A DNA stretch of 64,000 bases from Corallococcus exiguus (lineage in GTDB: Bacteria; Myxococcota; Myxococcia; Myxococcales; Myxococcaceae). Position 1 is the first letter of the stretch. The number at the start of each line of letters is the position of its first letter. The stretch lies in assembly GCF_017302975.1 (NCBI RefSeq), contig NZ_JAFIMT010000003.1; one strand, 5' to 3'. Under the pieces are notes generated by a model that was given only the letters and a program-made list of their open reading frames with translations, was not told where the DNA came from and did no database searches. The translations under genes were made by a program, and so were the position numbers. Positions 1 to 64,000 of this stretch are shown piece after piece.

Positions 1-6
1 GCGGAG

Positions 7-2391
7 GTGTACAACCCTACAAGCAACACCTGGGCGGCGACGGGCAGCCTGGCGGCGGCGCGCTACAACCACACGGCGACGCTGCTTCCTTCAGGCAAGG
101 TGCTGGTCGTAGGTGGCCGCAACGGCACCGGCCTGCTGGCGATGGCCGAAGAGTATGACCCGAGCACCGGGCAGTGGAGTGCGACGGGTGCGCTGGGTAC
201 GGCCAGGGAGCTGCACACCGCCACCCTGCTGAGCACAGGGCATGTGCTGGTGTCCGGCGGAATGTCTGGCAGTGCCGCGACGGCCGCACTCGCGAGCACG
301 GAGGTGTACGACCCCGCCACCCAGCTGTGGAGCGCGGCGACGCCGATGGCTGGTGCTCGGTACTCGCATGTGGCGGTGTCGCTGGGGGCGCAGGGCAAGG
401 TGCTGGTGGTGGGCGGCCTGGGCTCCAGCGGCACGAGCCTGAAGACGGCGGAACTGTATGGCTACGACGCGTGCACCTGGGTGACCTGCAACAGCTCCCC
501 GGGGCCCTGCTACGAAGCGACGGGGACGTGTGGCAATGGCGTGTGCAGCTACGCGCCGAAGGCCGCTGGAGTCACCTGCGACGATGGGGATACGTGCACC
601 ACCGCGGACGCGTGTAACGGCGCGGGAGAATGCGCGGGGAATGCCACCCAGTGCGGCAGTCCTCCGGGGCAGTGCTACGAGACGGCGGGAACGTGCAGCG
701 AGGGGACGTGCTCCTACTCGTACAAGGCGACAGGCAACGCGTGTGATGACGGGGATGCGTGCACGGTGGGCGAGACGTGCAATGGAGCGGGCGGATGCTC
801 GGGCACGCCGGTGACGTGCAACAGCCCGCCGAGCCAGTGCTTCGAGTTGGCGGGGACGTGCAGCGACGGGGCGTGCACCTATGCGCCGAAGGCGGCGGGC
901 ACGGCTTGTGATGACAACAATGGGGGCACCATCAACGACGTGTGCAGCGGAGCGGGCGTCTGCGCCGGAGTGCCGGCCTGCACGACACCGCCGGACGCCT
1001 GCCATGGCTCCCCGGGCACGTACTCCAACGGAGCGTGCACCTACCCGCCGAAGGCCGCGGGCACCCTCTGCGATGACAGTAACTCGTGTACGACGAGCGA
1101 CGTCTGCGACGGTGCGGGCATCTGTCGCGGCTCGGAGCTGAGCTGCAACAGCCCTCCCAATCAGTGCTACCAGTCCGCCGGCACCTGCTCCAACGGCACC
1201 TGCTCCTATGTGCCGAAGGCCGCGAGCACCAGCTGCGATGACAGCGACTCGTGCACGACGGGCGATGTCTGCAACGGTGCTGGCTCCTGTGGCGGCTCCC
1301 CCCTGAGTTGCAGCACCGCCAGCAACAACTACTGCAGCGGCAATGACATCCGGAGGACCACGGGTACTGGCACCTGTAGCGGCGGCTCCTGCCAGTCGAC
1401 TGACGTCCTCGTGCAGACGTGCCAGACCGGCAGCAGCGGTCCCTACTGCAGCGGCAACGGCGCCTACCAGACCGTCTATGGCGGCTGCTCCAACGGGGCC
1501 TGCACGTCCTCCCAGCAACTCATCGAGTCGTGCTCCACCTCCAGCAGCAACTACTGCAGCGGCAACACCGTCCGGAAGCTCACCGGCACCGGTTGCAGCG
1601 GCGGCAACTGCGGCTCCACCGACACCCTCGTCCAGACGTGCTCTACCGCGAGCAACGACTACTGCAGCGGCAACACCGTCCGCAGGACCACCGGCACCGG
1701 TTGCAGCGGCGGCTCCTGCGGCTCCACGGACACCGCCGTCCATACGTGCTCCCCGGTGGACAGCTATTCGTGCAGCGGCAACACCGTCCAGAAGACCACC
1801 AGCGGCTTATGCAGCGGTGGCGGATGTGGTGGCAGCACCACCACCAACGTCACGACGTGCTCCCCCTTCGACACCTATTCCTGCAACGGCAACACCGTCC
1901 AGAAGACCACGCTCGGCCTCTGCAGCGGCCGCGGCTGCGGTGGCAGCAGCACCACCACGGTCCAGACGTGCTCCCCTTATGTCTACTACTACTGCAGCGG
2001 CAACACCGTCACGAGGGTCACTGGCGGCCAATGCATGGGCGGCGGATGCTATGGCATCAGCACCACCAACGTCGCGACGTGCACCCCCGTGGACAGCTAC
2101 GTCTGCAACGGCAACACCGTCCAGAGGGTCACCAGCGGCCAATGCATGGGCGACGGCTGCTATGGCACCACCTACACCGACGTCGAAACCTGTGGCAGCG
2201 GACAGACGTGCAGCAACGGAGCGTGCGTTGCCGCCGGTGCAAGATGGGTCAACACGGGTACGTGCGACGACGGCTCCCGCGCCTGCCGGACCGTCAACTG
2301 CAACAACTTCTCCCCGGGTGGGCCCTGCGCACCACTGGGCTCTGCTTGTGCCATCGGCAGCAGCCCCAGATACCAATGGGCTTGTCTGTAG
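7..2391 (+). CDS. Secreted Kelch-repeat protein with two families of tandem Cys-rich repeats (5' partial, runs off the window start)
   Basis: Open frame from window edge. N-terminal Kelch-like repeats (YNHTATLLPSGKVLVVGGRNG.., YSHVAVSL..GKVLVVGG). Then about 6 copies of a roughly 50-aa repeat CNSPPxQC(Y/F)ExAGTCxxGxCxYxPKAAGTxCDDxDxCTxxDxCNGAGxC, and then about 8 copies of a roughly 40-aa repeat CSGNTVxKTTGxGCSGGxCGSTDTxVQTCS. High GC3. Confidence 0.7.
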   Translation: MYNPTSNTWAATGSLAAARYNHTATLLPSGKVLVVGGRNGTGLLAMAEEYDPSTGQWSATGALGTARELHTATLLSTGHVLVSGGMSGSAATAALASTEVYDPATQLWSAATPMAGARYSHVAVSLGAQGKVLVVGGLGSSGTSLKTAELYGYDACTWVTCNSSPGPCYEATGTCGNGVCSYAPKAAGVTCDDGDTCTTADACNGAGECAGNATQCGSPPGQCYETAGTCSEGTCSYSYKATGNACDDGDACTVGETCNGAGGCSGTPVTCNSPPSQCFELAGTCSDGACTYAPKAAGTACDDNNGGTINDVCSGAGVCAGVPACTTPPDACHGSPGTYSNGACTYPPKAAGTLCDDSNSCTTSDVCDGAGICRGSELSCNSPPNQCYQSAGTCSNGTCSYVPKAASTSCDDSDSCTTGDVCNGAGSCGGSPLSCSTASNNYCSGNDIRRTTGTGTCSGGSCQSTDVLVQTCQTGSSGPYCSGNGAYQTVYGGCSNGACTSSQQLIESCSTSSSNYCSGNTVRKLTGTGCSGGNCGSTDTLVQTCSTASNDYCSGNTVRRTTGTGCSGGSCGSTDTAVHTCSPVDSYSCSGNTVQKTTSGLCSGGGCGGSTTTNVTTCSPFDTYSCNGNTVQKTTLGLCSGRGCGGSSTTTVQTCSPYVYYYCSGNTVTRVTGGQCMGGGCYGISTTNVATCTPVDSYVCNGNTVQRVTSGQCMGDGCYGTTYTDVETCGSGQTCSNGACVAAGARWVNTGTCDDGSRACRTVNCNNFSPGGPCAPLGSACAIGSSPRYQWACL

Positions 2392-2451
2392 GATCCGCCC
2401 CACTCCTGGCCGCACCCGGCACTGACGGCTCCGCTCTCCAACACGGAGCCG

Positions 2452-3860
2452 TCATGCAGTGGAGGCCCGCGTCGCCGTCACCGACGGACGGGCCGGATAC
2501 ACGGCCGCCAATGCGCCCAAGAGGATGTGCAGCAGGAAGAGCAGTGGCGTCTGCCGGTACTCCCATTCGGAGAAGCTCTGGGCGAAGGCTCCCAGCAGGC
2601 CGAAGAAGACTCCGATTCCGAAGCGTGAGCGCAGCGCGGGCGAACGCTTGAGGAAGAAGCTGGCTCCCATCTTGAACCAGCTCAGCCAGACCGCCGCGAA
2701 GAGGATGACCCCGGGCCAGCCTGTCTCTCCCAGCGTGATGAGATACAGGCTGTGTCCCGGGGGCGCCTGGGCCGCGTCCACGTTCGAACCCGCCGGGATG
2801 GGTCCCTTCGGCGGTGCTTCATCCGTGCCTGTGTAGGGGATGTAGCCGAAGCCGATCATCCGGCCATACTGGTTGGACACCGCGTAGGACCAGTTGTTCA
2901 GCCCGACTCCGAAGACATGGTCCTCCTGCATCAACCGCGCGAGGTGGACGTAGGCGCCACGGCCTTCGTGCTCCTTGCCCCCGAACTCGCTGGAGAGTCC
3001 TCCTTCGGTATCGAAGCGGGCCTGGAAGGCCGGTGCCAGCTTGAGGCCCAGGGGAATGGCCGCGAGCAACAGCAGGAGCGCCACCCCTGCTGTCTTTGGC
3101 GTTGGCTTCAACGCCCCACACGTCAGGCCCACCGCCACCAGGAGCAGCCCTAGCGAAACCAGTCCCGCTCGCGACACGGTGCACAGCACCGAGATGGAGC
3201 CCAGGAAGGTGGCCACTCCGCACAGACGTTTGAGACGTGGCCCTACGTCCGAGAGCGCGACCGCTAGCAGCACCGGGACCGCGATGAGGTTGAACATCGA
3301 CACGGTGTTCGGGTGGAACAGCGTCCCGTCCGCCCGGCTGTGCCCCAGCACGACCCGTGAGTGGATCACCCAGAACCACTCGTAGATGACCGTGATGGCC
3401 AGCGCCGCGACGAGGCGCCGGAGGTCCCGCTCATTCTTCACGCAGGCCGCGATCGTCACGTACACCATGACGGCGCGGAACATCTTCGACAGCTCGAAGA
3501 GGCCGAACAACTGGGGCTCGGAGAGCAGGACGTTCACCGCGTTGTAGGCGAGGAACATCCCCATGATGCCCAGCCCGTGGGGCCACTCGCGCCTTGGCAT
3601 TGGCTTGCGGTGCCGCTGCTCGTCCACCCACAGGAAGATCCACAGGAAGTCGAGCCAGCTGAACTCGAAGCCGCGCGTGGTTCCGCGGTACCAGGCCCGG
3701 CTGAAGAAGTTGAGGGAGAAGGCCGTGGCGTGGGTCGTGCCCCAGACGAGCAAGGCGACGCAGAGATGTCTCAGGCGCTCGGACCTCCCGACGGCGTGAA
3801 TCCCGGCGGGAATGACGACCGCGCACAGGCCCAGGAAGAGGAGGGACTTCGTCTCCATCA
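2452..3860 (-). CDS. O-antigen ligase / Wzy-family polysaccharide polymerase (multi-pass membrane protein)
   Basis: About 10-12 hydrophobic segments. Large loop with HSLYLITLGETGWPG, which matches the H-x3-L-x4-E-x-G-x2-G O-antigen-ligase (Wzy_C) signature. Start taken at METKSLLF (ATG 3860..3858) because the upstream same-strand gene ends at 3858; the longer ORF-track 5' extension is Arg/Gly-rich junk. Confidence 0.65.
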
Positions 3861-4691
3861 GCGCGCCGCGATGTCGATGCGCCGGTAGAGCTCGTCTTCC
3901 TCGAAGAAGCACGGGAGGAACTCGCCTCCGTCCACGTCGTGCAGCGTGTGCCAGCGCGGCTCCGCGTCGCGGCGCTCCATCTGAGAGGCGTGCAGCGCCA
4001 GCGCGGCTCGCTTCTGCTCCACCACGCCCCGGAGGGACACCTTCGTCCGGAAGTCCTTGAGCATCCGCAGCCCCAGCCTCGTGGACACCGTTCCCGCGAG
4101 CACCGACCGCTGCTGCCTTCGCGTCCTCCCGAAGCCCACCATGGGCCAGTGCCTCCAGGCCCATACCGCGTACTCGAATACCGTGACGGGCCTCCCTACC
4201 CTTGCCACTGCCTCATGCACGAGGTGGTTCGTGCTCACGTGGTCCGCGTGTTCGCCCCGAGCGTACGGGACGAAGAGCTGCTCCGGCCGGTGCCTCCGCA
4301 GCAGGTCCTCCACCCTGGCCACTGCCGCCTCCTGGTTCGCGTGCAGCGCTCCGTCGGGAAAGCCCAGCAGGAAGACGTCCGCCTCATCCACTCCCAGGAC
4401 CTTCGCCGCGCCCAGCGCCTCTTGCGCTCGCTGTGCCTTCAGTTCGTCGCGTGAGATCAGGTGCGCGTGTGAGCTGGCACCGTCCGTCAGGAGGACGATC
4501 CGAACCGCCGCCCCCGCTCGCCGCTTCTGGAGGATGGCGCCCCCACACCCCAGCGTCTCGTCATCCGGGTGCGGCGCGAACACCATCGCGGGACACTGGA
4601 GTTCGTCCTCGTTGAACGTGCGGGCTCGCCGTCCCAGCGCCAGCCGCTGCAAGCGACGGAGTCCCCTCCTCACCGGGCTTCCGTCCATCAT
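3858..4691 (-). CDS. PIG-L family (LmbE-like) N-acetylglucosaminyl deacetylase
   Basis: HPDDETLGCGG motif and overall PIG-L layout. Start MMDGSPV at 4691 forms an ATGA overlap with the stop of the upstream GT1 (4688); the ORF-track 5' extension is an Arg/Gly-rich artefact. Confidence 0.75.
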   Translation of the reverse strand: MMDGSPVRRGLRRLQRLALGRRARTFNEDELQCPAMVFAPHPDDETLGCGGAILQKRRAGAAVRIVLLTDGASSHAHLISRDELKAQRAQEALGAAKVLGVDEADVFLLGFPDGALHANQEAAVARVEDLLRRHRPEQLFVPYARGEHADHVSTNHLVHEAVARVGRPVTVFEYAVWAWRHWPMVGFGRTRRQQRSVLAGTVSTRLGLRMLKDFRTKVSLRGVVEQKRAALALHASQMERRDAEPRWHTLHDVDGGEFLPCFFEEDELYRRIDIAAR

Positions 4692-5965
4692 CGCCGCGAT
4701 CCTTCCTCGAGGACCGCCTGGTAGAGCTCCGCGACCTTGCTCGCCACCACGTCCCAGCTGTAGCGCTGGCGCACCTGCGCGGCACCCGCTCGCGCCGCCA
4801 CGTCCAGCCGCACGGGGTTGGCGAGTGCCTGCCGCAGCGCCTGGGCCCAGTCCGCTACCTCCAGGGTCGGCACGCTCAGCCCTTCCGGACCAATGGCTCC
4901 GGCGAGATCCGCCAGACCCGAGTGCACCGCCAGCAATGCCGGCCTCCCCGCCGCCCATGCCTCCAACACCGCCAGCCCGAAGGCCTCGTGCGCCGAGGGC
5001 ACCAGCACGAGCCTGGAGAGCGCCAGGAGATCCGGAACCTCGCGGGCCGCGTCCAGATTGCCGAGGACATGGACGCGCTCGCCGAGCCCCAGTGCCTGGA
5101 TCTCTTGCTTCAGCTGTTCCCCATAGGCGGCGTCCACCGTCGCGCCCGCGAGGACCAGGTGGTGATCCTCGGGCGCCCCCACTGCGAAGGCCCTCACGGC
5201 CAACACCTGGTTCTTCTGCGGCGAAATGCGCCCCACCAGGGTGACCACGCGTGCGCTGGCGAACCGGGGCCAACGCTCTCTCGCCCGCTGCGCGCTTCCC
5301 TTGGCCATCCGCTCCAGGTCCACGCCCTGATCGAGCCTCACCGCCCGGTCCCCGACCACCTCGGCCAGGGCGCGACGCTCCTCTTCGTTGAAGGTGATGA
5401 CTCGCGCGGCGTCCTGGATGACGCGCCGGGCACCGAACAGCCATCCGATGGGCCGGCCCACATCGATGAGGCCGGACAGGCGCCGCGCGGTGTCCTGCTC
5501 CAGCCAGGACCTCCGCGCCAACAGCGGCCCATGCACCGAGATGACATAGGGGCGCCTCGTGAGCCTCATGGCCGTCCGCACGGATCCGCCGATGCGCCCC
5601 GCCGTGTGCAGGTGCGCCAGGGCCAGGCCCGTGTCCTTCGCGAGCCGGAGCGGCTCATCGAAGGTGGCCAGGTTGCCGGCATTGGCGACGAGCGCCCTTC
5701 GCTTCTCGGCCGGGCCCAGGAACGGACAGAACGCCTGATAGCGCAGCAGCGGCACCTCGGGGCCCAACGCTCGATCCGGCTCCGAGGGCCCCGCCGGTGC
5801 GTGCACCTCCGGCCCCCAGCCCAACGCCGCCAGCCGCCGCGTCACCTCCACGACGTGCGTCTCCGTCCCGCCCCACTCGCGCGGGTCGTACTTGCGAAGG
5901 ACATGCACCACGCGCCGCCCGGGGCGCTCCACAGCCGTCATATGCACGGGCAAGACGCAATTCAT
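4688..5965 (-). CDS. Glycosyltransferase family 1 (GT4-type)
   Basis: GT-B fold pattern, C-terminal E-x7-E-like region (SAHEAFGLAVLEAWAAGRPAL), typical length of 425 aa. Confidence 0.75.
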   Translation of the reverse strand: MNCVLPVHMTAVERPGRRVVHVLRKYDPREWGGTETHVVEVTRRLAALGWGPEVHAPAGPSEPDRALGPEVPLLRYQAFCPFLGPAEKRRALVANAGNLATFDEPLRLAKDTGLALAHLHTAGRIGGSVRTAMRLTRRPYVISVHGPLLARRSWLEQDTARRLSGLIDVGRPIGWLFGARRVIQDAARVITFNEEERRALAEVVGDRAVRLDQGVDLERMAKGSAQRARERWPRFASARVVTLVGRISPQKNQVLAVRAFAVGAPEDHHLVLAGATVDAAYGEQLKQEIQALGLGERVHVLGNLDAAREVPDLLALSRLVLVPSAHEAFGLAVLEAWAAGRPALLAVHSGLADLAGAIGPEGLSVPTLEVADWAQALRQALANPVRLDVAARAGAAQVRQRYSWDVVASKVAELYQAVLEEGSRR

Positions 5966-6020
5966 GGACCAGACACTCCGCGCCCCACCCGCGGCGTCCC
6001 TCCCTCCCCACTCCCATTCC

Positions 6021-6040
6021 GAGACGTCTCAATGCGAGAC
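6021..6040. promoter_or_regulatory. GAGACGTCTC palindrome plus GTCTC-AATGC-GAGAC motif in a divergent promoter region between two GT1 genes
   Basis: Located between divergent genes (5965 minus / 6112 plus); instance 1 of GTCTC-N5-GAGAC. Confidence 0.55.
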
Positions 6041-6111
6041 ATCCGGGCCGTGAATCAGCAAGGAGGCTGCTCGCGGGGAGGCATGTCCCCTGCAAGCGGC
6101 TGGGCCTGCCC

Positions 6112-7305
6112 GTGAGAGTCACCGTCCTCACCAACCTGTACCCTCCCGACGTCCTCGGCGGCTACGAACTGCTCGCACGGGATGTGGTGGAGGGGTTGGA
6201 GCGGAGCGGCCACGAGGTCGATGTCCTCACCAGCGGCGATGGCTCCGAGAACGGGCGCGTGCTGCGGACCCTGTGCCTGGCTCGCCGCTTCGGCTGGCCC
6301 GCGGGGAGGGATCGCCTCCGACACTTCGTGGCCGGTGTGCGGAACATGGCGGCGGTGCGCCGCTACCTGAAGGTCCGTGGCAGGCCGGACGCGGTGCTGG
6401 TCATGAGCCTGCGGAGACTGGGGCTCGCTCCGCTGCGAGTGCTCCAGGAGGCAGGCGTCCCAGCTATCGTCACGGTGAACGACGACTGGCCGGTGGCGTT
6501 CAGCGTGGGGCGCGACGCGCCGCCCTGGGCCCGGCTGGGTGGCGTCATCGACTCGCTGGTGGTGCCTTCACGAACTTGGAGCGGCATCCAACCCGCAGGG
6601 GTCGCGTGGCTTTCGGACGCGGTCCGGCGCACGTGCCTCGCGGCGGGTGTGCCGCTGGACTTCGGTGTCGTGCGGCCGCAGGGCGTGGACCTGTCACGCT
6701 TCACCCCACGTCCCTTCCGGCCCATGCGCCCGGAGCCTCGGCTACTCTTCGTCGGCCGGCTCCATCCGAGCAAGGCCCCCGATGCAGCCATCGACACCCT
6801 GGCTTCCTTGGAGAAGCGCGGCGTCCAGGCCACCCTCACGCTCGCGGGCGCGGCGGACGATCCCGCGTACCTCACGTCCTTGCGGCAACGGGCGCGGGGC
6901 CTGCGGGTGGACGGACGCGTGGCATGGGCCGGGCAGCTGCCCCGCGAGCAGTTGCTTCCGCTGTATCAGGACGCGGATGCACTCCTGTTCGCGTCGAAGC
7001 TGGAGCACGAGGGCCAGGGCCTCACGTACCTGGAGGCCATGGCCTGTGGCCTGCCGGTGGCGGCGTCCCCCAGCGGCGGGGCTCGCGACTTCCTCGAGCG
7101 GCACGATGCTTCCCTGCTGGTGAAGGCGTGCACGGGTGAAGCGTTCGCCGAGGCGCTGGCGGCCCTCCACCGGGACGCGGCGGCGCAGGAGGTGCTCGTC
7201 CAGCGGGCGCTCGACATCGTGAGGGAGCACGCGTCACTCGACGCCTACGTCCGCGGCATCGAGGGGCTGCTACTCGATGGGGCTCAAGCTCACTGCCTCC
7301 GCTGA
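6112..7305 (+). CDS. Glycosyltransferase family 1
   Basis: VRVTVLTNLYPPDVLGGYE N-terminus typical of GT1; FASKLEHEGQGLTYLEAMACGLPV E-x7-E region. Start placed at in-frame GTG 6112 (divergent from the gene ending/starting at 5965); the ORF-track start 5797 would overlap the neighbouring gene. Confidence 0.7.
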   Translation: MRVTVLTNLYPPDVLGGYELLARDVVEGLERSGHEVDVLTSGDGSENGRVLRTLCLARRFGWPAGRDRLRHFVAGVRNMAAVRRYLKVRGRPDAVLVMSLRRLGLAPLRVLQEAGVPAIVTVNDDWPVAFSVGRDAPPWARLGGVIDSLVVPSRTWSGIQPAGVAWLSDAVRRTCLAAGVPLDFGVVRPQGVDLSRFTPRPFRPMRPEPRLLFVGRLHPSKAPDAAIDTLASLEKRGVQATLTLAGAADDPAYLTSLRQRARGLRVDGRVAWAGQLPREQLLPLYQDADALLFASKLEHEGQGLTYLEAMACGLPVAASPSGGARDFLERHDASLLVKACTGEAFAEALAALHRDAAAQEVLVQRALDIVREHASLDAYVRGIEGLLLDGAQAHCLR

Positions 7306-7451
7306 CCCACGCTCGCATCCGAATGCCCGATCCGCAGGCGCGGCCTCGACATAAGAAACTTCTGCGCGGTGCGCGCTCAAACTCACTGCCTCCGCAGCAC
7401 CACCCGCTGACCGACGCTCGCGTCCGCGTTCCCGCTCCGCAGGCGCTGCTC
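7282..7451. repeat. Imperfect direct repeat of about 70 bp spanning the 3' ends of convergent GT1 (plus) and GT2 (minus) genes
   Basis: GCTCAAGCTCACTGCCTCCGC..TGACCCACGCTCGCATCCG..CCGCAGGCGC at 7282-7345 versus GCTCAAACTCACTGCCTCCGC..TGACCGACGCTCGCGTCCG..CCGCAGGCGC at 7375-7451. Confidence 0.6.
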
Positions 7452-8276
7452 TCCCCACTGGTGTCCCTTCCAATAAGCCCAGTGGTACACGAGTCTCCGG
7501 GGAACGGAGAGCGCCAGGCCCGCGGCATCTCGCGCCCGGATGTGCGCGACCGCATCCCTTGCCAATGATGCACCCAGCTTCCGGGCCAGACCTGTCAGCG
7601 ACGCGGCGTCCTCGCGGATGAAGGCATCCGCCTCCCCTTCGATGAAGCGGCGCCCGTACAGCTGTTTCAGCGTGTAGTTGTGCGAATGCATCACCCACGC
7701 GTCCGGCACGTAGCGCACCCGGAGCCCGTGGCCTCGCGCCCGGTGTCCCCACTCCGTGTCCTCGGAGCCCCATGCGTCCTCGTAGAACGGGTGCTGGAGC
7801 CACGCCTCCCGCGTCATTGCCGCGAACGGCAGCGAGTACGTCATCCATGGCGGCGGCGCTCCCTGCTCCGGGAATGCCACCTCGTAATCCCTTCGCACCC
7901 ACGTGTGCGCTTCGGGCCTCGGCAGCTGCCGCGCGAAGGTCGCGTCCGCCTCCGCGCGCTCGATGGGCTCCAGCAACCGGTCCAGCGCCTGCGGCGTCAG
8001 CGGCACCACGTCGGAGTTCTGGAAGACGATGATGTCGCCTTGCGCTTCGCGGATGGCTCGATTGAGCACCACGCCCGGGAAGTACGCCCCGGCGTCGATG
8101 CGGATCAGCTTGCAGGGGAAGCGCGAGACGATGTCCAGCGTCGCGTCCCTGGAGCCCGAGTCCACCACGAGCAACTCGAAGTCCTTGCGCGCCTGCGAGA
8201 ACAGGCCGGAGAGCGCCTGGCCTATGACCCAGGCCGAGTCCTTCGAGCGCATGATGACGGTGACCTTGCGACTCAT
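7383..8276 (-). CDS. Glycosyltransferase family 2
   Basis: MSRKVTVIMRSKD..LLVVDSGSRDATL..GAYFPGVVLNRAIREAQGDIIVFQNSDVV (GT-A fold motifs). ATG at 8276 overlaps the upstream gene stop (ATGA). Confidence 0.75.
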   Translation of the reverse strand: MSRKVTVIMRSKDSAWVIGQALSGLFSQARKDFELLVVDSGSRDATLDIVSRFPCKLIRIDAGAYFPGVVLNRAIREAQGDIIVFQNSDVVPLTPQALDRLLEPIERAEADATFARQLPRPEAHTWVRRDYEVAFPEQGAPPPWMTYSLPFAAMTREAWLQHPFYEDAWGSEDTEWGHRARGHGLRVRYVPDAWVMHSHNYTLKQLYGRRFIEGEADAFIREDAASLTGLARKLGASLARDAVAHIRARDAAGLALSVPRRLVYHWAYWKGHQWGEQRLRSGNADASVGQRVVLRRQ

Positions 8277-9481
8277 GGATGATCCCCCAAGCGCAGGCCG
8301 AGCTTCCTCGCCACGTGCGCGAAGTTGGGGTCGCCCGACTCGCCCCAGTACCTCAGATATGCGCGCCGCAAGGCCGCTGGCTCGCGGTTCGCGGCTCCCA
8401 GCAGTTGCCGCGCGAACTCGGCGTCCCGGGGCTCGCCCACTTCGAACGCCACGAAGGGGAACGCCGCCGCCAACACCCCTCGCGGCCCTCCGAGCCTCAG
8501 CCCCAGCCGCGCTCGGAGCCCCAGCTCGGGTGAAGCCTTTGGCTGGAACCTCACGCCGTTGCGCACCCGTCTCAGCCAGACCTTCGGATGGAGGCCGCCC
8601 TCCTTGAGGGAGTGTTTCAATGCCCGCTCCGCGTATCCGGACCACCTCAGCCCGGGCACTGACAGCCTCGCGGCCTCACACGTGAGGTGCACCTCCGCGA
8701 GCCTCGCTCTCCCCTCGTCCATCCAGGGCCCCAGTTCGCATGGGGCGAAGCGCGCGTAGTCTGGCTCCAGACGGAAGGCGCTCGCCTCGTCGTACAGCTT
8801 GCGGAACGCGGCCGGCACATCGTGCCTCAGCGCCATCCGCCGCCGCTTCTCCGCGTAGCTCCAGTCGTATGCCCCCAGGAAGTACAGCAGCGCGTCGCCG
8901 TAGCCGATGATGGCCTTCGCCGTGTGCCGGATGATGGTTCGGCGCGCGTCCTCATCCGGCGCACCCTGGTCTCGCAGCACCTGGTTGATGATCAGCAGCG
9001 TCCCCCGGTTCACCGCCAGGTTCCGCACGTCGTCGGGTGGGATGGCTTCTCGCGTGAAGTGCTCGAGCCCCGGCAGGAACGACGCATCCCCCGCCACCGT
9101 CTTGTGGCCGAACCGCATGTCGTACCAGATGACCTGACACGGGGACCTCCGCAGCGCCCGCACCGTCGTCACGCCCAGGTCCAATCCCAGCCCGTGCCGC
9201 TCGCGCAGCGGCTCCAGCGCCAGGTCCAGTCGCGCCTTCAGCCCCTCTCGCGGGGCTCGCTCCAGCACCAGGAGGAAGTCGAGGTTGTTGTGCGGCCTTT
9301 CGACTCCGTCCCGCCTCTCCACTCCTCCCTCACCACGCCCGTAGCCGCCAATGAGGGCCAGCGTCCGCAGTTCGTCCGGGCGCACGTGCCCGTGGACGAT
9401 GGCCGCCGCTTCGGCCACCACCTGGGAGATCCTCGCCTCCACCTCGGGCGAGCCCTTCAACGTGAAGCGTCCGTCCCTCAC
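8273..9481 (-). CDS. Hypothetical protein with nucleotidyltransferase-like motif
   Basis: LIGGYGRGEGGV..DLDFLLVLE resembles the GlnD/GlnE-type NTase G[GS]-x9-13-Dh[DE]h motif. GTG start overlaps the upstream stop (GTGA). No further family assignment possible by eye. Confidence 0.45.
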   Translation of the reverse strand: MRDGRFTLKGSPEVEARISQVVAEAAAIVHGHVRPDELRTLALIGGYGRGEGGVERRDGVERPHNNLDFLLVLERAPREGLKARLDLALEPLRERHGLGLDLGVTTVRALRRSPCQVIWYDMRFGHKTVAGDASFLPGLEHFTREAIPPDDVRNLAVNRGTLLIINQVLRDQGAPDEDARRTIIRHTAKAIIGYGDALLYFLGAYDWSYAEKRRRMALRHDVPAAFRKLYDEASAFRLEPDYARFAPCELGPWMDEGRARLAEVHLTCEAARLSVPGLRWSGYAERALKHSLKEGGLHPKVWLRRVRNGVRFQPKASPELGLRARLGLRLGGPRGVLAAAFPFVAFEVGEPRDAEFARQLLGAANREPAALRRAYLRYWGESGDPNFAHVARKLGLRLGDHP

Positions 9482-10665
9482 GCCGCCTTCCCTCCCGCTC
9501 CCGCCACCGACTCCAGCAGCGTCAGGAGGCGCGTCACGTGCCGCTCGGGGACGAAGCGCTCCTCGTAGGTCCTTCGCGCGTGCGCCTCCATCGTCCTCCT
9601 CTGGTCCGGCGCCGCCATCAACCTATCGATCGCCTCCGCCAGCGCCTCCGGATCGTTTGGCGGCACGCCCAGCCCCGTCTCGCCTTCCTTCAGCCACTCC
9701 CCCACTCCGCCCACTCGGCTGGCGATGACCGGCGTCCCGTGCGCCAGTGCTTCGATGCCCACCAGTCCGGACGTCTCCGGCGCTCGGCTGGGGAAGACGA
9801 CGCATGCGGCCCGCCGGTACTGCTCGGAGAGCGATTCGGGCGCCATCGGGCCCAGGAAGGCCACTCGCTTCGACAACCCCAGCCCGTCCACCTTCGCGCG
9901 CAGCTCCTCCTCCTGCCGGCCCCGTCCCACCACCGCAAGGCGGCACGGCTGCGTGGTGCGTGTCAGCGCGTGGAACAGTACGTCCAGACCCTTGCCCGTC
10001 GTCAGCTGCCCTACGAACAGGAGCAGGTCCTCTTCTCGGTCCACTGGCACCCGAGGCTGGAGCGGGGCTTGCGCGTACAGCGGGATGACGTGCGTCCGCT
10101 CGCGTGGGAAGCCATGCTCCGCCACGTGGTCCGCCATGTACCGCGAGCCCACCACGAAGGCGTGATGACTCCGGGCCAGCGCCTGCTCCTCCCGCAACCT
10201 CCCCAGCGAGGCCCACTTCAGCCCGGGCCAGTCGTCTGAACGGCCCACGAAGCCGAGACATGGGTAGCAGGCAGCGCCCACCGGCTTCGTGCAGGGCTCC
10301 TTTCCCAGCGTCGTGTACTTGTGCTCGCGCAGGCAGAACAGCCGGTGGTCGTGGAAGAAGCGGACCACCGGCGCTGGCGAATCCACCAGCGCGCGCTGTG
10401 CCTTCAGGCTCGCGAGCTGATGCACGTAGACGACGTCCGGCGCCAGCTCCCTCAGCTGTCGCGCCAGGTCCACGATGGGGAAGATGCCCTCGAACGGCTC
10501 CCGCATCACCGGGTGCGGATCCGGCGAGACGTTCACGTCGTAGAAGAGCAGCGACGTCACTCCCCGCCTGCCCAGCTCCCTCGCGGTCTCCCGCACGTAG
10601 CGCTCGGCGCCACCTACGGGGGTAGCGGCGTCGTTGAGCCATGCGACCCTCAAGCCGCGGCCCAT
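9478..10665 (-). CDS. Glycosyltransferase family 1
   Basis: MGRGLRVAWLND.. N-terminus, C-terminal FPSRAPETSGLVGIEALAHGTPVIAS E-x7-E region. Start ATG 10665 lies 12 nt after the upstream stop at 10650. Confidence 0.75.
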   Translation of the reverse strand: MGRGLRVAWLNDAATPVGGAERYVRETARELGRRGVTSLLFYDVNVSPDPHPVMREPFEGIFPIVDLARQLRELAPDVVYVHQLASLKAQRALVDSPAPVVRFFHDHRLFCLREHKYTTLGKEPCTKPVGAACYPCLGFVGRSDDWPGLKWASLGRLREEQALARSHHAFVVGSRYMADHVAEHGFPRERTHVIPLYAQAPLQPRVPVDREEDLLLFVGQLTTGKGLDVLFHALTRTTQPCRLAVVGRGRQEEELRAKVDGLGLSKRVAFLGPMAPESLSEQYRRAACVVFPSRAPETSGLVGIEALAHGTPVIASRVGGVGEWLKEGETGLGVPPNDPEALAEAIDRLMAAPDQRRTMEAHARRTYEERFVPERHVTRLLTLLESVAGAGGKAA

Positions 10666-11873
10666 GGCGGTCTCCCGTCCGGGTTCGTCTCCCCTTCCAG
10701 ACCCAGCATCGCGATCACCCATCCGGCCACGTCCATCAGCGCGCCACGGTCCTGGGGCAGCGGCGCATCCGAGGCGATGGCCGCATACGCCGAGGGGCTG
10801 TCCACGTCGTAGCCGTGCATGCCTCGCACCTGGCCCCCCACGAAGCTGGGGGCGAACAGGGCTCCCTCCCGCAGCACGAAGAGGGCTTGTCCGTAAGGCG
10901 CCCCCCGCACGGGCGCCTGTCGCTCCACCAGCGCCTCCTCGTCCAGCCATCGGCCCGGGAGCCCGTGCGCCACCATCCGCTCGCGGGCCTTCTCGCGCGT
11001 CCGCTCATCACCCCAGACCCGCAGCATCGTGCTGTCCACGAACAGCCGCGTGCCTCGCAGCTCCCCGAGCATCCGTCGTGGATCCACCACTTCGTGGATG
11101 TCCGCCATTCCGTGGTCCCCCACCATCACCGTCGTCACGTCACCCCCGCCCGCGCGCATCGCATCCACCGTCTGTTCGATCCGCTCGGTGAGCCGCCGGG
11201 CTGTCGCGAGCGCGTCCTGGCTGCCGTTGCCCGTACGGTGCAGGGCTCCGTCCAGGGCGGTGGCGTACGCGAAGGCCAGGTCTGGCTTGCTCGTCCGTAA
11301 CACCGCGCAGGTGTGCGCCCAGCGCTCCTCCTCCGGCATCTGCCACGGTGCAGCGAACACCCGCAGGCCCGCGCGCCTCGCCCTCGTGAGGAACGTCTCC
11401 ACCCCGCCGATGCGCTCGGCCTTGAACAGGTCCTCCCGCTCCGGCAGGTCGAGCCAGCGGAACAGCTCCGGTGGGACGCGGTACAGGTCCACGTACCCGG
11501 TCAGCCCCTCCGTCCTCTTCAGCACCCGCGCAGCCGCACGCCTCAGCATGCCCCGCTCATGCACCTGGCGCGGCAGCAGCCCCAGCCACCTCAGCGGCGA
11601 CAGCACGCCTTCGTCCTCTCGCTCCGCGTGCGCGAAGAGGCACATCCGCCCATGCCGCTCCGGCGGCGCGCCGGTGAGGATCGTCGGCAGGGCGCCACAT
11701 GAATAGCCGAGGATGCCGCGCAGGCGGCCCCGGTGCGGCAACCCACGCAGCCCTTCGAAGGTCTCCAGCTGGGACGGGCCCAGCGCATCTACGAAGACCA
11801 CGAGTACACGACGCGGCCGGATGGGCCGTGCTCCGGCGCTGTCTCCTCGTGATGTCGTCTCTTCCCGGGACAT
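10650..11873 (-). CDS. Alkaline-phosphatase-superfamily protein (type I phosphodiesterase / nucleotide pyrophosphatase-like)
   Basis: VLVVFVDALG near the N-terminus and VMVGDHGM metal-binding motif typical of ENPP/AlkP-fold enzymes. Confidence 0.6.
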   Translation of the reverse strand: MSREETTSRGDSAGARPIRPRRVLVVFVDALGPSQLETFEGLRGLPHRGRLRGILGYSCGALPTILTGAPPERHGRMCLFAHAEREDEGVLSPLRWLGLLPRQVHERGMLRRAAARVLKRTEGLTGYVDLYRVPPELFRWLDLPEREDLFKAERIGGVETFLTRARRAGLRVFAAPWQMPEEERWAHTCAVLRTSKPDLAFAYATALDGALHRTGNGSQDALATARRLTERIEQTVDAMRAGGGDVTTVMVGDHGMADIHEVVDPRRMLGELRGTRLFVDSTMLRVWGDERTREKARERMVAHGLPGRWLDEEALVERQAPVRGAPYGQALFVLREGALFAPSFVGGQVRGMHGYDVDSPSAYAAIASDAPLPQDRGALMDVAGWVIAMLGLEGETNPDGRPPWAAA

Positions 11874-11879
11874 GGTTCT

Positions 11880-11894
11880 GTCTCAATGTGAGAC
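11880..11894. promoter_or_regulatory. GTCTC-AATGT-GAGAC motif in a divergent region (phosphodiesterase / co-polymerase genes)
   Basis: Instance 2; 7 bp upstream of the minus-strand gene ATG at 11873. Confidence 0.55.
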
Positions 11895-11999
11895 GGGCTC
11901 CGAGCGCTCCCGCCGTCAGCGACGGTGTCTGACATTGCAAGAGCTCCGCCACCCGCTCCCATCCAGGCTGGCATCCACCGTGCAGCCGGTCCGCACTGG

Positions 12000-13859
12000 A
12001 TGTTCTCGCTGGAAGAGGGCCCGGAGCCCGAAACGCAGACGGCGCTCGTGCGACAGGAGTCGGTGCACTCCGGGTATCCCGTTGATCCCCTGCGCATCGC
12101 GCGGGTGCTGCGGCGCCGCTGGCGGATCATCGCCGGGTGCTTCGTCGCGGGGATCGTCCTGGGCGTGCTGCTGGCCAAGACCGTGATGCCCCGCGAGTTC
12201 ACCGCTCGTACCATCCTCGTCTGGGAGCCCACGGGCTCGCGCGCGGCGGCGAACCCCGAGCGGGAGATCCAGACGCTGATGGACACGCTCAAGCTCCCCA
12301 ACAACCTGGAGGCGCTGCGCATGCGCACGGGCCTGCCGGTGACGCTGGAGGCTCTGGCCCGGCGGGTGGACATCGCCGTGGCCCGCGGCTCCAACATCCT
12401 CACCCTCTCCGCGACCGCAGCGAGCCCCGAGGAGGCGGTCCGGCTCTCCGACGCCATGACCCAGGTGTTCCTGGACCATCAGCGGGACTCGGAGCGGACG
12501 CGGGCCGAGGCACAGCTGAAGGCGCTGGGCGAGGAGGTGCTCAAGGTCCAGGCGCAGCTGGAGGAGGCCCGGGCGCGCTACGACGGCTTCCGCCAGGAGA
12601 ACGGCATCGCGGAGCTCACGCTCGACCGGCAGTCCTTCATCGAGGAGGCGGCGCGGCTGCGCACCGAGAAGAACCGCTTCCGCATCGAAGCGGAGTCCTC
12701 GGACGCCAGGGCGCTGTTGCTGAAGCAGGCGGCTCGCGAGCAGCCCAGCCGGATGGTGCTGTCGGAGACCGAGAGCTACTTCGAGCTGCGCAAGCTGGCC
12801 GAACTGCGCGCGGAGCTCGCCGCCCGCGGAGCAAATCTCTCCATGGAACATCCCGAGGTGGTGCAGCTCACCGCCGCCGTGCGGGCCCTGGAGTCCCGGC
12901 CCGCGGGTGGCACCGTCTCCGACCGCGTCGTGGGGACCAACCCCTCCTGGACCTTCCTCCAGAACAGCCTGCTGGACGCCGGCTCGCAGCGGGAGCTGGC
13001 CCAGAAGAAGTGGCGCGCCTACGCCGAGGCGGAAGAGGCCGCGAAGGAGCGCATCACACGGCTGTCCGCACTGGAGGGCCAGGCCAGTGCGCTGCTCGCG
13101 CGGATCCACATCACCGAGACTCGCCTCACCGAACTCCAGCAGCGTCAGAAGGTAGTGGAGGGCGAGGTGCGCCAGCCCGCGATGGAGCTGCGCGTGCTCA
13201 CCTCCGCCACGCCGCCGACGCGTCCCTCGAAGTCCTATCGCCGCGCGGTGGCCCTGCTGCTGCCTCCCTTCTTCGCGCTGCTGGCCGTGGTGGCGCTCAC
13301 CGCTTCCTCGCTGCGCGGCTTCAAGCTGTGGACGCCGGCCGAGTTCTCGTTCTGGGGAAGCGGCCCGGTGGTGGCCGCCACTCCCTGGCCCGCCACCGCT
13401 GAAGGCCTGGAGGAGCTCGTCGTGGAACTCCGGGCCGCGCTGGACGCGGCGAGCGGCGTGACGCGGGTGTTACCGCTCGGGGAAGCGCAGCAGGAGCGGA
13501 CGCGGGAGCTGCTGTCCCGGCTTGGGGCAACGGACGTCCCAGCGCGGGATGACGTCCCGGGACGAGGCGCGACGCTCGTTTCGTGGGAGGAGGCGCGGCG
13601 TCCGCAGGCGCTGCGTCTCGCGGTCCGCAAGGGGGCTCGGGTGCTCGTCCTCGCCAGCTCCGGCGCGCACTCCGTGTTCGAGATGTGGGCGCTGCGGCGG
13701 CTGCTCGGGAGCGAGGCTTGCGTTGGCTTCGTGGTGGTGGGGCTCGGCACCGACCTTGCTACCCATCCGGATCGCGTGGGCGACGTCATGGGCTTCTGGT
13801 CCGGCTCCGGAGCGTCGAGGGGCATGGAAGGGCCCTTCCCGCGAAAGGAGCCGCGCTGA
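12000..13859 (+). CDS. Polysaccharide co-polymerase (Wzz/Wzc-like chain-length determinant) lacking a tyrosine-kinase domain
   Basis: TM1 (IIAGCFVAGIVLGVLL), long coiled-coil periplasmic region, TM2 (AVALLLPPFFALLAVVAL), no Walker A in the C-terminal domain. ATG at 12000 (MFSLEEG); the ORF track begins at GTG 11925. Confidence 0.65.
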   Translation: MFSLEEGPEPETQTALVRQESVHSGYPVDPLRIARVLRRRWRIIAGCFVAGIVLGVLLAKTVMPREFTARTILVWEPTGSRAAANPEREIQTLMDTLKLPNNLEALRMRTGLPVTLEALARRVDIAVARGSNILTLSATAASPEEAVRLSDAMTQVFLDHQRDSERTRAEAQLKALGEEVLKVQAQLEEARARYDGFRQENGIAELTLDRQSFIEEAARLRTEKNRFRIEAESSDARALLLKQAAREQPSRMVLSETESYFELRKLAELRAELAARGANLSMEHPEVVQLTAAVRALESRPAGGTVSDRVVGTNPSWTFLQNSLLDAGSQRELAQKKWRAYAEAEEAAKERITRLSALEGQASALLARIHITETRLTELQQRQKVVEGEVRQPAMELRVLTSATPPTRPSKSYRRAVALLLPPFFALLAVVALTASSLRGFKLWTPAEFSFWGSGPVVAATPWPATAEGLEELVVELRAALDAASGVTRVLPLGEAQQERTRELLSRLGATDVPARDDVPGRGATLVSWEEARRPQALRLAVRKGARVLVLASSGAHSVFEMWALRRLLGSEACVGFVVVGLGTDLATHPDRVGDVMGFWSGSGASRGMEGPFPRKEPR

Positions 13860-13938
13860 GAGGAAGACGCCTTCGCGCGCGTCATCACAGGGCTGCCCTC
13901 CGTCCGGCGGGCCCCCCAGGAACGGAACCGACGACACC

Positions 13939-14871
13939 ATGTTCGCCGTCATCCATCGCAGCGCCGCGGCTCCTGGCGCCGGGTTCCTGTCCGTGGCCGG
14001 GCCCCCGCTCGTCACCCGCCAGTTGCAGTGGCTGCGCGCGTCGGGCTTCGAGAAGGTGGCCATCGACATCGGCGCGGACGCCCATGGAGAGGAGCTGCGC
14101 AGCCTCATCTCTCAGCAGGAGGCGCTGGCCCGCAACGTCATCTTCGTCCCCACGGCCTCGCTGTTCCCGCCGGGCGTCATCGCGGACTCGGCGGGCTTTC
14201 CCGCCCACGCGCCCTTCCTCGTGGTGCCGGACACCGTCCTGGGCAACGCGGACCTCGCGGCCTTCTACCGACGGGCGCCAGAGCGGGGCGTGCGCGTGGG
14301 CCGACTGACGCCACCCCCGGCCGTGGAGCCCTTCGCGCCAGCCGAGGTGCACCTGATCACCGCGGCCACCGGTCCCGTCACGGAGGAGGAGCTGCCCGGG
14401 TGGGGCGCGCGCCTGGAGACTCCGGGCGCGGCCCTGCGGCTGGCCTGCAAGGCGCTGCTGGGGCGGCTGCCGCGGGCGGAAGGAACCTCACGGCTCCTCA
14501 TCCACGCGGCCGAACGGGCACCAGGGGTCTGGGTCGCGCGCGGCGCACTCCTCCAGCGCGGCGCCGAGGTGAACCCTCCGGTGCTCATCGGTCCCCAGGC
14601 GCTCGTGTGCGCCGGAGCGCGCATCGGACCGGGGGCCCTCATTGGAGCGCGCGCCATCATCGAGCGCGGCACCCGTCTGGTGAACGCCGTGGTGGAAGAG
14701 GAGACCGTGGTCGGCGAGGGCCTGGAGGTGCGCGATGCCATCGCCACGCCCGACGGACTGGCCTCGCTGGAGGGCACCGGTCCCCTGCTCCCGCTGGGAG
14801 ATCCCCTGTTGCTGGCGCGGCGCCGGCTCCTGTCGCGAGCGGCGTTGCGCCTGCTGGGGCTCTCCCGATGA
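13939..14871 (+). CDS. Sugar nucleotidyltransferase-like protein with C-terminal hexapeptide (LbH) repeats
   Basis: ATG 13939 (MFAVIHRS..) after the upstream stop; N-terminus weakly NTP-transferase-like; C-terminal hexapeptide repeats (LIGPQALVCAGARIGPGALIGARAIIERGTRLVNAVV). Confidence 0.5.
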   Translation: MFAVIHRSAAAPGAGFLSVAGPPLVTRQLQWLRASGFEKVAIDIGADAHGEELRSLISQQEALARNVIFVPTASLFPPGVIADSAGFPAHAPFLVVPDTVLGNADLAAFYRRAPERGVRVGRLTPPPAVEPFAPAEVHLITAATGPVTEEELPGWGARLETPGAALRLACKALLGRLPRAEGTSRLLIHAAERAPGVWVARGALLQRGAEVNPPVLIGPQALVCAGARIGPGALIGARAIIERGTRLVNAVVEEETVVGEGLEVRDAIATPDGLASLEGTGPLLPLGDPLLLARRRLLSRAALRLLGLSR

Positions 14872-14897
14872 CGGCGCCTCGCGCACCGGGGAGCGTG

Positions 14898-16313
<1,416 letters not shown>

Positions 16314-16414
16314 GGTTTCGGGTCTCCTGACAGGGGGATGCGCTTGACGGGAGCTCGCCTCCGGTCCCGGTGATGCGCGAGGCCGGGCACTCGCACATCG
16401 GAGTACGCGGGACA

Positions 16415-16572
16415 GCAAACGCATCCGTTTGCACAGACCATTCCCGCATGTCGAGACATCCCCTCTGGTTGATCCGGATGCGCTCGGCCAACGACTTGTC
16501 CTCTGGCCTGTTTGACAAATCCCGCCGTTGTCTACGTTTGAGACATCCCGGCGTCCCCAGATGAGACATCCC
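16415..16572. promoter_or_regulatory. Regulatory region upstream of the NtrC-like gene: GCAAACG-CATC-CGTTTGC palindrome, three direct GAGACATCCC repeats and GTCTA-CGTTT-GAGAC
   Basis: Palindrome at 16415-16432; GAGACATCCC at 16453, 16540 and 16563; GTCTA-N5-GAGAC at 16530-16544; lies between divergent genes (16313 minus / 16664 plus). Confidence 0.6.
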
Positions 16573-16663
16573 GTTTCGGGACGCAGACAGGCCTGCGGCG
16601 ACCTGACACGCACCGGCAGCGCGTGCGACGCCATGGTTCCTGCCTTGCAAGCGGCAGCCGCCC

Positions 16664-17218
16664 ATGCGTGCGTCAGCGAAGTCAATCCATGCCTGCATGG
16701 AGCCGTTGCGCGCCCTGCGTTCGGACGGGGCTCGGGTGGTGGATGCGGTCAGGGACCGGGGGGCGCGCTTTCCCAGAGCCGCGGCCCTGGCGGATCCATC
16801 CTTATGGGCGGTGGGCCTGCTGCGGTGGGGGGCGGTGCTCCGGCGCGGACTGGGCACTTCACTGGGCCTGTCCACGCTGTTGCGCGTGGGCTTCCACATC
16901 GATGTGTGGACGGATGATATCGGCCCCGGCCTGAGGCTGCCGCACCCCTTCAACATCGTCATTGGCGATGGGGTGGAGATTGGCCCGGAGTGCACCCTGC
17001 TCCACGGCGTCACCGTCCAGAGGGGCGCGGGCACACGCATTGGCCGGGGCGTGGTGCTGGCCAACGGGACGACGGTGCTGGCGGGAGCGTCCGTGGGCGA
17101 CGGGAGCCTGGTGGGTGCGGCCAGCGTGGTGCGCGGAGACATTCCCCCTGCGTCCGTGGCGGTGGGCGTACCCGCGCGCGTCGTGCGGGCGTCCCGTCCC
17201 GGGGAGGCGGCTCCGTGA
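16664..17218 (+). CDS. Serine-acetyltransferase (CysE/LacA) family O-acetyltransferase, hexapeptide repeat
   Basis: IDVWTDDIGPGLRLPHPFNIVIGDGVEIG..GVPARVV closely parallels the CysE catalytic left-handed beta-helix. Alternative start MEPLRAL at 16694. Confidence 0.7.
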   Translation: MRASAKSIHACMEPLRALRSDGARVVDAVRDRGARFPRAAALADPSLWAVGLLRWGAVLRRGLGTSLGLSTLLRVGFHIDVWTDDIGPGLRLPHPFNIVIGDGVEIGPECTLLHGVTVQRGAGTRIGRGVVLANGTTVLAGASVGDGSLVGAASVVRGDIPPASVAVGVPARVVRASRPGEAAP

Positions 17219-18357
17219 GGCTGGCCGTCGCGTTGGGGGGAACGGATTGGGGGCGCTCGGGCATTGGCACGTATGTGCGTGCGATGCTGCCCCGGCTGAC
17301 ACGGGGGCTTGCGCGAACCGGGGGCCGGCTGGTGGCACTCGGCACGGCGCGGGACTTCGCCGCGTATGACCCGGAGCTCGTGGGCGCGGAGCGCGCGGTG
17401 GCACCGGCCGTCGTCGACACGCCCGCGCTGGGTGCATCTTGGTACCTCGCCCGCTGCGGAGCGCACGCGCGCGGGGCCGGAGCGGACGTGCTGCTGCTGC
17501 CCGCCGCCAATCGCCGCGTCGCGCTGCGGCCCGGCCTGCCCACGGTGGGCGTGGTGCACGACCTGGCCCAGTTCAACGTGCCGGACAAGTACGACCGGCT
17601 GCGCACCACCTACGTGAGATGGCTTCTGCCCAAGGCGCTGAGGTCCTTCGAGGCACTGGCTGCCGTCAGCCAGGCCACCCGCGGGGACATGGTGAGCTTC
17701 CTCTCCTGCGCGCCCGAGCGGATCCACGTCATCCCCAACGGCGTGGACGCGGACCGCTTCGCGCTCGGGGACGGCGCTGGTGCCGCGTGGGCCCGTGAGC
17801 GGCTGGGTTTGAAGGCGCCGTATCTGCTGTACCTGTCGCGACTGGAGCACCCGGGGAAGAACCACTTGCGGCTGCTGCGGGCCTTCGCCGCGTCCCCGGT
17901 GCGGGAGGACCATCAGCTGGTGCTGGCCGGCGCGGATTGGGGCGCCGAGCAGCTCATCCGGGAGGAGCTCCAGCGGCTGGGGCTCCAGGAGCGCGTGAGG
18001 ATCCTGGGCTACCTGGAGGACGGCCTCATCCCGGGCCTGGTCGCGGGCGCGGAGGCCCTCATCGCGGTGGGGCTGTGCGAGGGCTTCGGCCTGCCAGCGC
18101 TGGAGGCCATCGCGGCGGGAAAGCCCGTGCTGGCGGCCCGGGCGGGTGCGCTTCCGGAGGTGGTGGGCGAGCTGGGGGTGTTGTGCGATCCGCTCGACGA
18201 GCGGGACATGGCGGCGGCTCTGACGCGGGTGGTGCGGGATGAGCCACTGGCCGAGCGGGTGCGTCGCGAAGGGCCCGGGCACGCGCGCCAGCGCAGCTGG
18301 GACCGCACGGGCGATGATCTGCTGGCCTTGTGCCGCGCCGTGGGAGGCGTTCGATGA
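17215..18357 (+). CDS. Glycosyltransferase family 1
   Basis: GTG 17215 overlaps the upstream stop (GTGA); VRLAVALGGTDWGRSGIGTY N-terminus; GLCEGFGLPALEAIAAGKPVLA E-x7-E region. Confidence 0.75.
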   Translation: MRLAVALGGTDWGRSGIGTYVRAMLPRLTRGLARTGGRLVALGTARDFAAYDPELVGAERAVAPAVVDTPALGASWYLARCGAHARGAGADVLLLPAANRRVALRPGLPTVGVVHDLAQFNVPDKYDRLRTTYVRWLLPKALRSFEALAAVSQATRGDMVSFLSCAPERIHVIPNGVDADRFALGDGAGAAWARERLGLKAPYLLYLSRLEHPGKNHLRLLRAFAASPVREDHQLVLAGADWGAEQLIREELQRLGLQERVRILGYLEDGLIPGLVAGAEALIAVGLCEGFGLPALEAIAAGKPVLAARAGALPEVVGELGVLCDPLDERDMAAALTRVVRDEPLAERVRREGPGHARQRSWDRTGDDLLALCRAVGGVR

Positions 18358-19346
18358 AGGCTCCCCTCCCCCGAGCCCCGCTGCGAGACGTCCTGCGCGG
18401 GCGCGCTCCGCTGGTGGGCGCGCGCTTCAACGAGGTGCTGCCGCGCGGCTACCTGTCGCCGGTGGAGGCACGGTGGCTGCTCGGCCTGCCCTATGGCGAC
18501 CTCGCCGCCGAGGAGGCGCGCTATCTCCAGGGCCGCACCCCCGCGACGGACTTCGGCGTGATGTTGCGCACGTCGGTGGCTCGCGCGTTGGCACCGCCCG
18601 AGAGCGCCCAGCCCGAAGTGCGCCCATTCATCGTCTCCGCGCGCGTGGACAACCTCACGCTCGAACAGGCGGTGGAGCAGCTCTTCACGCAAGGACAAGG
18701 CGGCCGCGCGAAGCTGGTGTCCATCGTGCACCCGCACGCCTTGAACCTGGCGGCGCGCGACGTGGCGCTCGCGCGGGCGCTGGCGGAAGCGGACATGGTG
18801 CTGCCGGATGGCATTGGCATCCGAGTGGGCGCGGCGCTGCTCGGCGTGGCCATGCGCCACAACCTCAACGGCACGGACCTGTTGCCGCTGCTCTGCAAGC
18901 ACGCACCCGCGCGAGGCTGGCCCGTGGTGCTGGTGGGGGCGGCCCCCGGCGTGGCGGAGGCTTGCGCTGAGAACCTGCGAAGGGCCCACCCGGGCCTGGA
19001 GCTCCCCATCGTCTCGCACGGCTTCCTCACCGCCGCTGGCTCCCGCGCGCTGGCGGAGTCCATCTCACGGCTGGGCCCCTGCCTGGTGCTGGTGGGCATG
19101 GGCAGCCCCCGGCAGGAGCTGTGGGCGCGCGAGTACCTCTCTGGAGCCTCGCAGGCCGTCATCCTCACGGTGGGAGGGCTGTTCGACTTCTACTCGGGCC
19201 GGATCCAACGCGCGCCCATTGCCTGGCGTGAGCTGGGCCTGGAGTGGATGTATCGCCTGCTCCAGGAGCCCCGCCGGATGGCCGTCCGCTACCTGCTGGG
19301 CAATCCGCTCTTCCTGCTCCGCATCCTCTGGCAGAAGCTGCGGTAG
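18354..19346 (+). CDS. WecB/TagA/CpsF-family glycosyltransferase (GT26)
   Basis: ATGA overlap with the upstream gene; LPDGIGI.. and LVGMGSPRQELW motifs typical of WecG/TagA. Confidence 0.7.
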   Translation: MKAPLPRAPLRDVLRGRAPLVGARFNEVLPRGYLSPVEARWLLGLPYGDLAAEEARYLQGRTPATDFGVMLRTSVARALAPPESAQPEVRPFIVSARVDNLTLEQAVEQLFTQGQGGRAKLVSIVHPHALNLAARDVALARALAEADMVLPDGIGIRVGAALLGVAMRHNLNGTDLLPLLCKHAPARGWPVVLVGAAPGVAEACAENLRRAHPGLELPIVSHGFLTAAGSRALAESISRLGPCLVLVGMGSPRQELWAREYLSGASQAVILTVGGLFDFYSGRIQRAPIAWRELGLEWMYRLLQEPRRMAVRYLLGNPLFLLRILWQKLR

Positions 19347-19349
19347 GCC

Positions 19350-20852
19350 TCAGGGTGCGTACGTCGGCACCTCGCTGCCCACCGGAGTGGATGCAGCCGC
19401 CGCGAGGCGTGCATCCCGCCGCCACCAGACGAGCAGCGCCATCCCGGTCCCCAGCAGCGTGACGAGCGCGCAGATGCACGCGCTTCCGAACGGGCCTCGC
19501 GAGGCGAAGGGAGCGAGTCCCCAGCCCACGACGAATGACACGAGGCCCGCGGCTCCGACCGGGGCCAGTGCCCAGAGCACCTCCCGGACGGTCCACTGGA
19601 CCAGGGCGCGGACCTTGCGCCAGACGAGCACGGCGATGACCCCGTTTCCGAGGACGGTGCCTCCGGCGACGGCCCACGCACCGGCGTACCTCACCCCGGC
19701 CATGGAGACGGCGACGTTGAGCGCGTGGCCGATGAGCACCGGGTGGGTCAGGTGCCACGGCGTCTCACCGCTCACGGCCAGGGCCGAGGACGCGCTCTCC
19801 TCCGCGGCCGCGATGATGGCCGCTGTGCCCAGGAGGACGACCGCGAGCATGGTGACGGAGTCGTGCGCGAGTGCGCCCACCCAGGCCTCCAGCAGGGCGG
19901 TGCCATCCAGGGCCAGCGCGATGACACCGCTGGAGGCCAGGCCGCCCAGAAGGGCCGTGCCGAGGCGCAGCGCGCTGGAGCGGTGCCGGGCATCTCCGAG
20001 GCGATGGATGAGCCATCCACCCGCTTGTTTCGCGAAGGCGAGGATCTGCTCCACTGCGCGGGAGGCCACCTGATACGCGCCCACCGAGCTCAGGGACGCG
20101 GAGCGGGTCAGGATGAGGACATCCGCTCGGACCGCCGCCGCGATGCCCACGTTCATGGCCAGGGCCGCGGCGCCCTGCCGGAACGCGCTGCGCACCTGGG
20201 CCGGATCCGCCGGCCATCCAGGACGCAGCGAGAGGTGCGGGTCGATGCGCCTGGACACCGCCGCGAGGAGCAGGAGCTCCAGCGTGGCTCCCGCGAACAG
20301 CCCCAGCGCCGGCGCAAGCAACGAGCGCGTGGTGCCGAGCACCGCCGCCGTCAACGCAATCTGGGTCGCGGCTCCGATGGCGCGCGCCCAGGCGAGCGAG
20401 GTGTTGGCGCCCCGCATCAGCAGGAACGCTCGCAACGGTGCCACCAGCGAGCCCGCGAGTCCCGCCGCGAGGACCGGAAGCGCGGCGCGGGCCACGTCCG
20501 CGCGCAGCGCTTCGGACGCGGACGGGAGGTGGAGGAAGAACACGTACGCACAGACGCAGAGACAGGGACAGACGAGCGTCACCACCAGCAGCGTGAGCCG
20601 GATGAGCTGGCGCGTGGCGGCATCGTCCGGTCTGGCCGCCGTGCGTTGGACCGCGATGCTGAGGCCCAGGTCCGACAACCCAAGGAGGAAGCCCGTCGTG
20701 CCAAGGACGCCCCAGGCGCCCAGACTCTCCGGACCGAGCAGACGCACCACCAGCGCGACCGTCGCCAGCCCCGTCACGATCTGCACCACATGCCGAGCGC
20801 ACGACGCGAGCACGTCGACGCTCATCCTCAGGAGCGATCTCTCAGGGGCCAT
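19350..20852 (-). CDS. Wzx-type polysaccharide flippase (MOP superfamily)
   Basis: About 12-14 hydrophobic segments across 500 aa; N-terminal region resembles the polysaccharide-biosynthesis (RfbX/Wzx) family. Alternative start MSVDV at 20825. Confidence 0.65.
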   Translation of the reverse strand: MAPERSLLRMSVDVLASCARHVVQIVTGLATVALVVRLLGPESLGAWGVLGTTGFLLGLSDLGLSIAVQRTAARPDDAATRQLIRLTLLVVTLVCPCLCVCAYVFFLHLPSASEALRADVARAALPVLAAGLAGSLVAPLRAFLLMRGANTSLAWARAIGAATQIALTAAVLGTTRSLLAPALGLFAGATLELLLLAAVSRRIDPHLSLRPGWPADPAQVRSAFRQGAAALAMNVGIAAAVRADVLILTRSASLSSVGAYQVASRAVEQILAFAKQAGGWLIHRLGDARHRSSALRLGTALLGGLASSGVIALALDGTALLEAWVGALAHDSVTMLAVVLLGTAAIIAAAEESASSALAVSGETPWHLTHPVLIGHALNVAVSMAGVRYAGAWAVAGGTVLGNGVIAVLVWRKVRALVQWTVREVLWALAPVGAAGLVSFVVGWGLAPFASRGPFGSACICALVTLLGTGMALLVWWRRDARLAAAASTPVGSEVPTYAP

Positions 20853-20899
20853 GCGCCCCTGACCATTGCAGCCGGTATGCCGGTGGACGAGGCGCTGGC

Positions 20900-21658
20900 T
20901 CAGCCCAGGGACTTCACGGCGCGGACGCCGATGACGACTTCGTAGTGGGGGTCATGCACGTCCAGGTCGGCGGTTCGCAGGTCCTCCCGGGCCAGGCCGT
21001 GCAGGGTCGCGACGGCGGCGCGGACGTTCCCGAAGGACTCCACCCACACGTTGCCGGGGCCGAAGGACTGCTCAAAGAGGCGGTGGACGGAGCGGGAGGT
21101 GAACCGCCAGCAGTCCGGCCACTGCTCCATCGCGCCCCAGTCCACCTTGATGATGCCGGGCACGGTCAGCAGCGCCACGCCGCCCGGCTGGAGGATGCGG
21201 TGCAGCTCCCGCACGGCGGCCTGGACATCGAAGACGTACTGCAACACCTGGGTGAAGAGGACGCAGTCGAACGCACCCGACGGGATGTCGACCGCGTGGG
21301 CGATGTCTCCCACGAAGGTGGCTTCCGGGTTCCCAGGAAGCGCGTGGAGGATGTCGGAGCGGGTGACACGGCTGGCGCCGAACCGCCGCGTGTAGCGCGC
21401 GTCCCCGACCTCCAGCGTTCTGCCCTGGACGTCGGCCGCGTGACGCTCCAGGAAGCGCTCGATGTAATAGCGATCAATAGGCTGGCCGCGGTCGTGTCCC
21501 CAGTGCGTGCCGATGGGCGTCTGACGCCCCAGGCTGCCCCACCGCACCCGCCCGCTGGAGACCTGGCGCTTGTGATGGGCCAGCCACTGATAGATGCCTT
21601 CGGGCACAACAGCCCGGAAGAGTCGCTTCGCCCCTGTGGGAGTCATTGGGCGATACAA
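20900..21658 (-). CDS. Putative SAM-dependent methyltransferase
   Basis: TLEVGDARYTRRFG glycine-rich region and LQPGGVALLTVPG resemble class I MTase motifs I and post-I/II; weak. Confidence 0.45.
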   Translation of the reverse strand: MYRPMTPTGAKRLFRAVVPEGIYQWLAHHKRQVSSGRVRWGSLGRQTPIGTHWGHDRGQPIDRYYIERFLERHAADVQGRTLEVGDARYTRRFGASRVTRSDILHALPGNPEATFVGDIAHAVDIPSGAFDCVLFTQVLQYVFDVQAAVRELHRILQPGGVALLTVPGIIKVDWGAMEQWPDCWRFTSRSVHRLFEQSFGPGNVWVESFGNVRAAVATLHGLAREDLRTADLDVHDPHYEVVIGVRAVKSLG

Positions 21659-21690
21659 TCAAACACAGCCACAGGGAGCAACTTCACCGG

Positions 21691-21715
21691 AACGTGTCTC
21701 GAATTGAGACACGTT
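21691..21715. promoter_or_regulatory. Perfect 10-bp-arm palindrome AACGTGTCTC-GAATT-GAGACACGTT (GTCTC-N5-GAGAC core); operator and/or terminator hairpin downstream of serC
   Basis: Lies in the 71-bp gap between the serC stop (21730) and the methyltransferase start (21658); no U-tract follows. Confidence 0.55.
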
Positions 21716-21729
21716 CGCCGGTGCGCGGG

Positions 21730-22818
21730 CTACCCGTTGCGCTTCGCGAAGTCGTCCATGAATGAGACCAGCGTCTTCACGTGATCCACGGTCACCGCGT
21801 TGTAGAGGGACACGCGGATGCCGCCCGTGATTCGGTGGCCCTTCATGCCCACCATGCCGGCCTTGGCGCCTTCGGCCACGAAGGCGTCCTCCAGCTTTTC
21901 GTCCGGCAGGCGGAACACGACGTTCATGTACGAGCGCGACGCCTTCTCCACCGGGGCCCGGTAGAAGCCCGCGTTGCGGTCGATGGCCTTGTACAGCAGG
22001 TCGCCCTTCTCGCGGTTCCAGGCCTCCACCTGCTTCAGGCCGCCCACTCCCTTGATCCACGAGAGCACGTTGCGGCAGAGGTAGATGGAGAAGGTGGGGG
22101 GCGTGTTGTAGAGCGAGTTGTTCTCCGCGTAGGTCGTGTAGCGGAAGATCTTCGGGATGTCCTTACGGCCCTTCGCCATGAAGGACTTCTCCACCAGCAC
22201 CAGGACGATGCCTGACGGCCCGATGTTCTTCTGGGCTCCGGCGTAGATGAGCGCGAAGCGGCTCACGTCGATGGGCTTCCACAGGATGTCGGAGCTCATG
22301 TCCGCCACCAGCGGCACCTGCCCCACTTCCGGGAACGTGTGCCATTGCGTCCCGAAGAGCGTGTTGTTGCTCGTCATGTGGACGTAGGCGGCCTTCGGGT
22401 CCAACTGGAGCTCGGCCTGGGTGGGGACGCGCGTGAAGCGCTTGTCCTTGTCCACCGTGTTCGCGGCGATGCGCGGCGTGCCGTAGTAGCGAGTCTCGTC
22501 CACCGCCTTCTCGCTCCAGCCTCCCGTCACCACGTAGTCCGCGGAGCCGCCCTGGGGCATGAAGTTCATGGGCACCTGCGCGAACTGCTGCGAGGCGCCG
22601 CCCTGGAGGAAGAGGATCTCGTGGGTGTCCGGAACGGCCAGCAGCTCCTTCACGAGGGCGATGGTCTCGTTGTGGACGGCCTCGAACGCCTTGCCCCGGT
22701 GGCTGTGCTCGATGATCGACATCCCCGTGCCCTGGAAGTCGAGCAGCTCGTCCCGGGCCCGCTCCAGCGCTGCCGTGGGGAGACCGGCCGGGCCGGGATT
22801 GAAGTTGATGACGCGCAT
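21730..22818 (-). CDS. serC: Phosphoserine aminotransferase
   Basis: [40 protein letters not shown].. collinear with SerC. Start ATG 22818; the ORF-track 5' extension is not coding-like. Confidence 0.9.
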
Positions 22819-22861
22819 GGCAGTGTCCTCTGGCAAGTGAACCGCCCCGGCATTCTCGCCG

Positions 22862-23851
22862 GTGGAACTCCGGGGGTCACGAGCAACGTGGGCTCGGGCG
22901 GACGGTGGCCTTCGTCCGCCCGGTGGGGGTGGTAGCGTCCCAGGCGTGTCCCCTGCTCCCACTCCTTTGGCCTCCGCCTTTCTCGCGGCTCCTGGCCGCG
23001 CGTCTGCTTCGCTCGCGGAGCCCTCGCGCCTGGAGGAGTTGCTCCGTGCGTCGCTCGAGCGCGCCCGGTCGCGCTGGCCCGGGCTGGAGCTGGAGGCGCT
23101 CGCCTTCGTGGTGTTCGTCGCTGAGCGATTGACGTCTCCAACGGGGCTGCTGGAGGCGCTCGAAGGGGCCTCGCCTGCCTTCTCGGAGTTGTACCTGGCC
23201 TTCGGGTGCCTGCGGCACGACCGCGCCGCGCTCCAGTTCTTCGAGGACGGCTACCTTCGCGATGTCGGCGCGTTCGTGTCCGGCGTGGACCGCTCGCCCG
23301 CTTTCGTCGCGGAGGTGCGGCAGGTGCTCCGGGAGAAGCTGTTCACGGCTGCCGCTGGCTGTGAGCCGAAGATTTCGGAGTTCACCGGCGGCGGCGCGCT
23401 GGGCGGATGGGTGCGGGTGGCGGCGCTGCGCATCGCGCTCAACTTGAAGCGCTCCGAGACCCGGGCCGACACCGCCGCGCAGGACTCCGTCGAGTCCGCG
23501 TTCGGTGAACAGCTGGGGCCGGAGCTCGAACACCTGCGCTCGCGATACCGCGAGGCCTTCACGGAGGCCGTGCGCACGGCGCTGGGTGAGCTGTCCGACC
23601 GGGACCGCACGCTCATGCGCCTGTATCACGTGGAGTCGCTGTCGCTGGACGCCATCGCGGCGCTCTACCGCGTCCACATGTCCACGGTGTCGCGGTGGCT
23701 CAGCCGCGCGCGGGAGCAGGTGGCGGAGGCCACGACGCGGCGGCTCTGCGAACGCCTGGGGGTGGGCGCGTCCTCGGTGGACAGCATCGCGGCGCTGGTC
23801 GTGAGCCAGGTGGACCTCAGCCTGACGCGGCTGCTCGGTCCGGGGGGCTGA
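22862..23851 (+). CDS. RNA polymerase sigma factor, ECF-like (sigma-70 family)
   Basis: Region 4 [47 protein letters not shown]; region 2-like segment upstream. True start is probably internal (329 aa is long for an ECF sigma). Confidence 0.65.
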
Positions 23852-23928
23852 ACTTTCGCTGCAAGGGATTTCCCGGCCGGTGTCAGGGCGTCGAAAGGCC
23901 CCTTCCGGGCCTCACCGAGGAAAGCCCC

Positions 23929-24891
23929 ATGCGCGTCTCTTCCTGGCTGTCCGTCGTCACCCTCGCCGCCACCGTCTCCGCCTGCGAGCCGGTCCCCGAC
24001 GATGCCCCCTCCATCCCCACCGAGGTGCAGTGGCCCGGCGAGGCCTTCTTTCCAGAGGGCATCGCGGCCTCGAAGGACGGCACGCTCTACGCGGGCAGCC
24101 TGGGCACCGGCGCCATCGCGCGCGCCAAGCCGGGCTCGCTGGGGGCCGAGGTCTTCGTCCCGGGCCGGGCCTCATTCGGCGTCTACGGGCTCGAGGTGGA
24201 TGAGGCCCACGACACGCTCTGGGCCTGCACCTACGACGACCTGCTGCTGCCCGCGCAGGCCTCGTACCTGAACGGGTATGCGCTCTCCACGGGTGCCCTG
24301 AAGGCCAGCCATGCCATGCCCAGCCAGGTCAGCTTCTGCAACGACGTCGCCGTCGATGCCGCGGGCAACGTGTACGTGACGGACTCGTTCGGGAACGCGG
24401 TCTTCCGGCTGGCCGTGGGTGGGACGGCGCTCGACACGTGGTCCTCGGATGCCGCGTACGAGCCCTCCGAGCCGGGCCTCATCACGCTCAACGGCATCGC
24501 CTACGACGGGGCGAACCGGCTCTACGTCGTGAAGAGCGACACGGGCGCGCTGTTCTCCATCGATATCCAGCCGGATGGCAGCGCGGCGGCGCCCGTGAAC
24601 ATCCCGGTGACGCCGGCGCTGGAGACGCCGGACGGGGTCGAGTGGGTGGATTCGGGCCGGCTGTTCGTCGTGGAGAACACGGTGGGGCGGGCTTCGCTGG
24701 TGACGCTGGGTGAAGGCGCTGGCGCGAAGGAGGTGCTCGCCAACGGCTTCGTGGAGCCGACCGCCGCCGCGATCACGAAGGACGGCGCGTGGGTGCTGGA
24801 GTCGCAGATGGGGTTCTTCTTCGGCACGCCGGGGACCCCGGCCCTGCCCTTCCGCGCGTACCGGGTCGCCGTCCCCCCTCTTCTGCCCTGA
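23929..24891 (+). CDS. Lipoprotein, putative six-bladed beta-propeller (SMP-30/gluconolactonase/LRE-like)
   Basis: RBS GAGGAAAG then ATG 23929. Signal peptide with lipobox (LAATVSAC), repeated YxxD/NVYVTD blade-like motifs. Confidence 0.5.
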   Translation: MRVSSWLSVVTLAATVSACEPVPDDAPSIPTEVQWPGEAFFPEGIAASKDGTLYAGSLGTGAIARAKPGSLGAEVFVPGRASFGVYGLEVDEAHDTLWACTYDDLLLPAQASYLNGYALSTGALKASHAMPSQVSFCNDVAVDAAGNVYVTDSFGNAVFRLAVGGTALDTWSSDAAYEPSEPGLITLNGIAYDGANRLYVVKSDTGALFSIDIQPDGSAAAPVNIPVTPALETPDGVEWVDSGRLFVVENTVGRASLVTLGEGAGAKEVLANGFVEPTAAAITKDGAWVLESQMGFFFGTPGTPALPFRAYRVAVPPLLP

Positions 24892-24921
24892 GCGCGAACA
24901 ATCCTAGAGTCGCGTCCCACC

Positions 24922-27645
24922 ATGTCGGGATGTCCCTCCGAGGAAACGATTCTCGCCTTCGTGGAGGACCGCCTGCCGCATGAGCAGCGCGCCCTCGCGG
25001 AGGCGCACCTGTCCCGCTGCGATTCCTGCGGGTCGCTGCTCGCGGCCGTCGCGGCGACGTGGCACGCGGAGGGCCGGTTCGTGGAGGCGGCTCCGCCCCG
25101 CTCGTTCGCTCCTGGGGAGCGGGTGGGGCCGTACGTCATCGTCGCCCATGCGGGCAGTGGCGCGATGGGGGACGTGTACCGGGCTCGCGATGGGCGGCTG
25201 GGACGGGACGTGGCCTTGAAGGTGCTCCCGCTCCGGTTCGCGCAGGACGCGGAGCGCCTGGCCCGTTTCCGACAGGAGGCCCGCGCGGCGGGCGCGCTGT
25301 CCCATCCCCACCTGCTCACGCTGTTCGACGTGGGGACCCACGAGGACGTGCCGTACCTCGTCACCGAGTGGCTGGAGGGGGGCACCCTGCGGGCGCGGCT
25401 GATGCGTGGGCCGCTTCCACCAGAGCAGGCGCTGCGGCTGGGCATCCAGTTGTCACAGGGGCTCGCGGCCGCGCACGCGCGTGGCGTCATCCACCGCGAC
25501 CTCAAGCCCGCGAACATCTTCCTGTGCTCGAACGGCAGCGCGCGGGTCCTCGACTTCGGGCTGGCCCGGCTCACCGAGCGCATCGAGGACGCCTCGCTCA
25601 CCCAGAGCGGCGCGGTGGTGGGCACCGCCGGGTACATGGCTCCGGAGCAGATCCGCGGCCAGGGCGTGGATGCTCGCGCGGATGTGTTCTCGCTCGGCGC
25701 GGTGCTCTACGAGGCCGTGAGCGGCCGTGCTCCCTTTGGCGGTGACAGCCCGGTGGAGCGGATGAGCGCCGCGCTCCGCGATGCGCCTCCCGTGCTGCCG
25801 GGAGAGCTGGGGACCGTGATTGCTCGCTGTCTGGCGAAGGATCCAGGCGAACGGTTCCAGTCCGCGCAGGACCTGGCCTTCGCCCTGGAGTCCATCGCGG
25901 CTCGTGGTGTGCCCCTGGCCTTGCGGCGCGGAGTGTTCCCACGCCCTGCCCTGTGGGTGGCCGCGGCGGCCGTGCTGCTGTCTGTCGTGGGTGGCTTCCT
26001 GGCGTTCGGACACAGGCCGGCGACTGCGGCGGTGCCAACGGCGCAGTCCTCACGCCCGACGTTCCGCCCCGTCACGTTCCGCCGGGGCCACGTGCTCAAC
26101 GCCCGGTTCTCCGCGGACGGACACACGTTGCTCTATGGCGCGGCGTGGGAGGGAGGACCCGCGGAGCTCTACAGCGCGCGCACGGAGCGTCCGCTGTCAC
26201 AACCGCTGGGGCAGCACGCGGATGTGCTCGCCGCGTCCTCGAAGGGGGAGCTGGCGGTGCTGCTCGAGCCCCGGTTCTTCGACGCCGAGCATGGCAGCGG
26301 GACGCTCGGCTTGATGCCGCTCGCGGGCGGCGCGCCCCGGGCCGTGCTCGATGGCGTGCTGGAGGCGGACTGGGGACGTGCGGATGGACCGCTCGCGGTG
26401 GTGCGCCGCGTGGGCGAGAACTTCCGGCTGGAGCAGCCCCCCGGCACGGTGCGCTTCGAATCCCAGGGATGGATCAGCCACGCACGCGTCTCCCCCGACG
26501 GAGCGCGGATCGCCTTTCTGTTCCATGCACATCCCAAGGACGACCGGGGCGGGGTCTGGGTGCTGGAGAAGGACGGTCCGCCCCGCGAGCTTTCGTCGGG
26601 CTGGGCGAGCATCCGGGGGCTGGCGTGGTCTCCCGATGGAAGCGAGGTGTGGTTCACCGCCTCGCGTACAGGCGCGGACTCCGAGCTGTTCGCGGTCGAC
26701 CTGCGCGGCACGACGCGGCCGGTGGATCGGATCGCCGGGCGGATGGTGCTGCATGACATCTCCCAGGACGGCTCCGTCCTGGTGGATCACCCGGTGATCC
26801 GCACGGGGCTGGCGTTCGGGCACGCGGGCACGGAGCGGGACCTGACGTGGTCGGACTCGTCGTTCATGACGGACATGTCCCGCGATGGCCGGACCTTCCT
26901 CTTCACCGAGGGCGCGGAGGTGGAGGGCCCCACCTACGGCGCCTATCTGCGCACCTCCGATGGCGCACCACCGATCCGCCTGGGCGACGGCATCCCCATG
27001 GCGCTGTCTCCGGACGGCAAGCAGGTGCTGCTGGTGCGCTACGGCGAACAGATGGAGTTCCTGCTGCTGCCCACGGGCGCGGGCGAGCCTCGGTCGCTGT
27101 CGCTCGCTCCTGTCACCACGGTGCTCACGGCGCGCTGGTTCCCGGATGGGAAGCGGTTGCTCCTTCGCGCGCACGAAGAGGGACGTCCTGCCCGGCTCTG
27201 GGTCTTCGAACCCGGCTCTGGAGCCCCCAGGCCCATCACAGAGGAAGGCACGGGCTTCCACACGGTCATCTCTCCGGACGGAGCACGGCTCGCGGCGGTG
27301 GATGCGGAGGGAAACCTTCGCATGTTCTCCGCGACCGGCGAGGCGCTGGAAACGGTCCCCGGTCAGTTCACGGATCAATGGGTCGTGGGCTGGGACGCGA
27401 GCGGAACGGCGCTCTACCTGCGAAGCATCTCGCTCCCGGTGCGCGTCTCCAGGGTCGACGTGAAGACTGGCGCGAGCACGCCACACCTGACCCTTCCGGC
27501 GGGGGGCGTCATGCCGGGCCTCATCTCCGTGATGACGCTGGCGATCTCCGAGGACGGAAAGTTCTACACATACAGTTACAACGAAGCGCTTTCCCGGCTG
27601 TATCTGGTGAAAGGATTGGTGGGAGCCCGGTCTTCCCCGCAATAG
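24922..27645 (+). CDS. Ser/Thr protein kinase with N-terminal zf-HC2 anti-sigma-like domain, one TM segment and C-terminal TolB-like beta-propeller
   Basis: N-terminus CPSEETILAFVEDRL..HLSRCDSCG (zf-HC2 anti-sigma motif). Kinase motifs GSGAMGDVY, VALKVL, HRDLKPANIF, DFGLAR, GYMAPE. TM (LWVAAAAVLLSVVGGFLAF). C-terminal repeated PDG..AF.. blade motifs. Confidence 0.85.
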   Translation: MSGCPSEETILAFVEDRLPHEQRALAEAHLSRCDSCGSLLAAVAATWHAEGRFVEAAPPRSFAPGERVGPYVIVAHAGSGAMGDVYRARDGRLGRDVALKVLPLRFAQDAERLARFRQEARAAGALSHPHLLTLFDVGTHEDVPYLVTEWLEGGTLRARLMRGPLPPEQALRLGIQLSQGLAAAHARGVIHRDLKPANIFLCSNGSARVLDFGLARLTERIEDASLTQSGAVVGTAGYMAPEQIRGQGVDARADVFSLGAVLYEAVSGRAPFGGDSPVERMSAALRDAPPVLPGELGTVIARCLAKDPGERFQSAQDLAFALESIAARGVPLALRRGVFPRPALWVAAAAVLLSVVGGFLAFGHRPATAAVPTAQSSRPTFRPVTFRRGHVLNARFSADGHTLLYGAAWEGGPAELYSARTERPLSQPLGQHADVLAASSKGELAVLLEPRFFDAEHGSGTLGLMPLAGGAPRAVLDGVLEADWGRADGPLAVVRRVGENFRLEQPPGTVRFESQGWISHARVSPDGARIAFLFHAHPKDDRGGVWVLEKDGPPRELSSGWASIRGLAWSPDGSEVWFTASRTGADSELFAVDLRGTTRPVDRIAGRMVLHDISQDGSVLVDHPVIRTGLAFGHAGTERDLTWSDSSFMTDMSRDGRTFLFTEGAEVEGPTYGAYLRTSDGAPPIRLGDGIPMALSPDGKQVLLVRYGEQMEFLLLPTGAGEPRSLSLAPVTTVLTARWFPDGKRLLLRAHEEGRPARLWVFEPGSGAPRPITEEGTGFHTVISPDGARLAAVDAEGNLRMFSATGEALETVPGQFTDQWVVGWDASGTALYLRSISLPVRVSRVDVKTGASTPHLTLPAGGVMPGLISVMTLAISEDGKFYTYSYNEALSRLYLVKGLVGARSSPQ

Positions 27646-27687
27646 CGGTGCTAGACTTCCATTGCGGTCCAAACCCAACCGGAGGTC

Positions 27688-27900
27688 GTGATGAAGCTCA
27701 AGATGGCGCTGGCGGCGGTGGCGGCATGTCTGGGATTCGCGGCGGGATTCACCAACACCCAGGCCGAGGCGGCAGGTCCCTGTCCGTACTGTATCGACAT
27801 GCGCGCCCGGTGCATGCGCAACGCGACGACGCCGGCGCAGGAAGCCGCCTGTGACGACCAGTACCAGATGTGCCGCATTGACTGGTGCGAGCGGCACTGA
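27688..27900 (+). CDS. Small secreted Cys-rich peptide (70 aa)
   Basis: GGAGG RBS 9 nt upstream; signal peptide MMKLKMALAAVAACLGFAAG (possible lipobox VAAC); mature region carries 6 Cys (CPYC..C..C..C..C). Confidence 0.5.
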   Translation: MMKLKMALAAVAACLGFAAGFTNTQAEAAGPCPYCIDMRARCMRNATTPAQEAACDDQYQMCRIDWCERH

Positions 27901-27972
27901 ACGCATCCGAGAACCGCGCCGCTCCGGACCGTGCCGAGCCGGGCCGCGCGGTTCCCGTCACTTCACTTCACA

Positions 27973-28557
<585 letters not shown>

Positions 28558-28603
28558 CGGGTGCGTCCTTTCCGGGTTCAGTGAGGTTTCAGCTACTCGT
28601 TCG

Positions 28604-29104
28604 CTACTTCGGGGCGGGCCCTGGCTCCGGGTGCGCCGTCAGCGCGCGATACCCCCGGTTCCAGTAGAGCAACGGTTCTTCGTCCACTCCCCGCTGGATG
28701 CGCTCCACGCGGCCCACCAGCAACAGGTGATCGCCGTAACGGTGCACATCCAACAGAGCGCACGCCAGACCCACCAGGCTGTCCTGCACGAAGGCTCCTT
28801 CGTCGAACACCCGGCCTTCGGCCTCCCCCTTCGCGCAGCGGACCGACACGTCGCGTTGGATGGTGGACAGCACGCTCACACTGAAGCGGCGGGCGGCCTC
28901 CACCCGCTTGAGCGTGCGGGAGGACTGCTGCAGCGCCAGGACGATGAGCGGAGGCGTCAGGGAGAGGGAGCTGAAGGAGCTGACCGTCGTCGCCGCGATC
29001 CCGTCCGCGTCACGGACGGAGACCACCGCCACCCCGCTCGCCCACCGGGACATCGCCTCCCGGAAGTCCAGGGCCGACACCCCTTCAGTACCACTCTGAG
29101 TCAT
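28604..29104 (-). CDS. Flavin reductase family protein (FMN-binding split barrel)
   Basis: 166 aa; GVAVVS..TTVSSFSSLSLTPPLIVL.. pattern of HpaC/NADH:flavin oxidoreductase-like proteins. Confidence 0.65.
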   Translation of the reverse strand: MTQSGTEGVSALDFREAMSRWASGVAVVSVRDADGIAATTVSSFSSLSLTPPLIVLALQQSSRTLKRVEAARRFSVSVLSTIQRDVSVRCAKGEAEGRVFDEGAFVQDSLVGLACALLDVHRYGDHLLLVGRVERIQRGVDEEPLLYWNRGYRALTAHPEPGPAPK

Positions 29105-29157
29105 GTGCCGGTCTCTACCACCCGCCCCGCCACCCGGTCAGCACTTCCTCCAATCCA

Positions 29158-31599
29158 TTGGCGGAATACCAACGCAGTGGAACCTGCCCTCCGGGCCCGT
29201 CCATGGCCGGATCCACCCGCCCTCCGTATGCTGGCCGGCTGGAGGCGCCCATGGATCCGTTGTGGGGGGAGACGCTGAGGCGTCTGGATGCGCTGCTCGT
29301 CCAGGTGTGTGACCTGGAGGAGGCCCGCGCTTCGAAGCTCCGGGGGGAACAGGAGAATGGCTGGGATGCCGTGCGCACCACCGTGCGCCCTTCCACCGCC
29401 GAGCTCGCCTTCAGCTCGGCGCTCGCGGAGACGCCGCTGCTGGGGACTTCGCCTCCCCTTCCCTTCGCGCGGCTGCGGGCTTCGCTTCGCGTGGACACCG
29501 TGGAGGAGGAGGCGCTGCTGCTCCTGCTCGCGACGTGGCTGGAGCCCCGGTACTCGCGCCTGTTCGCCGTGCTCCAGGACGAGACCGCGCAGGGATGGAA
29601 CGTGGAGCGGTTGCTGCTCACCGTCCTGGGCCGCACGCCTGCTCGCGCGCAGCGCTTGCTGGCGTCTCTGACCGACAGCGGACTCCTGGTGGGCGGTGGA
29701 TTGTTGCAGACGGGCGCTGGCGCTTTTCCTCCCATGCTCCGGCCCGTGGACCTGGCTCCGGAGGTCCGCGAGGCCCTGCTGGAACTGCCCCGGCCCTCCG
29801 TGCTGGGCGAGCTCTCGCTGGAATGGCATGGACCGGAGGTGCTGCCGTCTTCGTCACCCGGGACGTTCGCCGTCGTGCATGGCGAGGGGGAGCGGCTGGG
29901 CGTGGCGCTGCGCCTCGCTGACGAAGCCGGTGTGCCGCTGGTTCTCGCCCGGTGGGCGGGGGCTCCGGAGCCGGTTTCCATGGCCCGGGCCCTGTGGCGT
30001 CTGGCGTCCGTGCGCGGCGCGATGCTGGCCGTGGACATGGCCGGTGGTGAGCGGGGGCTGGCACTTTCCGTCACGGAGACGCTGTCTGGCTTGTGCCAAC
30101 GGTTTGGCGGGCGGGCCCTGGTGCTCGCGGACTCCGCGCAGCCTTTCGCCGTGCCGCACCATGAGGCTCCCGCGCCGGGCTTCGTCCAGCGGCGAGCCTT
30201 GTGGCTGGAGGAGGCCCGGGTCCGGGGACTGTCATTGACGGAAGCGGACGCGGGACGGCTGGCGTCTGGCTTTCGGGGCGGGCTTCAGGAGATCCGCCGC
30301 GTGTTCGACTCGGCTCCGGGCGGTGACGCGGATACGCTTCGTGCCGCTGCCTCGCGGCTCGTCCAGGTGCCTTTGCGCCATGGCTACCGGCTGGAGACTT
30401 CGCGGACGTTCGCGGACCTCGTGGTGCGTGACACCACTCGCGCGGCCTTGGAGCGGCTGCTGTTCTACGTGGCCCAGCGCGACCGCGTCGCCGAGGAGCG
30501 TGGCCTGTCTCGTCGATTCCGGATGAACACCGGCCCGGTGGCACTCTTCTCCGGACGCTCCGGCACGGGGAAGACCCTGGCGGCGGAGGTCATCGCTCAT
30601 GCGGTGGGCCGGCCGCTGTATGTCATCGACCTGTCCCGGCTCGTCAGCAAGTACGTGGGCGAGACGGAGAAGAACATCGACGAGGTGCTGTCCCACGGCG
30701 AGCGCTCCGGCGCCGTGCTGTTCTTCGACGAGGCGGACTCGCTGTTCTCCGCGCGCACGGAGGTCAGCAATGCCAATGACCGCTTCGCCAACCTGGAGGT
30801 CGGCTTCCTCCTCCAGCGCATCGAACGTCACGACGGGCTGATCATCCTCGCCACCAATCTGCAGACGGCCATCGATGAAGCCTTCCTGCGCCGCTTCCAC
30901 GCGCGCATCGAGTTCCCCTTCCCCGAGGTCGACGAGCGCCGCCGCATCTGGGAGCTGATGCTTCCAGAGGGAGTGCCTCGCGAGGGGACGCTCGACCTGG
31001 CGGGACTGGCGCAGCGGCACCGGCTGGCGGGCGGCGACATCCGCAACGCCGCGCTCAAGGCCATCTTCCTCGCCGAACAGGCGGGTGCTCCGCTGGCCCA
31101 GGAGCACCTGGAGCGCGCCGTCGCGCTGGAGTTGTATGAACTGGGCCGGCTCTCTCGGCGTCCGGAGGCGGAGGCTCCCTCGGACGCGGGCACACGCCTT
31201 CGTCGCGTGGCGGAAGTGTTCCAGGAGGCACTGGACTCGCAGCTCAGACAACACTTCCTCAAGGAGGTCCACATCCTCCACGGCTCTCCCACCCGGGAGG
31301 CGCTCGCGGGGAAGCGGCCCGCCGTGTCGCTCGCGCTCTACCGGCTGGCTGTCACCCAGAACGGTGCGCTGCGGCTGGGGCTCATCGTCTCCGCGTGGTC
31401 CCACCGCGCGGAGGAGGAACATGAACTGCTCGGTGTGTTGCATGGGTTGCTCTCCCGTGGACTCCCGCACGAGCTGGATGGCCGCAAGCTCACACCTCGC
31501 GTCCAGGAGAGTTATGACTTCGACCTGCTCCATCGCTTCTGGAGCAGTCATGGACATCCCATCCGGGCCTCGCTGGTCCTCGATGTGGAGATGACCTAG
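29158..31599 (+). CDS. AAA+ ATPase, single C-terminal AAA domain (domain layout like contractile-injection-system ATPases)
   Basis: Walker A GRSGTGKTLAAE, Walker B VLFFDEADSLF, sensor and arginine-finger region; about 480-aa N-terminal domain without recognisable motifs. Start uncertain (M at 29158, 29203 or 29251). Confidence 0.7.
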   Translation: MAEYQRSGTCPPGPSMAGSTRPPYAGRLEAPMDPLWGETLRRLDALLVQVCDLEEARASKLRGEQENGWDAVRTTVRPSTAELAFSSALAETPLLGTSPPLPFARLRASLRVDTVEEEALLLLLATWLEPRYSRLFAVLQDETAQGWNVERLLLTVLGRTPARAQRLLASLTDSGLLVGGGLLQTGAGAFPPMLRPVDLAPEVREALLELPRPSVLGELSLEWHGPEVLPSSSPGTFAVVHGEGERLGVALRLADEAGVPLVLARWAGAPEPVSMARALWRLASVRGAMLAVDMAGGERGLALSVTETLSGLCQRFGGRALVLADSAQPFAVPHHEAPAPGFVQRRALWLEEARVRGLSLTEADAGRLASGFRGGLQEIRRVFDSAPGGDADTLRAAASRLVQVPLRHGYRLETSRTFADLVVRDTTRAALERLLFYVAQRDRVAEERGLSRRFRMNTGPVALFSGRSGTGKTLAAEVIAHAVGRPLYVIDLSRLVSKYVGETEKNIDEVLSHGERSGAVLFFDEADSLFSARTEVSNANDRFANLEVGFLLQRIERHDGLIILATNLQTAIDEAFLRRFHARIEFPFPEVDERRRIWELMLPEGVPREGTLDLAGLAQRHRLAGGDIRNAALKAIFLAEQAGAPLAQEHLERAVALELYELGRLSRRPEAEAPSDAGTRLRRVAEVFQEALDSQLRQHFLKEVHILHGSPTREALAGKRPAVSLALYRLAVTQNGALRLGLIVSAWSHRAEEEHELLGVLHGLLSRGLPHELDGRKLTPRVQESYDFDLLHRFWSSHGHPIRASLVLDVEMT

Positions 31600-31630
31600 C
31601 GTCCCTCGCGCTGATGGTGCGGGGGGGACC

Positions 31631-34600
31631 GTGCGCATCCGTGACCAGGGCCCGAAGGCCTCCGCCAAGGCCATGCTCCGGAAGAACTCCGGGCGCACTC
31701 CCTCGTCCTCCGCGGCCCTTCCCCGTGCTCCGGGTGTCGTTCCCCGGGGCCCTTCCTCGTCCAATCCCGCGCGTGAGCTGGCGGCGCGGCTCGCGTCGCT
31801 GAAGGGTGCGGCCCCCGCCCTCCACGGGCCCGTACTTCGTGATGCCGCTCGTGACCTGGAGCGCCGATGGAGCGACCCAGCGTGGCGGATGCTGGGCGGT
31901 CCGCGCTCGCATCTTTTCGAGCCGTGCCCGGTCCACCCGCCGGAGGTCGCGCTGCTCTCCACGCCCGGCGCCGTCGAGGCGGAGCTGGGCATCCATGGGC
32001 TCGCGCCACAGCCGAACACCGGGCTCGCGCAGGCGGCTGGCGCGTCCCAGCCCGCGACCCTGGCGCAGCAGGAGGAGGATGCTCGACGGCGTGATGCGGC
32101 GCGCATGGACGTCCTGCCTCTGGGCTCCGCTGAGCAACTCGGAGACACCGCCGCGCGGCTCGCCGAGGCCCGTGCTTCAGACCTCGAACCCACCACGGGC
32201 ACCGCGGAGTCGGAAGCGGCGGGACTCGGGGGCAGCACTTCTCCCGCGCCCGAAGCCATTACAGCGACCACTGTCGATGCGCCGAGCGCGGGCGGCGAGC
32301 TGGCAGCAACTGAGCAAGCTCCCGCGCCCGCCTCCATTCCCACGGGGACCGCTCCCGGCGGCATGGACGACGCCGCGCGCATCGACACGCTGGTGTCCGC
32401 GCTTTCGAGCCAGAGCGATGTCCACATCGTCGTCCGTCAGGCTTCCCCTGGCGCAGGGCCCCAGGAGTCTCCTTCCCTCCAGACGGAGGCCTCGGTCGAC
32501 ACGGGTCCCAAGGTGCCCGTGCCTCCAGCCGCGATGGAGTGGCAGAAGGAGCTGGCCTCGGCTCATGCGCAGGGCGTCCAAGGCATCAAGCACGGTCTCG
32601 AAACCGCTCCGGATCCGACGGGTGCCGTCGCGGCGGTGGAGCCCCCTGCCAGCCTTCCCGCGCCGCCTCCTGCTCCGGCGGCACCTGTCACGGCGGGGCC
32701 CATCCCCGCAGCGCCAGCGGTGGGCGCGGACGCGGATCCGGTCGCCGCATGGAAGGGCCGCATCGCCAGCAGCACGGCGCAGGTCCCGGAGCCCCAGCTT
32801 CCTCCCGCGCCCCGCTACACGTTCAAGATCACCCAGGCCGCCGTGGACCCCAACGCGGTCCGCGCCGCGCGCCTCAAGCAACTGGAGGACGAAGGCAAGA
32901 AGGCCATCACCCCGGCGAAGCAGCCGAAGGACCTTCCAGCCATCCCGGACGATCCCACCGGCAAGGCCTCCTCGCTGGTGGATGCGAAGTGCGAGCGGAA
33001 GCTGGAGGTCAAGGAAGCCAAACTCCCCGACCTGCAGAAGAGCCCGCTGGGCCACGTGCCGGAGATTGGCGCGCAGCTCGTGCGCGACGACGGCGGGCAC
33101 ATGCTCATCAAGGGCCCGCTCGGCGACCTCGTCTACAAGCCCGGCGGCCCCAAGCCCACCGACCCGGAGAAGCTCAAGGACTGGACGCGCCTCCAGAAGA
33201 AGATCACCGCCGAGGCCGACAAGCAGAAGAAGGCGAAGGTCCAGCCCAAGGAACCCGCGAAGGGCATCACCGTCCTCGAACAGGCCGCCCCCGCGCCCAT
33301 CAACGTCCCCGACTTCGCTCGCGTGGACATTGGCGACGTGCTGGCCCGGCTGCTCGCCGCTCCGGACAAGTACGCGGACGCCTCCGTCCAGAAGGCCCGC
33401 GAGGCCTATGTCCCGGGCGGCCTGGATGCGTCCTGGGGCGTTGCTCTCATCACCGCGGAACGTCCCATCTTCGCCGCGGAGCTCCAGCGCGTCGCGGACG
33501 CCGCGCAGATCAAGAAGGCGGACCTGGACGCGAAGGTGGAGGCCCGCCGAAAGCAACTGGTGGACTCGCACGCCGCCACCACCGGCACGCTCAGCAAGGC
33601 CCACGAGGACGCGAAGAAGAGCCTGGAGGAGGGCGGCAAGTCGTTCGCTGATTCCCTGTCGCGCATGCGCGCCTCGCTCGACGCGCAGTCCGAGGCCAAG
33701 GCCGCCGCCATCAAGGGCGGCGTCGACCTGACCGAGGCCCGGCGCAAACGCGACGCGCTCATCGCCGCGGTCGACACCAAGGTGAGCAGCTGGGTCGTCC
33801 GGTACGACCAGAACGGCAAGCGCTTCAAGGAAGCCTTCGCGAAGGCCGCGAGCGACCAGATGCACGCCTACGAGCTCGCCGCGCTCCAGGACGAGTGTGA
33901 GCTCAAGAAGGACGCCGGCGATGATCCGGTGAAGCTCAAGGCCGCCACGGAGGCGTACCGGCCCACCAAGAAGTGGATGGACGACCGCCGCAAGGAGATT
34001 GGCGCCGTCGTCACGAAGGCGAAGCGCGACATCGACCAGAGCGTGGAGCGCTATCAGCAGGAGCTGCGCGACGCGGGCAAGGAGGCCCGGGAGGTCATCC
34101 GCGACTGGCACGCGAAGCAGATCGGCTACGAGCGCGGCTTCTGGGACCGGCTGCTCGGGTGGATCATCGACTGGCTGGCCGCCGCCCACGACGAGAGCCG
34201 CGCTTGGGAGACCGCTCGCGCGGCGGAGAACAAGACGTCGTTGGATCAGAACATGTTGTTCCTCGCGGAGGTGCGCCTGCGCCAGGGCGAGGAGCTGGAC
34301 GCGGAGACCATCAAGGGAAACAACGCCCTCAGCGAGGAGCAGAAGGCCATCCTGCTCTCCTACTACGGCAAGGGTGGCAAGGACGCGGTGCAGGCGCTCG
34401 CGGAGGGCCTGGCCGTGCGCATCTCCGGCCAGCGGCGCAAGCCGCTCATGGAGGCCCTGGAGAAGGAGCTGCTCGCGTCCACCGACCTGGAGCGGCTCAA
34501 GACCGTCGTCGACCAGCAGGAGCCCCTCTTCAGCAACCGCGCTCGCAACATCTCCCTCAAGGTCTGGGAGGGAGTGGACCAGTGGGGCACGGACGAGAAG

Positions 34601-37600
34601 AAGATCTTCGACGCGCTCGCCAACCTCAACCCGCTCCAGGGCCACTACATCGAGGTCCTCTACGAGAAGGAGCACGGCCAGAACCTGCGCGAGCGGCTCA
34701 AGAGCGAGCTGGACGACTTCTTCAGCACCACCACGCATGACTGGGACAAGGCGGAAGCGCTGCTCTCCGGCAACGCCTCCAAGGCCGCCGCCGTCGAGCT
34801 GAACGAAGCCATGGAGGGCGCCTGGTTCGGCCTCGGCTGGGGCACGGACGAGGCCGCCATCCTCACCCTGCTTCGCGGCAAGACGCCGGAGCAGATTGAA
34901 GCCATCAAGAAGGCCTACCAGCAGAAGTACGGCAAGGAGCTCGTCGCCCAGATGGACGACGAGCTGCGCAGCGGCGCGCTCAAGACGCACGACGTGGACG
35001 AGATGCACGCCCTGGTGGAGGGCCGCACCGAGGACGCGCGCGCCATCGAGATGGACCGCGCCATGCGCGGCGGGTGGTTCTTCGGCCTGGGCACCGACCG
35101 AAAGGCCATGGAGGGCGTCTACGACCGCATCCGCAAGGAGACGGAGGCCGACGCCCAGCAGTACGGCTGGGACACCAAGACATTCCGCGCGGAGCTGCTC
35201 AAGCGCAACCAGGCCATCGACGCGTCGTATGAGAAGCAATACGGCACGGATTGGACCGAGCGCACCGCGGGCGAGAGCGCGCTCAGCGCCGCGTTCCACG
35301 ACGAGATGAAGGGCGAGGACCTCAAGCTCATCGAGGGCCTGCGCGACGACAAGGGACTCCAGGTGGATGCCGCGCGCATCCGCATCGAGCACACCAGCGT
35401 CTTCTACGCGGACGACAAGATCATCCGCGACGCCATGTCCGCGCAGGGCAGGCGGCAGATCGCCGACGCGCGCCGAGATGGCTACCTGGACATCCAGGAG
35501 CGGATGGACATCGAGCGCACGCTGGACGAGGCGAAGGTCAAGCCCGCCAGCGAGGGCCCGCTCACGGAGGAGGACCGCCGCAAGGGCCGCATCAGTGAAT
35601 TGGAGTTCCTGGAGAAGTGGAGCCCTGAGAAGGTCCAGGCCCGCCTCGCGAAGGAACGCAAGGAGGTGGACGTCAAGGCGAAGGCCCAGGCCCAGGCCGA
35701 TGCCCCCGCGAACATGAAGGCGCTGGCGGCCGAGTACGACAGCGCCTACGTGGAGGGCACGCACCTTCAGGCGAGCTTCGAGCAGGCCGTCCTGATGGAC
35801 ACGTCCGGCGCGGACCGGGACGCCGTCGCGGCGATGCTGACGAAGGGCTACCTCACCGACGCGGAGATCGTTCAGTACGCCGTGCAGGGCGTGGGCACGG
35901 ACGAGGACGCGCTCAAGGAGGTCTTCGCCGGGAAGACGAAGGCGGAGATCCAAGCCATGGCCGAGGAGTGGGCCAAGGACCACCCCGCCGACCCTGGCGA
36001 CACGCGCACGCCCTTCGAGCGCTTCCGCGCGCGCATCGACGAGGAGCTGAGCGGACGCGAGGATTTCGACATCCTCGACATGGTGGACTACGGCGAGCCC
36101 GTCACGCCCCGGGAGAAGGCGGACCGGGCCTGGCGCCGGGTGCACTTCGAGGCGAGCTCCACCAACAGCCTGGCGTCGTCGGAGTACCAGCTGGTGCTGG
36201 ACCAGGCGTCCGCGCTCGACGCCGAGGTGAGCGCGCTGGAGCTGCACGAGCGGATGCGCCCCAAGCCCGGGGACAAGAACTACACCGTCGACGGGCTGCG
36301 CAAGTGGCAGGACGATTGGGAGAAGAAGTCCGAGCGCGTGCAGCGCCAGGGTGATTACGCCGACGAGTCGGTGCAGATGCACCGCGAGCAGGTGGACTTC
36401 ATCACCGACCGGCTGGTGATGGTCCTCACCGCGGTGGTGATGGCGGTGGTGATCATCATCGGCGTCATCGTCAGCATCTTCGCTCCGCCCGTGGGCGCGG
36501 GGTTCTGGGCCGCGTTCGGCGCGTTCATGGCCAGCACGCCGGTGCTGGTGGGCACGGCGGTGGCGACGGCCGCGGTGACGATGCTGACCAAGGCCGCCAT
36601 GAAGGGCAGCGCCTACGGTTGGGAGGAGGCGGCCGTCGACGCGGGCGTGGGCGCGGTGGACGCCCTCACCGCCGCGGCCACCGCCGGCATGGGCACGAAG
36701 CTGCTCAAGCTGGGGTTCCTGGCGCGCATGGCGGAGGAAGGCGGGGTGATGGCCCGCGTGGCGGCGCACGGCCTGGCCCAGGGCGCCGAAGGCCTGGTGC
36801 AGTCCGCGCCCTCCGCGTTCCTGGGCAACGTCCTCAACGACGAGAACTACAAGGGCGGCAACGCGCTCTTCAACGTGCTGGCCGGCACCGTGATGCAGGC
36901 GGCGCCGGGCGCGGTGATGGCCGGGGCCTTCGGCGCGCTGGGTGGCATCTCCAAGCCCCATGTCCCGCCGCGCACCCAGGACCTGCTCCACTTCCGGGGC
37001 ACGCCCAAGGAGCGGCTGACCCTCTTCAAGAAGTGGAAGGCGGAGAACCCCGCCGGGAACATGAAGGAGTTCCTGCGCGAGTTCGACGAGGGCCTGCTCA
37101 AGCAGATGTCCGGCGACTTCGACCGGCAGCAGCTCCAGCGCGCCATGCGCAAGGAGCTGCTTGAGCACATCCCGCCCGCGCAGCGCAAGGCGTTCGCAAA
37201 CACGCCCATCGAGCTGATCTCCGAGGTGGACTTCGAAGCCCTCACCGGCAGCAAGTCCGCGCAGGCCGTCGCGATGTTCCGGCGCGGCAAGCCCACCATC
37301 ATCGTCAAGGCGGGCGCGGACCTGTCCGACCTGGGCGAGGAGGGCCTGCACCTGCTCCAGCGCCACGACAAGGCCACGCGCGACCTGGTCAAGGCCCTGG
37401 ACGAACGGGCGCTGCGGCACTGGGACAAGCTGCCCATCGAGAAGCAGTTCGAGCTCTATCGCAAGAAGCTGCTCCTGGAGATCGACGCGCAGGAGTCGCT
37501 GCTCACGTCGCTGGAGGGCAAGCGCGGCGTGTCCATGGACCCGGAGGAGGCGACCCGCCGCATCCGGCAGGGAAAGAAGACGCTGGAGAACCTGCGCCAG

Positions 37601-39709
37601 CGGATGAAGGAGGTGGATGCGTTCACGCCCCTCGACATGGCGGAGTTCGGCCAGGGCGTGCGCTCGAAGCCGCAGTACCTGAATGAGCCTCCACGGCTGT
37701 TCAGCAAGAAGGAACCGCCCGGCACTCCGCCGACTTCGGAGGCGGAGGGGGCCAGGCAGCTGGAGATGGAATTCACTCCGGCGAAGCCACCAGCGCCGGA
37801 GGTTCCGACGCCAAAACAGCTGGAGATGGGGTTCGCCGCGGCGAAGCCACCGCAGGTGGTCGTTCCGGAGACGAAGCCGCCGGCGGTCAAGACGCGCGGA
37901 GGTGGGAAGAAGAAGGCCCCGGTGCTCACCGTGACGGACACGGAGCCAGTCATCCGGCAGTCCGGCCGGCCCAACAACGTATGGCCCAACACCGTGCTCC
38001 ACGGCGACCACCCGGAGGTGGGTCCGTTCTCCAAGGGGGGGCCTGAGCTGGATGATCCGTACATCAAGAGCGCACCGCGCCAGGTGTTCGACGACGCGCA
38101 GCGTGCGCGCACCACGCTGGATCTGGATCCGTCGGACACGGTGGCGCAGATCGGCCCCGCGTGGCAGGAGGTCAAGTACCGCCCCAAGGAGCTCCGCTAC
38201 TACAAGCTGGTGGAGGTGACGCGCGCCAGCGGTGAGAAGGAATACATCGAGCTCATCCTGTCCAAGCGCTCCGGCAACCGCTGGGAGCCGCGCGGCTACG
38301 GCGCCACCGAGGCGGGCGAGGTGGTGGAGAAGCAGAAGTCCCGGGCGTTCACGGAGGCGCTGCTCGGCGAACGGATGGGGCCGACGGAGCGATTCCGGCG
38401 GCTGGACTTCAAGCCCAGGGGCGAGGAGCAAGGCAGCGGCATCGACGAAATCATCGTCGAGTTCGACCACGCCGCGGATCCGACGAGCGCGAAGCTCCAC
38501 CTGGTCGAGGTGAAGGGCGGAAAGCACGCCCCCAGGCTCAAGGACTTCACGGCGGTGGGAGAGAACCTCCGCAAGAACCTGGACGACCTGCAAGCGCAGT
38601 TGTCGGACCTGGCCTGGACCCGGGCGAGAGGCCTGGGGCCGGCGCACCTGGAGGCGCTGACCAAGGCCATCGACGAGTGGCGGATCTCCATCGAGCTGCG
38701 CGTGGGGCCCATCACCCCCATGCCTCCGCCGGGCTGGGAGCTCGTCGACCGCGTCGAACGCATCGCGGACGCGTGGCGCAAGATGTCCCTGGTCCGGGAG
38801 GTCATGCCCCACGGTTCGGCCCCCCGCGCGGAACTCGATGCCCTGATGGTCGTCTTCCGGGACGAGCTGAAGAAGGGCCGCGTCGGGGCCACGCTGAAGG
38901 TGCTGAAGAAGGTGGAGGCGGCGCTCAAGGGCACGAAGCGCAAGCCAGGCCTGCTGGCCCAGTACAACATCGACCCCAAACAGCTGAAGGGGCTCATCCA
39001 CAGCCTGGACCCGAACGTGAAGCCGGGGGAGATCGCCCGGATCATCGAACCGTTCGAGACCGCGAAGCGCATTCGCACGATAGGTCCCACCGGCAACGTG
39101 CTGGGCTGGGGGGACTTCGACATCACCGTCTCGCGCAGCTGGAGCAGCCGCCGGTTCAAGCGCTTCGAGCTGGCGCAGATGCGGGACCTGCAAGCGGGGC
39201 TGGAGGACATCCCGGAGTTGGACCCTTCGACGTTCAGCACGCTGTCGCTCCGGGACCGGCAGCAGGCCCTCAAGAAGTCGGTGGGCGCGGCCATGGACGC
39301 GATGGGCATCCCCCGGTCGCGCCGTCCACAAGTCCAATTCCAGAACCTGCCGGCCGGGGACTACGGCTGGATGGAATGGGACTTCAACGTCACGCACCAG
39401 GGCCGGCTCGCGCCCGTGAGCCGGCGTGGCGTCATCGTCATCAACGAGAACCTGGACGTGGGCGACGCGGTGGGCACCGCCGTCCACGAGTCGCGTCACT
39501 ACTATCAGGCGTATCAGGCCTACCAGTACTCGATAGGCCGACAGTCGCATCCGTTCTCACGCCGGTGGTGGCGCAACCTGCCTGGCTCCGGCGGCCACTA
39601 CTACGGGCCGGGAGACCCCCGGTACTTCCGGCAGCCCATTGAAACGGACGCGGAGAGCTTCGGCCGCCGCGTCATCGATCTCTTGCCGCCCCGCTGGCCT
39701 CCTCCATGA
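31631..39709 (+). CDS. Giant multidomain protein (2,692 aa): acidic N-terminal region, four annexin-like repeats, hydrophobic multi-TM block, PD-(D/E)xK-like motif, C-terminal HExxH
   Basis: GTG start 32 nt after the ATPase stop; GC3 near 100% in this frame. Annexin-like repeats (GLGWGTDEAAILTLL..QIEAIKKAYQQKYGKEL; GGWFFGLGTDRKAMEGVY; GVGTDEDALKEVFAGKTKAEIQ). Hydrophobic block (VMVLTAVVMAVVIIIGVIVSIF.. through ..AGAFGALGG). GIDEIIVEFD..LHLVEVKGG (D..ExK). AVHESRHYY (HExxH). Confidence 0.75.
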   Translation: MRIRDQGPKASAKAMLRKNSGRTPSSSAALPRAPGVVPRGPSSSNPARELAARLASLKGAAPALHGPVLRDAARDLERRWSDPAWRMLGGPRSHLFEPCPVHPPEVALLSTPGAVEAELGIHGLAPQPNTGLAQAAGASQPATLAQQEEDARRRDAARMDVLPLGSAEQLGDTAARLAEARASDLEPTTGTAESEAAGLGGSTSPAPEAITATTVDAPSAGGELAATEQAPAPASIPTGTAPGGMDDAARIDTLVSALSSQSDVHIVVRQASPGAGPQESPSLQTEASVDTGPKVPVPPAAMEWQKELASAHAQGVQGIKHGLETAPDPTGAVAAVEPPASLPAPPPAPAAPVTAGPIPAAPAVGADADPVAAWKGRIASSTAQVPEPQLPPAPRYTFKITQAAVDPNAVRAARLKQLEDEGKKAITPAKQPKDLPAIPDDPTGKASSLVDAKCERKLEVKEAKLPDLQKSPLGHVPEIGAQLVRDDGGHMLIKGPLGDLVYKPGGPKPTDPEKLKDWTRLQKKITAEADKQKKAKVQPKEPAKGITVLEQAAPAPINVPDFARVDIGDVLARLLAAPDKYADASVQKAREAYVPGGLDASWGVALITAERPIFAAELQRVADAAQIKKADLDAKVEARRKQLVDSHAATTGTLSKAHEDAKKSLEEGGKSFADSLSRMRASLDAQSEAKAAAIKGGVDLTEARRKRDALIAAVDTKVSSWVVRYDQNGKRFKEAFAKAASDQMHAYELAALQDECELKKDAGDDPVKLKAATEAYRPTKKWMDDRRKEIGAVVTKAKRDIDQSVERYQQELRDAGKEAREVIRDWHAKQIGYERGFWDRLLGWIIDWLAAAHDESRAWETARAAENKTSLDQNMLFLAEVRLRQGEELDAETIKGNNALSEEQKAILLSYYGKGGKDAVQALAEGLAVRISGQRRKPLMEALEKELLASTDLERLKTVVDQQEPLFSNRARNISLKVWEGVDQWGTDEKKIFDALANLNPLQGHYIEVLYEKEHGQNLRERLKSELDDFFSTTTHDWDKAEALLSGNASKAAAVELNEAMEGAWFGLGWGTDEAAILTLLRGKTPEQIEAIKKAYQQKYGKELVAQMDDELRSGALKTHDVDEMHALVEGRTEDARAIEMDRAMRGGWFFGLGTDRKAMEGVYDRIRKETEADAQQYGWDTKTFRAELLKRNQAIDASYEKQYGTDWTERTAGESALSAAFHDEMKGEDLKLIEGLRDDKGLQVDAARIRIEHTSVFYADDKIIRDAMSAQGRRQIADARRDGYLDIQERMDIERTLDEAKVKPASEGPLTEEDRRKGRISELEFLEKWSPEKVQARLAKERKEVDVKAKAQAQADAPANMKALAAEYDSAYVEGTHLQASFEQAVLMDTSGADRDAVAAMLTKGYLTDAEIVQYAVQGVGTDEDALKEVFAGKTKAEIQAMAEEWAKDHPADPGDTRTPFERFRARIDEELSGREDFDILDMVDYGEPVTPREKADRAWRRVHFEASSTNSLASSEYQLVLDQASALDAEVSALELHERMRPKPGDKNYTVDGLRKWQDDWEKKSERVQRQGDYADESVQMHREQVDFITDRLVMVLTAVVMAVVIIIGVIVSIFAPPVGAGFWAAFGAFMASTPVLVGTAVATAAVTMLTKAAMKGSAYGWEEAAVDAGVGAVDALTAAATAGMGTKLLKLGFLARMAEEGGVMARVAAHGLAQGAEGLVQSAPSAFLGNVLNDENYKGGNALFNVLAGTVMQAAPGAVMAGAFGALGGISKPHVPPRTQDLLHFRGTPKERLTLFKKWKAENPAGNMKEFLREFDEGLLKQMSGDFDRQQLQRAMRKELLEHIPPAQRKAFANTPIELISEVDFEALTGSKSAQAVAMFRRGKPTIIVKAGADLSDLGEEGLHLLQRHDKATRDLVKALDERALRHWDKLPIEKQFELYRKKLLLEIDAQESLLTSLEGKRGVSMDPEEATRRIRQGKKTLENLRQRMKEVDAFTPLDMAEFGQGVRSKPQYLNEPPRLFSKKEPPGTPPTSEAEGARQLEMEFTPAKPPAPEVPTPKQLEMGFAAAKPPQVVVPETKPPAVKTRGGGKKKAPVLTVTDTEPVIRQSGRPNNVWPNTVLHGDHPEVGPFSKGGPELDDPYIKSAPRQVFDDAQRARTTLDLDPSDTVAQIGPAWQEVKYRPKELRYYKLVEVTRASGEKEYIELILSKRSGNRWEPRGYGATEAGEVVEKQKSRAFTEALLGERMGPTERFRRLDFKPRGEEQGSGIDEIIVEFDHAADPTSAKLHLVEVKGGKHAPRLKDFTAVGENLRKNLDDLQAQLSDLAWTRARGLGPAHLEALTKAIDEWRISIELRVGPITPMPPPGWELVDRVERIADAWRKMSLVREVMPHGSAPRAELDALMVVFRDELKKGRVGATLKVLKKVEAALKGTKRKPGLLAQYNIDPKQLKGLIHSLDPNVKPGEIARIIEPFETAKRIRTIGPTGNVLGWGDFDITVSRSWSSRRFKRFELAQMRDLQAGLEDIPELDPSTFSTLSLRDRQQALKKSVGAAMDAMGIPRSRRPQVQFQNLPAGDYGWMEWDFNVTHQGRLAPVSRRGVIVINENLDVGDAVGTAVHESRHYYQAYQAYQYSIGRQSHPFSRRWWRNLPGSGGHYYGPGDPRYFRQPIETDAESFGRRVIDLLPPRWPPP

Positions 39710-39721
39710 TGAGGTTCCGAC

Positions 39722-40246
39722 ATGCGCGTCGCTCCCTCCACTTCCGTCACCTGCTTCGTGTGCGGCTCCACGTTCACCGTCCACAACCGGGTGGACCTGG
39801 CCGAAGGCCGGCGGACCGTCCTCCAGGAACCGTCGGCCTGTCCCTTCTGTGATGCGCCCCTGCGGAGCATCCCCAGGCTGGACGTGGGCGTGGCCAAGAG
39901 CCTGTTGCTCACCGAGGCCGGCGCACCAGAGGAGAAGAAGACCTACGGAACGGTGGAGCGGTTCCTGGAGCGCTTCACCCGCACGGAGGCGGAGGTGGAC
40001 ACGTTGCTGACGTTGGCGCGCGAACTGGACCTGGAGGCCTGGGAGTCGGGCAACCTGGCGCGGCTCCAGCGGAGCAAGGATGCGGGGCTGAAGACGGAGA
40101 CGAAGTTCGTCTCGAAGCTCCGCGAGGAGGCGGAGGACGGTGGCCTCTTCGAGCGATTGCAGCGCGCCGCGACGGCCGTCAAAGATGCGCACCGCGCCCT
40201 GTGGAAGCACCACATGGCCCTCTTCCAGCAACGGCAGCAGCCGTGA
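39722..40246 (+). CDS. Hypothetical protein with N-terminal zinc-ribbon (CxxC..CxxC)
   Basis: CFVCGSTF..CPFCDAPL; 13 nt after the giant gene stop; helical C-terminal half. Confidence 0.55.
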   Translation: MRVAPSTSVTCFVCGSTFTVHNRVDLAEGRRTVLQEPSACPFCDAPLRSIPRLDVGVAKSLLLTEAGAPEEKKTYGTVERFLERFTRTEAEVDTLLTLARELDLEAWESGNLARLQRSKDAGLKTETKFVSKLREEAEDGGLFERLQRAATAVKDAHRALWKHHMALFQQRQQP

Positions 40247-40261
40247 ACGAGGCGGAGTGAC

Positions 40262-41032
40262 ATGGCTGGAATCCCCGTGAACGTTCCAGGCACCTGGGCC
40301 GGGCTCTTCTCCTCCGAGTGGGGAGAGGACACCCACGCGCGCGAGCTCATGAAGCGCTTCTCGCCCATCGCGCTGACGAAGGCGAACACGCCCGTTCAAT
40401 ACCTGCGGACGCTGGCGGATGTGCTCGCGTCACTCATCGTGTTGACGGGAGCCGAGGAGGCCCGCGCGGCGGCCGCGCCCCTGGTGCCGCAGTGTGCGGC
40501 CGGAATCGAGCAGGCCGGGGGGTTCTTCGACTCGGTGGATCCGCCGCGAGTCGCCCTGCAGGTGCTGTCCTTCGTGAACGCGGCGGAAACGTGCGGGGCC
40601 GCGCAGGGGCTGGTGCAGGCGTCGCCCGCGAAGGCGTGGCTGGAGGCACTGGCGAAGAAGGTGAAGAAGCTGGACGACGCGTTGCTCTTTCGCTGTGGGC
40701 TGGTGGCGCTCTGTCTGGGGGAACCGGACCTGGCGGCGAAACTGGTGGGAGGCGGGAAGCTTCCGGCGACGCTCACGCCCGGGGAGCAGTTCGGCTTCAA
40801 CGTCCAGGGCTTCGTGCGCTACCTGGCGACGGCGATGAAGGCTGGTGCTCCCTCGGAGGCCGTACGGCCCGCGTGGGAGTCCTTCGTGGAGGGCTTTCCG
40901 AAGATCAAGGCCGCGGAGCAGGTCTCGTGGAGTGACCTGCTTTGGGCGGCTCGGGCGTACTTCGTGGGCGTGGAGAGGCGGCCGGTGGCGCGGGTGGGTG
41001 AGTCGCTGCATGCACTCGTGAAACCGGCCTGA
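40262..41032 (+). CDS. Hypothetical protein
   Basis: 256 aa, coding-like GC3, 16 nt after the upstream stop; no recognisable motif. Confidence 0.5.
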   Translation: MAGIPVNVPGTWAGLFSSEWGEDTHARELMKRFSPIALTKANTPVQYLRTLADVLASLIVLTGAEEARAAAAPLVPQCAAGIEQAGGFFDSVDPPRVALQVLSFVNAAETCGAAQGLVQASPAKAWLEALAKKVKKLDDALLFRCGLVALCLGEPDLAAKLVGGGKLPATLTPGEQFGFNVQGFVRYLATAMKAGAPSEAVRPAWESFVEGFPKIKAAEQVSWSDLLWAARAYFVGVERRPVARVGESLHALVKPA

Positions 41033-42546
41033 TGCGCTCCCCTGCCCTTGTCGCCCGGCCGGAGGTTTCTTTCGAGGTGATGGACCGGGTGCTGTCCGCG
41101 CTGGGCTGGTTCCTCCAGTCCGAAAGCCAGACGCCTCCGCTCATCCCTGGTGAGCCGGAGTCCGCGGTGTATGTGAAGCGCGGGACGGACTCGGAGATCC
41201 ATTACACGTTCAACCCGGTGCTCCGGCTGCGGGTTCTTGATTTCTCCGGACCTGACGCCGTGGGGGAATGGATGGCCGTGCGCAAGGCGGTGCCGGTGAT
41301 GGAGGCTCCGGCGCTCGCGGCGCTGCTGGCGTCGTCGGAGACGCGGGAGGTTCTGCTGGGGTTGCTGGCCACGGAGGCGCTACGGGAGCGCTCGTCGATG
41401 GAGCGCGTGGCGGCGCTGCGCTTCCATCCGGAGTTCAGCGTGTCGCGGACCGCGGAGCGCGTGCTGGCGTCGCTGGTGCCGGATGGGACGGAGGAGGCGT
41501 TCGCGAGACTGAAAGCGGAGAAGGAGGCGCACCCGGACCGCTCCGTGCTGTTCGCGCACCTGCCGGGGGAGGAGCAGCGGCGGCAGGTGTTGCGCTGGCT
41601 CATCCATGATCAGACGGCGTCGAATCCGGACGTCGACGCGGTGCTGCGCTCCGCGCTGGTGGACGCGGACGCGGAGGTGCGGGTGACGGCGGTGATGGCG
41701 GCGGCCCGGCTCCAGGCGAGGGAGGTGCTGCCGGCGCTGCGCGAAGCTCGGATGCCCATGTCGACGCGGGAGGGCGCGGACCCGAGGGACCGGCAGTTCT
41801 ATTCGAACCTGCGGGACCTGGTGGCCCATGTGCTCGCGGGCCGGCCGCTGCCTCCGGAGGGTTCACCGAAACGCGAGCGGATGGCTCCGCTGCTGCGCGC
41901 GCTGTCGGGTCCCGCGGATGTTCGGGACGATCCCACGCTGCTGTTGCATGCGCTCACGACGCCGGTGGATCCGGGGCCGCGTCCGGTGGGACTGCCCGAA
42001 GCGGTGGTGGAACGGGAAGGCACGTACCGGCTGCACCGCTCCGGGTTGGAGGCGCGCTGGGTGCCTCCGGTGGAGCACTGGCTGGGGACGGGGCCGACGC
42101 TGCGGCGGATGACGTCTCCGGGGTTCTTCGTTGCTCGGGTTCCCGTGAGCCGGGCCGCGGCGGCCTGGGCGATGGCAGCTTCCCAGGGGCCGGTGGGGAC
42201 TGCGGGGCCGGACGCGGAGGAACCACTGCCGTGCACTCTCGTGGAGGCAGAGGAGCTGTGCTCGGCGCTGTCACGCATTGAAGGCGTGGAGCTGCGGCTG
42301 CCTTCCGGTGAGGAATGGGAGATGGCAGCCCGTGGGCCAGATGGGCGGCTGTTCCCGTGGGGCAATTCGATGCGGGACGACGGAGCGACTCGGGCTTCGC
42401 CCTGGGGCGTGGAGAAGCTCGTGGCTTCGCTTCCGCAGTGGGCGCGGGCGGGACTGCTGTGCGGGGGACGGGAACAGCCGCTGTGCGCTTCGCACCGCGA
42501 GGTGCCGACGGGGGTGGGCGCCTTGCGGTGGGTGCTGGCCTCCTGA
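41032..42546 (+). CDS. HEAT-repeat protein with C-terminal FGE-sulfatase (formylglycine-generating-enzyme-like) domain
   Basis: TGATG overlap with the upstream gene; HEAT/PBS-lyase-like repeats (AEVRVTAVMAAARLQAREVLPALREA); RLPSGEEWEMAARGPDGRLFPWGN matches the FGE-sulfatase core. Confidence 0.6.
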   Translation: MRSPALVARPEVSFEVMDRVLSALGWFLQSESQTPPLIPGEPESAVYVKRGTDSEIHYTFNPVLRLRVLDFSGPDAVGEWMAVRKAVPVMEAPALAALLASSETREVLLGLLATEALRERSSMERVAALRFHPEFSVSRTAERVLASLVPDGTEEAFARLKAEKEAHPDRSVLFAHLPGEEQRRQVLRWLIHDQTASNPDVDAVLRSALVDADAEVRVTAVMAAARLQAREVLPALREARMPMSTREGADPRDRQFYSNLRDLVAHVLAGRPLPPEGSPKRERMAPLLRALSGPADVRDDPTLLLHALTTPVDPGPRPVGLPEAVVEREGTYRLHRSGLEARWVPPVEHWLGTGPTLRRMTSPGFFVARVPVSRAAAAWAMAASQGPVGTAGPDAEEPLPCTLVEAEELCSALSRIEGVELRLPSGEEWEMAARGPDGRLFPWGNSMRDDGATRASPWGVEKLVASLPQWARAGLLCGGREQPLCASHREVPTGVGALRWVLAS

Positions 42547-42610
42547 AGCTGACTGGCAGTTCGTCGAGGACGCCGGGGCTGCCGCTCACGAAGCTGGGCC
42601 CCCTGGGATG

Positions 42611-42830
42611 TCGGGGAGTTTCAGGCGGGCGGCCACCTCCGGGGGCGAAGCGCCTCAAACCTGTCCGACTGTCGGACAGGTTTCCCAAGGCCGCAGCCGG
42701 CAGGTCCCCATCCTCCTGATTCGAGGAGTTTCAGGCGGGCGGCCACCTCCGGGGGCGAAGATCCTCAAACCTGTCCGACAGTCGGACAGGTTTCCCGAGG
42801 CCGCGGCCCCTGGGCCCTCTCCCCTCGGAG
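42611..42830. repeat. Tandem direct repeat (2 x about 110 bp), each unit carrying a 27-bp palindrome AAACCTGTCCGAC-N-GTCGGACAGGTTT; lies at the convergence point of two operons
   Basis: GGAGTTTCAGGCGGGCGGCCACCTCCGGGGGCGAAG is identical at 42615-42650 and 42725-42760. Palindromes at 42657-42683 and 42767-42793, with perfect 13-bp arms. Spurious ORFs translating to ..ETCPTVGQV arise from it. Confidence 0.85.
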
Positions 42831-42868
42831 CCACCAGCCACGGTCCTCGTCCGTCGAGTCGGGGCGGG

Positions 42869-43090
42869 CTACTTCTTCGGCATGCGGATGCTGGGGTTCG
42901 CCGTGACTCGGGGGGCGCTCTTCGCCTTGAAGCTGCCACCGGCCGCGGCCTTCATCGTGGGCCCCTTGGCTGTGGCTCCCAGTTGGGCCCGGGCTGTGTC
43001 CGTCTTGGGCTGCTGCGACGGCGCGATGGCCTTGTTCATGGCCGGCTTGCGGTCGGGTGTCTTCCGCGTCTGGGACGTCATTGTCTTCAT
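42869..43090 (-). CDS. Small basic protein (73 aa)
   Basis: Lys/Ala-rich; start overlaps the upstream gene stop (ATGA) in the coupled minus-strand operon. Confidence 0.4.
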   Translation of the reverse strand: MKTMTSQTRKTPDRKPAMNKAIAPSQQPKTDTARAQLGATAKGPTMKAAAGGSFKAKSAPRVTANPSIRMPKK

Positions 43091-43818
43091 GGGTTGCCTC
43101 CGGGAATGCGTCCGGCGGGGATGCCTTCCAGCTTGAGCGACACACCGGGCTGCGCTGGGACTTCCAGGTCCACCAGGCCCCCAGCGCCAGTGAGGTGCAC
43201 GTCCGGGCCGATCTCCAGACGGCAGCCCACGGCCGGACGTCCCGCGTGGTCCTGGACCAGAAGCCTGCGCCGGTCGTCGCTCACCACCACCGACGGGCGC
43301 CTCAATGTGATCTGCGCCTGCGCGATGAGCACGCAGCGCTGACCCTTCACGCTCGCTCGGACCTGGGCGCGGACCCGGGCGACTCCGGGTGTCTTGTCTT
43401 CGGGAGGTCTGGCGAGGAGCGTGGCCGTGGCCGAGGGTGGACCTGGGAGGACCGCGCCTTCCCAGACCGCTTCGAACCCTTCGTCCAATCCCACCGCCGC
43501 GAGCGACAACGGCACGCGGATGGGCTCCGCGCCCAGCCAGAGTTCGTCTGGCGCGACGATGGCCACTTCGGGCTCCAGTTGGACTTCGGCGATCCAGGAC
43601 CAGCGCTCGGTGATCAGGTCCGCGAGCCAGCCGGCTTCTTCTGGCGACATGCGTGTCAGTGCCTGCTCCACGTGCGCCTGGTCCGCCAGTCGTTGGAGCG
43701 CCGCGGCGCCGTCCTTGAACCTGGCGTTCTCCAATAGGCCGTCGAGCTGGCCCGGAAGCTGTTTCGCGAGGGAGCGCAGCAGGTGGCCCAGTCGCTGTCT
43801 TGGAGGAAGTGCGTTCAT
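43087..43818 (-). CDS. Hypothetical protein (tail-like operon)
   Basis: Start MNALPPRQ at 43818 with ATGA overlap to the upstream stop 43815; the 5' extension shown in the ORF track is not coding-like. Confidence 0.5.
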   Translation of the reverse strand: MNALPPRQRLGHLLRSLAKQLPGQLDGLLENARFKDGAAALQRLADQAHVEQALTRMSPEEAGWLADLITERWSWIAEVQLEPEVAIVAPDELWLGAEPIRVPLSLAAVGLDEGFEAVWEGAVLPGPPSATATLLARPPEDKTPGVARVRAQVRASVKGQRCVLIAQAQITLRRPSVVVSDDRRRLLVQDHAGRPAVGCRLEIGPDVHLTGAGGLVDLEVPAQPGVSLKLEGIPAGRIPGGNP

Positions 43819-45020
43819 CCTCGCCTCCTCCACAGCGAACGGCCGACCATCCGGCGCCGCAGTCGCTGTTCTGCTTGATGGAGCGCTTCGGCGTCTCTCG
43901 CCGTGAGGCGACGGCCGTTCACAAAGTAGGCCCGTGCGCTGGTTTCCATTGGGTGTTCCGGGGCTTCTTCCCACACGGGTTCTTCGTCCGAGACTTCGGG
44001 GCGTGGCGGTGCCTGGACTCGCGGCGGAGGAAGCAACGTCTTCACTTCGATGTGCACCGGGCCTGGTGCTGTGTGCCTCGTGGCCGGCGATGGGGAGCGG
44101 CTGGATTCGCCCCGTTCCTCCGATTGGGAAGGATGCGGAGTCAGTGACTCAGGTCTGTCGTGACGACGGAGCCCGAGTTCCTCCTGGAACGGGGGGGCCC
44201 TTCGTGTCTCCCGTGCCGGCAGTCGGTCCAGGGCTCGGGGTGTCCGGCTCCTCCGTAGCGATGCCCGTACAGGCGTCTCCGTTTGTTGCACTGGAGGAGC
44301 CTGTGGTGGCGCTTGGGTGGTGGCTCGCGCGACGCGATGGCGGCGTGTTGGGGACTCCGGGACCCGTGCGCTGATCCGTGGGGGTTCGGCGTTCCTCTCC
44401 ACGGCGGGTCTCGGCGCCCGGCTCCTTCGCGGACCTGGAGCCTTCACGCGTGCTTCGACGGTGAGAGGGACCTCAAGGGCCTTCTGGCTTTCAGGTTCGG
44501 GCCGGTCACCTCGTTGTGGAGGGATATCCCCGCCCTCGGTGCGAGGACGACGTGGTCGTGGCTCCGCGACCTCCGTCTGAAACTCCGGGGCTTTGGGGAC
44601 AACGGGGAGCGCGAGCGTTTGAGGCAGTCGCCCGTCTGGGCTTCGGGCCACGGGTTCGACCGGTGACCTTGGTTCCTGGAGCTGTGCCGACGTGCCGACA
44701 GGCCGGGGAACGCGACGGCGAATGGGGGCGATGGGTTCCGTCACGGTCGGGACTTCGACTCGCGCAGGAAGCACCGATGGAGTCACATCGCCAGGCTCCA
44801 TGAGCCCCATGGCCCTGGGGCCCGACGGGAGCGACGCGGTCTTCACCGCGCGGCCTGGCTCCCCTTCCCGCCTTCGCGCACCCGGCGTTGGGAGGGACGG
44901 TGGCAGCGGTGGATCCACCTTGAAGTCTCCGCGCTCTCCCCGCTCCAGGGGATGGAGCACCCGGTCCAGTTCCGCGAGCAGAGCGGCCACCGCGAAGAGG
45001 TCATCTCTGGCGTCGCTCAT
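43815..45020 (-). CDS. Pro/Arg/Glu-rich low-complexity protein (about 401 aa)
   Basis: Start MSDARDD at 45020, ATGA-coupled to the upstream stop 45017; long Pro-rich disordered region; short conserved-looking C-terminus (YFVNGRRLTARDAEAL). Confidence 0.5.
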   Translation of the reverse strand: MSDARDDLFAVAALLAELDRVLHPLERGERGDFKVDPPLPPSLPTPGARRREGEPGRAVKTASLPSGPRAMGLMEPGDVTPSVLPARVEVPTVTEPIAPIRRRVPRPVGTSAQLQEPRSPVEPVARSPDGRLPQTLALPVVPKAPEFQTEVAEPRPRRPRTEGGDIPPQRGDRPEPESQKALEVPLTVEARVKAPGPRRSRAPRPAVERNAEPPRISARVPESPTRRHRVARATTQAPPQAPPVQQTETPVRASLRRSRTPRALDRLPARETRRAPPFQEELGLRRHDRPESLTPHPSQSEERGESSRSPSPATRHTAPGPVHIEVKTLLPPPRVQAPPRPEVSDEEPVWEEAPEHPMETSARAYFVNGRRLTARDAEALHQAEQRLRRRMVGRSLWRRRG

Positions 45021-47179
45021 GTCGGCACTCCCAGCCAGGACTTGAGGACCGTGGTCGCGGCCCTCAGCTCCGGGTCCCTCAACACCGTCTTCGTTACGCC
45101 GCCGTCCTGCACCGTGAGGTTCGCCGTGCCTGAATCCAGCTCGATGGGGAGCATGACTCCCGTGGCGAGGCTCGGGCCTCCGAAGCCCTTGAAGTCGCGC
45201 CGCAGCGTCACGTCGCGCACCAGCGCCTTGGGCATCTGCAGGTCGCGCAGCGTGATGACCACGACCTCCTCGTCGTCCTCGCAGCACAGGGGCGTGGGCG
45301 TCGTTGTCACCTCGTCGTCCGCCCGGGCCGCCGCGCCTGTGCGCACGTCCACCGTGTCCACGGTGGCCACGCCCTGCCACCACGTTCCTTCGTCGTCCGC
45401 TCCACGCACGAGCAACAGCTCCCCCGGCCTTGCGACCTGCACCGGTTTGCTCGAGCCAGATGTGCTCGTCAGCGGGATGCCATCCAGGAACAGTCGCGTC
45501 GCGCCGACCTCCACCGGCGGCAGCAACTTGAACGTCTGGCCTGGATACGGCGCGGCCACCGATGCCGGCACCAGCCCCAGCGCGCCACCGCCCTGGCCCA
45601 GGATCAGGCTCAGCTTCGCGCCCAGGGCGATGATCTCCTGCACCACCCCGTCCGCCTGCGGACCCGCCGCCGCGTGCCCATCCATCAACTCCTGCGTGGA
45701 GATGGACACCGCGCTTCCACTCACGGGCGAGCCACTCCTCACCAGCCCGGCGACACCCGGCAGCTTCGCGTCCGTCGCGATGGACACATTCAGCGGTGCG
45801 ATTCGCAGGCGCTTCTCGGCTCCTTTCACCTCCCAGCCCAGCACCAGCGCCAGCGTGGGCCGGTCTCCTCCCACGTTCGCCACATGTCCCGGCTGCACCT
45901 GCCCCAGGTCCACCGTGGGCGTCACCGACAACGCCGTCGCCTGCGTGAGCGTGTCCTTCACCAGTGCCACCGGTCCCACCAGCGGGATTCCCGTGGACTG
46001 TCCAGCGAGCACTCGCGTCAGGCTGTCGCAGAATGGTTTCAGCACGAGCTTCAGTAGCGGTGCCAGCGCGGCCCGATTGCGTACATCGAACCAGCGCTGA
46101 CGGAACACCCAGTGGAAGCGCAGCGACCATTCCAATGTCCGGAGCATCCGCAGCGACCCGTCCGGATATGCCAGCCGCGACGCCACCGCCTCGTCCATTC
46201 CCTTCCCTCCCTCGATGTCCAACGTCGTCAGCTCGTTGGACAGCTGGCCGGGGATGCCCGGTGAATCCGCCCTCCTCAGCGTGGTCTTCAACGACGCCAG
46301 CCCTGTCACGGACGCAGTCACGGTGCGTGGCGGCTGGAGCGCCGTGGCCACCGCGCCGTAGTCCGTCGCCGACGCCTGAAGTGAATCCGCCGCGCGTTGG
46401 AGCGCATCCGTCAGCTCAGGGGCCGCGCCCTGCTCCTCCAACGTGGCCTTCGCCTGGAGCAGCACGTTCCGGTCCGACAGGCACTCGCCCTGGCGGGTTG
46501 AGGCCCCGGACGCCACCGGGTCGAAGGCGCTGGACGCCGACGAGACGCTCAGCCCATCCAGCACGCTGCTCAGGGACACCGTCTCCGATGTCGTCTTCAG
46601 CTCCGCCCGCCTCGTGGCGCGCAGGCCCGTCCAGGTCCCCAGCTCCGCGACGCCGCTCTCCGCCGCATCCTTCCGCTGGTCCGTGGTGAACAGCCCCGCG
46701 TCGATGGCGTCCTCGACGGTGCCGCTCGCCGACAGGGGCCCGAAGTCATACGTGGGCACCCGCACCGCCACTTCGCCGCCGTGCTTCTCGTCGCGGAAGG
46801 CGAACAGCGTCACCGTTCCCGCGAGCAATGCCGCACCCGTGAGCTTCCCGTCTCCATCCGCTCCGATGGTGCCCACCGCGAACTCCAGCTCCTCCACGCC
46901 CGGCAGCCGGCTCTCACTCCCCACGAGCGAACCGACGGACACATTCGGCAGTCCTTCTCCCCGAGGCGCGGCGGCCAGGGCTGGCGCGAGCGCGATGCCC
47001 ACCGCGCGACGACGGGCCCGCTCGATGACGTTGAACACGGGTAGGAGCGCGCATACCGTCTGGACCTGTGGCGCGTCCTGATCCGCCACGCCGTCCATGC
47101 GGTCCAGGAACGCCTCCAGCTGCTTCCAGGCCGCTGTCCAGCCATCCAGCTCCGCGCTCAGGCGTGTCACCGCGCTCAC
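45017..47179 (-). CDS. Hypothetical protein (720 aa), tail-like operon
   Basis: High GC3; ATGA coupling at both ends (47179/47176 and 45020/45017). Confidence 0.55.
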   Translation of the reverse strand: MSAVTRLSAELDGWTAAWKQLEAFLDRMDGVADQDAPQVQTVCALLPVFNVIERARRRAVGIALAPALAAAPRGEGLPNVSVGSLVGSESRLPGVEELEFAVGTIGADGDGKLTGAALLAGTVTLFAFRDEKHGGEVAVRVPTYDFGPLSASGTVEDAIDAGLFTTDQRKDAAESGVAELGTWTGLRATRRAELKTTSETVSLSSVLDGLSVSSASSAFDPVASGASTRQGECLSDRNVLLQAKATLEEQGAAPELTDALQRAADSLQASATDYGAVATALQPPRTVTASVTGLASLKTTLRRADSPGIPGQLSNELTTLDIEGGKGMDEAVASRLAYPDGSLRMLRTLEWSLRFHWVFRQRWFDVRNRAALAPLLKLVLKPFCDSLTRVLAGQSTGIPLVGPVALVKDTLTQATALSVTPTVDLGQVQPGHVANVGGDRPTLALVLGWEVKGAEKRLRIAPLNVSIATDAKLPGVAGLVRSGSPVSGSAVSISTQELMDGHAAAGPQADGVVQEIIALGAKLSLILGQGGGALGLVPASVAAPYPGQTFKLLPPVEVGATRLFLDGIPLTSTSGSSKPVQVARPGELLLVRGADDEGTWWQGVATVDTVDVRTGAAARADDEVTTTPTPLCCEDDEEVVVITLRDLQMPKALVRDVTLRRDFKGFGGPSLATGVMLPIELDSGTANLTVQDGGVTKTVLRDPELRAATTVLKSWLGVPT

Positions 47180-48786
47180 AGTCCGTTTCCCTTCTTCGGC
47201 GTGCCGGGTGGCGGAGTGGACGTGTCAGCCGCGGGGGGCTGCGGACCCGGCGGACGTTCGGACGCACCTGGACCTCCGAAGCCCATGGCCAGCGAGCGCC
47301 CTCCCCGGCGCTGGGCGTGCTTCGTGGACGCCATGCCCTCCAGGATCTCCTTCTGCTCCTCCACGTGCTCCTTCGACTGGTCCAGCACCTCCACCAGCGT
47401 GGAGCGGCTCCGCTCGGCGGCGGCCTTCAGTTCGTCCGGCGTGCGCCCCACCGCCTTCACGAACCTCTCGGGCGCCTTCTCCACCGCCTTCACGAACTTG
47501 TCGGCCTGCTTCTGGGCCGTTGTCTTCAGGTTGCCCCAGGCGTCCTTCACCTCGTCCCCACTCGCATCCAGCACCTGCGCGGCCTCGCTTTCCAGCAGGG
47601 CCTTCTTCACGTCCTGGAGCGTGAGGTCTCCCGATGCCAGCTCCATCGCGGCGGACAGGCCCAGCAGCTCCCAGAGCATCGCGGCCTTCGCCAGGTTGGG
47701 CCCCGCCGCCAGCAGGCAGATGCCTCCCACGTAGCCTCCCGGAGGCCGGTTCGTCGCCGTGAGGAAGGCCTGCTTCAGCCCCGCCACTCCTCCCGTCGTG
47801 GACACCGGCAGCGCGTACATGCCCGCGGACTTGAGCGCATTCAGCAGGTCGATGATGGCTTGCACCGCCTGCGCCAGCTTCATCAACACCTGCACCTTGT
47901 CCTGCATCGCGGCGGCGAGACTCCGGAGCAGCGTCGCCAGGTTGTCCACCGACAGGAGCAGCGCCCTCAGCGCCTCCGGGAGAATGAGCAGCTTCTCCAT
48001 GTCCGGGAACAGGTCGCGCATGCGCGCGGACTTCCAGTCCGGCTTCACCGATCGGCCTCGCGCCCGGCTGCGGCGTGGATCCAACGCGCCCTTCGGGTAC
48101 TTCTCGAACGCTTTCTTGAACGCGCTGATGTTGATCAGCTTTCCCAGCAGGTACAGCGCCTGCCGGAGCGCATCCAGCGAAGGCGCCGCCATCACGATGA
48201 ACACCGCCTGCACCGGCGCGCCGTCCGTCACCGTCGGGCGCGAGTCGTCCCCCGGATCATCGAAGGACGCGACGAACCGCCCCGCCCAGCGCGCGAAGCC
48301 GTCCGGCGTCACCGGCGGACGCTCCAGCGCGAAGCCCGCCTTGAAGTCCTTGGGGATGTTCGGGATGAAGCCCGTCTCCGCCAGGTTCGTCTCCGTGGGC
48401 CCGATGCCCGGCGCGTCCGCGTAGAGGTACGCGCCCGCGTTGAGCAGGTCGTTGATGATGTCCTTGAGCAGCTCATAGGCCGCGAGGATGAGCGCGCGGA
48501 ACGGATCCGGCAGCCCCAGGAGGATGGCCGCCAGCGCCTGGAGCAGCGCCTGCACGAACTGGAGCACCGCGATGATGATCTGCAGCGGCGGCTTGACGAT
48601 GCCCACCAGCTGCTCCAGCCCCGGCGGCACACCGATCAGCAGCGGACGCCACGCGGGCCCGGCCCCGGCGTCAGCGCCGGTGGCGTCCGTGCCTTCCGCA
48701 TCCTCCAATGCCTTCGCCAGGTCCTCGCAGCAGGCCTCCAGCGCGCCGTGGAGCTCAGCGATAGCGGCGTCGTTGAACTCGGCCAC
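47176..48786 (-). CDS. Hypothetical protein (536 aa) with hydrophobic helical segment
   Basis: Coding-like frame; hydrophobic stretch LQIIIAVLQFVQALLQALAAILLGL; Lys/Glu-rich C-terminus. Confidence 0.5.
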   Translation of the reverse strand: MAEFNDAAIAELHGALEACCEDLAKALEDAEGTDATGADAGAGPAWRPLLIGVPPGLEQLVGIVKPPLQIIIAVLQFVQALLQALAAILLGLPDPFRALILAAYELLKDIINDLLNAGAYLYADAPGIGPTETNLAETGFIPNIPKDFKAGFALERPPVTPDGFARWAGRFVASFDDPGDDSRPTVTDGAPVQAVFIVMAAPSLDALRQALYLLGKLINISAFKKAFEKYPKGALDPRRSRARGRSVKPDWKSARMRDLFPDMEKLLILPEALRALLLSVDNLATLLRSLAAAMQDKVQVLMKLAQAVQAIIDLLNALKSAGMYALPVSTTGGVAGLKQAFLTATNRPPGGYVGGICLLAAGPNLAKAAMLWELLGLSAAMELASGDLTLQDVKKALLESEAAQVLDASGDEVKDAWGNLKTTAQKQADKFVKAVEKAPERFVKAVGRTPDELKAAAERSRSTLVEVLDQSKEHVEEQKEILEGMASTKHAQRRGGRSLAMGFGGPGASERPPGPQPPAADTSTPPPGTPKKGNGL

Positions 48787-48949
48787 GCGCGTCCTCCCGG
48801 GTGCGTTGTTCCAGCTCCATCAGCTTCTCCAGCCGCTCGGCGTCCTGGGCCACGCCCACCGCCGCCGCCTGGAGCAGCAGGGCCTTCACCTCCTCCAGCC
48901 GCTCGCGCAGCACCGAGGCTTCCAGGGGCTTCCAGTCAGGAGCCTTCAT
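48755..48949 (-). CDS. Possible small protein (64 aa)
   Basis: Begins 4 nt after the spike gene stop; overlaps the next gene by 32 nt; may be spurious. Confidence 0.25.
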   Translation of the reverse strand: MKAPDWKPLEASVLRERLEEVKALLLQAAAVGVAQDAERLEKLMELEQRTREDARGRVQRRRYR

Positions 48950-48953
48950 CGCG

Positions 48954-50141
48954 TCACCCCACCGGCATGCGCTTGACGAAGCCGAAGTAGGACCAGTCCA
49001 GCATCGGCGTCATCGCCGCCCAGACATCCAGGAGCGGCCCGTACGCGGCCACCGTCATCGGGTTCACCGCCTTGAGGATCTGCGCCAGCATCGTGAAGTG
49101 GATGGCCAGCCCGTCCCCCAACACCATGGGCGAGATGGCGGTGAGGCCTCCCATCTGGCACACGCCCAGCATCGTGTTGATGGATACGTTGCCCGCCAGC
49201 GCGTCGATGGAGACAGCGTTGAGCGACGGGCCCGGCATGTCCGGCATCGCCGCGGCCACCTTCACCGCCTTGCCCGCCGCGAGGTTCACGTTGCCGCCGG
49301 ACGTGACGCCGTAGCCCCCCACCGCTGTCTCCTGCGACGCGCCGGAGACGATGCGCGTGTGGCTGCCCTGGATGCGGTCCTCGCGCGGGCCGCCGACGAT
49401 CTCCTTCAGGCCGCTGCCCCCCACCGTGCGCGAGTAGCCCGCTACGTCCACCTTCTCTGTCAGCGACCCCGTCACGTGCAGCGACACGTCCCCGCCCACG
49501 TCGCGGGTGTGGCTGCCGTCCACCGTCTCGTCCTGCGTGCCCGCCACCTCCAGGTGGTCGTCGCCGTCCACCTCCGCGGAGCGGTTGCCCTCGTTCACCG
49601 TGCGCTCGTTGCTGATGAGCCGGTCCAGCCCTTCCGCGGACAGGATGACGCGGTTGCCCTGCCGGTCGTGGATCTCCACGCGCGCGGTCTCCGGCCGGTC
49701 GTCCAGGACGATGTAGTGGCCCGTGGCGGACTTGAGCATCCGCACGCCCGGCACCGCGGACTGGGGCGGATAGTCGTGCTTGGGAATCTCGCTGACGTCC
49801 GGGGCCACTCGCGCGGTGGAGTCCGGTTGGCCCAGGTCCGCGAGCGAGGGCTGCCCCCACCACATGCCGCTCCAGATGGGTTGGGACAGGTCTCCGCCCT
49901 CGAACTCCACCCAGACGCCCGCGCCCACGTCCGGCACCACGAAGAGGCCTTGATCCGGTCCCGCGTAGGGCGTGCACGGCATGGCCCAGCCCGTGGCCAC
50001 GTCTCCCATCAGGCGCGGCACCACGCACTGGATGCGCCCCAGGTTGAGCGGGTCCGAGACGTTCGTCACGTAGCCCCGGTACTTGCCGAAGTAGCGGCTC
50101 TCCGTGCGTTCGATGAGCTGCTGCAGCAGTTGTTCGATCAT
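48954..50141 (-). CDS. Phage baseplate spike protein, gpV/VgrG-like (OB-fold N-terminus plus beta-helical C-terminal region)
   Basis: YRGYVTNVSDPLNLGRIQCVVPRLMGDVATGWAMPCTPYAGPDQGLFVVPDVGAGVWVEFEGGDLSQPIWSGMWW parallels the P2 gpV / gp5 N-terminal OB domain; downstream repeats (xTVxxG) resemble spike beta-helix repeats. Confidence 0.6.
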   Translation of the reverse strand: MIEQLLQQLIERTESRYFGKYRGYVTNVSDPLNLGRIQCVVPRLMGDVATGWAMPCTPYAGPDQGLFVVPDVGAGVWVEFEGGDLSQPIWSGMWWGQPSLADLGQPDSTARVAPDVSEIPKHDYPPQSAVPGVRMLKSATGHYIVLDDRPETARVEIHDRQGNRVILSAEGLDRLISNERTVNEGNRSAEVDGDDHLEVAGTQDETVDGSHTRDVGGDVSLHVTGSLTEKVDVAGYSRTVGGSGLKEIVGGPREDRIQGSHTRIVSGASQETAVGGYGVTSGGNVNLAAGKAVKVAAAMPDMPGPSLNAVSIDALAGNVSINTMLGVCQMGGLTAISPMVLGDGLAIHFTMLAQILKAVNPMTVAAYGPLLDVWAAMTPMLDWSYFGFVKRMPVG

Positions 50142-50350
50142 CGCGCGCTCCCCAGGTCGTCGTCCTCGTCGTACTGGCGCACGCCGGAGACGTCCGACAG
50201 GTTGATGTAGACGGGTGTGGCGCCATCCGGCCCGGTGAGGTGGACGACGTCGTCGATGAGCTCCACCACCAGGCCCACGTACACCTGGCCCAACGTGGTG
50301 AAGAGGTAGCAGCGCTGCCCCATGCTGGCTTCGAGCAGCTTGCGCATCAC
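50138..50350 (-). CDS. Small protein (70 aa), tail-like operon
   Basis: ATGA overlaps at both ends (50350/50347 and 50141/50138) support translation. Confidence 0.4.
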   Translation of the reverse strand: MMRKLLEASMGQRCYLFTTLGQVYVGLVVELIDDVVHLTGPDGATPVYINLSDVSGVRQYDEDDDLGSAR

Positions 50351-50691
50351 TCCTCCAGCTTCTGCACCAGCCGCGTGGCCAGCTTCACGCGCGTGTCCAC
50401 CCAGACGCCCACGTCGCGCTGACGCTCGGAGGCGAGCCTGCGGCGCGCGGCGCGAACCAGGTCCTGGAGCGTCACGGGCACCGTGGGCACCGGCGGCAGT
50501 CGGGAGATGCGCACGTCCAGCGCCCGGAGCACGGAGGTGTCCAGGTCCAGCTTCGCGCGCGTGCCGGCCAGGTTCTCCAGCGTCGCGGCCTTCGCGTCGG
50601 GCGCGTCCGGCGTGGCGGAGAGGGAGACCTCGGGCAGCGCCGTGCGCTGGAGGGCGACACGGCCACTGAGGGCGAAGGGGTCGGGCATGGG
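50347..50691 (-). CDS. Small protein (about 115 aa) immediately after the fibre-like gene; position analogous to a fibre-assembly chaperone
   Basis: Start MPDPFAL at 50691, 28 nt after the giant-gene stop 50720; the upstream ORF-track extension overlaps the giant gene. Confidence 0.4.
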   Translation of the reverse strand, partial: PMPDPFALSGRVALQRTALPEVSLSATPDAPDAKAATLENLAGTRAKLDLDTSVLRALDVRISRLPPVPTVPVTLQDLVRAARRRLASERQRDVGVWVDTRVKLATRLVQKLEE

Positions 50692-50719
50692 GGTGTCCTC
50701 GCGAAAGGGACTTCCAGCG

Positions 50720-53700
50720 CTACGGGTTGAGCTCCACCACGGCGTCGGCTTCCTGGACGTGCACACCGGAGGTGGTCGCGTTGCCGACGGCCGCCACGCG
50801 CGAGCCGCCCAGGATGATGACGGAGTGGGCATACGGATCCGGCACCGGCTCCGGCGGGAGGGGCCGGATGCCCGCGTCCTGCACCGGGATGGGGCCGGTG
50901 GTGCCGCCCGTGTAGAACGAGTCCGCCAGCACCTCGTGCAGCACGGAGACGTTGAGGATGCTCTCCTTCACCGTGGACGCCGCCGAGTCGATGCCGAGCA
51001 CGCTCTTGTCCACCAACTGGAGGGCCTTCTTCGGGTCGCCATCCGCCGCGGTCAGCACGGAGCGCACCTGGCCCTGCACGTCCTCGGGCTTGTCCGCGTG
51101 CATCGCGACGCGGTCCACCAGGTCCCGCAGCGCGCTCGTGGGCGAGTCGTCCTTGGTCACCGCGATGCCATAGAGCGTCCGGGCCGCCATGCTCACGTCC
51201 ATGGTCGCGGGCAGCTTCGAGCGGACGTCCTGCATCGTGGTGTTGTCCAGCACGACCTTGGCGGGGATCTCCGCCCGGGCCTGGGGCGGGAGGGGCGTGG
51301 GTTGGAAGACGAGCTCCGCGAGCAGCGTGGAGAAGGCATCGCTCGCCACGTCGCGGCGGCGCTGGAGTCCGCCCAGGAGCAGCTCCTGGTCCAGGGGCAC
51401 GCCCAGCGTGGAGCCTCCGCCCACGGGTATCTGGAGCGTCAGCCTGTCCGAAGGCATCAGCCACTGGGGACGTACCACCGGCGGGGGCGGCGTCACCGTC
51501 TCCGCTCCCAGCACCACGTTGCCGGTGAAGGTCACCGGCGCTTTCTCCACGCGCAGGACGACGACGTTCACCGCGTCCAGGCACTGGCACCGGTTGCCGC
51601 TGAAGACGGTGGAGTCCGCGCGGCGCAGGTACACCGCGCCCACTCCGCCCTCGCTGCGCAGCTCGTTGCCGGACACGGCGGCGGAGATGACCGCGCCGCC
51701 GTTGCCCAGCAGGAGCAGCGCAGGGCCTCGCGCGGTGATGTCGTTGCCCTCCACCTGCACGCCCCGCTTCGCCTTCACCACCGGCTTCGGGAGGATGGGG
51801 ATGGGCCTGACGAGGAAGTCCACCAGCGCGGGCTGCACCAGCGCCGTCGTCCCCGTGAGGTAGCGCGAGGCCGCCGTGCTGGCGCTCAAGGTGGGTGCGA
51901 AGTCCGCGGCCGTCACCGCGAGCGCGCGGTTGAGCACCGGCCCCGTGGCGAACTTCTGCTTCAACGAACCCAGCTGCACCAGGTCCTCCACGCGAGGCAC
52001 CGACGCGAGCGTGGCGATGGAGGACGGCGAGGAATTGCCGGCGACCGTGCGGCCATCCGTGCCCGGTTTGGGCACCGGGTCCGTGGCGAGGAAGGGCACG
52101 CGCGACAGCTTCGCCACCAGGTCCACAGGCAGCGTGTCGGTGACGACGAGGACGCCCGCGCCTCCACCACCGCCGCCCGCGTGGCGCACGGTGTTGCCGC
52201 GCACCACCGTCTCGCCTCGCCAGTCGATGGCCACCTCGTGGAGCACCGCCTGCGGTAGCGAGTTGCCGCTCTCCAGGAAGACGTTGCCCTTCACCACCAG
52301 TTCGCCGGAGCCCACGAAGGAGGCCACCGCCTGGCCCAGGCCGGGCTCGCCCGCGGTGGGCAGGCCCGCGCATGCGAAGAGGTGGTTGTCGGAGACCACC
52401 GTCACGGACAGGTCCGGCCGCAGCCGCAAGCCCGACACCGCGCAGCCCTCCAGTCGGTTGCCGTCCACATCCAGCAGCGAGCCTGGATCCGTGGGCGCCT
52501 CCGTCAGCAGGTGCCCCGCCGCGCCCAGGGCGGTGATGCCGGTGACGGTGTCGCGCACGGTGTTGTCCGCCAGCCGCACGCGGCCCTGCACGCCGGACAC
52601 GAAGAGGCCGTCCGCGGGCAACGGGAAGGTGTCGAAGAGGGGGTCCACCAGGTCGCCGGGGTCCGGGGCCTCGCCGCGCGCCAGTTGCTCCAGCGACTTG
52701 CGCAGCATGTCCAGGATGGCGTCCAGTTCCTGCATGCCGGTGACGACGGCGACGAGCGACGCGGAGACCTTGTCGGAGCGCTGGCGCAGGTACTCCTGGA
52801 GCCGCGCGACTCGCGATGCGTCGTCCTCGGCGGGATCCAGGGCCTGCTCCACGGCGCGCAGCAGGACCGCGGCGGCGTCCAGCTCGGCCGTCACCGTGCT
52901 GGATTTGGCGACAGCCTCCGCGGCGGTGGTCGCGGGCTCGTCCACCAGGAGGTGCAGGGCCTGGCGCGAGGGCACGCCGCCGTTGCCGCTGGTGAGCGCG
53001 GTGATGGCGTCGCTCACTCGCTGGAGCGCCAGCGTGCGGAGCCTCCCCTGGATGCCCGCGATGTCGAGCACGCGGTCGTACTGGGAGAGGTAGAGCTGCA
53101 ACGAGCCGCTGAGCACCGGCCCTGGTGCCATGCCGCGCACGGCCAGCACCAGCGCGCCCAGGGCGGAGACCCAGCGCTCCAGCGGCTCCGCCTTCGGCGT
53201 CACGGGCGGTAGGGGCATGGGCAGCACGTCCAGCGTCTGCACACGGATGCGGTCCAGGAGACTCCGGGCGATGGCCACCTGCTCCAGGCGCTTCTGCGGC
53301 TGGGCGATGGCGTCGAGCACCGCCTGGTGCGCCTGCAACGAAAGCGCGGACAGCTCCGCGTCGCCGCTCACCAGTTCGCCCAGCTGCCCCACCGCGGTGC
53401 CGAAGGCGCGCAGCTGCTTCTCCACTGTGTCGTCGGATTCCGTGACGAGGCCCGCCGCCTGCCGGTCCAGGTTCGTGGCGTACAGGCCGATGGTGGCGGT
53501 GAGCCCCTGCGCCGCGATGCGCGTGCCGTCCTCCGGCGCGACGTCCGACGGGGGCAGCACGCCGGTGGTGAAGTCCAGCACCTGCTTGAGCGTGGCGCGC
53601 ATGCGGTCCACCACCGGCTGCATCTTGCCGCCGGTGCGCTCCACGTCGCGGTAGTCCGCCTCCACCTGCGAGGCCAACGCGGGGTGGAGCTCCTGGAGTT

Positions 53701-56700
53701 GATCGGTCAGGGCCTCCTTGGACAGGCGCAGCTGCACGAGAACGTCCGTGTTGGCCTTCGCGTCCCGGGTGCCTGGCTGGAGCGGCAGCTGTTGTAGCGC
53801 GGCCTGAGCGAAGGTCCCGATGATGGTCTTCTTGGGTCCCACCGCCTGGCCGATGACGGGCTGCCGCGCGCGCTGCGCCTGCGCCTCGCGCAGCTGGGCC
53901 ACCTGGCTCAGCGCCCCCGCCAGCGTGACGATCGCGGTCAGGTCACCCGGCCCGCCCTGCACCCGGGCCAGGGCCTTGAGGAGGAATTCCCCCGTGTCGG
54001 AGGGCAGGCCCTGCACCAGCGAGTCGAAGGCGCCCTTGATGCGGTCCGCCGTCGCCGCCACGGCGTCCTTGCCGGACACGGTGGCCAGGTCGAACTGCGC
54101 CACCATGTCCCACGCGTCCTGGGACACGGGGTCCGGCGCGGTGAAGCTGGAGGCGCGGCTCAGCGACGAGCGCACCGCGTGCGCGGTCTGGGTGTGGTCG
54201 TTGAAGCTCTGGGCGGCGCGCAGCTCCGCGATGTCGTTCTCCAGCGCGGAGAGAATGGAGTCGGGCACGGTCCCCAGGTCCTCCAGCTCCACCACCAGGG
54301 TGTCGAGCGGGCCGTACAGGCCCCGGCCAGCCTTCTGGCGTCCGTCCACGTTCGCGCCCGTGTACTGCAACACGATGGAGTACAGGCCCACCACGGCGCC
54401 GTGCACGTCCGCGCGCTCCGGGCGGACGGTGGAGCTCGTGACACTGAGTTGCTGGAGCACCACGGTGATGGGCGGCAGCTTCACCGGGCCCGTCACGGGC
54501 GGCGGCTGCGTCGTCGTCACCGGCGCGTGCACGCCGTCCACCTCGTTGCCCTCCACGGTGATGCCGGAGCCGGACACCACCGCGATGCCCGCCGCGCGCA
54601 CCTCCGCGTCCGGGAGTCCGGGCGCGCCGTAGGCCTGCGTACGCCCCACCTGGAGCAGCCGGTTGCCGCGCACCTGCGCCTCGTCCACGCCCGCGAGCAC
54701 CACCGCGCCCCGGAGCGTCAGCCGCTCCAGCCAGCGCAGCGCCGCGTCCAGGGGGGCGCGCACGCGGGTCGTGGCGTTGGCGAGCAGCGCCTCCACGAGC
54801 GGCCGGGGACGGGCCTTCGCGTCCGCGCTCAGCACGGCCTCCAGGCCCGGATCCAGGCGGGACAGCGCCAGCGTGTTGTCCTCCTGCGACGGCACGTCCG
54901 CGAGCGCCACCTGTTCGAAGCGGTTGTCCTCCACGCGCAGGCGTCCTACCGCGCCGCCCGTGCCCCAGGTGCGCACGGCCGAGTCCCCCAGCGCGCGCAC
55001 CACGTTGCCCCGGATGCGCACGTCGAACACCGGCTGCGGACCGCCCAGCAGGATGCCGAAGCCCGGCGTGGACTCGCCGTCGCCTTCGATGCGGTTGTCC
55101 ACCACCTCCACGTCCGAGGCGGGGCGGCCGTTGGACGCGCCGTCATCCAAGCCGTCGCCCACGACGATGCCGGCCACCACGCCCAGCACGGACGCGGCGG
55201 GCACGGCTGGCAGGGAGATCCAGGACTCGCGCACTCGCAGCGCCCGGCCCGCCAGCTGGATGCCTACCTGGAACAGGCTGTCCGACACGGCGTTGCGGAT
55301 CTCATTGCCCACGACGTCCACGCCGTCGCCCGCGACCTGGATGCCCACGGCCGCGGAGCCCAGAATCTGGTTCTCCGCCACCACCACGCGGTCCACCGGC
55401 CCCGCGAGTCCCCCTTCCGCCAGGTCCTGTACCAGGATGCCCACGTGGAAGCCCTGGATGCGGTTGCCGCGCACCTCCACGCCCGCCAGGCGCCCGTCCG
55501 CCACGTGGATGCCGGTGGTCGCGTCCCCCAGCGGCTGGAGCCGGTTGTTGGTGATGGCCAGCGCGTCCACGAAGAGGCCCGCGCGCGGGAAGGACGCGAG
55601 GAAGCGCTCCGCGAGATACGGGGCATACGGCGCCACCGCGATGCCTGTCGCCGCGCCGACGCGGTTCTCGTCGATGACGATGCGCTCGCAGGTGCCCGTC
55701 ACCAGCACGCCTGTCGCCTCGGAGCCGGCCTGGTTCGCCTGGATGTGGCAGCGGCGCAGCGTCACGCCGCTGGAGTCCGCCAGCGTCACCACGCCGTGCG
55801 GCAGCGCAGCCAGCGCGTCGAGCAGCGGCTTCGCTTCCGGCACGTCCTCCAGTGGCTGACCCGGGTGCTGGCGTTGCAGCTTGCGCAGCTGCACCAGCGT
55901 GGCCACCACGGAGCCCGCCGCGCGGCCCTGGCCCGGGACGATGGCCTTGATGCGGTCGACGACCACGTCCACGAAGTCGGCTTCGGCGGACGGGTGCTTC
56001 ACGTCGTCCTCCTCCAGCACCCGGTCGTCGTCCACCTCCACCAGCGGCACGAAGCGCTGGCCGTTCGACATGGCCACGCTCGTCTTCACCGCCTTCACCA
56101 CGGGCTGGAGGCCTCCGCCAATCACCACGTCCTCGAAGGGGGCCTCCACCAGCTTGAGGTCCTCGATGCGCACGTCTCCATCCAGGCCGCAGCGGTCCAC
56201 GAAGAAGGCACCGCCGGAGCCCTGGGTGCGCAGCTCGGTGGCTTCGCCGTCGCCCAGGAGGTGCACGGAGGAGAGGCCGCGCAGGAGCACGGGGTGCTCC
56301 AGCTTGTAGCGGCCGGCTCGCACGAAGATGGATCCGCCCTGCCCTCCCATCCGGTCCACCGCCGCCTGGAGCGCCTCGTCGCCGGTGATGCCTTCGAGCA
56401 GATCCTGGTCGACGTCGCCGAAGCTGCGCACGCCGTCGCCCACCACCACCGTGAAGACGCCTGGGCCGATGACGCGCTCGGAGAGCTCCACCAATCTGTC
56501 TCGCACCTGGGCGAGCGGCAGGTAGCGCGGGCGCAGGTCCTCGAAGATTCGCGTCTCACCGCCTGTCACTCGCGCCAGGGGCACGCAGTGGTGCACTGGA
56601 CCGTGCACGGGCGCGTCCGTGAGCTGCTCGACCTCCCCACGGGCCGCGCCGTCCGCCGCCCGCACTCGCACGGTGAAGGACCAGTATTCGGTCGCGCGCC

Positions 56701-58327
56701 CCTCCGTGTTGCCGAAGGCCAGCGTGATGCCGTCGTCGAAGCGGTAGCGCGTATTGGGCACCAGCAGGTCGCCGCCGTCCCACCTACGCACCACCGCGCC
56801 CTGATCCGGACTGAAGGCCCGGCCCAGCGTGCCTCCCACGGGGAGCGGCACGGGGTCCGTGGTGAGCACGGTGCTCGCGTCCGCCAGCTCCAGCCTGCCC
56901 GTGTCCGCCTGGACGCCTCGCAGCCTCCGCAGCACTGGCAGCGACGGGCCTTCGGGCTGGAGCCGGGTGACCCGGTCCTCGATGACGACGAGGTCTCCCG
57001 CGCGCAGCTTCGCGGCGCTCGCGGGGGAGACCTGGAGCGTCATCGCATCCGCCGCCGCGGGCGCGGTGAGTGGGAGCACCGTGGAGCCGTTGTCTCGCGA
57101 CCACAGCACCACCGGCTGCGCGCCGCCTCGGAAGAACTCCACGCGGAAGTGGAGGTTGTCGGAGCCCGTGTAGCCCTCTCCCGTGGAGGCGCTCTCCGTG
57201 GACAGGCAGCGGTCTCGGCAGGGGTCCAGCGGCTCCGGTGGGAAGCGGTCCGGCAGCGCGCCCTTCGGGATGTTGGTGGTGAGGCGTGCGCCGCTGGTGG
57301 GCGTGGGCAGGACCTCCGCGCCGGCGTCAGCCAGCCCCTGGAGCGCGCGCACCTGGGTGACGAGCCGCAGGCGCACGGTGGTGTCCTGGCCGTCCAGCGC
57401 GGGCTCCTCCAGGAACGCGTCGTCGTACTGGGTGGTGGTCTGCTCCCAGCAGTCGAGGAAGAAGAAGTGGTGCCGCGAGCCGTCCGTGGGCAGCGCCGCC
57501 AGCGGATCCGCCTCCGGAAGATCCGGCTGCACGGAGTAGCGCAGGTCCTGCTCCAGGAAGATGCGCACGCCGTCGAGCAGCATGCGGCCCGCGCCCGGCA
57601 GCGTCCCGTCACCACCCCTTATAATGATATCGGCCCCCAGCGCCGCGTCCTCCACTCGCAGCGCGGCCACCCACGTGCGGGCCACGGGCGGCAGGCCCAG
57701 CACGCCCCAGGAGCTCAGCTTCGTGGGGTCCACGCCCGCGAACGCGGCGACGGGGAAGCGCACGTCGTTCCAGCCCGTGGGCCGCTGCCCCAGACCGGCG
57801 GACAGGACCGCTTCGTTCCCTTCCGTGTCCGCGACGACCACTCGCAGGTCGATGAACTCATCATCGGTGAGCGGTCGTTCGAAGCGCAGGCCGATGACGA
57901 GCACGGAGGCGGTGAAGGTGGTGCTGTCCGAGCGCGGCACGGCCGTGAGGTCCAACGGCGCGGGCAGCGTGCGGCGCAGCGCGATGTGGCCCCGGCTGCG
58001 CACCACGAACGGCAGCGTCTCCGAGTCGTAGCGGTCCAGGCGCAGCTCGCGCGGGATGATGCGCTCGTCGTCCGCGGGCAGGCCCTGCCCCGTCCACCCG
58101 AGCACGTTGCGGATGGGATCCACCAGGTACGTGTCGACGATGCGGAAGCCGTCGTCGGGCGAGCCCTCGGCGACGTCGGCGGAGCGGCGGCGCGAGTCCA
58201 CGGTGCGCAGCCGCACCTCCTCGTTCCAGTCAGCGTCGAGGCTCATGCGCCCCATCTGCTGATAGACGCCGGAGAATCGCCGGGCTTCGTCGAAGCGGGA
58301 CCTGGAGGTGTACGCTTTCACGGTCAT
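50720..58327 (-). CDS. Giant fibre/tailspike-like protein (2,535 aa) with right-handed parallel beta-helix (PbH1) repeats
   Basis: Start MTVKAYTSRSRFDEARRF at 58327, ATGA-coupled to the upstream stop 58324. The ORF-track start at 59698 adds about 460 aa of Arg/Gly junk that overlaps the upstream gene. Motifs: DADWNEEV; many NxIxGNxVxxxGxxAV-type beta-helix repeats. Confidence 0.65.
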   Translation of the reverse strand: MTVKAYTSRSRFDEARRFSGVYQQMGRMSLDADWNEEVRLRTVDSRRRSADVAEGSPDDGFRIVDTYLVDPIRNVLGWTGQGLPADDERIIPRELRLDRYDSETLPFVVRSRGHIALRRTLPAPLDLTAVPRSDSTTFTASVLVIGLRFERPLTDDEFIDLRVVVADTEGNEAVLSAGLGQRPTGWNDVRFPVAAFAGVDPTKLSSWGVLGLPPVARTWVAALRVEDAALGADIIIRGGDGTLPGAGRMLLDGVRIFLEQDLRYSVQPDLPEADPLAALPTDGSRHHFFFLDCWEQTTTQYDDAFLEEPALDGQDTTVRLRLVTQVRALQGLADAGAEVLPTPTSGARLTTNIPKGALPDRFPPEPLDPCRDRCLSTESASTGEGYTGSDNLHFRVEFFRGGAQPVVLWSRDNGSTVLPLTAPAAADAMTLQVSPASAAKLRAGDLVVIEDRVTRLQPEGPSLPVLRRLRGVQADTGRLELADASTVLTTDPVPLPVGGTLGRAFSPDQGAVVRRWDGGDLLVPNTRYRFDDGITLAFGNTEGRATEYWSFTVRVRAADGAARGEVEQLTDAPVHGPVHHCVPLARVTGGETRIFEDLRPRYLPLAQVRDRLVELSERVIGPGVFTVVVGDGVRSFGDVDQDLLEGITGDEALQAAVDRMGGQGGSIFVRAGRYKLEHPVLLRGLSSVHLLGDGEATELRTQGSGGAFFVDRCGLDGDVRIEDLKLVEAPFEDVVIGGGLQPVVKAVKTSVAMSNGQRFVPLVEVDDDRVLEEDDVKHPSAEADFVDVVVDRIKAIVPGQGRAAGSVVATLVQLRKLQRQHPGQPLEDVPEAKPLLDALAALPHGVVTLADSSGVTLRRCHIQANQAGSEATGVLVTGTCERIVIDENRVGAATGIAVAPYAPYLAERFLASFPRAGLFVDALAITNNRLQPLGDATTGIHVADGRLAGVEVRGNRIQGFHVGILVQDLAEGGLAGPVDRVVVAENQILGSAAVGIQVAGDGVDVVGNEIRNAVSDSLFQVGIQLAGRALRVRESWISLPAVPAASVLGVVAGIVVGDGLDDGASNGRPASDVEVVDNRIEGDGESTPGFGILLGGPQPVFDVRIRGNVVRALGDSAVRTWGTGGAVGRLRVEDNRFEQVALADVPSQEDNTLALSRLDPGLEAVLSADAKARPRPLVEALLANATTRVRAPLDAALRWLERLTLRGAVVLAGVDEAQVRGNRLLQVGRTQAYGAPGLPDAEVRAAGIAVVSGSGITVEGNEVDGVHAPVTTTQPPPVTGPVKLPPITVVLQQLSVTSSTVRPERADVHGAVVGLYSIVLQYTGANVDGRQKAGRGLYGPLDTLVVELEDLGTVPDSILSALENDIAELRAAQSFNDHTQTAHAVRSSLSRASSFTAPDPVSQDAWDMVAQFDLATVSGKDAVAATADRIKGAFDSLVQGLPSDTGEFLLKALARVQGGPGDLTAIVTLAGALSQVAQLREAQAQRARQPVIGQAVGPKKTIIGTFAQAALQQLPLQPGTRDAKANTDVLVQLRLSKEALTDQLQELHPALASQVEADYRDVERTGGKMQPVVDRMRATLKQVLDFTTGVLPPSDVAPEDGTRIAAQGLTATIGLYATNLDRQAAGLVTESDDTVEKQLRAFGTAVGQLGELVSGDAELSALSLQAHQAVLDAIAQPQKRLEQVAIARSLLDRIRVQTLDVLPMPLPPVTPKAEPLERWVSALGALVLAVRGMAPGPVLSGSLQLYLSQYDRVLDIAGIQGRLRTLALQRVSDAITALTSGNGGVPSRQALHLLVDEPATTAAEAVAKSSTVTAELDAAAVLLRAVEQALDPAEDDASRVARLQEYLRQRSDKVSASLVAVVTGMQELDAILDMLRKSLEQLARGEAPDPGDLVDPLFDTFPLPADGLFVSGVQGRVRLADNTVRDTVTGITALGAAGHLLTEAPTDPGSLLDVDGNRLEGCAVSGLRLRPDLSVTVVSDNHLFACAGLPTAGEPGLGQAVASFVGSGELVVKGNVFLESGNSLPQAVLHEVAIDWRGETVVRGNTVRHAGGGGGGAGVLVVTDTLPVDLVAKLSRVPFLATDPVPKPGTDGRTVAGNSSPSSIATLASVPRVEDLVQLGSLKQKFATGPVLNRALAVTAADFAPTLSASTAASRYLTGTTALVQPALVDFLVRPIPILPKPVVKAKRGVQVEGNDITARGPALLLLGNGGAVISAAVSGNELRSEGGVGAVYLRRADSTVFSGNRCQCLDAVNVVVLRVEKAPVTFTGNVVLGAETVTPPPPVVRPQWLMPSDRLTLQIPVGGGSTLGVPLDQELLLGGLQRRRDVASDAFSTLLAELVFQPTPLPPQARAEIPAKVVLDNTTMQDVRSKLPATMDVSMAARTLYGIAVTKDDSPTSALRDLVDRVAMHADKPEDVQGQVRSVLTAADGDPKKALQLVDKSVLGIDSAASTVKESILNVSVLHEVLADSFYTGGTTGPIPVQDAGIRPLPPEPVPDPYAHSVIILGGSRVAAVGNATTSGVHVQEADAVVELNP

Positions 58328-61300
58328 GGTCGGCTCATCCGAACGAGGTCGTCCTGGCTGCGGTCGGCGTGGAAGGGCGTGATGCCAATGGGCATGCTGT
58401 CGTCGGTGCGCGCGGAGAGTTCGCGCTCGTGGTCGGAGCGCTCGTCGTGGGCACCGGGGACTCCGCCGCGCTCGGAGGCGTGGAGCGCTTCGGGTCCGTT
58501 GTTGTCGCCCAGGACGAGGTAGCCCGGGTCCGTCTGGCGGTTCGACTGGAAGGACACGGTGTGCACCCGCGACTGGTGCGACACCGGAGGCTGTCCGCCA
58601 CGCGCGAAGAGGCTGTAGCGCAGCCAGCCCAGGTCCGGCCGGTCCGTGCGCACCTCGCCCGCGAAGGCGCAGGAGGAGGCCTCCAGCACGCCCGCTTCCG
58701 TGGCGCCCAGCACCGTGCAGTGCCGCAGTCGCACGGTCGCGCCCGCGGCTCGGATGGCGACGGCGTCGCGGTCTCCGGCGTCGAAGGTGCAGCCCGCGGC
58801 GATGAGGTGCACCCAGGGCGGCAGTTCGATGACGCCCACCATGCAGCCGTAGAGGCGCAGCTCCACGTCGGCGGGAGGCAGCGAACGCCGCGCGCTGATG
58901 TCCTGGTGCCCACCGCCCGGCATCCACAGGCCCACCTGTCCAGGCGCGCCCAGGTTGCACCAGCGCAGGTCCGCCTGCCCCCGAGCGAGCACCAGGTCCA
59001 GCCGTCCCGCGAGCCACAGGCCCGCGAGCCACACGCGCGTGGCCGCGCTGCCTCCGAAGCCCGGGTAGAGCGCCAGCGAAAGGCCGTGCTCGTCCGCGCC
59101 GATGCAGGGCGCCGCGCCCGTGTCCGCGGCGAAGAGGGACAGCCCGTTGTCCAGGCCCTGCGACAGACGCTCCGGAGCCAGCCGCGGCGAACCGATGAGG
59201 CCCAGCACCGGAGGCGCTCCGGATGGGCTTCCTTCCGCGACGTTCACGATGTCCGGCGGTGCATGGCCTCCAGTCACGAGCACCGCCGGCGCGCCGGTTG
59301 CGACGATGGGTCGCGCCTGGCCTCCAGCCGTCAGCACCGGAGATGCTCCGAACAGGAGTCCATCCGCGACGGTGGCGACGATGGGCCGCTCCTGGCCTCC
59401 GGCCGCCAGCACTCCGCCCGCGCGCTCCGGAGAGATCCACGCGGTGACAGGAAGGCCGGTGCCGGAGCGGTCGCCAGGACGGTCCGGCGGATCGATGAAC
59501 GGGAAGTCCGGCTCCGCCCACGCGGCGGGCGGACGGCGGTCCGGCGGAAGCAGCCCCGCTCCCAATGAGGCGCCCCGCCCTACCCGCGCGGAGACGGTGA
59601 CGCGGCCCACGGGAGCGTCGTCCTGGAGCACGACGCGGCCCAGGCGGGGATCCACCGCGACGATGCCGGCGGCGATGCTCGGAGCGAGCGTCGTCCACGG
59701 GCCCAGGCTTCGCTGGCGCAGCTGGAACGGGTGGCGACTCAGCCGTCCGGGCACCGAGTAGCGCCGCGCGCCGCCGGCCACGGAAGCATCCCGCGAGTGG
59801 TACGCGCCACCGGGCCGGGAATCGAGCGGGAGCGGCTGGCCCTCGCGAGGCTCGATGAAGGCGGCGCCGTCGTTGGCGACGTTGAAGCGCAGGAGCTCAT
59901 CCGGGAGCAGGGCCAACTCTGGCAGGAAGGCCAGGTAGCCGCGCCCGCCCAGTGAGAAGACGACCTCCGACGCGGGCAGCGGCGCCGGATCCGTGAGGAG
60001 CACGCGCCCATCGACGTACAGCGCTTCGCCCGGAACCGGAGGGTTCGTGCCCGAGGTCTCCAGCGGTCCGGCGACCCATGCATCCTCGCCTGCCTTCAGC
60101 GTCATCCGTTGAGGACGCGTCGTGTCCGCCCAGACGAGCGCCTCCACGCCGTCGGCGGTGATGGTCGCAACGAGCGTGCCGGGCAGGTTCGCGGCGATGG
60201 GCAGTGGGGCCAGGGGGCGCCAGACAGGGCTCGCGGAGGCCGGGTCACAGAGCATTACCGGCACGGCCAGTTCTCCCGTCACGGCCTCTCCGCCCAGGAG
60301 CATCAGTCCTTGCGCCGTGCTCAGCAGCGTCGCGGCCTTGCGCTCCTGGCGGTTGCGCACCGCATGGGGCCGCCACGGTCCGCCCGTGACCGACAGCGAC
60401 CAGAGGTCTCCGGTGGGCGCACCGCCCAGGTCACCGCCGAAGACGAAGACCCGGCCGCCACGCACGCACAGGCTGGGAGCCAGTCGCGCCGAGGGCTGCC
60501 GTGGGCTCGCGGTGTCCAACCGCGTCCCCGTCGGAGTCGCGGTGTCCAGACCCGTCACCGACCACACGCCCAGCTTCCCCGTGCCGTCCGGTGCCACCAG
60601 CAACAGCGAGTCACCAGCGATGGCCAGGGACATGCCTGGACCGTCTGGAGGCAACGCGCCGATGAGTTCCGCCACCTGCCAGGGCGCACCGTCAGCGCTC
60701 GCGTCGAAGCGGGCAAGGCGCAGGCTGCCGTCCGCGAGGTGTTGCTCGATGCGAGCGACCCACGGAGCACCGGCCAGGTCCACGCGGATGGCGTTGCTGC
60801 GAGGAGTCCCCTGGCGCAGACCCACGGTGAGGGTGCGCCACGTGCCGTCCACATCGCGCAGGCGCGGATCACCGCGCACCCGTTCAACGAGCAACGCCGC
60901 CGTGGTGCCCCCCAGGAGCTGGTTCGCTTCCGGCGTGACGGTGACGGTGTTCAGTGCATCCGACACCAGTTCGGTGGACAGGAGCACCGTGTCCGAGTTC
61001 TCACGCGCGGCCAGCAGCGTCAGTCGCCAGGTGTCTCCGGGCGAAGGCCTGCCCCGGTCCGCGAAGCGAAGCGTGGGGGCGGGCCCCACGGGCGCGGTGG
61101 GCAGCGGTCCACGCAGGAGCGGCAGGGCTTCCGGTCCCACCAGCGGAATGCCGTCGACGGAGACAGTGATGGCATCCGCGCGTTCAGCAGCGTTGGCGTC
61201 CTCGGCCAGCGAGGTAGGGGTCAGCAGCATCGCCGCCGTGCGTCCCGTGACGAGCGACGGAGGCGCGGGCTCATGGCGAGCGGTGAGGCCTCCAGTGAGG

Positions 61301-64000: not shown

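Follow-up and report, generated by a model that had tools for sequence, protein, structure and literature searches.

In enteric bacteria, the NtrC sites at glnAp2 have the form TGCACC-N5-GGTGCA, with at least two copies lying about 100-140 bp upstream of the -24/-12 promoter, and NtrC dimers bound at neighbouring sites oligomerise. Of the dozens of NtrC-type activators present in myxobacteria, few have known DNA sites and targets. For PexR, an enhancer-binding protein of Myxococcus xanthus, binding to a UAS at the katB sigma-54 promoter has been demonstrated experimentally (PMC12754779). Nla28 from the same species is autoregulating and has clustered sites near sigma-54 promoters, some of them intragenic, and intragenic sigma-54 promoters are documented in this organism (PMC9765219). 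EpsI/Nla24 is an NtrC-like protein encoded inside the M. xanthus Wzx/Wzy eps cluster and required for expression of that cluster, and its DNA site is not defined in the same report (PMC4877007). More generally, sigma-54 has been linked to cell-surface polysaccharides (PMC3162934).

Here we describe a spaced palindrome that recurs in a polysaccharide cluster within a 64,000-nucleotide stretch of Corallococcus exiguus DNA (hereafter the window). This motif is probably the UAS of a small sigma-54 polysaccharide regulon, bound by an NtrC-family activator encoded in the cluster. Control of this type is well known, and the motif and its proposed regulon add a further example. Literature searches covering the motif, EpsI/Nla24 sites, regulators of the BPS cluster and leaderless sigma-54 transcripts found no description of the motif.

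The palindromic motif and its conservation

Exact copies of GTCTC-N5-GAGAC were found in a scan of the window at 6026-6040 (site A, GTCTCAATGCGAGAC, 21.9 bits), 11880-11894 (site B1, GTCTCAATGTGAGAC, 24.3 bits) and 21696-21710 (site D, GTCTCGAATTGAGAC, 24.1 bits). Allowing one mismatch adds 16530-16544 (C1, GTCTACGTTTGAGAC), 11857-11871 (B2, GTCTCTTCCCGGGAC) and 16553-16567 (C2, GTCCCCAGATGAGAC), where B2 and C2 each lie 23 bp from a stronger site. A first-pass annotation had reported sites A, B1, C1 and D, and all four are present, three exactly and C1 with its one mismatch; the degenerate sites at 11857, 16553 and 16568 (the last being C3, ATCCCGTTTCGGGAC, 16568-16582) are additional. The palindrome described as fused to site A is also real, as an extra GAGAC half-site at 6021-6025 forms the GAGACGTCTC junction at 6021-6030. 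The perfect palindrome around site D, given as 25 bp, is in fact 27 bp long, with 11-bp arms and a 5-nt spacer.

Shuffled sequences yield an expected count of 0.14 for the exact motif (the earlier estimate was about 0.1 per 64 kb), and the observed count of three was reached in none of 100 shuffles. Scored with a weight matrix trained solely on sites of other genomes, the four reported sites reach 12.2-24.3 bits, and the window contains four matches of 12 bits or more, compared with 1.07 ± 0.73 in random sequence. No strong match to this matrix occurs in the 41 kb of the window outside the cluster, in agreement with the claim that the sites are restricted to one region. The pentamer GAGAC/GTCTC is rarer in the window than expected (144 observed versus 191 ± 14), which makes its paired occurrences more striking.

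A search of genome contigs with the PCP (chain-length) protein of the cluster returned two Corallococcus loci only, and the wider sample was assembled from activator homologs and from contigs encoding exactly the same proteins, one such protein (P0018) giving no contig. Nine syntenic loci, from Corallococcus, Pyxidicoccus, Cystobacter, two further assemblies, a metagenome contig and a Polyangia MAG, carry the motif at equivalent regulatory positions, and the DNA flanking the sites has diverged. Sites from these loci define a refined consensus, RTCTCA-N3-TGAGAY, that is frequently arrayed. The first-pass annotation had proposed a common dimeric factor for the polysaccharide locus, with conservation in orthologous intergenic regions as the test; such conservation is found in these nine other loci, across several genera, and strengthens the proposal.

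On these observations it is highly improbable that the motif has no regulatory role and merely clusters by chance or is dispersed as a REP/MITE-type repeat. The shuffling result argues against chance, as does retention of the core at orthologous positions in several genera amid diverged flanks; the sites share no flanking repeat arms, and the distance from site to promoter is fixed (see below). On the other side, short palindromes are abundant in high-GC genomes, and a motif-first metagenome scan with two contiguous sites as the query gave 89 matches, roughly as many as chance would produce in a collection this large. No activator ortholog or other cluster gene lies beside any of these matches. 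The same scan also recovered an unrelated lineage of ~46% GC in which GTCTCAANNTGAGAC arrays lie beside perfect TGGCACG-N4-TTGC promoters, providing an independent link between the dyad and sigma-54 promoters.

Sigma-54-type promoters and their distance from the sites

Candidate sigma-54 promoters were called from a match to 8-9 of 11 consensus positions (TGGCACG-N4-TTGCW, with GG-N10-GC) combined with conservation; the window holds 62 such matches, most of them by chance. Five elements, at 5971-5956 (-), 11969-11984 (+), 16445-16430 (-), 16634-16649 (+) and 20882-20867 (-), match 7-9 of the 11 positions, have the exact GG-N10-GC spacing and keep their placement with respect to start codons in other genera. 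The corresponding transcription starts are predicted at about 5945, 11995, 16419, 16660 and 20856. For four of these promoters a conserved ATG follows the element after 14-15 nt, so that the predicted 5' UTRs are no longer than ~5 nt and have no Shine-Dalgarno sequence. Other genera show an equivalent gap of 11-14 nt for the acetyltransferase, GT4, PCP and flippase promoters; for some of the other promoters it is 16-26 nt, and in locus L008 ~50 nt.

Site centres in the window lie at -72 to -141 from the predicted starts, with the nearest site at -72 to -108, and across ten loci the proximal site is mostly at -84 to -111. Location ~70-130 bp upstream of predicted sigma-54 starts suggests enhancer-like elements (UAS) rather than repressor operators, and the 'operator-like' label used in the first-pass annotation should be revised. 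Exceptions to this geometry are site D, the B sites relative to a candidate promoter at 11951 (-), and extra sites at -64 in L007 and -44 in the Polyangia MAG (L011).

The promoter of the GT4 glycosyltransferase gene (4688-5941, - strand), TGGTCC-ATGAA-TTGCG (5956-5971, -), ends 14 nt before the ATG at 5941, and site A is centred at -88 from its predicted +1. The same element and 14-nt gap are found in Pyxidicoccus locus L003 (TGGTCCGCGAATTGCC, then ATG 19260), and the proximal site is at -88/-87 in the window, L005 and L003. Site A is itself conserved in L005 (18533) and L003 (19162); in L003 a co-directional gene replaces the divergent gene upstream of site A, and the site stays with the downstream promoter. 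A weaker sigma-54-like element on the opposite strand, AGGCAT-GTCCC-CTGCA (6079-6094, +; 8 of 11 positions), lies 17 nt before the GTG at 6112 of the divergent GT4 gene, with site A at -72, and is seen elsewhere solely in the near-identical strain L005.

Sites C1 to C3 form an array (16530-16582) upstream of the activator gene, and a lone GAGAC half-site lies at 16453-16457. The activator starts at GTG 16313, which has a GGAGA ribosome-binding site and is not the first start codon of the ORF; this start places the array wholly between genes, as had been annotated. An alignment of the activator/acetyltransferase gap from five genomes retains only four conserved blocks: the activator ribosome-binding site, the site array, and on either side of the array a GG-N10-GC element, one directed towards the activator and the other towards the acetyltransferase. 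The same layout is found in Cystobacter, two further assemblies and a metagenome contig, and an array occupies this position in every syntenic locus, with four contiguous 15-bp units in L001 and perfect sites in L003, L004, L007 and L008.

On the acetyltransferase side, TGGTTC-CTGCC-TTGCA (16634-16649, +) ends 14 nt before the ATG at 16664 of the hexapeptide acetyltransferase/GT4/WecG operon. This promoter is found in all nine syntenic loci covering the region, as TGGTTY-N5-TTGCA or TGGAAC-N5-TCGCA. C2 and C1 are centred at -100 and -123 from it in the window, and its proximal site is at -84 to -111 in eight of nine loci, the additional -64 site of L007 at this promoter having one mismatch. 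On the activator side, GGGAAT-GGTCT-GTGCA (16430-16445, -; 7 of 11 positions) is a single match where 0.02 would be expected, coincides with a conserved block of the intergenic alignment and has equivalents in L006-L008; C1 and C2 lie at about -118 and -141 from its predicted start. A sigma-54-type promoter at the activator gene implies autoregulation, and placement of the array between two divergent promoters of this type suggests that both are activated, making the autoregulation positive.

The Wzz/PCP-like chain-length gene (12000-13859) is preceded by TGGCAT-CCACC-GTGCA (11969-11984, +), located 15 nt before ATG 12000, a start that is backed by a conserved MFSLEEG N-terminus. Conservation of this promoter extends to L001-L005, L007 and L008, where as many as 10 of the 11 consensus positions match, and B1 is centred at -108 from its predicted +1. 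A short ORF precedes the PCP gene in L001-L004, with its ATG 14 nt beyond the promoter; we take this ORF as STAS-like from its position, as in L011.

Only 6 nt separate B1 from the ATG (11873) of a phosphodiesterase-like gene; B1 is kept immediately ahead of that start codon in L001-L005, and B2 is conserved as ATCTCATTCCGGGAC in L001-L004. In L004 the Wza stop codon falls inside B1, and B2 extends over the opening codons of the phosphodiesterase-like gene; part of the conservation of these sites, and that of B2 in particular, could therefore stem from coding sequence. A sigma-54-like element facing the phosphodiesterase-like/GT operon, TGGCGG-AGCTC-TTGCA (11936-11951, -), has B1 and B2 downstream of it, at +38 and +61. 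It is conserved in L001-L005 and corresponds to the 3' coding end of Wza in L001, L002 and L004, and its conservation may likewise be coding rather than regulatory. At the phosphodiesterase-gene promoter of other loci, a site is centred at -90 in L007 and three sites lie at -116, -94 and -44 in L011.

Site D is positioned 50 bp before the methyltransferase ATG at 21646, and inspection of these 50 bp in the window revealed no GG-N10-GC element. In L001 and L002, the D site is at -94 from a candidate methyltransferase promoter, CGGCAT-N5-TTGCC. The promoter of the Wzx-like flippase gene, CGGCAT-ACCGG-CTGCA (20867-20882, -), lies 14 nt before ATG 20852, just downstream of the methyltransferase stop codon, and is conserved in L001-L005, where 12-14 nt separate it from the start codon. 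In the window no motif site occurs within 300 bp of this promoter, site D being ~815 bp upstream.

The palindrome around site D (21685-21723) can form a hairpin of -26 kcal/mol (z -4.3) that begins 7 nt after the aminotransferase stop codon, and a strong hairpin with a different outer stem is retained in L005. Such palindromes might act in RNA, by terminating or stabilising transcripts or by masking ribosome-binding sites, a role that would also suit B1 just ahead of a start codon. However, L001 and L002 hold the 5+5 core of site D and lose the long stem, A, B1 and C have weak 5-bp stems of unremarkable stability (z -0.6 to -2.4), and the contiguous 15-bp arrays upstream of promoters would not be transcribed in the model proposed below. 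No Rfam family was matched in 1-24000. Site D was rejected as an intrinsic terminator, as no T-run follows the hairpin; U-tracts are lacking, and the terminator scan made no call at any site. A function as RNA hairpins is thus quite improbable.

The NtrC-family activator and the proposed regulon

The activator gene (14898-16313, - strand) encodes a 471-residue enhancer-binding protein of the NtrC family, with the Pfam domains Response_reg, Sigma54_activat, AAA_lid_14 and HTH_8, a Fis-type HTH and the sigma-54 contact motif GAFTGA, which is invariant in the alignment. Its closest solved relatives are Aquifex NtrC1/NtrC4 and ZraR. The protein reaches no NCBIfam equivalog cut-off, and assignments as NtrC (GlnG) (ntrC, 389.2 versus a cut-off of 558.6) and as the PEP-CTERM regulator PrsR (PEP_resp_reg, 346.2 versus 502.6) were rejected.

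Each of the nine orthologous loci holds an activator ortholog in synteny with the sites, and this is the sole regulator that travels with the sites across them. Two paralogous activators (~51-53% identical) in other gene contexts have no motif sites nearby. The HTH recognition helix (GRATLYRR) is nearly identical in paralogs that lack nearby sites; the protein sequence thus gives no preference to this activator as the binder, and HTH sequence failed as a link between activator and motif. In another locus (L068), which we regard as uninformative, a gene for a PAS-type activator with a different recognition helix ends next to the motif. We infer that the cluster's activator binds the sites, and name it provisionally in this role; use of sigma-54 by the promoters and the direction of regulation are likewise predictions.

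The sites could instead be operators of a different dimeric regulator encoded elsewhere, either a repressor or a sigma-70-type activator, with the sigma-54 link being incidental or reflecting co-regulation by two factors. The absence of any other regulator syntenic with the sites across nine loci makes this unlikely, and the ECF sigma factor and Ser/Thr kinase that adjoin the cluster in the window are absent from the other loci. Moreover, no sigma-70-type promoter was detected in 5000-23000, and the dominant arrangement, with arrays 70-130 bp upstream of a conserved GG-N10-GC, is the pattern of enhancer-binding proteins. The closeness of B1 and D to start codons, with no intervening sigma-54 element at D, would nevertheless suit a repressor or class I activator, and the activator HTH is not distinctive among its paralogs.

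If the motif is a UAS, each 15-bp dyad would be occupied by one activator dimer, and dimers bound at single sites or arrays centred ~70-130 bp upstream of transcription starts would assemble into an active AAA+ ring. The activator would then loop to RNA polymerase-sigma-54 waiting at the -24/-12 promoters and open them at the cost of ATP. The array at 16530-16582 would activate both the acetyltransferase/GT4/WecG operon and the activator gene, and the regulon would drive a Wzx/Wzy-type polysaccharide biosynthesis cluster. Counting against this reading are site D, which lacks a sigma-54 element in the 50 bp that follow it in the window and also folds into a strong hairpin, the B1/B2 pair, which lies downstream of one candidate promoter and abuts a start codon, and the flippase promoter, which has no nearby site in the window.

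The receiver phospho-acceptor position of the activator is a natural Glu in this lineage. Glu at this position is a phosphomimic of the NtrC D54E type, and the activator might therefore be kinase-independent. We suggest only tentatively that the regulon may be built for leaderless sigma-54 expression, with an activator that perhaps needs no kinase and is governed instead by its dosage, through autoregulation, or by a ligand, for example c-di-GMP. Both the Glu residue and the near-leaderless layout of the promoters are further points of interest.

Sequence alone thus yields a testable regulon, comprising a 15-bp site, five to seven candidate promoters, a likely activator and a putative autoregulatory loop. 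The polysaccharide cluster concerned is uncharacterised and occurs in Corallococcus, Pyxidicoccus, Cystobacter and a Polyangia MAG. For experiments, the analysis supplies exact probes together with predicted transcription starts. The proposed regulon would add a case to the connection of sigma-54 with cell-surface polysaccharides (PMC3162934).

Comparison with described enhancer-binding proteins

EpsI/Nla24 resembles the activator in its three-domain layout and in the location of its gene within a Wzx/Wzy exopolysaccharide cluster (PMC4877007); with the EpsI/Nla24 site undefined in that report, the motifs are not comparable. Orthology of the activator and its cluster to MXAN_7440 and the M. 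xanthus eps locus was rejected, as gene order differs and none of the 120 activator matches listed, most of them without an organism name, is attributed to Myxococcus; the syntenic relatives with a name come from Corallococcus, Pyxidicoccus, Archangium and Cystobacter. Matches to the EpsC and EpsA models, at 76.6 and 107 bits, stay below the cut-offs of 150 and 500.

Nla28, another enhancer-binding protein from a myxobacterium, is likewise autoregulatory and has clusters of sites, but these are tandem imperfect copies of an 8-bp half-site, CT(C/G)CG(C/G)AG, at variable spacing rather than 5+5 inverted repeats (PMC9765219). Enteric NtrC shares the REC-AAA+-Fis-type-HTH architecture and N5-spaced dyads with the present system, and differs in half-site sequence, whereas the targets here are polysaccharide genes and the phospho-acceptor is Glu.

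PexR has a GAF sensor and acts in peroxide defence, whereas the activator described here has a receiver domain, probable targets in polysaccharide synthesis and predicted binding sites; the site sequences also differ (CACCG-N6-CGGTG versus GTCTC-N5-GAGAC) (PMC12754779). The two systems nevertheless share tandem interrupted palindromes with 5-bp arms upstream of a sigma-54 promoter, and in both the regulator gene adjoins its target, with the sites in the shared intergenic region (PMC12754779).

Recurrence of the GTCTC-N5-GAGAC dyad

The first-pass annotation reported four palindromic sites in the polysaccharide cluster, in excess of chance. All four are present, three as exact copies of GTCTC-N5-GAGAC (A, 6026–6040; B1, 11880–11894; D, 21696–21710) and the fourth (C1, 16530–16544) with one mismatch. 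The excess is likewise borne out, as dinucleotide-preserving shuffles give an expected exact count of 0.14 for the 64-kb window, and a count of three was reached in 0 of 100. Allowing one mismatch adds C1 as well as 11857 (B2) and 16553 (C2); each of the last two has a stronger site exactly 23 bp away. Because the pentamer GAGAC/GTCTC on its own is rarer in the window than expected (144 copies versus 191 ± 14), the paired copies do not simply reflect a common word; the shortage may stem, for example, from codon bias or from restriction avoidance. GAGACATCC, an extended form of the word, has four copies, of which three fall within 16453–16571. A weight matrix trained only on sites from outside the window (consensus RTCTC(A/g)-N3-(T/c)GAGAY) finds the four reported sites as the only window matches of at least 12 bits.

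A gene map of the window (G+C ~70%) was built from Pfam and NCBIfam searches. The minus strand encodes a Wzy-like protein (2452–4164), a GT4 glycosyltransferase (4688–5941), a GT2 glycosyltransferase (ORF 7383–8645), an unknown protein of 402 aa (8273–9481), a further GT4 glycosyltransferase (ORF 9478–10950), a phosphodiesterase-like protein (10650–11873), an NtrC-family activator with REC, AAA+ and HTH_8 domains (14898–16313), a Wzx-like flippase (19350–20852), a methyltransferase (20900–21646) and a class-V aminotransferase (21730–22962). Encoded on the plus strand are a GT4 glycosyltransferase (6112–7305), a Wzz/PCP-like chain-length protein (12000–13859), a hexapeptide protein (13939–14871), a serine-acetyltransferase-like hexapeptide protein (16664–17218), another GT4 glycosyltransferase (ending at 18357) and a WecG-family transferase (18330–19346). 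The start codon of the activator gene is GTG 16313, which follows a GGAGA ribosome-binding site and is kept as the start in relatives, and therefore 16314–16663 is a divergent intergenic region. The cluster is bordered by a gene for a Kelch-repeat protein in the window (7–2391, plus strand) and also in Cystobacter fuscus (L006, 6093–9155); this gene may be part of it. Two very long high-GC3 ORFs lie outside the cluster (31595–39709, plus strand, ~2700 aa; 50720–59896, minus strand, ~3060 aa).

Nine syntenic loci were collected from two Corallococcus species (L001, L002), Pyxidicoccus xibeiensis (L003), strain CA041A (L005), C. fuscus (L006), the assemblies L004 and L007, a JGI metagenome contig (L008) and a Polyangia MAG (L011). 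Conservation in orthologous regions, which the annotation had proposed as a check, was found: sites recur across these nine loci, which span several genera. In eight of them (L001–L008) the activator gene is divergent from the acetyltransferase gene, and all eight carry a sigma-54-type element just ahead of the acetyltransferase ATG with an RTCTC-N5-GAGAY array upstream of it. In L011 the gene calls include no acetyltransferase upstream of the activator; in that locus three sites are followed by a CGGCATCGCCCATGCA promoter and then a phosphodiesterase-like gene. When the activator/acetyltransferase intergenic region was aligned among five genomes, conservation was confined to four blocks: the ribosome-binding site of the activator gene, its promoter, the array of sites and the acetyltransferase promoter. 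The L001 array consists of four contiguous 15-bp units (GAGACATCTCAATCC), and L003 and L004 have perfect sites where window array positions are degenerate. In Pyxidicoccus, site A is kept together with its promoter, which again ends 14 nt before the ATG, despite a co-directional neighbouring gene. The core of site D is present in L001 and L002, where it lies 94 bp ahead of the start that a CGGCAT-N5-TTGCC element predicts. No such sites occur near two paralogous activators (51–53% identical) in the other gene contexts L009 and L010. The dyad is thus a real and conserved feature.

Site positions relative to predicted sigma-54 promoters

The window was scanned for GG-N10-GC elements resembling TGGCAC-N5-TTGCA, filtered for a real gene start downstream. 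Four promoters were selected: TGGTCCATGAATTGCG (5971–5956, minus strand; 14 nt gap to ATG 5941), TGGCATCCACCGTGCA (11969–11984, plus; 15 nt to ATG 12000), TGGTTCCTGCCTTGCA (16634–16649, plus; 14 nt to ATG 16664) and CGGCATACCGGCTGCA (20882–20867, minus; 14 nt to ATG 20852). A fifth element, GGGAATGGTCTGTGCA (16445–16430, minus), faces the activator gene and fits a pattern for which 0.02 chance occurrences are expected. The starts predicted from the five elements lie near 5945 (minus), 11995 (plus), 16419 (minus), 16660 (plus) and 20856 (minus). Measured from these starts, site A is centred at -88, B1 and B2 at -108 and -131 (PCP promoter), and C2 and C1 at -100 and -123 (acetyltransferase promoter); from the activator's own promoter, C1 and C2 lie at about -118 and -141. 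This layout is classical for enhancer-binding-protein sites and not for operators. Hence, of the operator-like palindromes originally described, the palindromic character holds, but an operator role is unlikely, given that sites A, B and C are centred 88 to 141 bp upstream of predicted sigma-54 starts. Judged from sequence, the most plausible role of the motif is that of an enhancer element in a sigma-54 regulon that is autoregulated and serves an uncharacterised polysaccharide cluster.

No Shine-Dalgarno sequence lies between the four gene-linked window promoters and their conserved ATGs, and the same promoter-to-ATG layout is seen in L001–L007. In relatives, the promoters of the acetyltransferase, GT4, PCP and flippase genes end 11–14 nt before the ATG; some other promoters leave a gap of 16–26 nt, and in L008 it is about 50 nt. 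Where the gap is short, the predicted 5' UTR is at most about 5 nt, and such promoters would therefore give near-leaderless sigma-54 transcripts.

Some sites have more complex surroundings. Site D is 50 bp from the methyltransferase ATG, and no GG-N10-GC element lies between them in the window. It forms the top of a hairpin (21685–21723; -26 kcal/mol, z -4.3) directly after the class-V aminotransferase gene, starting 7 nt past the stop codon; the hairpin has no U-tract and is not flagged by a terminator scan. The orthologous D sites of L001 and L002 keep the core and not the long stem. A close strain keeps the hairpin with a different outer stem. The flippase promoter has no nearby motif site in the window, and site D may have two roles or may act over a long distance on this promoter, 815 bp away.

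Site B1 lies 6 nt ahead of the phosphodiesterase-gene ATG, and in L004 a Wza (OPX) gene has its stop codon inside this site. Relatives have this gene and/or a short ORF (identified as STAS in L011 alone, and read elsewhere as STAS-like by position) between the PCP and phosphodiesterase-like genes (L004 14990–16409; L001 1330–2740). The window lineage (at 11895–11999) and strain CA041A have lost Wza and the short upstream ORF, retaining a small piece of the 3' end of Wza, and no OPX homolog was detected anywhere in the 64-kb window. It is this loss that places B1 at -108 from the PCP promoter. Conservation of a candidate promoter at 11951–11936 (minus strand) is ambiguous because this segment is Wza coding sequence in other loci.

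The cluster-encoded activator as candidate binder

The activator carries a GAFTGA loop, Walker motifs and, in its C-terminal domain (about residues 400–471), a Fis-type HTH, and its closest match is a protein of Corallococcus sp. CA041A (98% identical). Its gene accompanies the sites in every locus, and no other regulatory gene does so; those for an ECF sigma factor and a Ser/Thr kinase, which border the cluster in the window, are not kept with the sites. Although not proof, this co-inheritance is the reason that we name the activator as the probable binder of the sites. The main rival explanation is that a different dimeric regulator binds them, and here the HTH gives no extra discrimination because its recognition helix, GRATLYRR, is common to paralogs. 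The common dimeric regulator of the polysaccharide locus originally proposed is favoured, with the cluster-encoded activator as its provisional identity.

Receiver residue 59 is Glu where the phospho-acceptor Asp is expected (CLELVLDDM versus CLDLxLDDM). Glu is found in the window, Pyxidicoccus and two relatives (the Corallococcus/Pyxidicoccus branch), and Asp in Cystobacter-type orthologs. The corresponding D54E change is known to activate E. coli NtrC, and with Glu at this position the activator may not need a kinase.

Occurrences elsewhere and comparison with known systems

Scanning a metagenome collection for two contiguous sites yielded 89 matches, about chance level, none of which adjoins cluster genes. 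One contig family of ~46% G+C carries GTCTCAANNTGAGAC arrays within roughly 10–170 bp of perfect TGGCACGGACCTTGCA / TGGCACGCTTCTTGCT elements, with a sigma-70-family gene and a GDP-mannose 4,6-dehydratase gene as neighbours. In this family, which represents one or two unrelated lineages, the dyad and sigma-54 promoters are paired independently. Contig L062 has at least six GTCTCAANNTGAGAC copies at 5419–5612, with perfect promoter elements closely apposed on opposite strands, and further arrays are found in L024, L028, L032, L046, L059, L060, L066 and L070. Tandem 15-bp arrays in unrelated contigs (GAGACATCTCCTCGT in L087, 4250–4330; GAGACATCTCCACGC in L019, 1100–1170) may be coding repeats.

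Like the sites of enteric NtrC, the GTCTC-N5-GAGAC sites are N5-spaced dyads. Nla28 uses 8-bp repeats that are arranged in tandem and are imperfect (PMC9765219). The counterpart of the activator at the M. xanthus eps locus is EpsI/Nla24, whose DNA site is undefined in PMC4877007. Orthology of the activator to EpsI/Nla24 was rejected, as no source-attributed Myxococcus match was present among the 120 matches listed and the EpsA/EpsC models matched only below cut-offs; the activator also reaches no NCBIfam equivalog cut-off. Literature searches found no published description of the motif, which would represent a further case within the known class of sigma-54 enhancer elements, at a polysaccharide cluster that is itself uncharacterised.

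Follow-up and report, generated by a model that had tools for sequence, protein, structure and literature searches.

Probable enhancer sites of a sigma-54 activator in a surface-polysaccharide cluster of Corallococcus

Myxobacterial sigma-54 activators are many, and binding sites are known for few of them. A locus of Corallococcus exiguus, where the gene of an NtrC-like activator stands back to back with an operon of polysaccharide genes, makes the question concrete: what do the short repeats crowded between the two transcription units stand for, and which protein would read them? We took as starting material a sequence-only reading of this DNA and followed it with pattern scans, shuffling, profile searches and a comparison of orthologous loci. 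The window, in what follows, is the whole stretch of 64 kb that was analysed.

The divergent region and its repeats

If the activator gene begins with the GTG at 16313 and the acetyltransferase gene facing away from it with the ATG at 16664, the divergent intergenic region between them measures 350 bp (16314-16663). The local features, one per line, are as follows.

14898-16313, minus strand: gene of a sigma-54 enhancer-binding protein, 471 aa (Pfam Response_reg, Sigma54_activat, AAA_lid_14, HTH_8)
16430-16445, minus strand: candidate sigma-54 promoter GGGAATGGTCTGTGCA, of the form GG-N10-GC, ahead of the activator gene
16453-16462, plus strand: distal copy of GAGACATCCC, an isolated half-site; 7 bp separate it from the candidate minus-strand promoter, on the -24 side of the latter
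16530-16544: site I, GTCTAcgtttGAGAC, one mismatch from GTCTC-N5-GAGAC, centre 98 bp upstream of the -24 GG
16553-16567: site II, GTCCCcagatGAGAC, one mismatch from GTCTC-N5-GAGAC, centre 75 bp upstream of the -24 GG
16578-16582, plus strand: degenerate third half-site GGGAC, 15 bp after the GAGAC of 16563, where relatives have GAGAC at +15
16634-16649, plus strand: sigma-54 (-24/-12) promoter TGGTTCCTGCCTTGCA, found by pattern scan and kept in orthologous loci
16664-17218, plus strand: hexapeptide (EpsC/CysE-like) acetyltransferase, first gene of the operon (16664-19346)
17215-18357, plus strand: GT4 glycosyltransferase, second gene of the operon
18330-19346, plus strand: WecG/TagA/CpsF glycosyltransferase, third gene of the operon

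Reading of the sequence and an exact-match scan both confirm that GAGACATCCC occurs three times, at 16453, 16540 and 16563, the successive copies being 87 and 23 bp apart. All three copies lie inside the 350-bp divergent region, and the two strands of the 64-kb window hold no exact copy elsewhere. A 10-mer present at least three times was obtained in only 0.065% of 20,000 mononucleotide shuffles of the intergenic region. Two of the copies extend further, a repeat finder having returned the identical 12-mer TGAGACATCCCG at 16539 and 16562. The GTCTA-N5-GAGAC site that had been reported around one of the repeats is indeed found at 16530-16544 (site I); the second copy of the 10-mer, 16540-16549, lies partly inside it. 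The third copy, 16563-16572, stands at the 3' side of site II, and site I precedes site II by 23 bp.

A scan of 16250-16750 detected neither an intrinsic terminator nor a promoter of the sigma-70 type. Because a search of 16200-16800 gave no Rfam match at E-values up to 1, the idea that the repeats belong to an RNA element was dropped.

A palindrome conserved in relatives, and the promoters around it

Ten orthologous loci (L005-L014) were obtained via homologous proteins and the contigs encoding them; a contig scan with the receiver domain as query brought up unrelated loci only. With L007 duplicating L006 and L008 near-identical to the window, the comparison covers nine non-redundant intergenic regions, those of the window, L005, L006 and L009-L014, from Corallococcus, Pyxidicoccus, Cystobacter, Archangium and MAGs, in two families. 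Wherever the upstream gene can be identified, that is, on all but the short contig L011, the activator gene is divergent from the acetyltransferase gene, except in L006/L007. In these two, a deletion has left 13 codons of the acetyltransferase gene, and the activator gene stands directly opposite the GT4 gene; promoter and ATG are retained, and the remnant still overlaps the GT4 start. The order acetyltransferase, GT4, WecG is identical in L005, L008 and L015; L010, L012, L013 and L014 retain the first two genes and L009 the acetyltransferase gene only.

Three elements are common to all nine regions: a sigma-54 box on the plus strand, an array of GAGAC/GTCTC half-sites upstream of it, and a minus-strand box GGGAAYGG-N3-TGTGCA. 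An unbiased k-mer count places TGAGAC/GTCTCA on top, with 25 occurrences against 1.19 expected (P ~1e-24) and a presence in 9/9 regions, a P-value that overstates independence, as orthologous sequences are related. The same count gave no other repeated motif of comparable enrichment in the nine regions, and four unrelated control loci (46 kb) contained no palindrome at one mismatch or fewer. This comparison strongly backs the suggestion of the sequence-only reading that a regulator recognising GAGAC half-sites would bind here at several places. The recurrence of the repeats in relatives, to which that reading had given weight, is borne out for the GAGAC half-sites, seen in 9/9 regions, but not for the exact 10-mer: relatives have GAGACRTCC or GAGAC alone, at other spacing.

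As the alignments have it, the conserved unit is the interrupted palindrome GTCTC-N5-GAGAC and not the 10-mer. Its arms are 5 bp long, the half-sites start 10 bp apart, and it is usually followed by RTCC and then by a third GAGAC 15 bp on. The GTCTA-N5-GAGAC mentioned above is a one-mismatch copy of it; both central palindromes of the window carry one mismatch, where relatives have a perfect copy. Site II aligns with that perfect central palindrome and is its homologue (alignment A1). Measured from its centre, the central palindrome stands 71-80 bp ahead of the -24 GG in eight of the nine loci, which puts it near -100 relative to the predicted start; the exception is L012, where an insertion brings the distance between palindrome centre and GG to 125 bp. 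From repeat families D1 and D3 and from the alignment, site I looks like an addition or a duplication in the Corallococcus lineage. In the alignment, L006 and L008 keep the distal copy of GAGACATCCC at 16453, and L005 and L011 have it in degenerate form; the corresponding position of L010 and L014 is occupied by a palindrome with one mismatch.

The identity of the window copies over exactly 10 to 12 nt probably goes back to a unit of 23-26 bp that was duplicated locally not long ago, and it gives no sign that the whole 10-mer would be the unit recognised. One could go further and take the identical 10- and 12-mers as the mere trace of such a duplication in Corallococcus, with function limited to a single ancestral site. 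The 19-nt units GTTTGACAAATCCCGCCGT and GTTTGAGACATCCCGGCGT, 26 bp apart, and the identical 12-mers 23 bp apart fit this account, as do relatives that have the 15-bp half-site spacing and are devoid of site I. What it explains is the exact identity, not the conservation and position of half-sites in all relatives, where multiple sites are the rule (3-6 half-sites per locus) and where L006 also carries the distal copy of 16453; we consider it highly unlikely as the full explanation.

Flanking nucleotides of the repeats invite still another interpretation. The C-box, CAYYCCY, is an element of Myxococcus developmental promoters linked with C-signal-dependent FruA/MrpC, and the repeats might be elements of this kind (here CATCCCY), read by these regulators: GAGACATCCCC at 16453 includes CATCCCC. 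The match is limited to this one copy of three, however, the second and third reading CATCCCG, where the last position fails. In Archangiaceae-type loci the flank is GTCC, with the CAY lost and the GAGAC invariant, and the enriched k-mers are TGAGAC/GTCTCA, not CATCCC, which is found 56 times in the window. The conserved core being GAGAC, the C-box reading was rejected as very improbable.

As for the promoter, the sequence-only reading, which had seen no convincing sigma-54 element, was wrong. Requiring GG and GC exactly 10 nt apart within TGGCACG-N4-TTGCW, we find TGGTTCCTGCCTTGCA at 16634-16649 on the plus strand, with canonical GG/GC spacing, a perfect TTGCA and 9 of the 11 consensus positions in agreement. 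Both strands counted, the window contains only four exact matches to TGG-N8-TTGCW, this one included. Its 3' end lies 14 nt upstream of the acetyltransferase ATG at 16664, and the predicted start, at about 16660, is a mere 4 nt ahead of this ATG. A plus-strand box with the same GG/GC spacing exists in 9/9 loci, 24-30 nt ahead of the first ATG 3' of the box, in a Myxococcaceae-type form, TGGTTCCYGCMTTGCA (L005, L006, L008, L011), or an Archangiaceae-type form, TGGAACG-N4-TCGCA (L009, L010, L012-L014). The Archangiaceae-type loci display, in addition, a conserved ATGAAACACAT block between sites and promoter, of which the window has no equivalent; when IHF binding or bending was considered, no clear WATCAANNNNTTR was seen by eye. 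The literature searched gave nothing relevant on leaderless sigma-54 transcripts in Myxococcus.

The presence and conservation of this promoter shift the reading from some unspecified GAGAC-binding factor to an enhancer of a sigma-54 promoter. Sites I and II are dyad-symmetric and centred at about -122 and -99 relative to the predicted start, within the span of roughly 80-150 bp upstream of the start where at least two such sites are looked for in an enhancer, and a candidate activator endowed with a DNA-binding domain and a GAFTGA loop is encoded alongside. The repeats are most probably enhancer sites of the adjacent activator acting on the 16634 promoter. The GAGACATCCC repeats would be half-sites of an upstream activator sequence; dimers of the activator would bind GTCTC-N5-GAGAC via their C-terminal HTH_8 domain, at sites I and II and at the flanking single half-sites, and would oligomerise through their AAA+ domains some 100 bp ahead of the start. 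Looping of the DNA would then allow the GAFTGA loop to remodel the sigma-54 RNA polymerase at TGGTTCCTGCCTTGCA (16634-16649), so that the acetyltransferase/GT4/WecG operon would be switched on and transcribed into a nearly leaderless mRNA.

The same enhancer would also serve the activator gene, provided that the box on the other strand is a promoter. At 16430-16445, this box keeps the form GGGAAYGG-N3-TGTGCA in both family groups, with flanks that diverge, and agrees with the consensus at only 7 of 11 positions. On balance, and by a narrow measure, we favour it as the sigma-54 promoter of the activator gene. If it is one, the enhancer would be bidirectional and the activator autoregulated. Autoregulation, which the sequence-only reading had also suggested, is plausible in view of this conserved GG-N10-GC box on the strand of the activator. 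The distal GAGACATCCC copy (16453) could modulate, or even repress, the minus-strand promoter.

It is also at this place that the palindrome GCAAACG-CATC-CGTTTGC is found. It is present, as had been reported, at 16415-16432, but it is not significant when taken alone: when the same 350 bp were shuffled, 26% of the sequences obtained contained a perfect inverted repeat with 7-bp arms and a loop of at most 10 nt. Relatives keep 5-bp arms only (CAAAC/GTTTG) in L005 and L011, and four of the five positions in L006; the alignment shows no such palindrome in Archangiaceae-type loci. It might be a repressor operator, or an RNA hairpin, controlling the activator gene: it overlaps the -12 element and the predicted start of the conserved minus-strand box, its CAAAC/GTTTG arms persist in L005 and L011, and the CAAAT of L006 would retain a G-U pair in RNA. 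This we find unlikely. Against it stand the frequency of equivalents in shuffled sequence, its absence from the Archangiaceae-type loci and the empty Rfam search; the right arm amounts to the -12 element itself, and the 5' arm would stay untranscribed if the start lies about 12 nt after the GC. Any function given to the palindrome would be tentative.

The activator and the rest of the cluster

The activator gene has an AGGAGA Shine-Dalgarno sequence 8 nt upstream of its GTG, and its translation carries the GAFTGA and Walker motifs. It shares 98% identity with a protein of Corallococcus sp. CA041A; for the orthologues the figures are 79-88% in Pyxidicoccus, another Corallococcus and MAGs, and about 62-66% in Cystobacter, Archangium and related metagenomic contigs. 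No NCBIfam equivalog covers it, PrsR, NtrC, AtoC and others all falling below cut-off. In all neighbourhoods examined it is the only gene of a DNA-binding protein that is common to them.

Its receiver domain is unusual. Aligned with CheY and NtrC, at the positions of CheY D12, D13, D57, T87 and K109, the window protein and its closest relatives read D-R-E-T-K, with a Glu at the phospho-acceptor position. Archangiaceae-type orthologues read S-R/N-D-A-K and more distant homologues D-D-D-T-K. In its phospho-acceptor residue and acidic pocket, the window protein departs from an NtrC-type receiver. Histidine kinase genes (HisKA, HATPase_c) are absent from the cluster and from every orthologous neighbourhood examined. 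As a Glu replaces the phospho-acceptor Asp and no kinase gene is found nearby, the activator is probably outside classical phosphorylation control. In NtrC, a Glu at this position is partly activating.

The sites are not restricted to the divergent region. The operon belongs to a Wzx/Wzy-type cluster that also encodes GT4 glycosyltransferases and a methyltransferase, and the features of this cluster that matter here are listed next.

2452-4164: gene of a Wzy-like protein
5956-5971, minus strand: sigma-54-type box TGGTCCATGAATTGCG, flanking the array at 6021-6040
6021-6040: enhancer-like array GAGACGTCTCaatgcGAGAC, which includes a perfect GTCTC-N5-GAGAC at 6026 and lies between divergent sigma-54-type promoters
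6079-6094, plus strand: sigma-54-type box AGGCATGTCCCCTGCA, flanking the same array
10650-11873: gene of a phosphodiesterase-family protein
11880-11894: perfect palindrome GTCTCaatgtGAGAC, 83 bp upstream of the -24 GG of TGGCATCCACCGTGCA
11936-11951, minus strand: box TGGCGGAGCTCTTGCA, a candidate only
11969-11984, plus strand: sigma-54-type box TGGCATCCACCGTGCA, preceding the chain-length-determinant gene (ATG 12000)
12000-13859: gene of a chain-length determinant
19350-20852: gene of a Wzx flippase (ATG 20852)
20867-20882, minus strand: sigma-54-type promoter CGGCATACCGGCTGCA, ending 14 nt ahead of the Wzx ATG at 20852
21692-21714: 23-bp perfect palindrome ACGTGTCTCgaattGAGACACGT, with its core at 21696, upstream of the methyltransferase-Wzx genes

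Perfect copies of GTCTC-N5-GAGAC number three in the window (6026, 11880 and 21696), against 0.14 expected, and none of 100 shuffles reaches this count. All are intergenic, and between them they occupy the three remaining intergenic regions of the cluster that bear promoters. Most of them adjoin further conserved sigma-54-type promoters: those near 6026 and 11880 recur in Pyxidicoccus and in MAGs. The Pyxidicoccus counterpart of the first has a perfect palindrome at L015:19162 and TGGTCCGCGAATTGCC at 19230, ahead of a 417-aa GT4, and a palindrome of the 11880 type is kept upstream of the phosphodiesterase-family gene in L005, L006, L008, L010 and L016. In a Polyangia MAG, where the activator is 56% identical and has a canonical receiver, three palindromes and CGGCATCGCCCATGCA precede the orthologous phosphodiesterase-family gene. 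The Wzx promoter is likewise conserved, in L006 as CGGCATACAAGCTGCA and in L015 (Pyxidicoccus) as CGGCATATGGACTGCA.

The fit is not perfect everywhere. The array at 6021-6040 is just 47 and 63 bp from the GG of its two promoters, which is unusual for an enhancer. Odd, too, is the position of the 11880 palindrome, downstream of the minus-strand box TGGCGGAGCTCTTGCA; this box may partly be what is left of a Wza gene since lost, in whose 3' end it lies in L006. The 21692-21714 palindrome has no sigma-54 box at its side in this genome. That palindrome is unlikely to be an intrinsic terminator, with no T-run and a core identical to that of the other sites. A 13-nt identity, GGCTGTGTTTGAT, between window positions 21660-21672 and the activator leaders of L005, L006 and L011 was set aside as being about what chance provides (some 0.7 expected, by our estimate).

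These oddities bear on another view, namely that a transcription factor encoded elsewhere, such as a global developmental or envelope-stress regulator, binds GAGAC/GTCTC, with the activator using sequences that have escaped recognition. The placement of 11880 downstream of a promoter, and that of 21696 without a sigma-54 box, would indeed be poor for enhancers. Besides, the identity of the binder is deduced from position and from co-occurrence across lineages; the HTH_8 recognition helix GRATLYRR is not distinctive, being common to many activators, and hence does not by itself predict a specificity for GAGAC. Yet the sites accompany orthologues of the activator in Myxococcaceae, in Archangiaceae-type loci and in Polyangia, their distance to the GG is fixed at 71-80 bp, the neighbourhoods have no second regulator gene in common and no comparably enriched repeated motif is present in the regions. 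A separate GAGAC factor is quite unlikely on these grounds, and the adjacent activator remains our preferred binder.

Finding the same type of site beside sigma-54-type promoters throughout the cluster leads to the proposal that the activator is a cluster-specific master activator. In its widest form, which can be entertained only tentatively, some seven promoters would depend on one dedicated activator that has lost phosphorylation and that works through bidirectional GTCTC-N5-GAGAC enhancers, including its own, the transcripts being leaderless or near-leaderless; start codons found 14-15 nt after the -12 box at no fewer than four promoters are part of this picture.

Current understanding is not overturned by this. 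The regulatory layout is ordinary, but it appears to control a whole polysaccharide cluster, and the result is a promoter-by-promoter map of how a myxobacterial surface-polysaccharide cluster probably gets switched on. GTCTC-N5-GAGAC offers a testable recognition motif for an uncharacterised family of activators common to Corallococcus, Pyxidicoccus, Cystobacter/Archangium and a Polyangia lineage. The natural Glu at the phospho-acceptor position provides a useful case for activator control without a kinase, and the regular, near-leaderless spacing between promoter and ATG another one for the translation of sigma-54 transcripts.

Comparison with known systems

The arrangement is standard, with a divergently encoded activator and, about 100 bp ahead of a -24/-12 promoter, several dyad sites. 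The association of GAGAC/GTCTC with sigma-54 met with nothing relevant in the literature searched. In the enteric paradigm, glnAp2 has two adjacent NtrC sites some 100-140 bp upstream of its -24/-12 promoter, where cooperative binding drives oligomerisation. The NtrC site, TGCACCA-N3-TGGTGCA, is a dyad with half-sites one helical turn apart, and the half-sites described here, starting 10 bp apart, have the same geometry with a different sequence. NtrC further requires phosphorylation of Asp54, a D54E variant being partly constitutive, whereas the Glu of the window protein is natural.

EpsI/Nla24 of M. xanthus is also an NtrC-like protein, with receiver, AAA+ and HTH domains; its gene is part of a Wzx/Wzy exopolysaccharide cluster, and polysaccharide production depends on it (PMC4877007, PMC7484181). 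At the eps locus it is phosphorylated by the adjacent kinase MXAN_7439, and it binds c-di-GMP (PMC7484181, PMC4877007); by contrast, the window activator has a Glu phospho-acceptor and no kinase gene nearby. The DNA site of EpsI is not defined in these two papers. Since no M. xanthus-named protein is among the activator matches above 66% identity, the window cluster is probably distinct from the eps locus. This same lack of a match, the lack of an adjacent kinase gene and the NCBIfam cut-offs, none of which is reached, argue, indirectly, against the activator being the orthologue of EpsI/Nla24 (MXAN_7440).

As for site architecture, Nla28 promoters of M. xanthus have 2-5 tandem half-sites upstream of TGGCACG-N4-TTGCW, and Nla28 is autoregulated (PMC9765219). 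Several half-sites upstream of a sigma-54 promoter and an activator gene that is itself a target (here a candidate one) are common to both systems. They differ in that Nla28 reads an 8-bp half-site, CT(C/G)CG(C/G)AG, with variable spacers, and has a canonical kinase partner, Nla28S (PMC9765219).

The closest described case is PexR of M. xanthus, for which three tandem CACCG-n6-CGGTG sequences lie upstream of a sigma-54 promoter, and which acts at the katB and ahpC promoters (PMC12754779). There, too, one finds a divergently encoded activator, tandem interrupted palindromes with 5-bp arms, a short intergenic region and conservation across Myxococcota. PexR is distinguished by its motif, by sensing through a GAF domain and by its targets in peroxide defence (PMC12754779), where the present system combines GTCTC-N5-GAGAC with a receiver domain and polysaccharide genes.

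Start codons downstream of the sigma-54-type promoters

At no fewer than four sigma-54-type promoters of the polysaccharide cluster, the start codon follows the -12 TTGCA-type element by 14-15 nt. The start codons that lie near such promoters are the following.

Window 5941, start codon
Window 12000, start codon of the chain-length determinant
Window 16664, start codon of the acetyltransferase
Window 20852, start codon of the Wzx flippase
Also in the orthologous loci L005, L006 and L011, the Pyxidicoccus locus L015 and the Archangiaceae-type loci

The distance from TGG to the first ATG is 24-30 nt in all nine orthologous intergenic regions, a count that takes in L006, whose first ATG opens merely a 13-codon remnant, and L012, where that ATG is probably not the start of the gene. 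It is from these two distances that the sigma-54 transcripts are predicted to be leaderless or nearly so, which would place the ATG between about +2 and +6. The gene of the NtrC-like activator differs from those served by these promoters: its leader is long and its Shine-Dalgarno sequence is strong.

The remnant in L006 (and its duplicate L007) is what a deletion has left of the acetyltransferase gene, an ORF at ~5660-5740 on the reverse strand; it starts at the conserved ATG downstream of the sigma-54 box and retains the ATGA overlap with the GT4 start.

Candidate elements elsewhere in the cluster

Window 21692-21714, 23-bp perfect palindrome ACGTGTCTCgaattGAGACACGT between the aminotransferase and methyltransferase genes
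Window 11936-11951 (-), TGGCGGAGCTCTTGCA, resembling a sigma-54 promoter

In this genome no sigma-54 box adjoins the palindrome; L006, by contrast, carries TGGTCCAGCAGTTGCA ahead of its methyltransferase gene. Also upstream of the methyltransferase gene, GGCTGTGTTTGAT (window 21660-21672, minus strand) is identical over 13 nt to the activator 5' leader in L005, L006 and L011, a match at about chance level.

The homologue of TGGCGGAGCTCTTGCA (L006:12315-12330) falls within the 3' end of a Wza (Poly_export) gene, which is missing at the corresponding position in the window. TGGCGGAGCTCTTGCA may be a gene remnant, a promoter, or both.

Genes flanking the cluster

Window 22862-23851 (+), 329-aa protein with a sigma-70 region-4 / HTH domain
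Window 24922-27645 (+), 907-aa Ser/Thr kinase with PD40 repeats

In Pyxidicoccus, L006 and Cystobacter, neither gene is kept beside the cluster. After the genes for SOD and flavin reductase comes a phage-tail-like cluster of the extracellular contractile injection system type (window ~29158-60000), and the syntenic flank in Pyxidicoccus (L015:1-2593) holds sheath and gp19 tube genes. Among the genes of the phage-tail-like cluster are the following.

Window 29158-31599, Pvc16_N/AAA ATPase
Window 31631-39709, 2692-aa ORF
Window 48954-50384 (-), Phage_base_V spike
Window 50720-59896 (-), ~3058-aa ORF

The receiver domain of the activator

Window 14898-16313 (-), activator, with the receiver domain at residues ~16-105

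No histidine kinase gene is found near the activator gene. The activator receiver of the window has Glu at the position of CheY Asp57 and Arg at that of Asp13, while its Archangiaceae-type orthologues have kept the Asp and lost the acidic pocket and the Thr. The domain looks like a pseudo-receiver.

Follow-up and report, generated by a model that had tools for sequence, protein, structure and literature searches.

Organization of the locus and of the giant protein

The window analysed here, a 64,000-nucleotide stretch of Corallococcus exiguus DNA, contains an operon in which a gene for an AAA+ ATPase is followed by one for a giant protein of 2,692 aa and by three further genes. The operon converges on a block of genes of a contractile injection system (CIS) on the opposite strand. 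The genes are listed below, c1 and c2 denoting two C-terminal domains of the giant protein.

29158..31599, + strand: AAA+ ATPase, 813 aa, first gene of the operon, in the position of Afp15/Pvc15
31631..39709, + strand: giant gene, GTG start, 2,692 aa, read as a probable CIS-associated polymorphic toxin
39722..40246, + strand: 174-aa zinc-ribbon protein (CxxC...CxxC), candidate immunity protein or inhibitor for c2
40262..41032, + strand: 256-aa protein, candidate immunity protein for c1 from co-occurrence and co-divergence
41032..42546, + strand: 504-aa HEAT and FGE-sulfatase-like protein (Pfam), conserved partner of the giant family
43087..64000, - strand: convergent CIS gene block (Pfam and PHROG matches), running off the window end

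Codon-position GC of the 2,692-aa frame (GC3 0.91, GC2 0.46) identifies it as the coding frame; a 2,457-aa antisense ORF was rejected as a high-GC artefact because codon-position GC favours the sense frame. Orthologues were found in 19 Corallococcus entries, the top match (P0001, 95%) being from C. exiguus; COCOR_03294 of C. coralloides DSM 2259 is among them, as P0005. An earlier note, made from the letters of the window, had described a 2,692-aa ORF combining annexin-like repeats, a hydrophobic block, a D..E-V-K arrangement and a C-terminal HExxH, and this description holds overall. The protein, from which a signal peptide is absent, divides into the following segments.

31631..33310, + strand: aa 1-560, Pro/Ala-rich low-complexity N-terminus, from composition
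33311..34510, + strand: aa 561-960, helical coiled-coil-like region with a weak ATP-synt_B-type helical match
34511..36070, + strand: aa ~975-1475, four annexin repeats, from PF00191, solved annexins and repeat alignment
36392..36598, + strand: aa 1588-1656, predicted membrane hairpin, from hydropathy
36599..36955, + strand: aa 1657-1775, Gly/Ala-rich amphipathic region, 30-50% identity in distant loci
37142..37723, + strand: aa 1838-2031, family-defining core (pre-toxin) domain, from alignments and an AF2 model
37724..38074, + strand: aa 2032-2148, Pro-rich hypervariable linker, from identity windows 2041-2160
38075..38752, + strand: aa 2149-2374, c1, restriction-endonuclease-fold (PD-(D/E)xK-like), with D2272 and E2293-x-K2295
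39068..39706, + strand: aa 2480-2692, c2, zincin-like metallopeptidase, with H2619-E-x-x-H2623 and E2671/D2673/E2675

The N-terminus carries a net charge of +11 over its first 100 aa. Residues 1-180 are kept among Corallococcus, and distant homologues are alignable only beyond ~aa 360. This basic low-complexity region (aa 1-560) is a possible loading signal, to judge from its composition. The coiled-coil-like region that follows it (aa 561-960) retains 23-35% identity in distant loci.

The conserved front end: annexin repeats, membrane segment and core domain

Four annexin-like repeats had been proposed by the earlier note, and profile comparison bears them out: PF00191 matches in three stretches at E=4e-21, with 75.3 bits against a cut-off of 25, and solved annexins match the protein with a best E of 1.8e-11. 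The repeats lie at aa ~975-1045, 1060-1125, 1145-1215 and 1410-1475, an insert of ~190 aa separating the third from the fourth. In repeats 1 and 2 an acidic residue stands at +39 from the GT, a spacing that matches canonical type II Ca2+ sites; in repeat 2 the residues are G1069-W-G-T1072 with E1111, and the loop of repeat 1 reads QWGT, a degenerate form, its E being likewise at +39. Repeats 3 and 4 contain GxGTD with altered spacing. An iterated repeat profile built for this analysis matches 102 of 104 front ends of the wider family, a count in which profile drift is possible.

The hydrophobic block begins with a very strong transmembrane (TM) helix at aa 1590-1614 (Kyte-Doolittle 3.25), followed at ~1616-1656 by a second hairpin segment that is Gly/Ala-rich and moderately hydrophobic. 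A strong TM peak is present in 102 of the 104 family representatives, at a median of 236 aa N-terminal of the core domain. The block had been thought to hold several TM helices within ~110 aa. One very strong helix stands, but the remainder is a weaker hairpin arm and amphipathic sequence; on hydropathy, the block is a predicted hairpin plus an amphipathic region and not several clear TM helices.

The core domain defines the family. Its invariant residues are E1904, H1907, Q1910, E1925, E1950, D1952 and R2022-L-F2024, the AF2 model has a pLDDT of 84.5, and the variable C-terminus starts directly after it. At E<=1e-3 the family comprises 433 sequence-cluster representatives; its proteins span ~1,700-3,300 aa, nearly all of them 2,000-3,300 aa among the matches listed. 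The domain gave no Pfam match in 13 members at E<=10, no relative by PDB sequence search and nothing in Foldseek at E<1. A resemblance by eye to a degenerate DUF4157 or zincin motif (EEGxHxxQ as against HExxHxxQ) was discarded, as the Pfam, PDB sequence and Foldseek searches were all negative for it and as hhalign against the c2 zincin gave a probability of 0.35%.

When family members were clustered by BLAST, 104 front ends fell into one cluster and 151 tails into 20. Among the tails are WHH/colicin-DNase, Ntox4 and PT-HINT domains and a weak match to a deaminase; the relative P0029 is followed directly by an Imm49 gene. The loci checked span Myxococcota, Acidobacteriota, Chloroflexota, Actinomycetota and Pseudomonadota. 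These comparisons show that the family crosses phyla, that its front end of ~2,000 aa (coiled coil, annexin repeats, predicted hairpin and core) is conserved, and that the tail after the core is exchangeable.

The variable C-terminus and its downstream genes

In c1, the D..E-V-K arrangement picked out by the earlier note proved to be invariant, as D2272 and E2293-V-K2295, in 12 diverse orthologues, and the D, E and K are likewise invariant in all 52 family representatives that bear c1. In an AF2 model of the C-terminus (pLDDT 75.7) the motif sits on strands 134-139 and 148-156, and c1 resembles solved PD-(D/E)xK members in fold. A Pfam scan of the 12 orthologues at E<=1 found no Tox-REase or REase family, its sole match being to DUF6782, in c2. 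We regard c1 as a candidate nuclease toxin. Its identity to the HamA nuclease of Hachiman (PDB 8vxy) is 6%, and the contexts differ, HamA belonging to a helicase-nuclease defence pair and c1 to a toxin tail. A defence-system reading was dropped, since no PADLOC model matched the giant tail (c1) or the small neighbour genes and the ATPase had no PADLOC similarity beyond the general AAA kind (IetA, TRIP13). The M. eburnea protein RS14790 (Nagakubo 2026) was considered as an experimental proxy for c1 and set aside, its toxic domain being deaminase-like.

The HExxH noticed near the C-terminus is equally constant: H2619-E-S-R-H2623 is invariant in the 12 orthologues, with conserved E2671/D2673/E2675 downstream. 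In c2 the HExxH helix follows a beta sheet and the third ligand lies downstream, as in zincins. Pfam DUF6782 scores below its cut-off (24.8 bits against 27), over 40 residues only, in all 12 orthologues. The DUF4157 domain that had been suggested was not detected at E<=1 in the giant protein or in the 12 orthologues; nor was one found in the scanned neighbour genes. We consider c2 a candidate peptidase toxin or processing protease.

Identity between P0005 and the giant protein is 90-100% up to aa 2040 and 27-62% thereafter. The breakpoint, at ~aa 2040, lies directly past the core domain, the front 2,040 aa being conserved and the last 650 aa divergent. Over windows 2041-2160, five of six Corallococcus orthologues match the linker at 8-60% identity, and P0004, which is of the same class, does so at 17-67%. 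In divergent Corallococcus, c1, c2 and the genes for the 174-aa and 256-aa proteins stand at 46-52% (about 48%), while the AAA ATPase, the 504-aa gene and the 720-aa gene of the CIS block stand at 85-94%. There are two divergent allele classes, each present in both near and far Corallococcus clades. That the classes are shared across species suggests a role in strain discrimination in these predatory myxobacteria.

Downstream of the giant gene the earlier note had seen three small genes, the first for a zinc ribbon, and had read them as an immunity or chaperone set. The first is indeed a zinc ribbon, but the three comprise two small genes (174 and 256 aa) and a mid-sized one (504 aa), and this last is a family-wide partner rather than an immunity gene. 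The 256-aa gene is present at eight of nine non-Corallococcus loci with c1 and at none of at least 12 loci that lack c1. The co-occurrence counts of 8/1/0/13 (both, c1 only, 256-aa gene only, neither) give a Fisher exact p of ~3e-5, a value that ignores shared ancestry. The exception is L046, which has a c1-like tail without a 256-aa homologue. Across Corallococcus the 256-aa gene diverges in step with c1. The 174-aa gene occurs only where c2 does, in Corallococcus and at L044, and its identity falls to 46-50% in exactly those strains in which c2 falls to 46-50%. Neither protein matched known immunity families. From these comparative patterns we propose the 256-aa and 174-aa proteins as candidate immunity proteins for c1 and c2, respectively, which yields two new candidate toxin-immunity pairs.

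The 504-aa protein behaves differently. In different phyla, and irrespective of the type of tail, its homologues adjoin the giant gene on one side or the other, and its identity remains at 77-88% where toxin and immunity genes fall to about 48%. It is possibly a chaperone or an adaptor.

Association with the injection system and proposed mode of action

The earlier note had drawn attention to the position of the giant gene directly after an AAA ATPase, and the gap between the two is indeed only 31 nt. The 813-aa ATPase matches Pfam AAA at E=1e-24, with a WHD variant (PF22977) and a weak Pvc16_N match at its C-terminus; at 20 non-Corallococcus loci, plus L045-L047, the gene directly upstream of the giant one is a homologue of it. 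Pvc15 loads payloads into the tube (PMC11495950, PMC9054023). The convergent block contains the following CIS genes, those for sheath and tube falling outside the 64,000-nt window.

43087-43974, - strand: 241-aa homologue
45017-47179, - strand: 720-aa protein
47176-48786, - strand: 536-aa tape-measure candidate, the only tape-measure-like PHROG match
48954-50141, - strand: gp5/VgrG-like spike
50720-59698, - strand: 2,992-aa beta-helix fibre
58324-62094, - strand: Tail_P2_I and Kelch baseplate protein
62339-63988, - strand: baseplate wedge

Micromonospora (L001) and a metagenomic contig (L044) show this gene set in synteny with the giant gene. In L042 and L046 the giant gene is the last of a baseplate-fibre operon, and in L046 and L047 ATPase and giant gene share an operon with baseplate and fibre genes. 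The window, L001, L042, L044 and L046 all have the giant gene beside the AAA ATPase at the distal end of their CIS genes.

A toxin independent of the CIS, membrane-anchored or released by lysis in the manner of a bacteriocin, might merely neighbour tail-like genes, the ATPase and the 504-aa protein then forming its own export or activation module. Most loci conserve the module of AAA ATPase, giant protein and 504-aa protein with no CIS structural genes within the available flanks; the relative P0026 is a solitary orphan with no CIS genes nearby; and the module of the window forms an operon of its own, convergent with the CIS genes. Against this, the flanks of the related loci, which were found through a six-sequence alignment, are mostly consumed by the giant gene itself and in most cases too short to show CIS structural genes. 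Wherever 10 kb past the giant gene could be read and annotated, except in P0026, tail-like or the same syntenic genes adjoin it, and L046 and L047 place ATPase and giant gene within the baseplate-fibre operon itself. We consider independence from the CIS quite improbable.

The long coiled coil and the hydrophobic helices would also suit a tape measure or another component of the tube lumen, with accessory C-terminal enzymes as in lysin-bearing phage tape measures, and tape-measure-derived CIS effectors of such a general layout have been reported (Nagakubo 2026, PMC13277306). This reading, to which the earlier note had been prepared to fall back, fared poorly. None of seven segments of the giant protein matched a tape-measure PHROG profile, nor was there a Pfam match of this kind, and tblastn with the TM plus core, coiled-coil plus annexin and C-terminal regions found no match in 50,697 phage records or in plasmids. 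Furthermore, polymorphic tails with immunity genes are atypical of tape measures, the length of the family is not fixed (~1,700-3,300 aa), and the neighbouring gene, constant at 535-536 aa in the window, L001 and L044, is a better candidate. There is very little likelihood that the giant protein is itself the tape measure.

We believe it likely that the giant protein is a polymorphic toxin, the earlier note having preferred a polymorphic toxin or cargo protein, and that it is the cargo of the adjacent CIS. Its place at the end of the CIS locus, the co-divergence of its tail with the two small genes, the WHH, Ntox4 and PT-HINT domains in its relatives and the Imm49 gene downstream of one of them support this reading. 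Polymorphic toxins of this kind are already known (Zhang 2012; Geller 2021); the present architecture is undescribed.

In the mechanism that we propose, the ATPase would unfold the giant protein or load it into the tail tube, perhaps by way of its N-terminus, which is basic and disordered, and the 504-aa protein may chaperone the hydrophobic hairpin or serve as a loading adaptor. After injection into the envelope of a competitor, the annexin repeats would bind anionic phospholipid in a Ca2+-dependent manner, the hairpin and the Gly/Ala-rich helices would enter the cytoplasmic membrane, and the C-terminal domains would pass through it. The nuclease domain c1 would then cut DNA, the c2 zincin would be either another toxin or a protease that brings about release, and the 256-aa and 174-aa proteins would shield sibling cells. 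The two divergent Corallococcus allele classes would discriminate between strains.

The same membrane segment admits another topology, in which the protein would anchor a cytoplasmic CIS of the producer to the membrane or serve as its adaptor there, like Streptomyces CisA or thylakoid-anchored systems. The hairpin would lie in the producer's inner membrane and the annexin repeats would hold its inner leaflet, while the C-terminal enzymes, restrained by the two small proteins, would serve regulated self-killing. [quoted passage not shown] CisA demonstrates that CIS loci can encode membrane adaptors that are not part of the particle (PMC12237407), and the giant family is present in an actinomycete CIS locus. 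Nevertheless, self-killing leaves unexplained why two sharply divergent toxin/antidote classes are shared across species and why WHH, Ntox4, PT-HINT and REase modules replace one another as tails. CisA, a single-pass protein of 468 aa whose periplasmic domain is solute-binding-like, shares neither sequence nor architecture with the giant protein, and the 2,992-aa beta-helix fibre of the locus suggests binding to an external target. An anchor in the producer is therefore, in our judgement, unlikely.

Within the cargo reading, a bolder and rather doubtful proposal is that the front end of ~2,000 aa is a self-contained, Ca2+-triggered translocator able, once the injection system has put it into the envelope of a target, to carry any attached toxin across the cytoplasmic membrane, with the core (E-x-x-H...E...E-x-D) as the point of release or cleavage. 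Were this so, it would constitute a new protein-translocation route for injection-system effectors, and these toxins would rank among the chief places where multi-repeat annexins occur in bacteria. The passage of a target's inner membrane by effectors that phage-tail-like machines inject is largely an open question, for which annexin repeats and a hairpin placed before swappable toxins offer a compact and testable candidate. The conserved exchange point after the 'RLF' motif could serve to load other cargo.

Size and position recall Afp18 of the Serratia antifeeding prophage, an insect-active, Tc-like toxin of >2,300 aa that follows the eCIS ATPase and cap genes and is carried by the particle. 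To our knowledge, Afp18 has no annexin repeats, TM hairpin or immunity genes, and no sequence relationship to the giant protein was seen.

The closest counterparts are the PVC/eCIS toxins (PMC3482391; PMC8213781), whose genes likewise come last in phage-tail-like loci that also encode a CDC48-like AAA ATPase, a VgrG-like spike and a baseplate. They carry an annexin domain followed by C-terminal enzymatic domains, and include REase-fold and metallopeptidase domains in their known repertoire. Zhang 2012 (PMC3482391) described polymorphic toxins that are delivered in the PVC manner, with an AAA ATPase resembling CDC48, and proposed annexin domains as membrane-breaching accessories. Those toxins are marked by an N-terminal PVC-metallopeptidase (DUF4157), which the giant protein lacks, and a single annexin was described in them, in contrast to the four repeats here. 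The giant protein adds the conserved predicted hairpin, a 190-aa core without match in the Pfam, PDB sequence and fold searches, and a fixed HEAT/FGE-sulfatase-like partner; many PVC-type toxins have no immunity genes, whereas here there are candidates.

Multi-repeat annexins with TM segments and toxin domains were described earlier in C. coralloides DSM 2259 and Burkholderiales JOSHI_001 and were read as delivery aids (Kodavali 2014, PMC3894181). That study treated the proteins as annexins, the CIS linkage, the core, the C-terminal polymorphism and the immunity pairing being undefined there; its C. coralloides protein probably belongs to the same orthologue group as the giant protein.

The Sle1-type CIS effectors of Actinobacteria (Nagakubo 2026, PMC13277306) share an N-terminal coiled coil, a predicted TM hairpin and diverse C-termini with the giant protein. 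The particle contains them and delivers them to lipid membranes, and one of them pairs as toxin and immunity with a downstream gene (PMC13277306). Sle1 lacks annexin repeats and lies upstream of the sheath gene, beside a small DUF4157 partner (Sle2), whereas the giant gene lies at the opposite end of the locus, beside the ATPase; the giant protein is set apart from Sle1 here by description rather than by sequence.

The giant gene and the anatomy of its product

In the window, whose GC content is ∼70%, ORF 31631–39709 (+) encodes a protein of 2,692 aa, the closest match to which is P0001, a C. exiguus protein with 95% identity. Codon-position GC (GC3 0.91, GC2 0.46) identifies this as the coding frame, and because it does so, a 2,457-aa ORF antisense to the giant gene was rejected as a high-GC artefact. 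The giant gene is part of a tight operon. An AAA ATPase gene (29158–31599, +), whose product carries a winged-helix variant domain, ends 31 nt 5′ of it; a gene for a 174-aa zinc-ribbon protein starts 12 nt after it, followed 15 nt further on by a 256-aa gene, whose stop codon is overlapped by the start of a 504-aa gene. A weak match to Pvc16_N (DUF4255, tail-cap-like; E=8e-4) lies at the ATPase C-terminus (aa 737–812) and is equally faint in the homologue from the metagenomic locus L044; in the portion of the locus that the window covers, no other gene was recognised as encoding a cap.

Segments of the giant protein
aa 1–560: low-complexity Pro/Ala-rich region; residues 1–100 have a net charge of +11
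aa 561–960: coiled-coil-like helical region
aa ∼975–1475: four annexin repeats (Pfam E=4e-21, over the gathering score; solved annexins E=1.8e-11)
aa 1590–1614: very hydrophobic helix
aa ∼1616–1656: second helix, Gly/Ala-rich, then a weaker amphipathic Gly/Ala-rich stretch up to ∼1775
aa 1838–2031: core domain, with the highest conservation of any segment among distant homologues
aa 2032–2148: Pro-rich linker
aa 2149–2374: c1, PD-(D/E)xK-like, with D2272 and E2293-V-K2295
aa 2480–2692: c2, zincin-like, with H2619-E-S-R-H2623 and E2671/D2673/E2675

All the features listed in the earlier note (annexin-like repeats, hydrophobic block, D..E-V-K arrangement and HExxH) are therefore present. The annexin repeats have GxGTD loops, and repeats 1 and 2 an acidic residue at +39, the position it has in a canonical Ca2+ site. 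Invariant core-domain residues are E1904, H1907, Q1910, E1925, E1950, D1952 and R2022-L-F2024; the core-domain model, a confident one (pLDDT 84.5, pTM 0.74), returned nothing meaningful in a fold search for structural relatives. The hypervariable linker contains a short direct peptide repeat at aa 2043–2068 (window 37757–37834, +), QLEMEFTPAKPP and QLEMGFAAAKPP.

An AlphaFold2 model of aa 2140–2692, built with 12 orthologues in the alignment, had a mean pLDDT of 75.7. In the model, D2272 lies just before one strand of c1 and E2293-x-K2295 at the end of the next, a predicted arrangement that fits the restriction-endonuclease fold, and D2272, E2293 and K2295 are invariant in 52/52 c1-bearing representatives. 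Pfam Tox-REase models did not match c1. DUF6782 matched c2 in 12/12 orthologues, below cut-off and over only 40 residues.

A constant front end, exchangeable tails and paired small genes

When a profile of the aa 1800–2050 region was run against 1.84 billion representative proteins, it delimited a family of 433 clusters (E≤1e-3), with 216 clusters reaching E≤1e-30; among the matches listed, nearly all proteins are 2,000–3,300 aa long, with the core domain at position ∼1,500–2,300. Among the 150 family representatives listed, taken together with earlier hits, 104 long front ends formed a single BLAST cluster and 151 post-core tails formed 20. A strong TM peak occurs in 102/104 front ends, a median of 236 aa upstream of the core domain; a self-built iterated annexin-repeat profile also matched 102/104, a figure to be taken cautiously as such profiles can drift. 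In the same sample c1 is present in 52/151 tails and c2 in only 4/151; tail representatives also include WHH/colicin-DNase, Ntox4, a weak YwqJ-deaminase match and, in one, PT-HINT. Some members (P0024, P0035–P0048 and others) have two to four core-domain copies per protein, which suggests tandem toxin modules, or alternative tails stored in one polypeptide.

The same boundary is seen within Corallococcus. The C. coralloides orthologue is 90–100% identical to the query in almost all 60-residue windows up to aa 2040, and 27–62% identical beyond it. By their last 553 aa, orthologues form class A (64–97% identity to the query) and class B (46–48%). The 174-aa and 256-aa genes of class B strains are likewise down to 46–52%, while the ATPase, the 504-aa gene and a 720-aa tail gene are still at 85–94%. 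Both classes occur in the clade with an ATPase 93–94% identical to that of the query and in the 84–87% clade, and are therefore independent of flanking phylogeny. Judged from sequence, this pattern is the signature of a toxin–immunity cassette whose diversity is kept by selection or recombination.

Pairing was assessed with iterated profiles run over every ORF in the retrieved loci. Outside Corallococcus, 8/9 loci with c1 have a 256-aa gene homologue adjoining the giant gene (upstream in Sorangium), and none of the loci lacking c1, at least 12 in number, has one (Fisher exact ∼3e-5, for loci that are not phylogenetically independent). The lone exception, L046 (GCA_030426725.1, 10001–16645), has a divergent c1-like tail with a convergent transporter gene straight after the stop codon, and no homologue of the 256-aa gene within 10 kb. 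The 174-aa gene was found only where c2 is present, in Corallococcus and L044, and in L044 the two small genes are in reversed order. In another family member, a Pfam Imm49 gene directly follows the giant gene; Imm49 is listed as an immunity partner of restriction-endonuclease-fold toxins (Zhang 2012, PMC3482391).

The neighbouring injection-system locus and its recurrence

A minus-strand cluster, convergent with the giant operon and running past the window end, is by its gene content a contractile-injection-system (CIS) locus, the sheath and tube genes of which must lie beyond base 64000.

Genes of the downstream cluster
minus strand: 241-aa homologue
minus strand: 720-aa protein
47176–48786, minus strand: 536-aa protein, the sole tape-measure-like PHROG match, weak
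48954–50141, minus strand: gp5/VgrG-like spike (Phage_base_V, E=6e-24)
50720–59698, minus strand: 2,992-aa beta-helix fibre (DUF6519 and right-handed beta-helix)
58324–62094, minus strand: Tail_P2_I + Kelch baseplate protein
minus strand: baseplate wedge

Compared with Afp/PVC loci, the position of the spike gene after the fibre gene is unusual; the same order is kept in Micromonospora. The fibre and Tail_P2_I ORFs overlap, and their annotated start codons are therefore provisional. Minus-strand housekeeping genes (superoxide dismutase, flavin reductase) lie just upstream of the operon. Just upstream of these, the products encoded at 22862–27645 (+) are a sigma-70-like regulator, a beta-propeller protein of NHL/SGL type and a Ser/Thr kinase of 907 aa that contains PD40/WD40 repeats. 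A role for them in regulating the injection-system locus is possible but uncertain.

The earlier note had offered a tape measure as an alternative identity for the giant protein. This reading fails: searches with Pfam and PHROG profiles and against phage genomes gave no match, family length varies, and the 536-aa protein next door is a better candidate. The latter is near-constant in length (535–536 aa) in Corallococcus, Micromonospora and the metagenomic relative, and is probably the real tape measure of the system.

When 185,579 species genomes were scanned with a sequence pattern, 39 loci came up, distributed over Myxococcota, Acidobacteriota, Chloroflexota, Vulcanimicrobiota and Alpha-, Beta- and Gammaproteobacteria; the ATPase is immediately upstream of the giant gene in 20 non-Corallococcus loci. 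Micromonospora pattaloongensis has a 1,699-aa homologue whose neighbours are fibre, gp5-like, 535-aa and 815-aa genes and a convergent ATPase, and in a metagenomic relative (51% identity) the layout of the window is repeated almost gene by gene. On two further contigs the giant gene is the last of an operon opening with Tail_P2_I baseplate and fibre genes; on three more, ATPase and giant gene follow unnamed genes of similar sizes. One relative, with annexin and Ntox4, is solitary, with no CIS genes nearby. A CIS-independent toxin is a less likely rival reading.

Proposed delivery and known relatives

The reading best supported by the genetic architecture, polymorphism, pairing and fold assignments documented here is that the giant protein is a polymorphic toxin which the adjacent injection system delivers, and that two of the downstream genes encode candidate immunity proteins. 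By analogy with Pvc15 (PMC11495950, PMC9054023), the ATPase would load the giant protein; the annexin repeats would then bind target membranes, the hairpin insert and the tail cross into the cytoplasm. The rival placement of the protein is as an adaptor in the producer's own membrane.

PVC-type delivery of polymorphic toxins was defined by Zhang et al. (2012; PMC3482391), who described annexin domains that precede enzymatic toxin modules, the order also seen in the giant protein, and proposed a membrane-breaching role. Multi-annexin C. coralloides proteins with TM segments were catalogued by Kodavali et al. (2014; PMC3894181), annexin is listed as an eCIS-associated domain (Geller et al., 2021; PMC8213781), and effectors from Actinobacteria that combine a coiled coil and a TM hairpin with variable ends have been described (Nagakubo et al., 2026; PMC13277306). 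In the literature searched, the family delimited here was not found described. It is marked by a four-repeat annexin block without DUF4157, a conserved hairpin, a pre-toxin domain marking where tails are exchanged, a HEAT/FGE-sulfatase-like partner that is fixed, and domain-specific immunity candidates.

That partner, the 504-aa gene (41032–42546, +; HEAT and FGE-sulfatase-like), has a homologue adjoining the giant gene, on either side, in most loci, and is a near-universal neighbour of the family across phyla, with any toxin tail. Its product could be a hydrophobic-hairpin chaperone or loading adaptor.

Follow-up and report, generated by a model that had tools for sequence, protein, structure and literature searches.

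Palindromes in a contractile-injection-like cluster are copies of a genus-wide Corallococcus repeat whose core may be an operator of FadR-like regulators

The 64,000-nucleotide stretch of DNA that we analysed (hereafter the window) carries two adjacent copies of a perfect palindrome where two operons converge and a third copy inside a tail-like operon, raising the question of whether these palindromes control the genes that they adjoin or whether they belong to something more widespread. The sequence and Tandem Repeats Finder confirmed that two ~110-bp units each contain a 27-bp palindrome with perfect 13-bp arms, as stated in a preliminary description of this locus: copy 1 reads AAACCTGTCCGAC-T-GTCGGACAGGTTT and copy 2 reads AAACCTGTCCGAC-A-GTCGGACAGGTTT, both being of the type with CCTG...CAGG arms (type I), as opposed to the CTGG...CCAG arms of type II. 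These units do lie at the operon convergence point, in a 322-bp gap between the stop codons of a plus-strand and a minus-strand gene (Table 1). The third copy was also found as described, as a 21-bp palindrome, CCTGTCCGAC-T-GTCGGACAGG, with 10-bp arms that contain no mismatch and with AAA on its left side only. It had been placed between a baseplate-J-like and a gpI-like gene: the gap is there (244 bp) and the gene downstream has a Tail_P2_I match, but the J-like ORF, which is cut by the window end, has no Pfam match at E ≤ 0.01. When searching the window for CTGTCCGAC-N-GTCGGACAG with up to 3 mismatches tolerated, exactly 3 sites were found versus 0.13 expected, and none of 100 shuffled controls had as many.

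Table 1. Positions in the window of the three palindromes, of the repeat units and gaps that contain them and of the flanking genes
Feature	Coordinates	Strand	Basis or remark
Convergent intergenic gap, 322 bp, with two repeat units	42547-42868		between stop at 42546 (+ gene) and stop at 42869 (- gene)
Tandem repeat, period 110 bp, 1.8 copies, 93% identical	42611-42808		Tandem Repeats Finder (93% matches)
Repeat unit 1, ~85 bp (left flank, core, right flank)	42624-42709	+	blastn, 80-83% identity over 80-86 bp to copies in blocks L065, L100, L005 and L115
Core palindrome copy 1, type I, centre T	42657-42683		sequence; RNA hairpin -23 kcal/mol, z = -5.3
Repeat unit 2	42734-42803	+	second blastn match to the family copies matched by unit 1
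Core palindrome copy 2, type I, centre base flipped to A	42767-42793		sequence; -22.9 kcal/mol
Gap of 244 bp separating two - strand tail-like genes	62095-62338		ORF and gene calls
Core palindrome copy 3 (perfect 21-mer at 62200-62220)	62197-62223		sequence; orthologous copy in C. interemptor AB047A (L105)
FGE-sulfatase/HEAT protein gene, 504 aa, flanking the gap; anchor for orthologous loci	41032-42546	+	Pfam; orthologs 77-95% identical in Corallococcus species
73-aa gene, last of the - strand tail-like operon	42869-43090	-	also called as a gene in the three orthologous loci
Gene downstream of copy 3: Tail_P2_I-like N-terminus and Kelch repeats	58324-62094	-	Pfam
Gene upstream of copy 3, truncated at the window end	62339-64000	-	ORF list, gene calls

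Positions 29000-64000 of the window correspond to a contractile-injection-like cluster, the members of which include an annexin-repeat protein of 2692 aa that ends in a DUF6782 metallopeptidase-like part (31631-39709), a VgrG-like spike (48954-50384) and a beta-helix/DUF6519 protein of ~2500 aa (50720-58327); in orthologous loci, an AAA+ ATPase with a WHD domain is found just upstream. Other tandem repeats, located at 1529-2167 (108-111 bp, 2.5-5 copies, 69-82% identity), are unrelated to the palindrome family. A sigma-70 promoter scan of 42000-43500 gave no match, and no Rfam family was matched anywhere in the window at the gathering score.

A scan of one genome per species detected the 21-mer CCTGTCCGAC-N-GTCGGACAGG in at least 120 blocks of 8 kb, almost all of them from Corallococcus. 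Among the matches listed, the source species were C. exercitus, C. coralloides, C. interemptor, C. carmarthensis, C. praedator, C. terminator, C. sicarius and C. llansteffanensis, while the few listed blocks from outside Corallococcus came from Hyalangium, Archangium and metagenome-assembled genomes. Individual genomes contain many copies: at least 58 exact and at least 114 recognisable ones in C. exercitus SDU142 (38 blocks), and at least 25 exact and at least 68 recognisable ones in C. coralloides KYC2213 (15 blocks). About 90% of the exact copies (151/165) are located outside gene calls, as made by a simple caller that uses third-codon-position G+C. The palindromes of the window are therefore copies of a genus-wide interspersed palindromic repeat, found in Corallococcus and in some related Myxococcaceae. 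A viral-contig scan returned no palindrome copy. Literature searches gave nothing relevant on REP elements in Myxococcus or on palindromic repeats or GntR expansion in Corallococcus, and since there was no full-text match for either 17-mer of the palindrome and no matching Rfam family, this repeat family appears to be undescribed so far.

It is correct that three copies within 20 kb are not expected by chance, but as the family is common genome-wide, this argument is uninformative on the tail-like operon. A regulatory element dedicated to the tail-like (eCIS-type) cluster would account for three copies lying less than 20 kb apart at operon boundaries and for the conservation of both sites in some other species, but it is extremely unlikely, considering that the palindrome adjoins unrelated genes throughout several genomes and that the C. 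interemptor convergence point lacks it. The repeat has no special tie to this cluster. The locus-specific terminator or attenuator that had been proposed first thus finds no support from a dispersed repeat present in so many blocks, and the genome scan gave the very outcome that had been named as speaking against a locus-tied role, a generic REP element unrelated to this locus; the other proposal, a REP/MITE-like repeat, was right in kind, since the element is a dispersed, multi-copy, intergenic Corallococcus repeat. Altogether, the interpretation given in the preliminary description is partly supported, and the palindromes at this locus are best seen as background genome furniture with a drifting copy number rather than as a dedicated control of the contractile-injection-like operon.

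Repeat units occur singly or in minisatellite arrays, the latter emerging once mismatches are tolerated. The longest arrays reach 18.2 units of 69 bp (C. macrosporus) and ~17 units (L083), and such minisatellites of 17-18 units fill convergent gaps (positions 4229-5476 of L134, from C. macrosporus, and 5652-6811 of L083); many units of these two arrays are hybrids that combine a left arm of type I with a right arm of type II. A CRISPR array was considered for such structures and rejected, because the whole 69-bp unit is repeated, including the segments between palindromes (75-85% matches), and no Cas family was found among 119 genes that flank palindromes. Neighbouring palindromes are most often 65-74 bp apart, with smaller peaks near 50, 90 and 138 bp, and the 110-bp spacing of the window pair is rare within the family. 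Conservation is highest at the centre of the palindrome, where the middle base is A or T only, while flank similarity is weak, restricted to subfamilies of copies that have flanks in common, and gone within ~30 bp on each side; the left flank of unit 1, GCGGCCACCTCC...CTCAAA, is one that is also found in the 69-bp array consensus of C. macrosporus. The repeat unit is ~70-85 bp long, with a core, AACCTGTCCGAC-W-GTCGGACAGGTT, made of two GTC-S-GAC boxes and with loosely conserved flanks, and the 110-bp tandem pair of the window is one local amplification of this family unit.

In the metagenome-assembled genome CAVYSY (16 loci, for example at 5524 of L009 and at 5520 of L015), the core is found inside an extended palindrome of ~70 bp, CCTCCCGGGCGC...AAAAA-core-TTTTT...GCGCCCGGGAGG. 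A scan of metagenomes with the type-II palindrome gave 3 short contigs with a related element and 2 chance matches in coding sequence, none of these matches being accompanied by a regulator gene. On the contigs L129, L131 and L132 (sample Ga0307405), the type-II palindrome is part of a ~90-bp element with well-conserved asymmetric flanks, which suggests a related repeat family in another myxobacterium.

Comparisons between species showed how the copies of the window evolve. The window proteins have 95% identical orthologs in C. exiguus, which places the window within Corallococcus. In C. exiguus, the convergence point contains a single unit in a 209-bp gap versus two units in the window, indicating that the second window unit is lineage-specific. 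Since the two window units differ at 6/88 positions, including the centre base, this second unit is nevertheless not very recent. C. exercitus also has a single unit at the convergence point, with the core AACTGGTCCGAC-A-GTCGGACCAGTT, and the four substitutions that separate it from the window core correspond to two fully compensated pairs. At the convergence point of C. interemptor CP102579, no palindrome was found and an extra 527-aa gene is present instead; the stop codons of this gene (L123, 11805-13388, plus strand) and of the 73-aa gene are 1 bp apart. In the gap between the J-like and I-like genes, C. interemptor AB047A contains 3 palindromes versus 1 in the window, and copy 3 has its ortholog in the one that lies closest to the J-like gene. 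The window copies are therefore found at positions that are conserved in other species, and this comparison of orthologous sites indicates that the sites are old, that core symmetry is kept and that copy number shifts by local amplification. Since copies occupy orthologous positions in species that are 84-97% identical, their turnover is slow.

Such a slow turnover argues against a classical REP or MITE, which would be selfish DNA moved by a RAYT (Y1/HUH) or another transposase encoded elsewhere in the genome and which would have no host function at the window sites. The family does look like REP/BIME elements in being clustered, intergenic and multi-copy, with many copies of a 20-40-nt palindrome, and it has subfamilies with common flanks. 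However, a tblastn search with E. coli RayT over 1.07 Mb of sampled loci detected no RAYT-like gene, its lone hit (L072, E = 0.019) being in a non-coding frame, and no transposase family was found among the 119 flanking genes. The core is a perfect palindrome without REP bulges, and its position profile contains no GTAG- or GGAG-type tetranucleotide head, the flank being (C)AAA and the arms perfect. A MITE was rejected because conservation is highest at the centre and not in terminal inverted repeats, the opposite of what a MITE would show. Considering these points, we regard purely selfish mobility as improbable.

The strongest association was found outside the window, where the palindrome accompanies regulator genes. 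Several copies found in divergent gaps have flanks in common and are separated by ~118 bp from a gene that encodes a GntR-type helix-turn-helix, and a repeated segment of ~1.1 kb comprises the palindrome, a spacer and the first ~270 codons of this gene. This segment was found in 22-23 of the 120 listed palindrome blocks, 11 of these being from C. exercitus SDU142, and GntR was the only recurrent Pfam family among the 119 palindrome-flanking genes. The regulator family forms 354 clusters at 90% identity, the best 120 of these 354 being all from Corallococcus, and a single genome can contain at least 15 paralogs; scanning metagenomes with the regulator alignment gave no relative. Seven paralogs were then picked by protein similarity alone, which avoids the bias of a palindrome-based discovery, and the palindrome was present upstream of all seven. 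Altogether, it is located 87-119 bp upstream of the annotated start codon in 29/29 examined paralogs, and across these 29 loci identity amounts to 94% in the core and 47-50% in the flanks, with proteins that diverge down to 64% identity. The palindrome is thus always found upstream of the members of this massively expanded family of FadR/GntR-type regulators. The annotated start is preceded, at a distance of ~57 bp, by a conserved block, GTCCATGTCAGACCCCTCTGGTTGGATG, at which translation could alternatively begin (MSDPSGW...).

The regulator protein matches Pfam GntR (1e-13 to 1e-14), with a weak FCD match, and it aligns with E. coli FadR over residues 8-211, covering both domains (NCBIfam and PDB sequences). 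Its AlphaFold model displays a winged helix-turn-helix and seven helices, followed by a disordered repeat-rich tail, and the best PDB fold matches of this model are a FadR-DNA complex, NanR and McbR. Judged from its sequence and its predicted fold, the palindrome-linked protein is a GntR regulator of the FadR subfamily: it combines a winged helix-turn-helix with an all-helical FCD-type domain, and the features of a putative FadR-type operator, a palindrome with GT-N3-AC near the regulator gene, were found at all 29 loci. FadR-like paralogs (for example L042 3660-5123 and P0090-P0209) have long disordered C-terminal tails with a variable number of ~20-aa repeats (..QDDALEARPCVEEHGL..), and many of them terminate in a conserved hydrophobic motif, GRWAARLWRFIA.

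In E. coli, FadR contacts DNA through R35, T44, R45, T46, T47, R49 and H65, and its sites include those of fadL (AGCTGGTCCGACC / AGCTGGTCCGACCTATACT) and fadBA (ATCTGGTACGACCAGAT) (PMC4259882). In the Corallococcus family, the residues that correspond to R45, T47 and R49 are conserved, while the R35 position is occupied by Gln, Ala, Glu, Lys or Val in most paralogs and by Arg in 34/119 clusters. Arg-type proteins were absent from the 22 paralogs found via the type-I palindrome (binomial p ~5e-4 if protein type and palindrome type were independent), and both Arg-type paralogs that were examined, P0113 and P0139 of C. macrosporus, have a symmetric type-II palindrome, AACTGGTCC.AC-N-GTCGGACCAGTT; the Glu-type P0153 of the same genome has type I. 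Symmetric arms are of these two types only: AACTG/AACTG was observed 7 times versus ~0.8 expected, whereas the AACCG arm, which is as frequent as AACTG, is never symmetric. The type-II arm AACTGGTCCGAC contains CTGGTCCGAC, which is also part of the E. coli FadR site AGCTGGTCCGACC, and the single copy at the C. exercitus convergence point is exactly type II, in a species that has Arg-type paralogs. Altogether, the palindrome variant tracks one residue of the DNA-reading head of the regulators, a pattern that would fit direct recognition by two specificity classes. Since the Arg-type paralogs may form one clade, this covariation may nevertheless correspond to a single evolutionary event.

We therefore propose, with a probability that we estimate at roughly 0.6, that the family is a dispersed and tandemly amplifying palindromic element whose core is the putative operator of the expanded FadR-like family, a link that association and covariation suggest. 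According to this model, the core would be bound by dimers of FadR-like regulators and would mediate auto- or cross-regulation at regulator genes, while the copies dispersed elsewhere, single or in arrays and including those of the window, would be additional binding sites that duplication has spread; where they lie at gene 3' ends, such sites may also block convergent transcription or terminate it, acting as roadblocks when bound or as hairpins. Several observations count against an operator. The outer half-sites are 15 bp apart versus 7 bp in the E. coli FadR operator, so that a single FadR-like dimer would be unable to contact both half-sites alike. In the CAVYSY genome, none of the 16 sampled copies adjoins a regulator gene. 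Arrays of 10-18 sites would also be unusual for a transcription-factor regulon. Finally, the copies that have no link to a regulator gene preferentially occupy convergent gaps and gene 3' ends in a hairpin- or terminator-like manner, and compensatory and G:T-type changes are equally expected for a selected hairpin.

These last two points would be accounted for by a REP-like hairpin acting as RNA or as single-stranded DNA, which, in the convergent gap, could terminate or pause transcription in both directions and shield upstream mRNA against 3' exonucleases, which could act as an intra-operon attenuator between the J-like and I-like genes, and which would be found upstream of FadR-like genes by descent only. 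The core folds into a GC-rich 12-bp stem with a 3-nt loop (-23 kcal/mol). The plus-strand hairpins of copies 1 and 2 reach -23 and -22.9 kcal/mol (z ~ -5) and copy 3 reaches -17.4 kcal/mol on the plus strand and -19.6 kcal/mol on the minus strand, so that RNA folding, which had been suggested as a check, gave stable hairpins throughout (-17.4 to -23 kcal/mol). The clusters that are not linked to a regulator lie in 27 convergent versus 13 divergent gaps, for an all-gap background of 141 to 132, and in co-directional gaps 30/37 of them are nearer the upstream stop codon (medians of 59 versus 155 bp). This 3'-end bias corresponds to classical REP-like placement, and it is the reason why a hairpin or terminator role stays a live rival. 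AAA and TTT flank the stem, these runs reaching 5 bases each in the CAVYSY genome, compensated arm changes retain 12/12 pairs (L124, L092, L027), and a centre limited to A or T fits a flip-flop inversion of the hairpin loop.

Other features of the copies fit such a hairpin poorly. The T-run located 3' of the stem is only 2-3 bases long in 235/311 arms (at least 4 bases in 20%), and a simple consensus terminator scan did not call the window hairpins. Regulator-linked clusters are found in divergent promoter regions in 12/23 cases, where a terminator has no obvious role. The frequent variant CTGTCGGAC-A-GTCGGACAG, in which a central C/G is flipped in one arm, loses a stem pair yet keeps the GTC-S-GAC box, and neither the existence of only two symmetric arm types nor the tracking of Arg and non-Arg proteins is explained by folding. 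The whole 95-105-bp unit was also considered as a long hairpin and rejected, since its flanks fold like shuffled flanks and add no hairpin to the core (mean z = -0.1 over 159 copies), although the window unit itself folds well. A hairpin whose presence at regulator genes is due to descent only is the main rival explanation, with a lower probability than the operator, and the operator and hairpin/terminator roles are compatible with each other.

If the core is indeed an operator, the lineage-specific FadR-type family, with dozens of paralogs per genome, and its putative high-affinity operator may have expanded together, the operator spreading in a REP-like manner to well over 100 intergenic sites and arrays. 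At least two matched specificities would exist (non-Arg proteins with CCTG/CAGG and Arg proteins with CTGG/CCAG), with orthologous single sites switching type between species. We put forward this joint history tentatively, as a scenario that we find somewhat less than evenly likely. Should the regulator link be true, Corallococcus would offer a tractable bacterial system for the joint amplification and diversification of a transcription-factor family and its binding site, as well as a ready-made pair of orthogonal operator/repressor specificities. The abundance of the family is in itself sufficient to affect assembly, operon prediction and VNTR strain typing in myxobacterial genomics.

Among known systems, the REP/BIME elements of enterobacteria and pseudomonads, which are associated with RAYT transposases, are also short GC-rich palindromes with many intergenic copies, often clustered, which favour gene 3' ends and convergent gaps and can sit inside an operon; REP elements are protein-binding sites (IHF, gyrase) as well as mRNA stabilisers. 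Unlike these, the Corallococcus repeat has a perfect 25-27-bp palindromic core with a 1-nt centre, no GTAG-type head and no bulges, its clusters are head-to-tail minisatellites of ~69 bp and not inverted pairs, and its recurrent neighbour is a FadR/GntR regulator gene, no RAYT having been found in the sampled loci. Mycobacterial MIRU/VNTR loci resemble it through their intergenic or intra-operon arrays of 50-100-bp units with variable copy number (here 1 versus 2 and 1 versus 3), but MIRU units have neither a perfect palindrome as their basis nor a link to a regulator family. Rho-independent bidirectional terminators similarly have, between convergent genes, a GC-rich stem that is stable and accompanied by an A-tract and a T-tract, whereas the T-tract here is 2-3 bases long and an identical sequence recurs genome-wide, including in divergent promoter regions. 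Compared with FadR operators, the outer half-sites of the Corallococcus palindrome are separated by 8 bp more, the whole site is perfectly symmetric with a length of 25-27 bp, and there are well over 100 copies per genome together with tandem arrays instead of a handful of degenerate operators. It shares with FadR operators the GT-N3-AC box of each arm and the CTGGTCCGAC of the type-II arm, and the protein linked to it has a predicted FadR fold in which R45, T47 and R49 are kept and in which a TGG arm goes with Arg at the R35 position.
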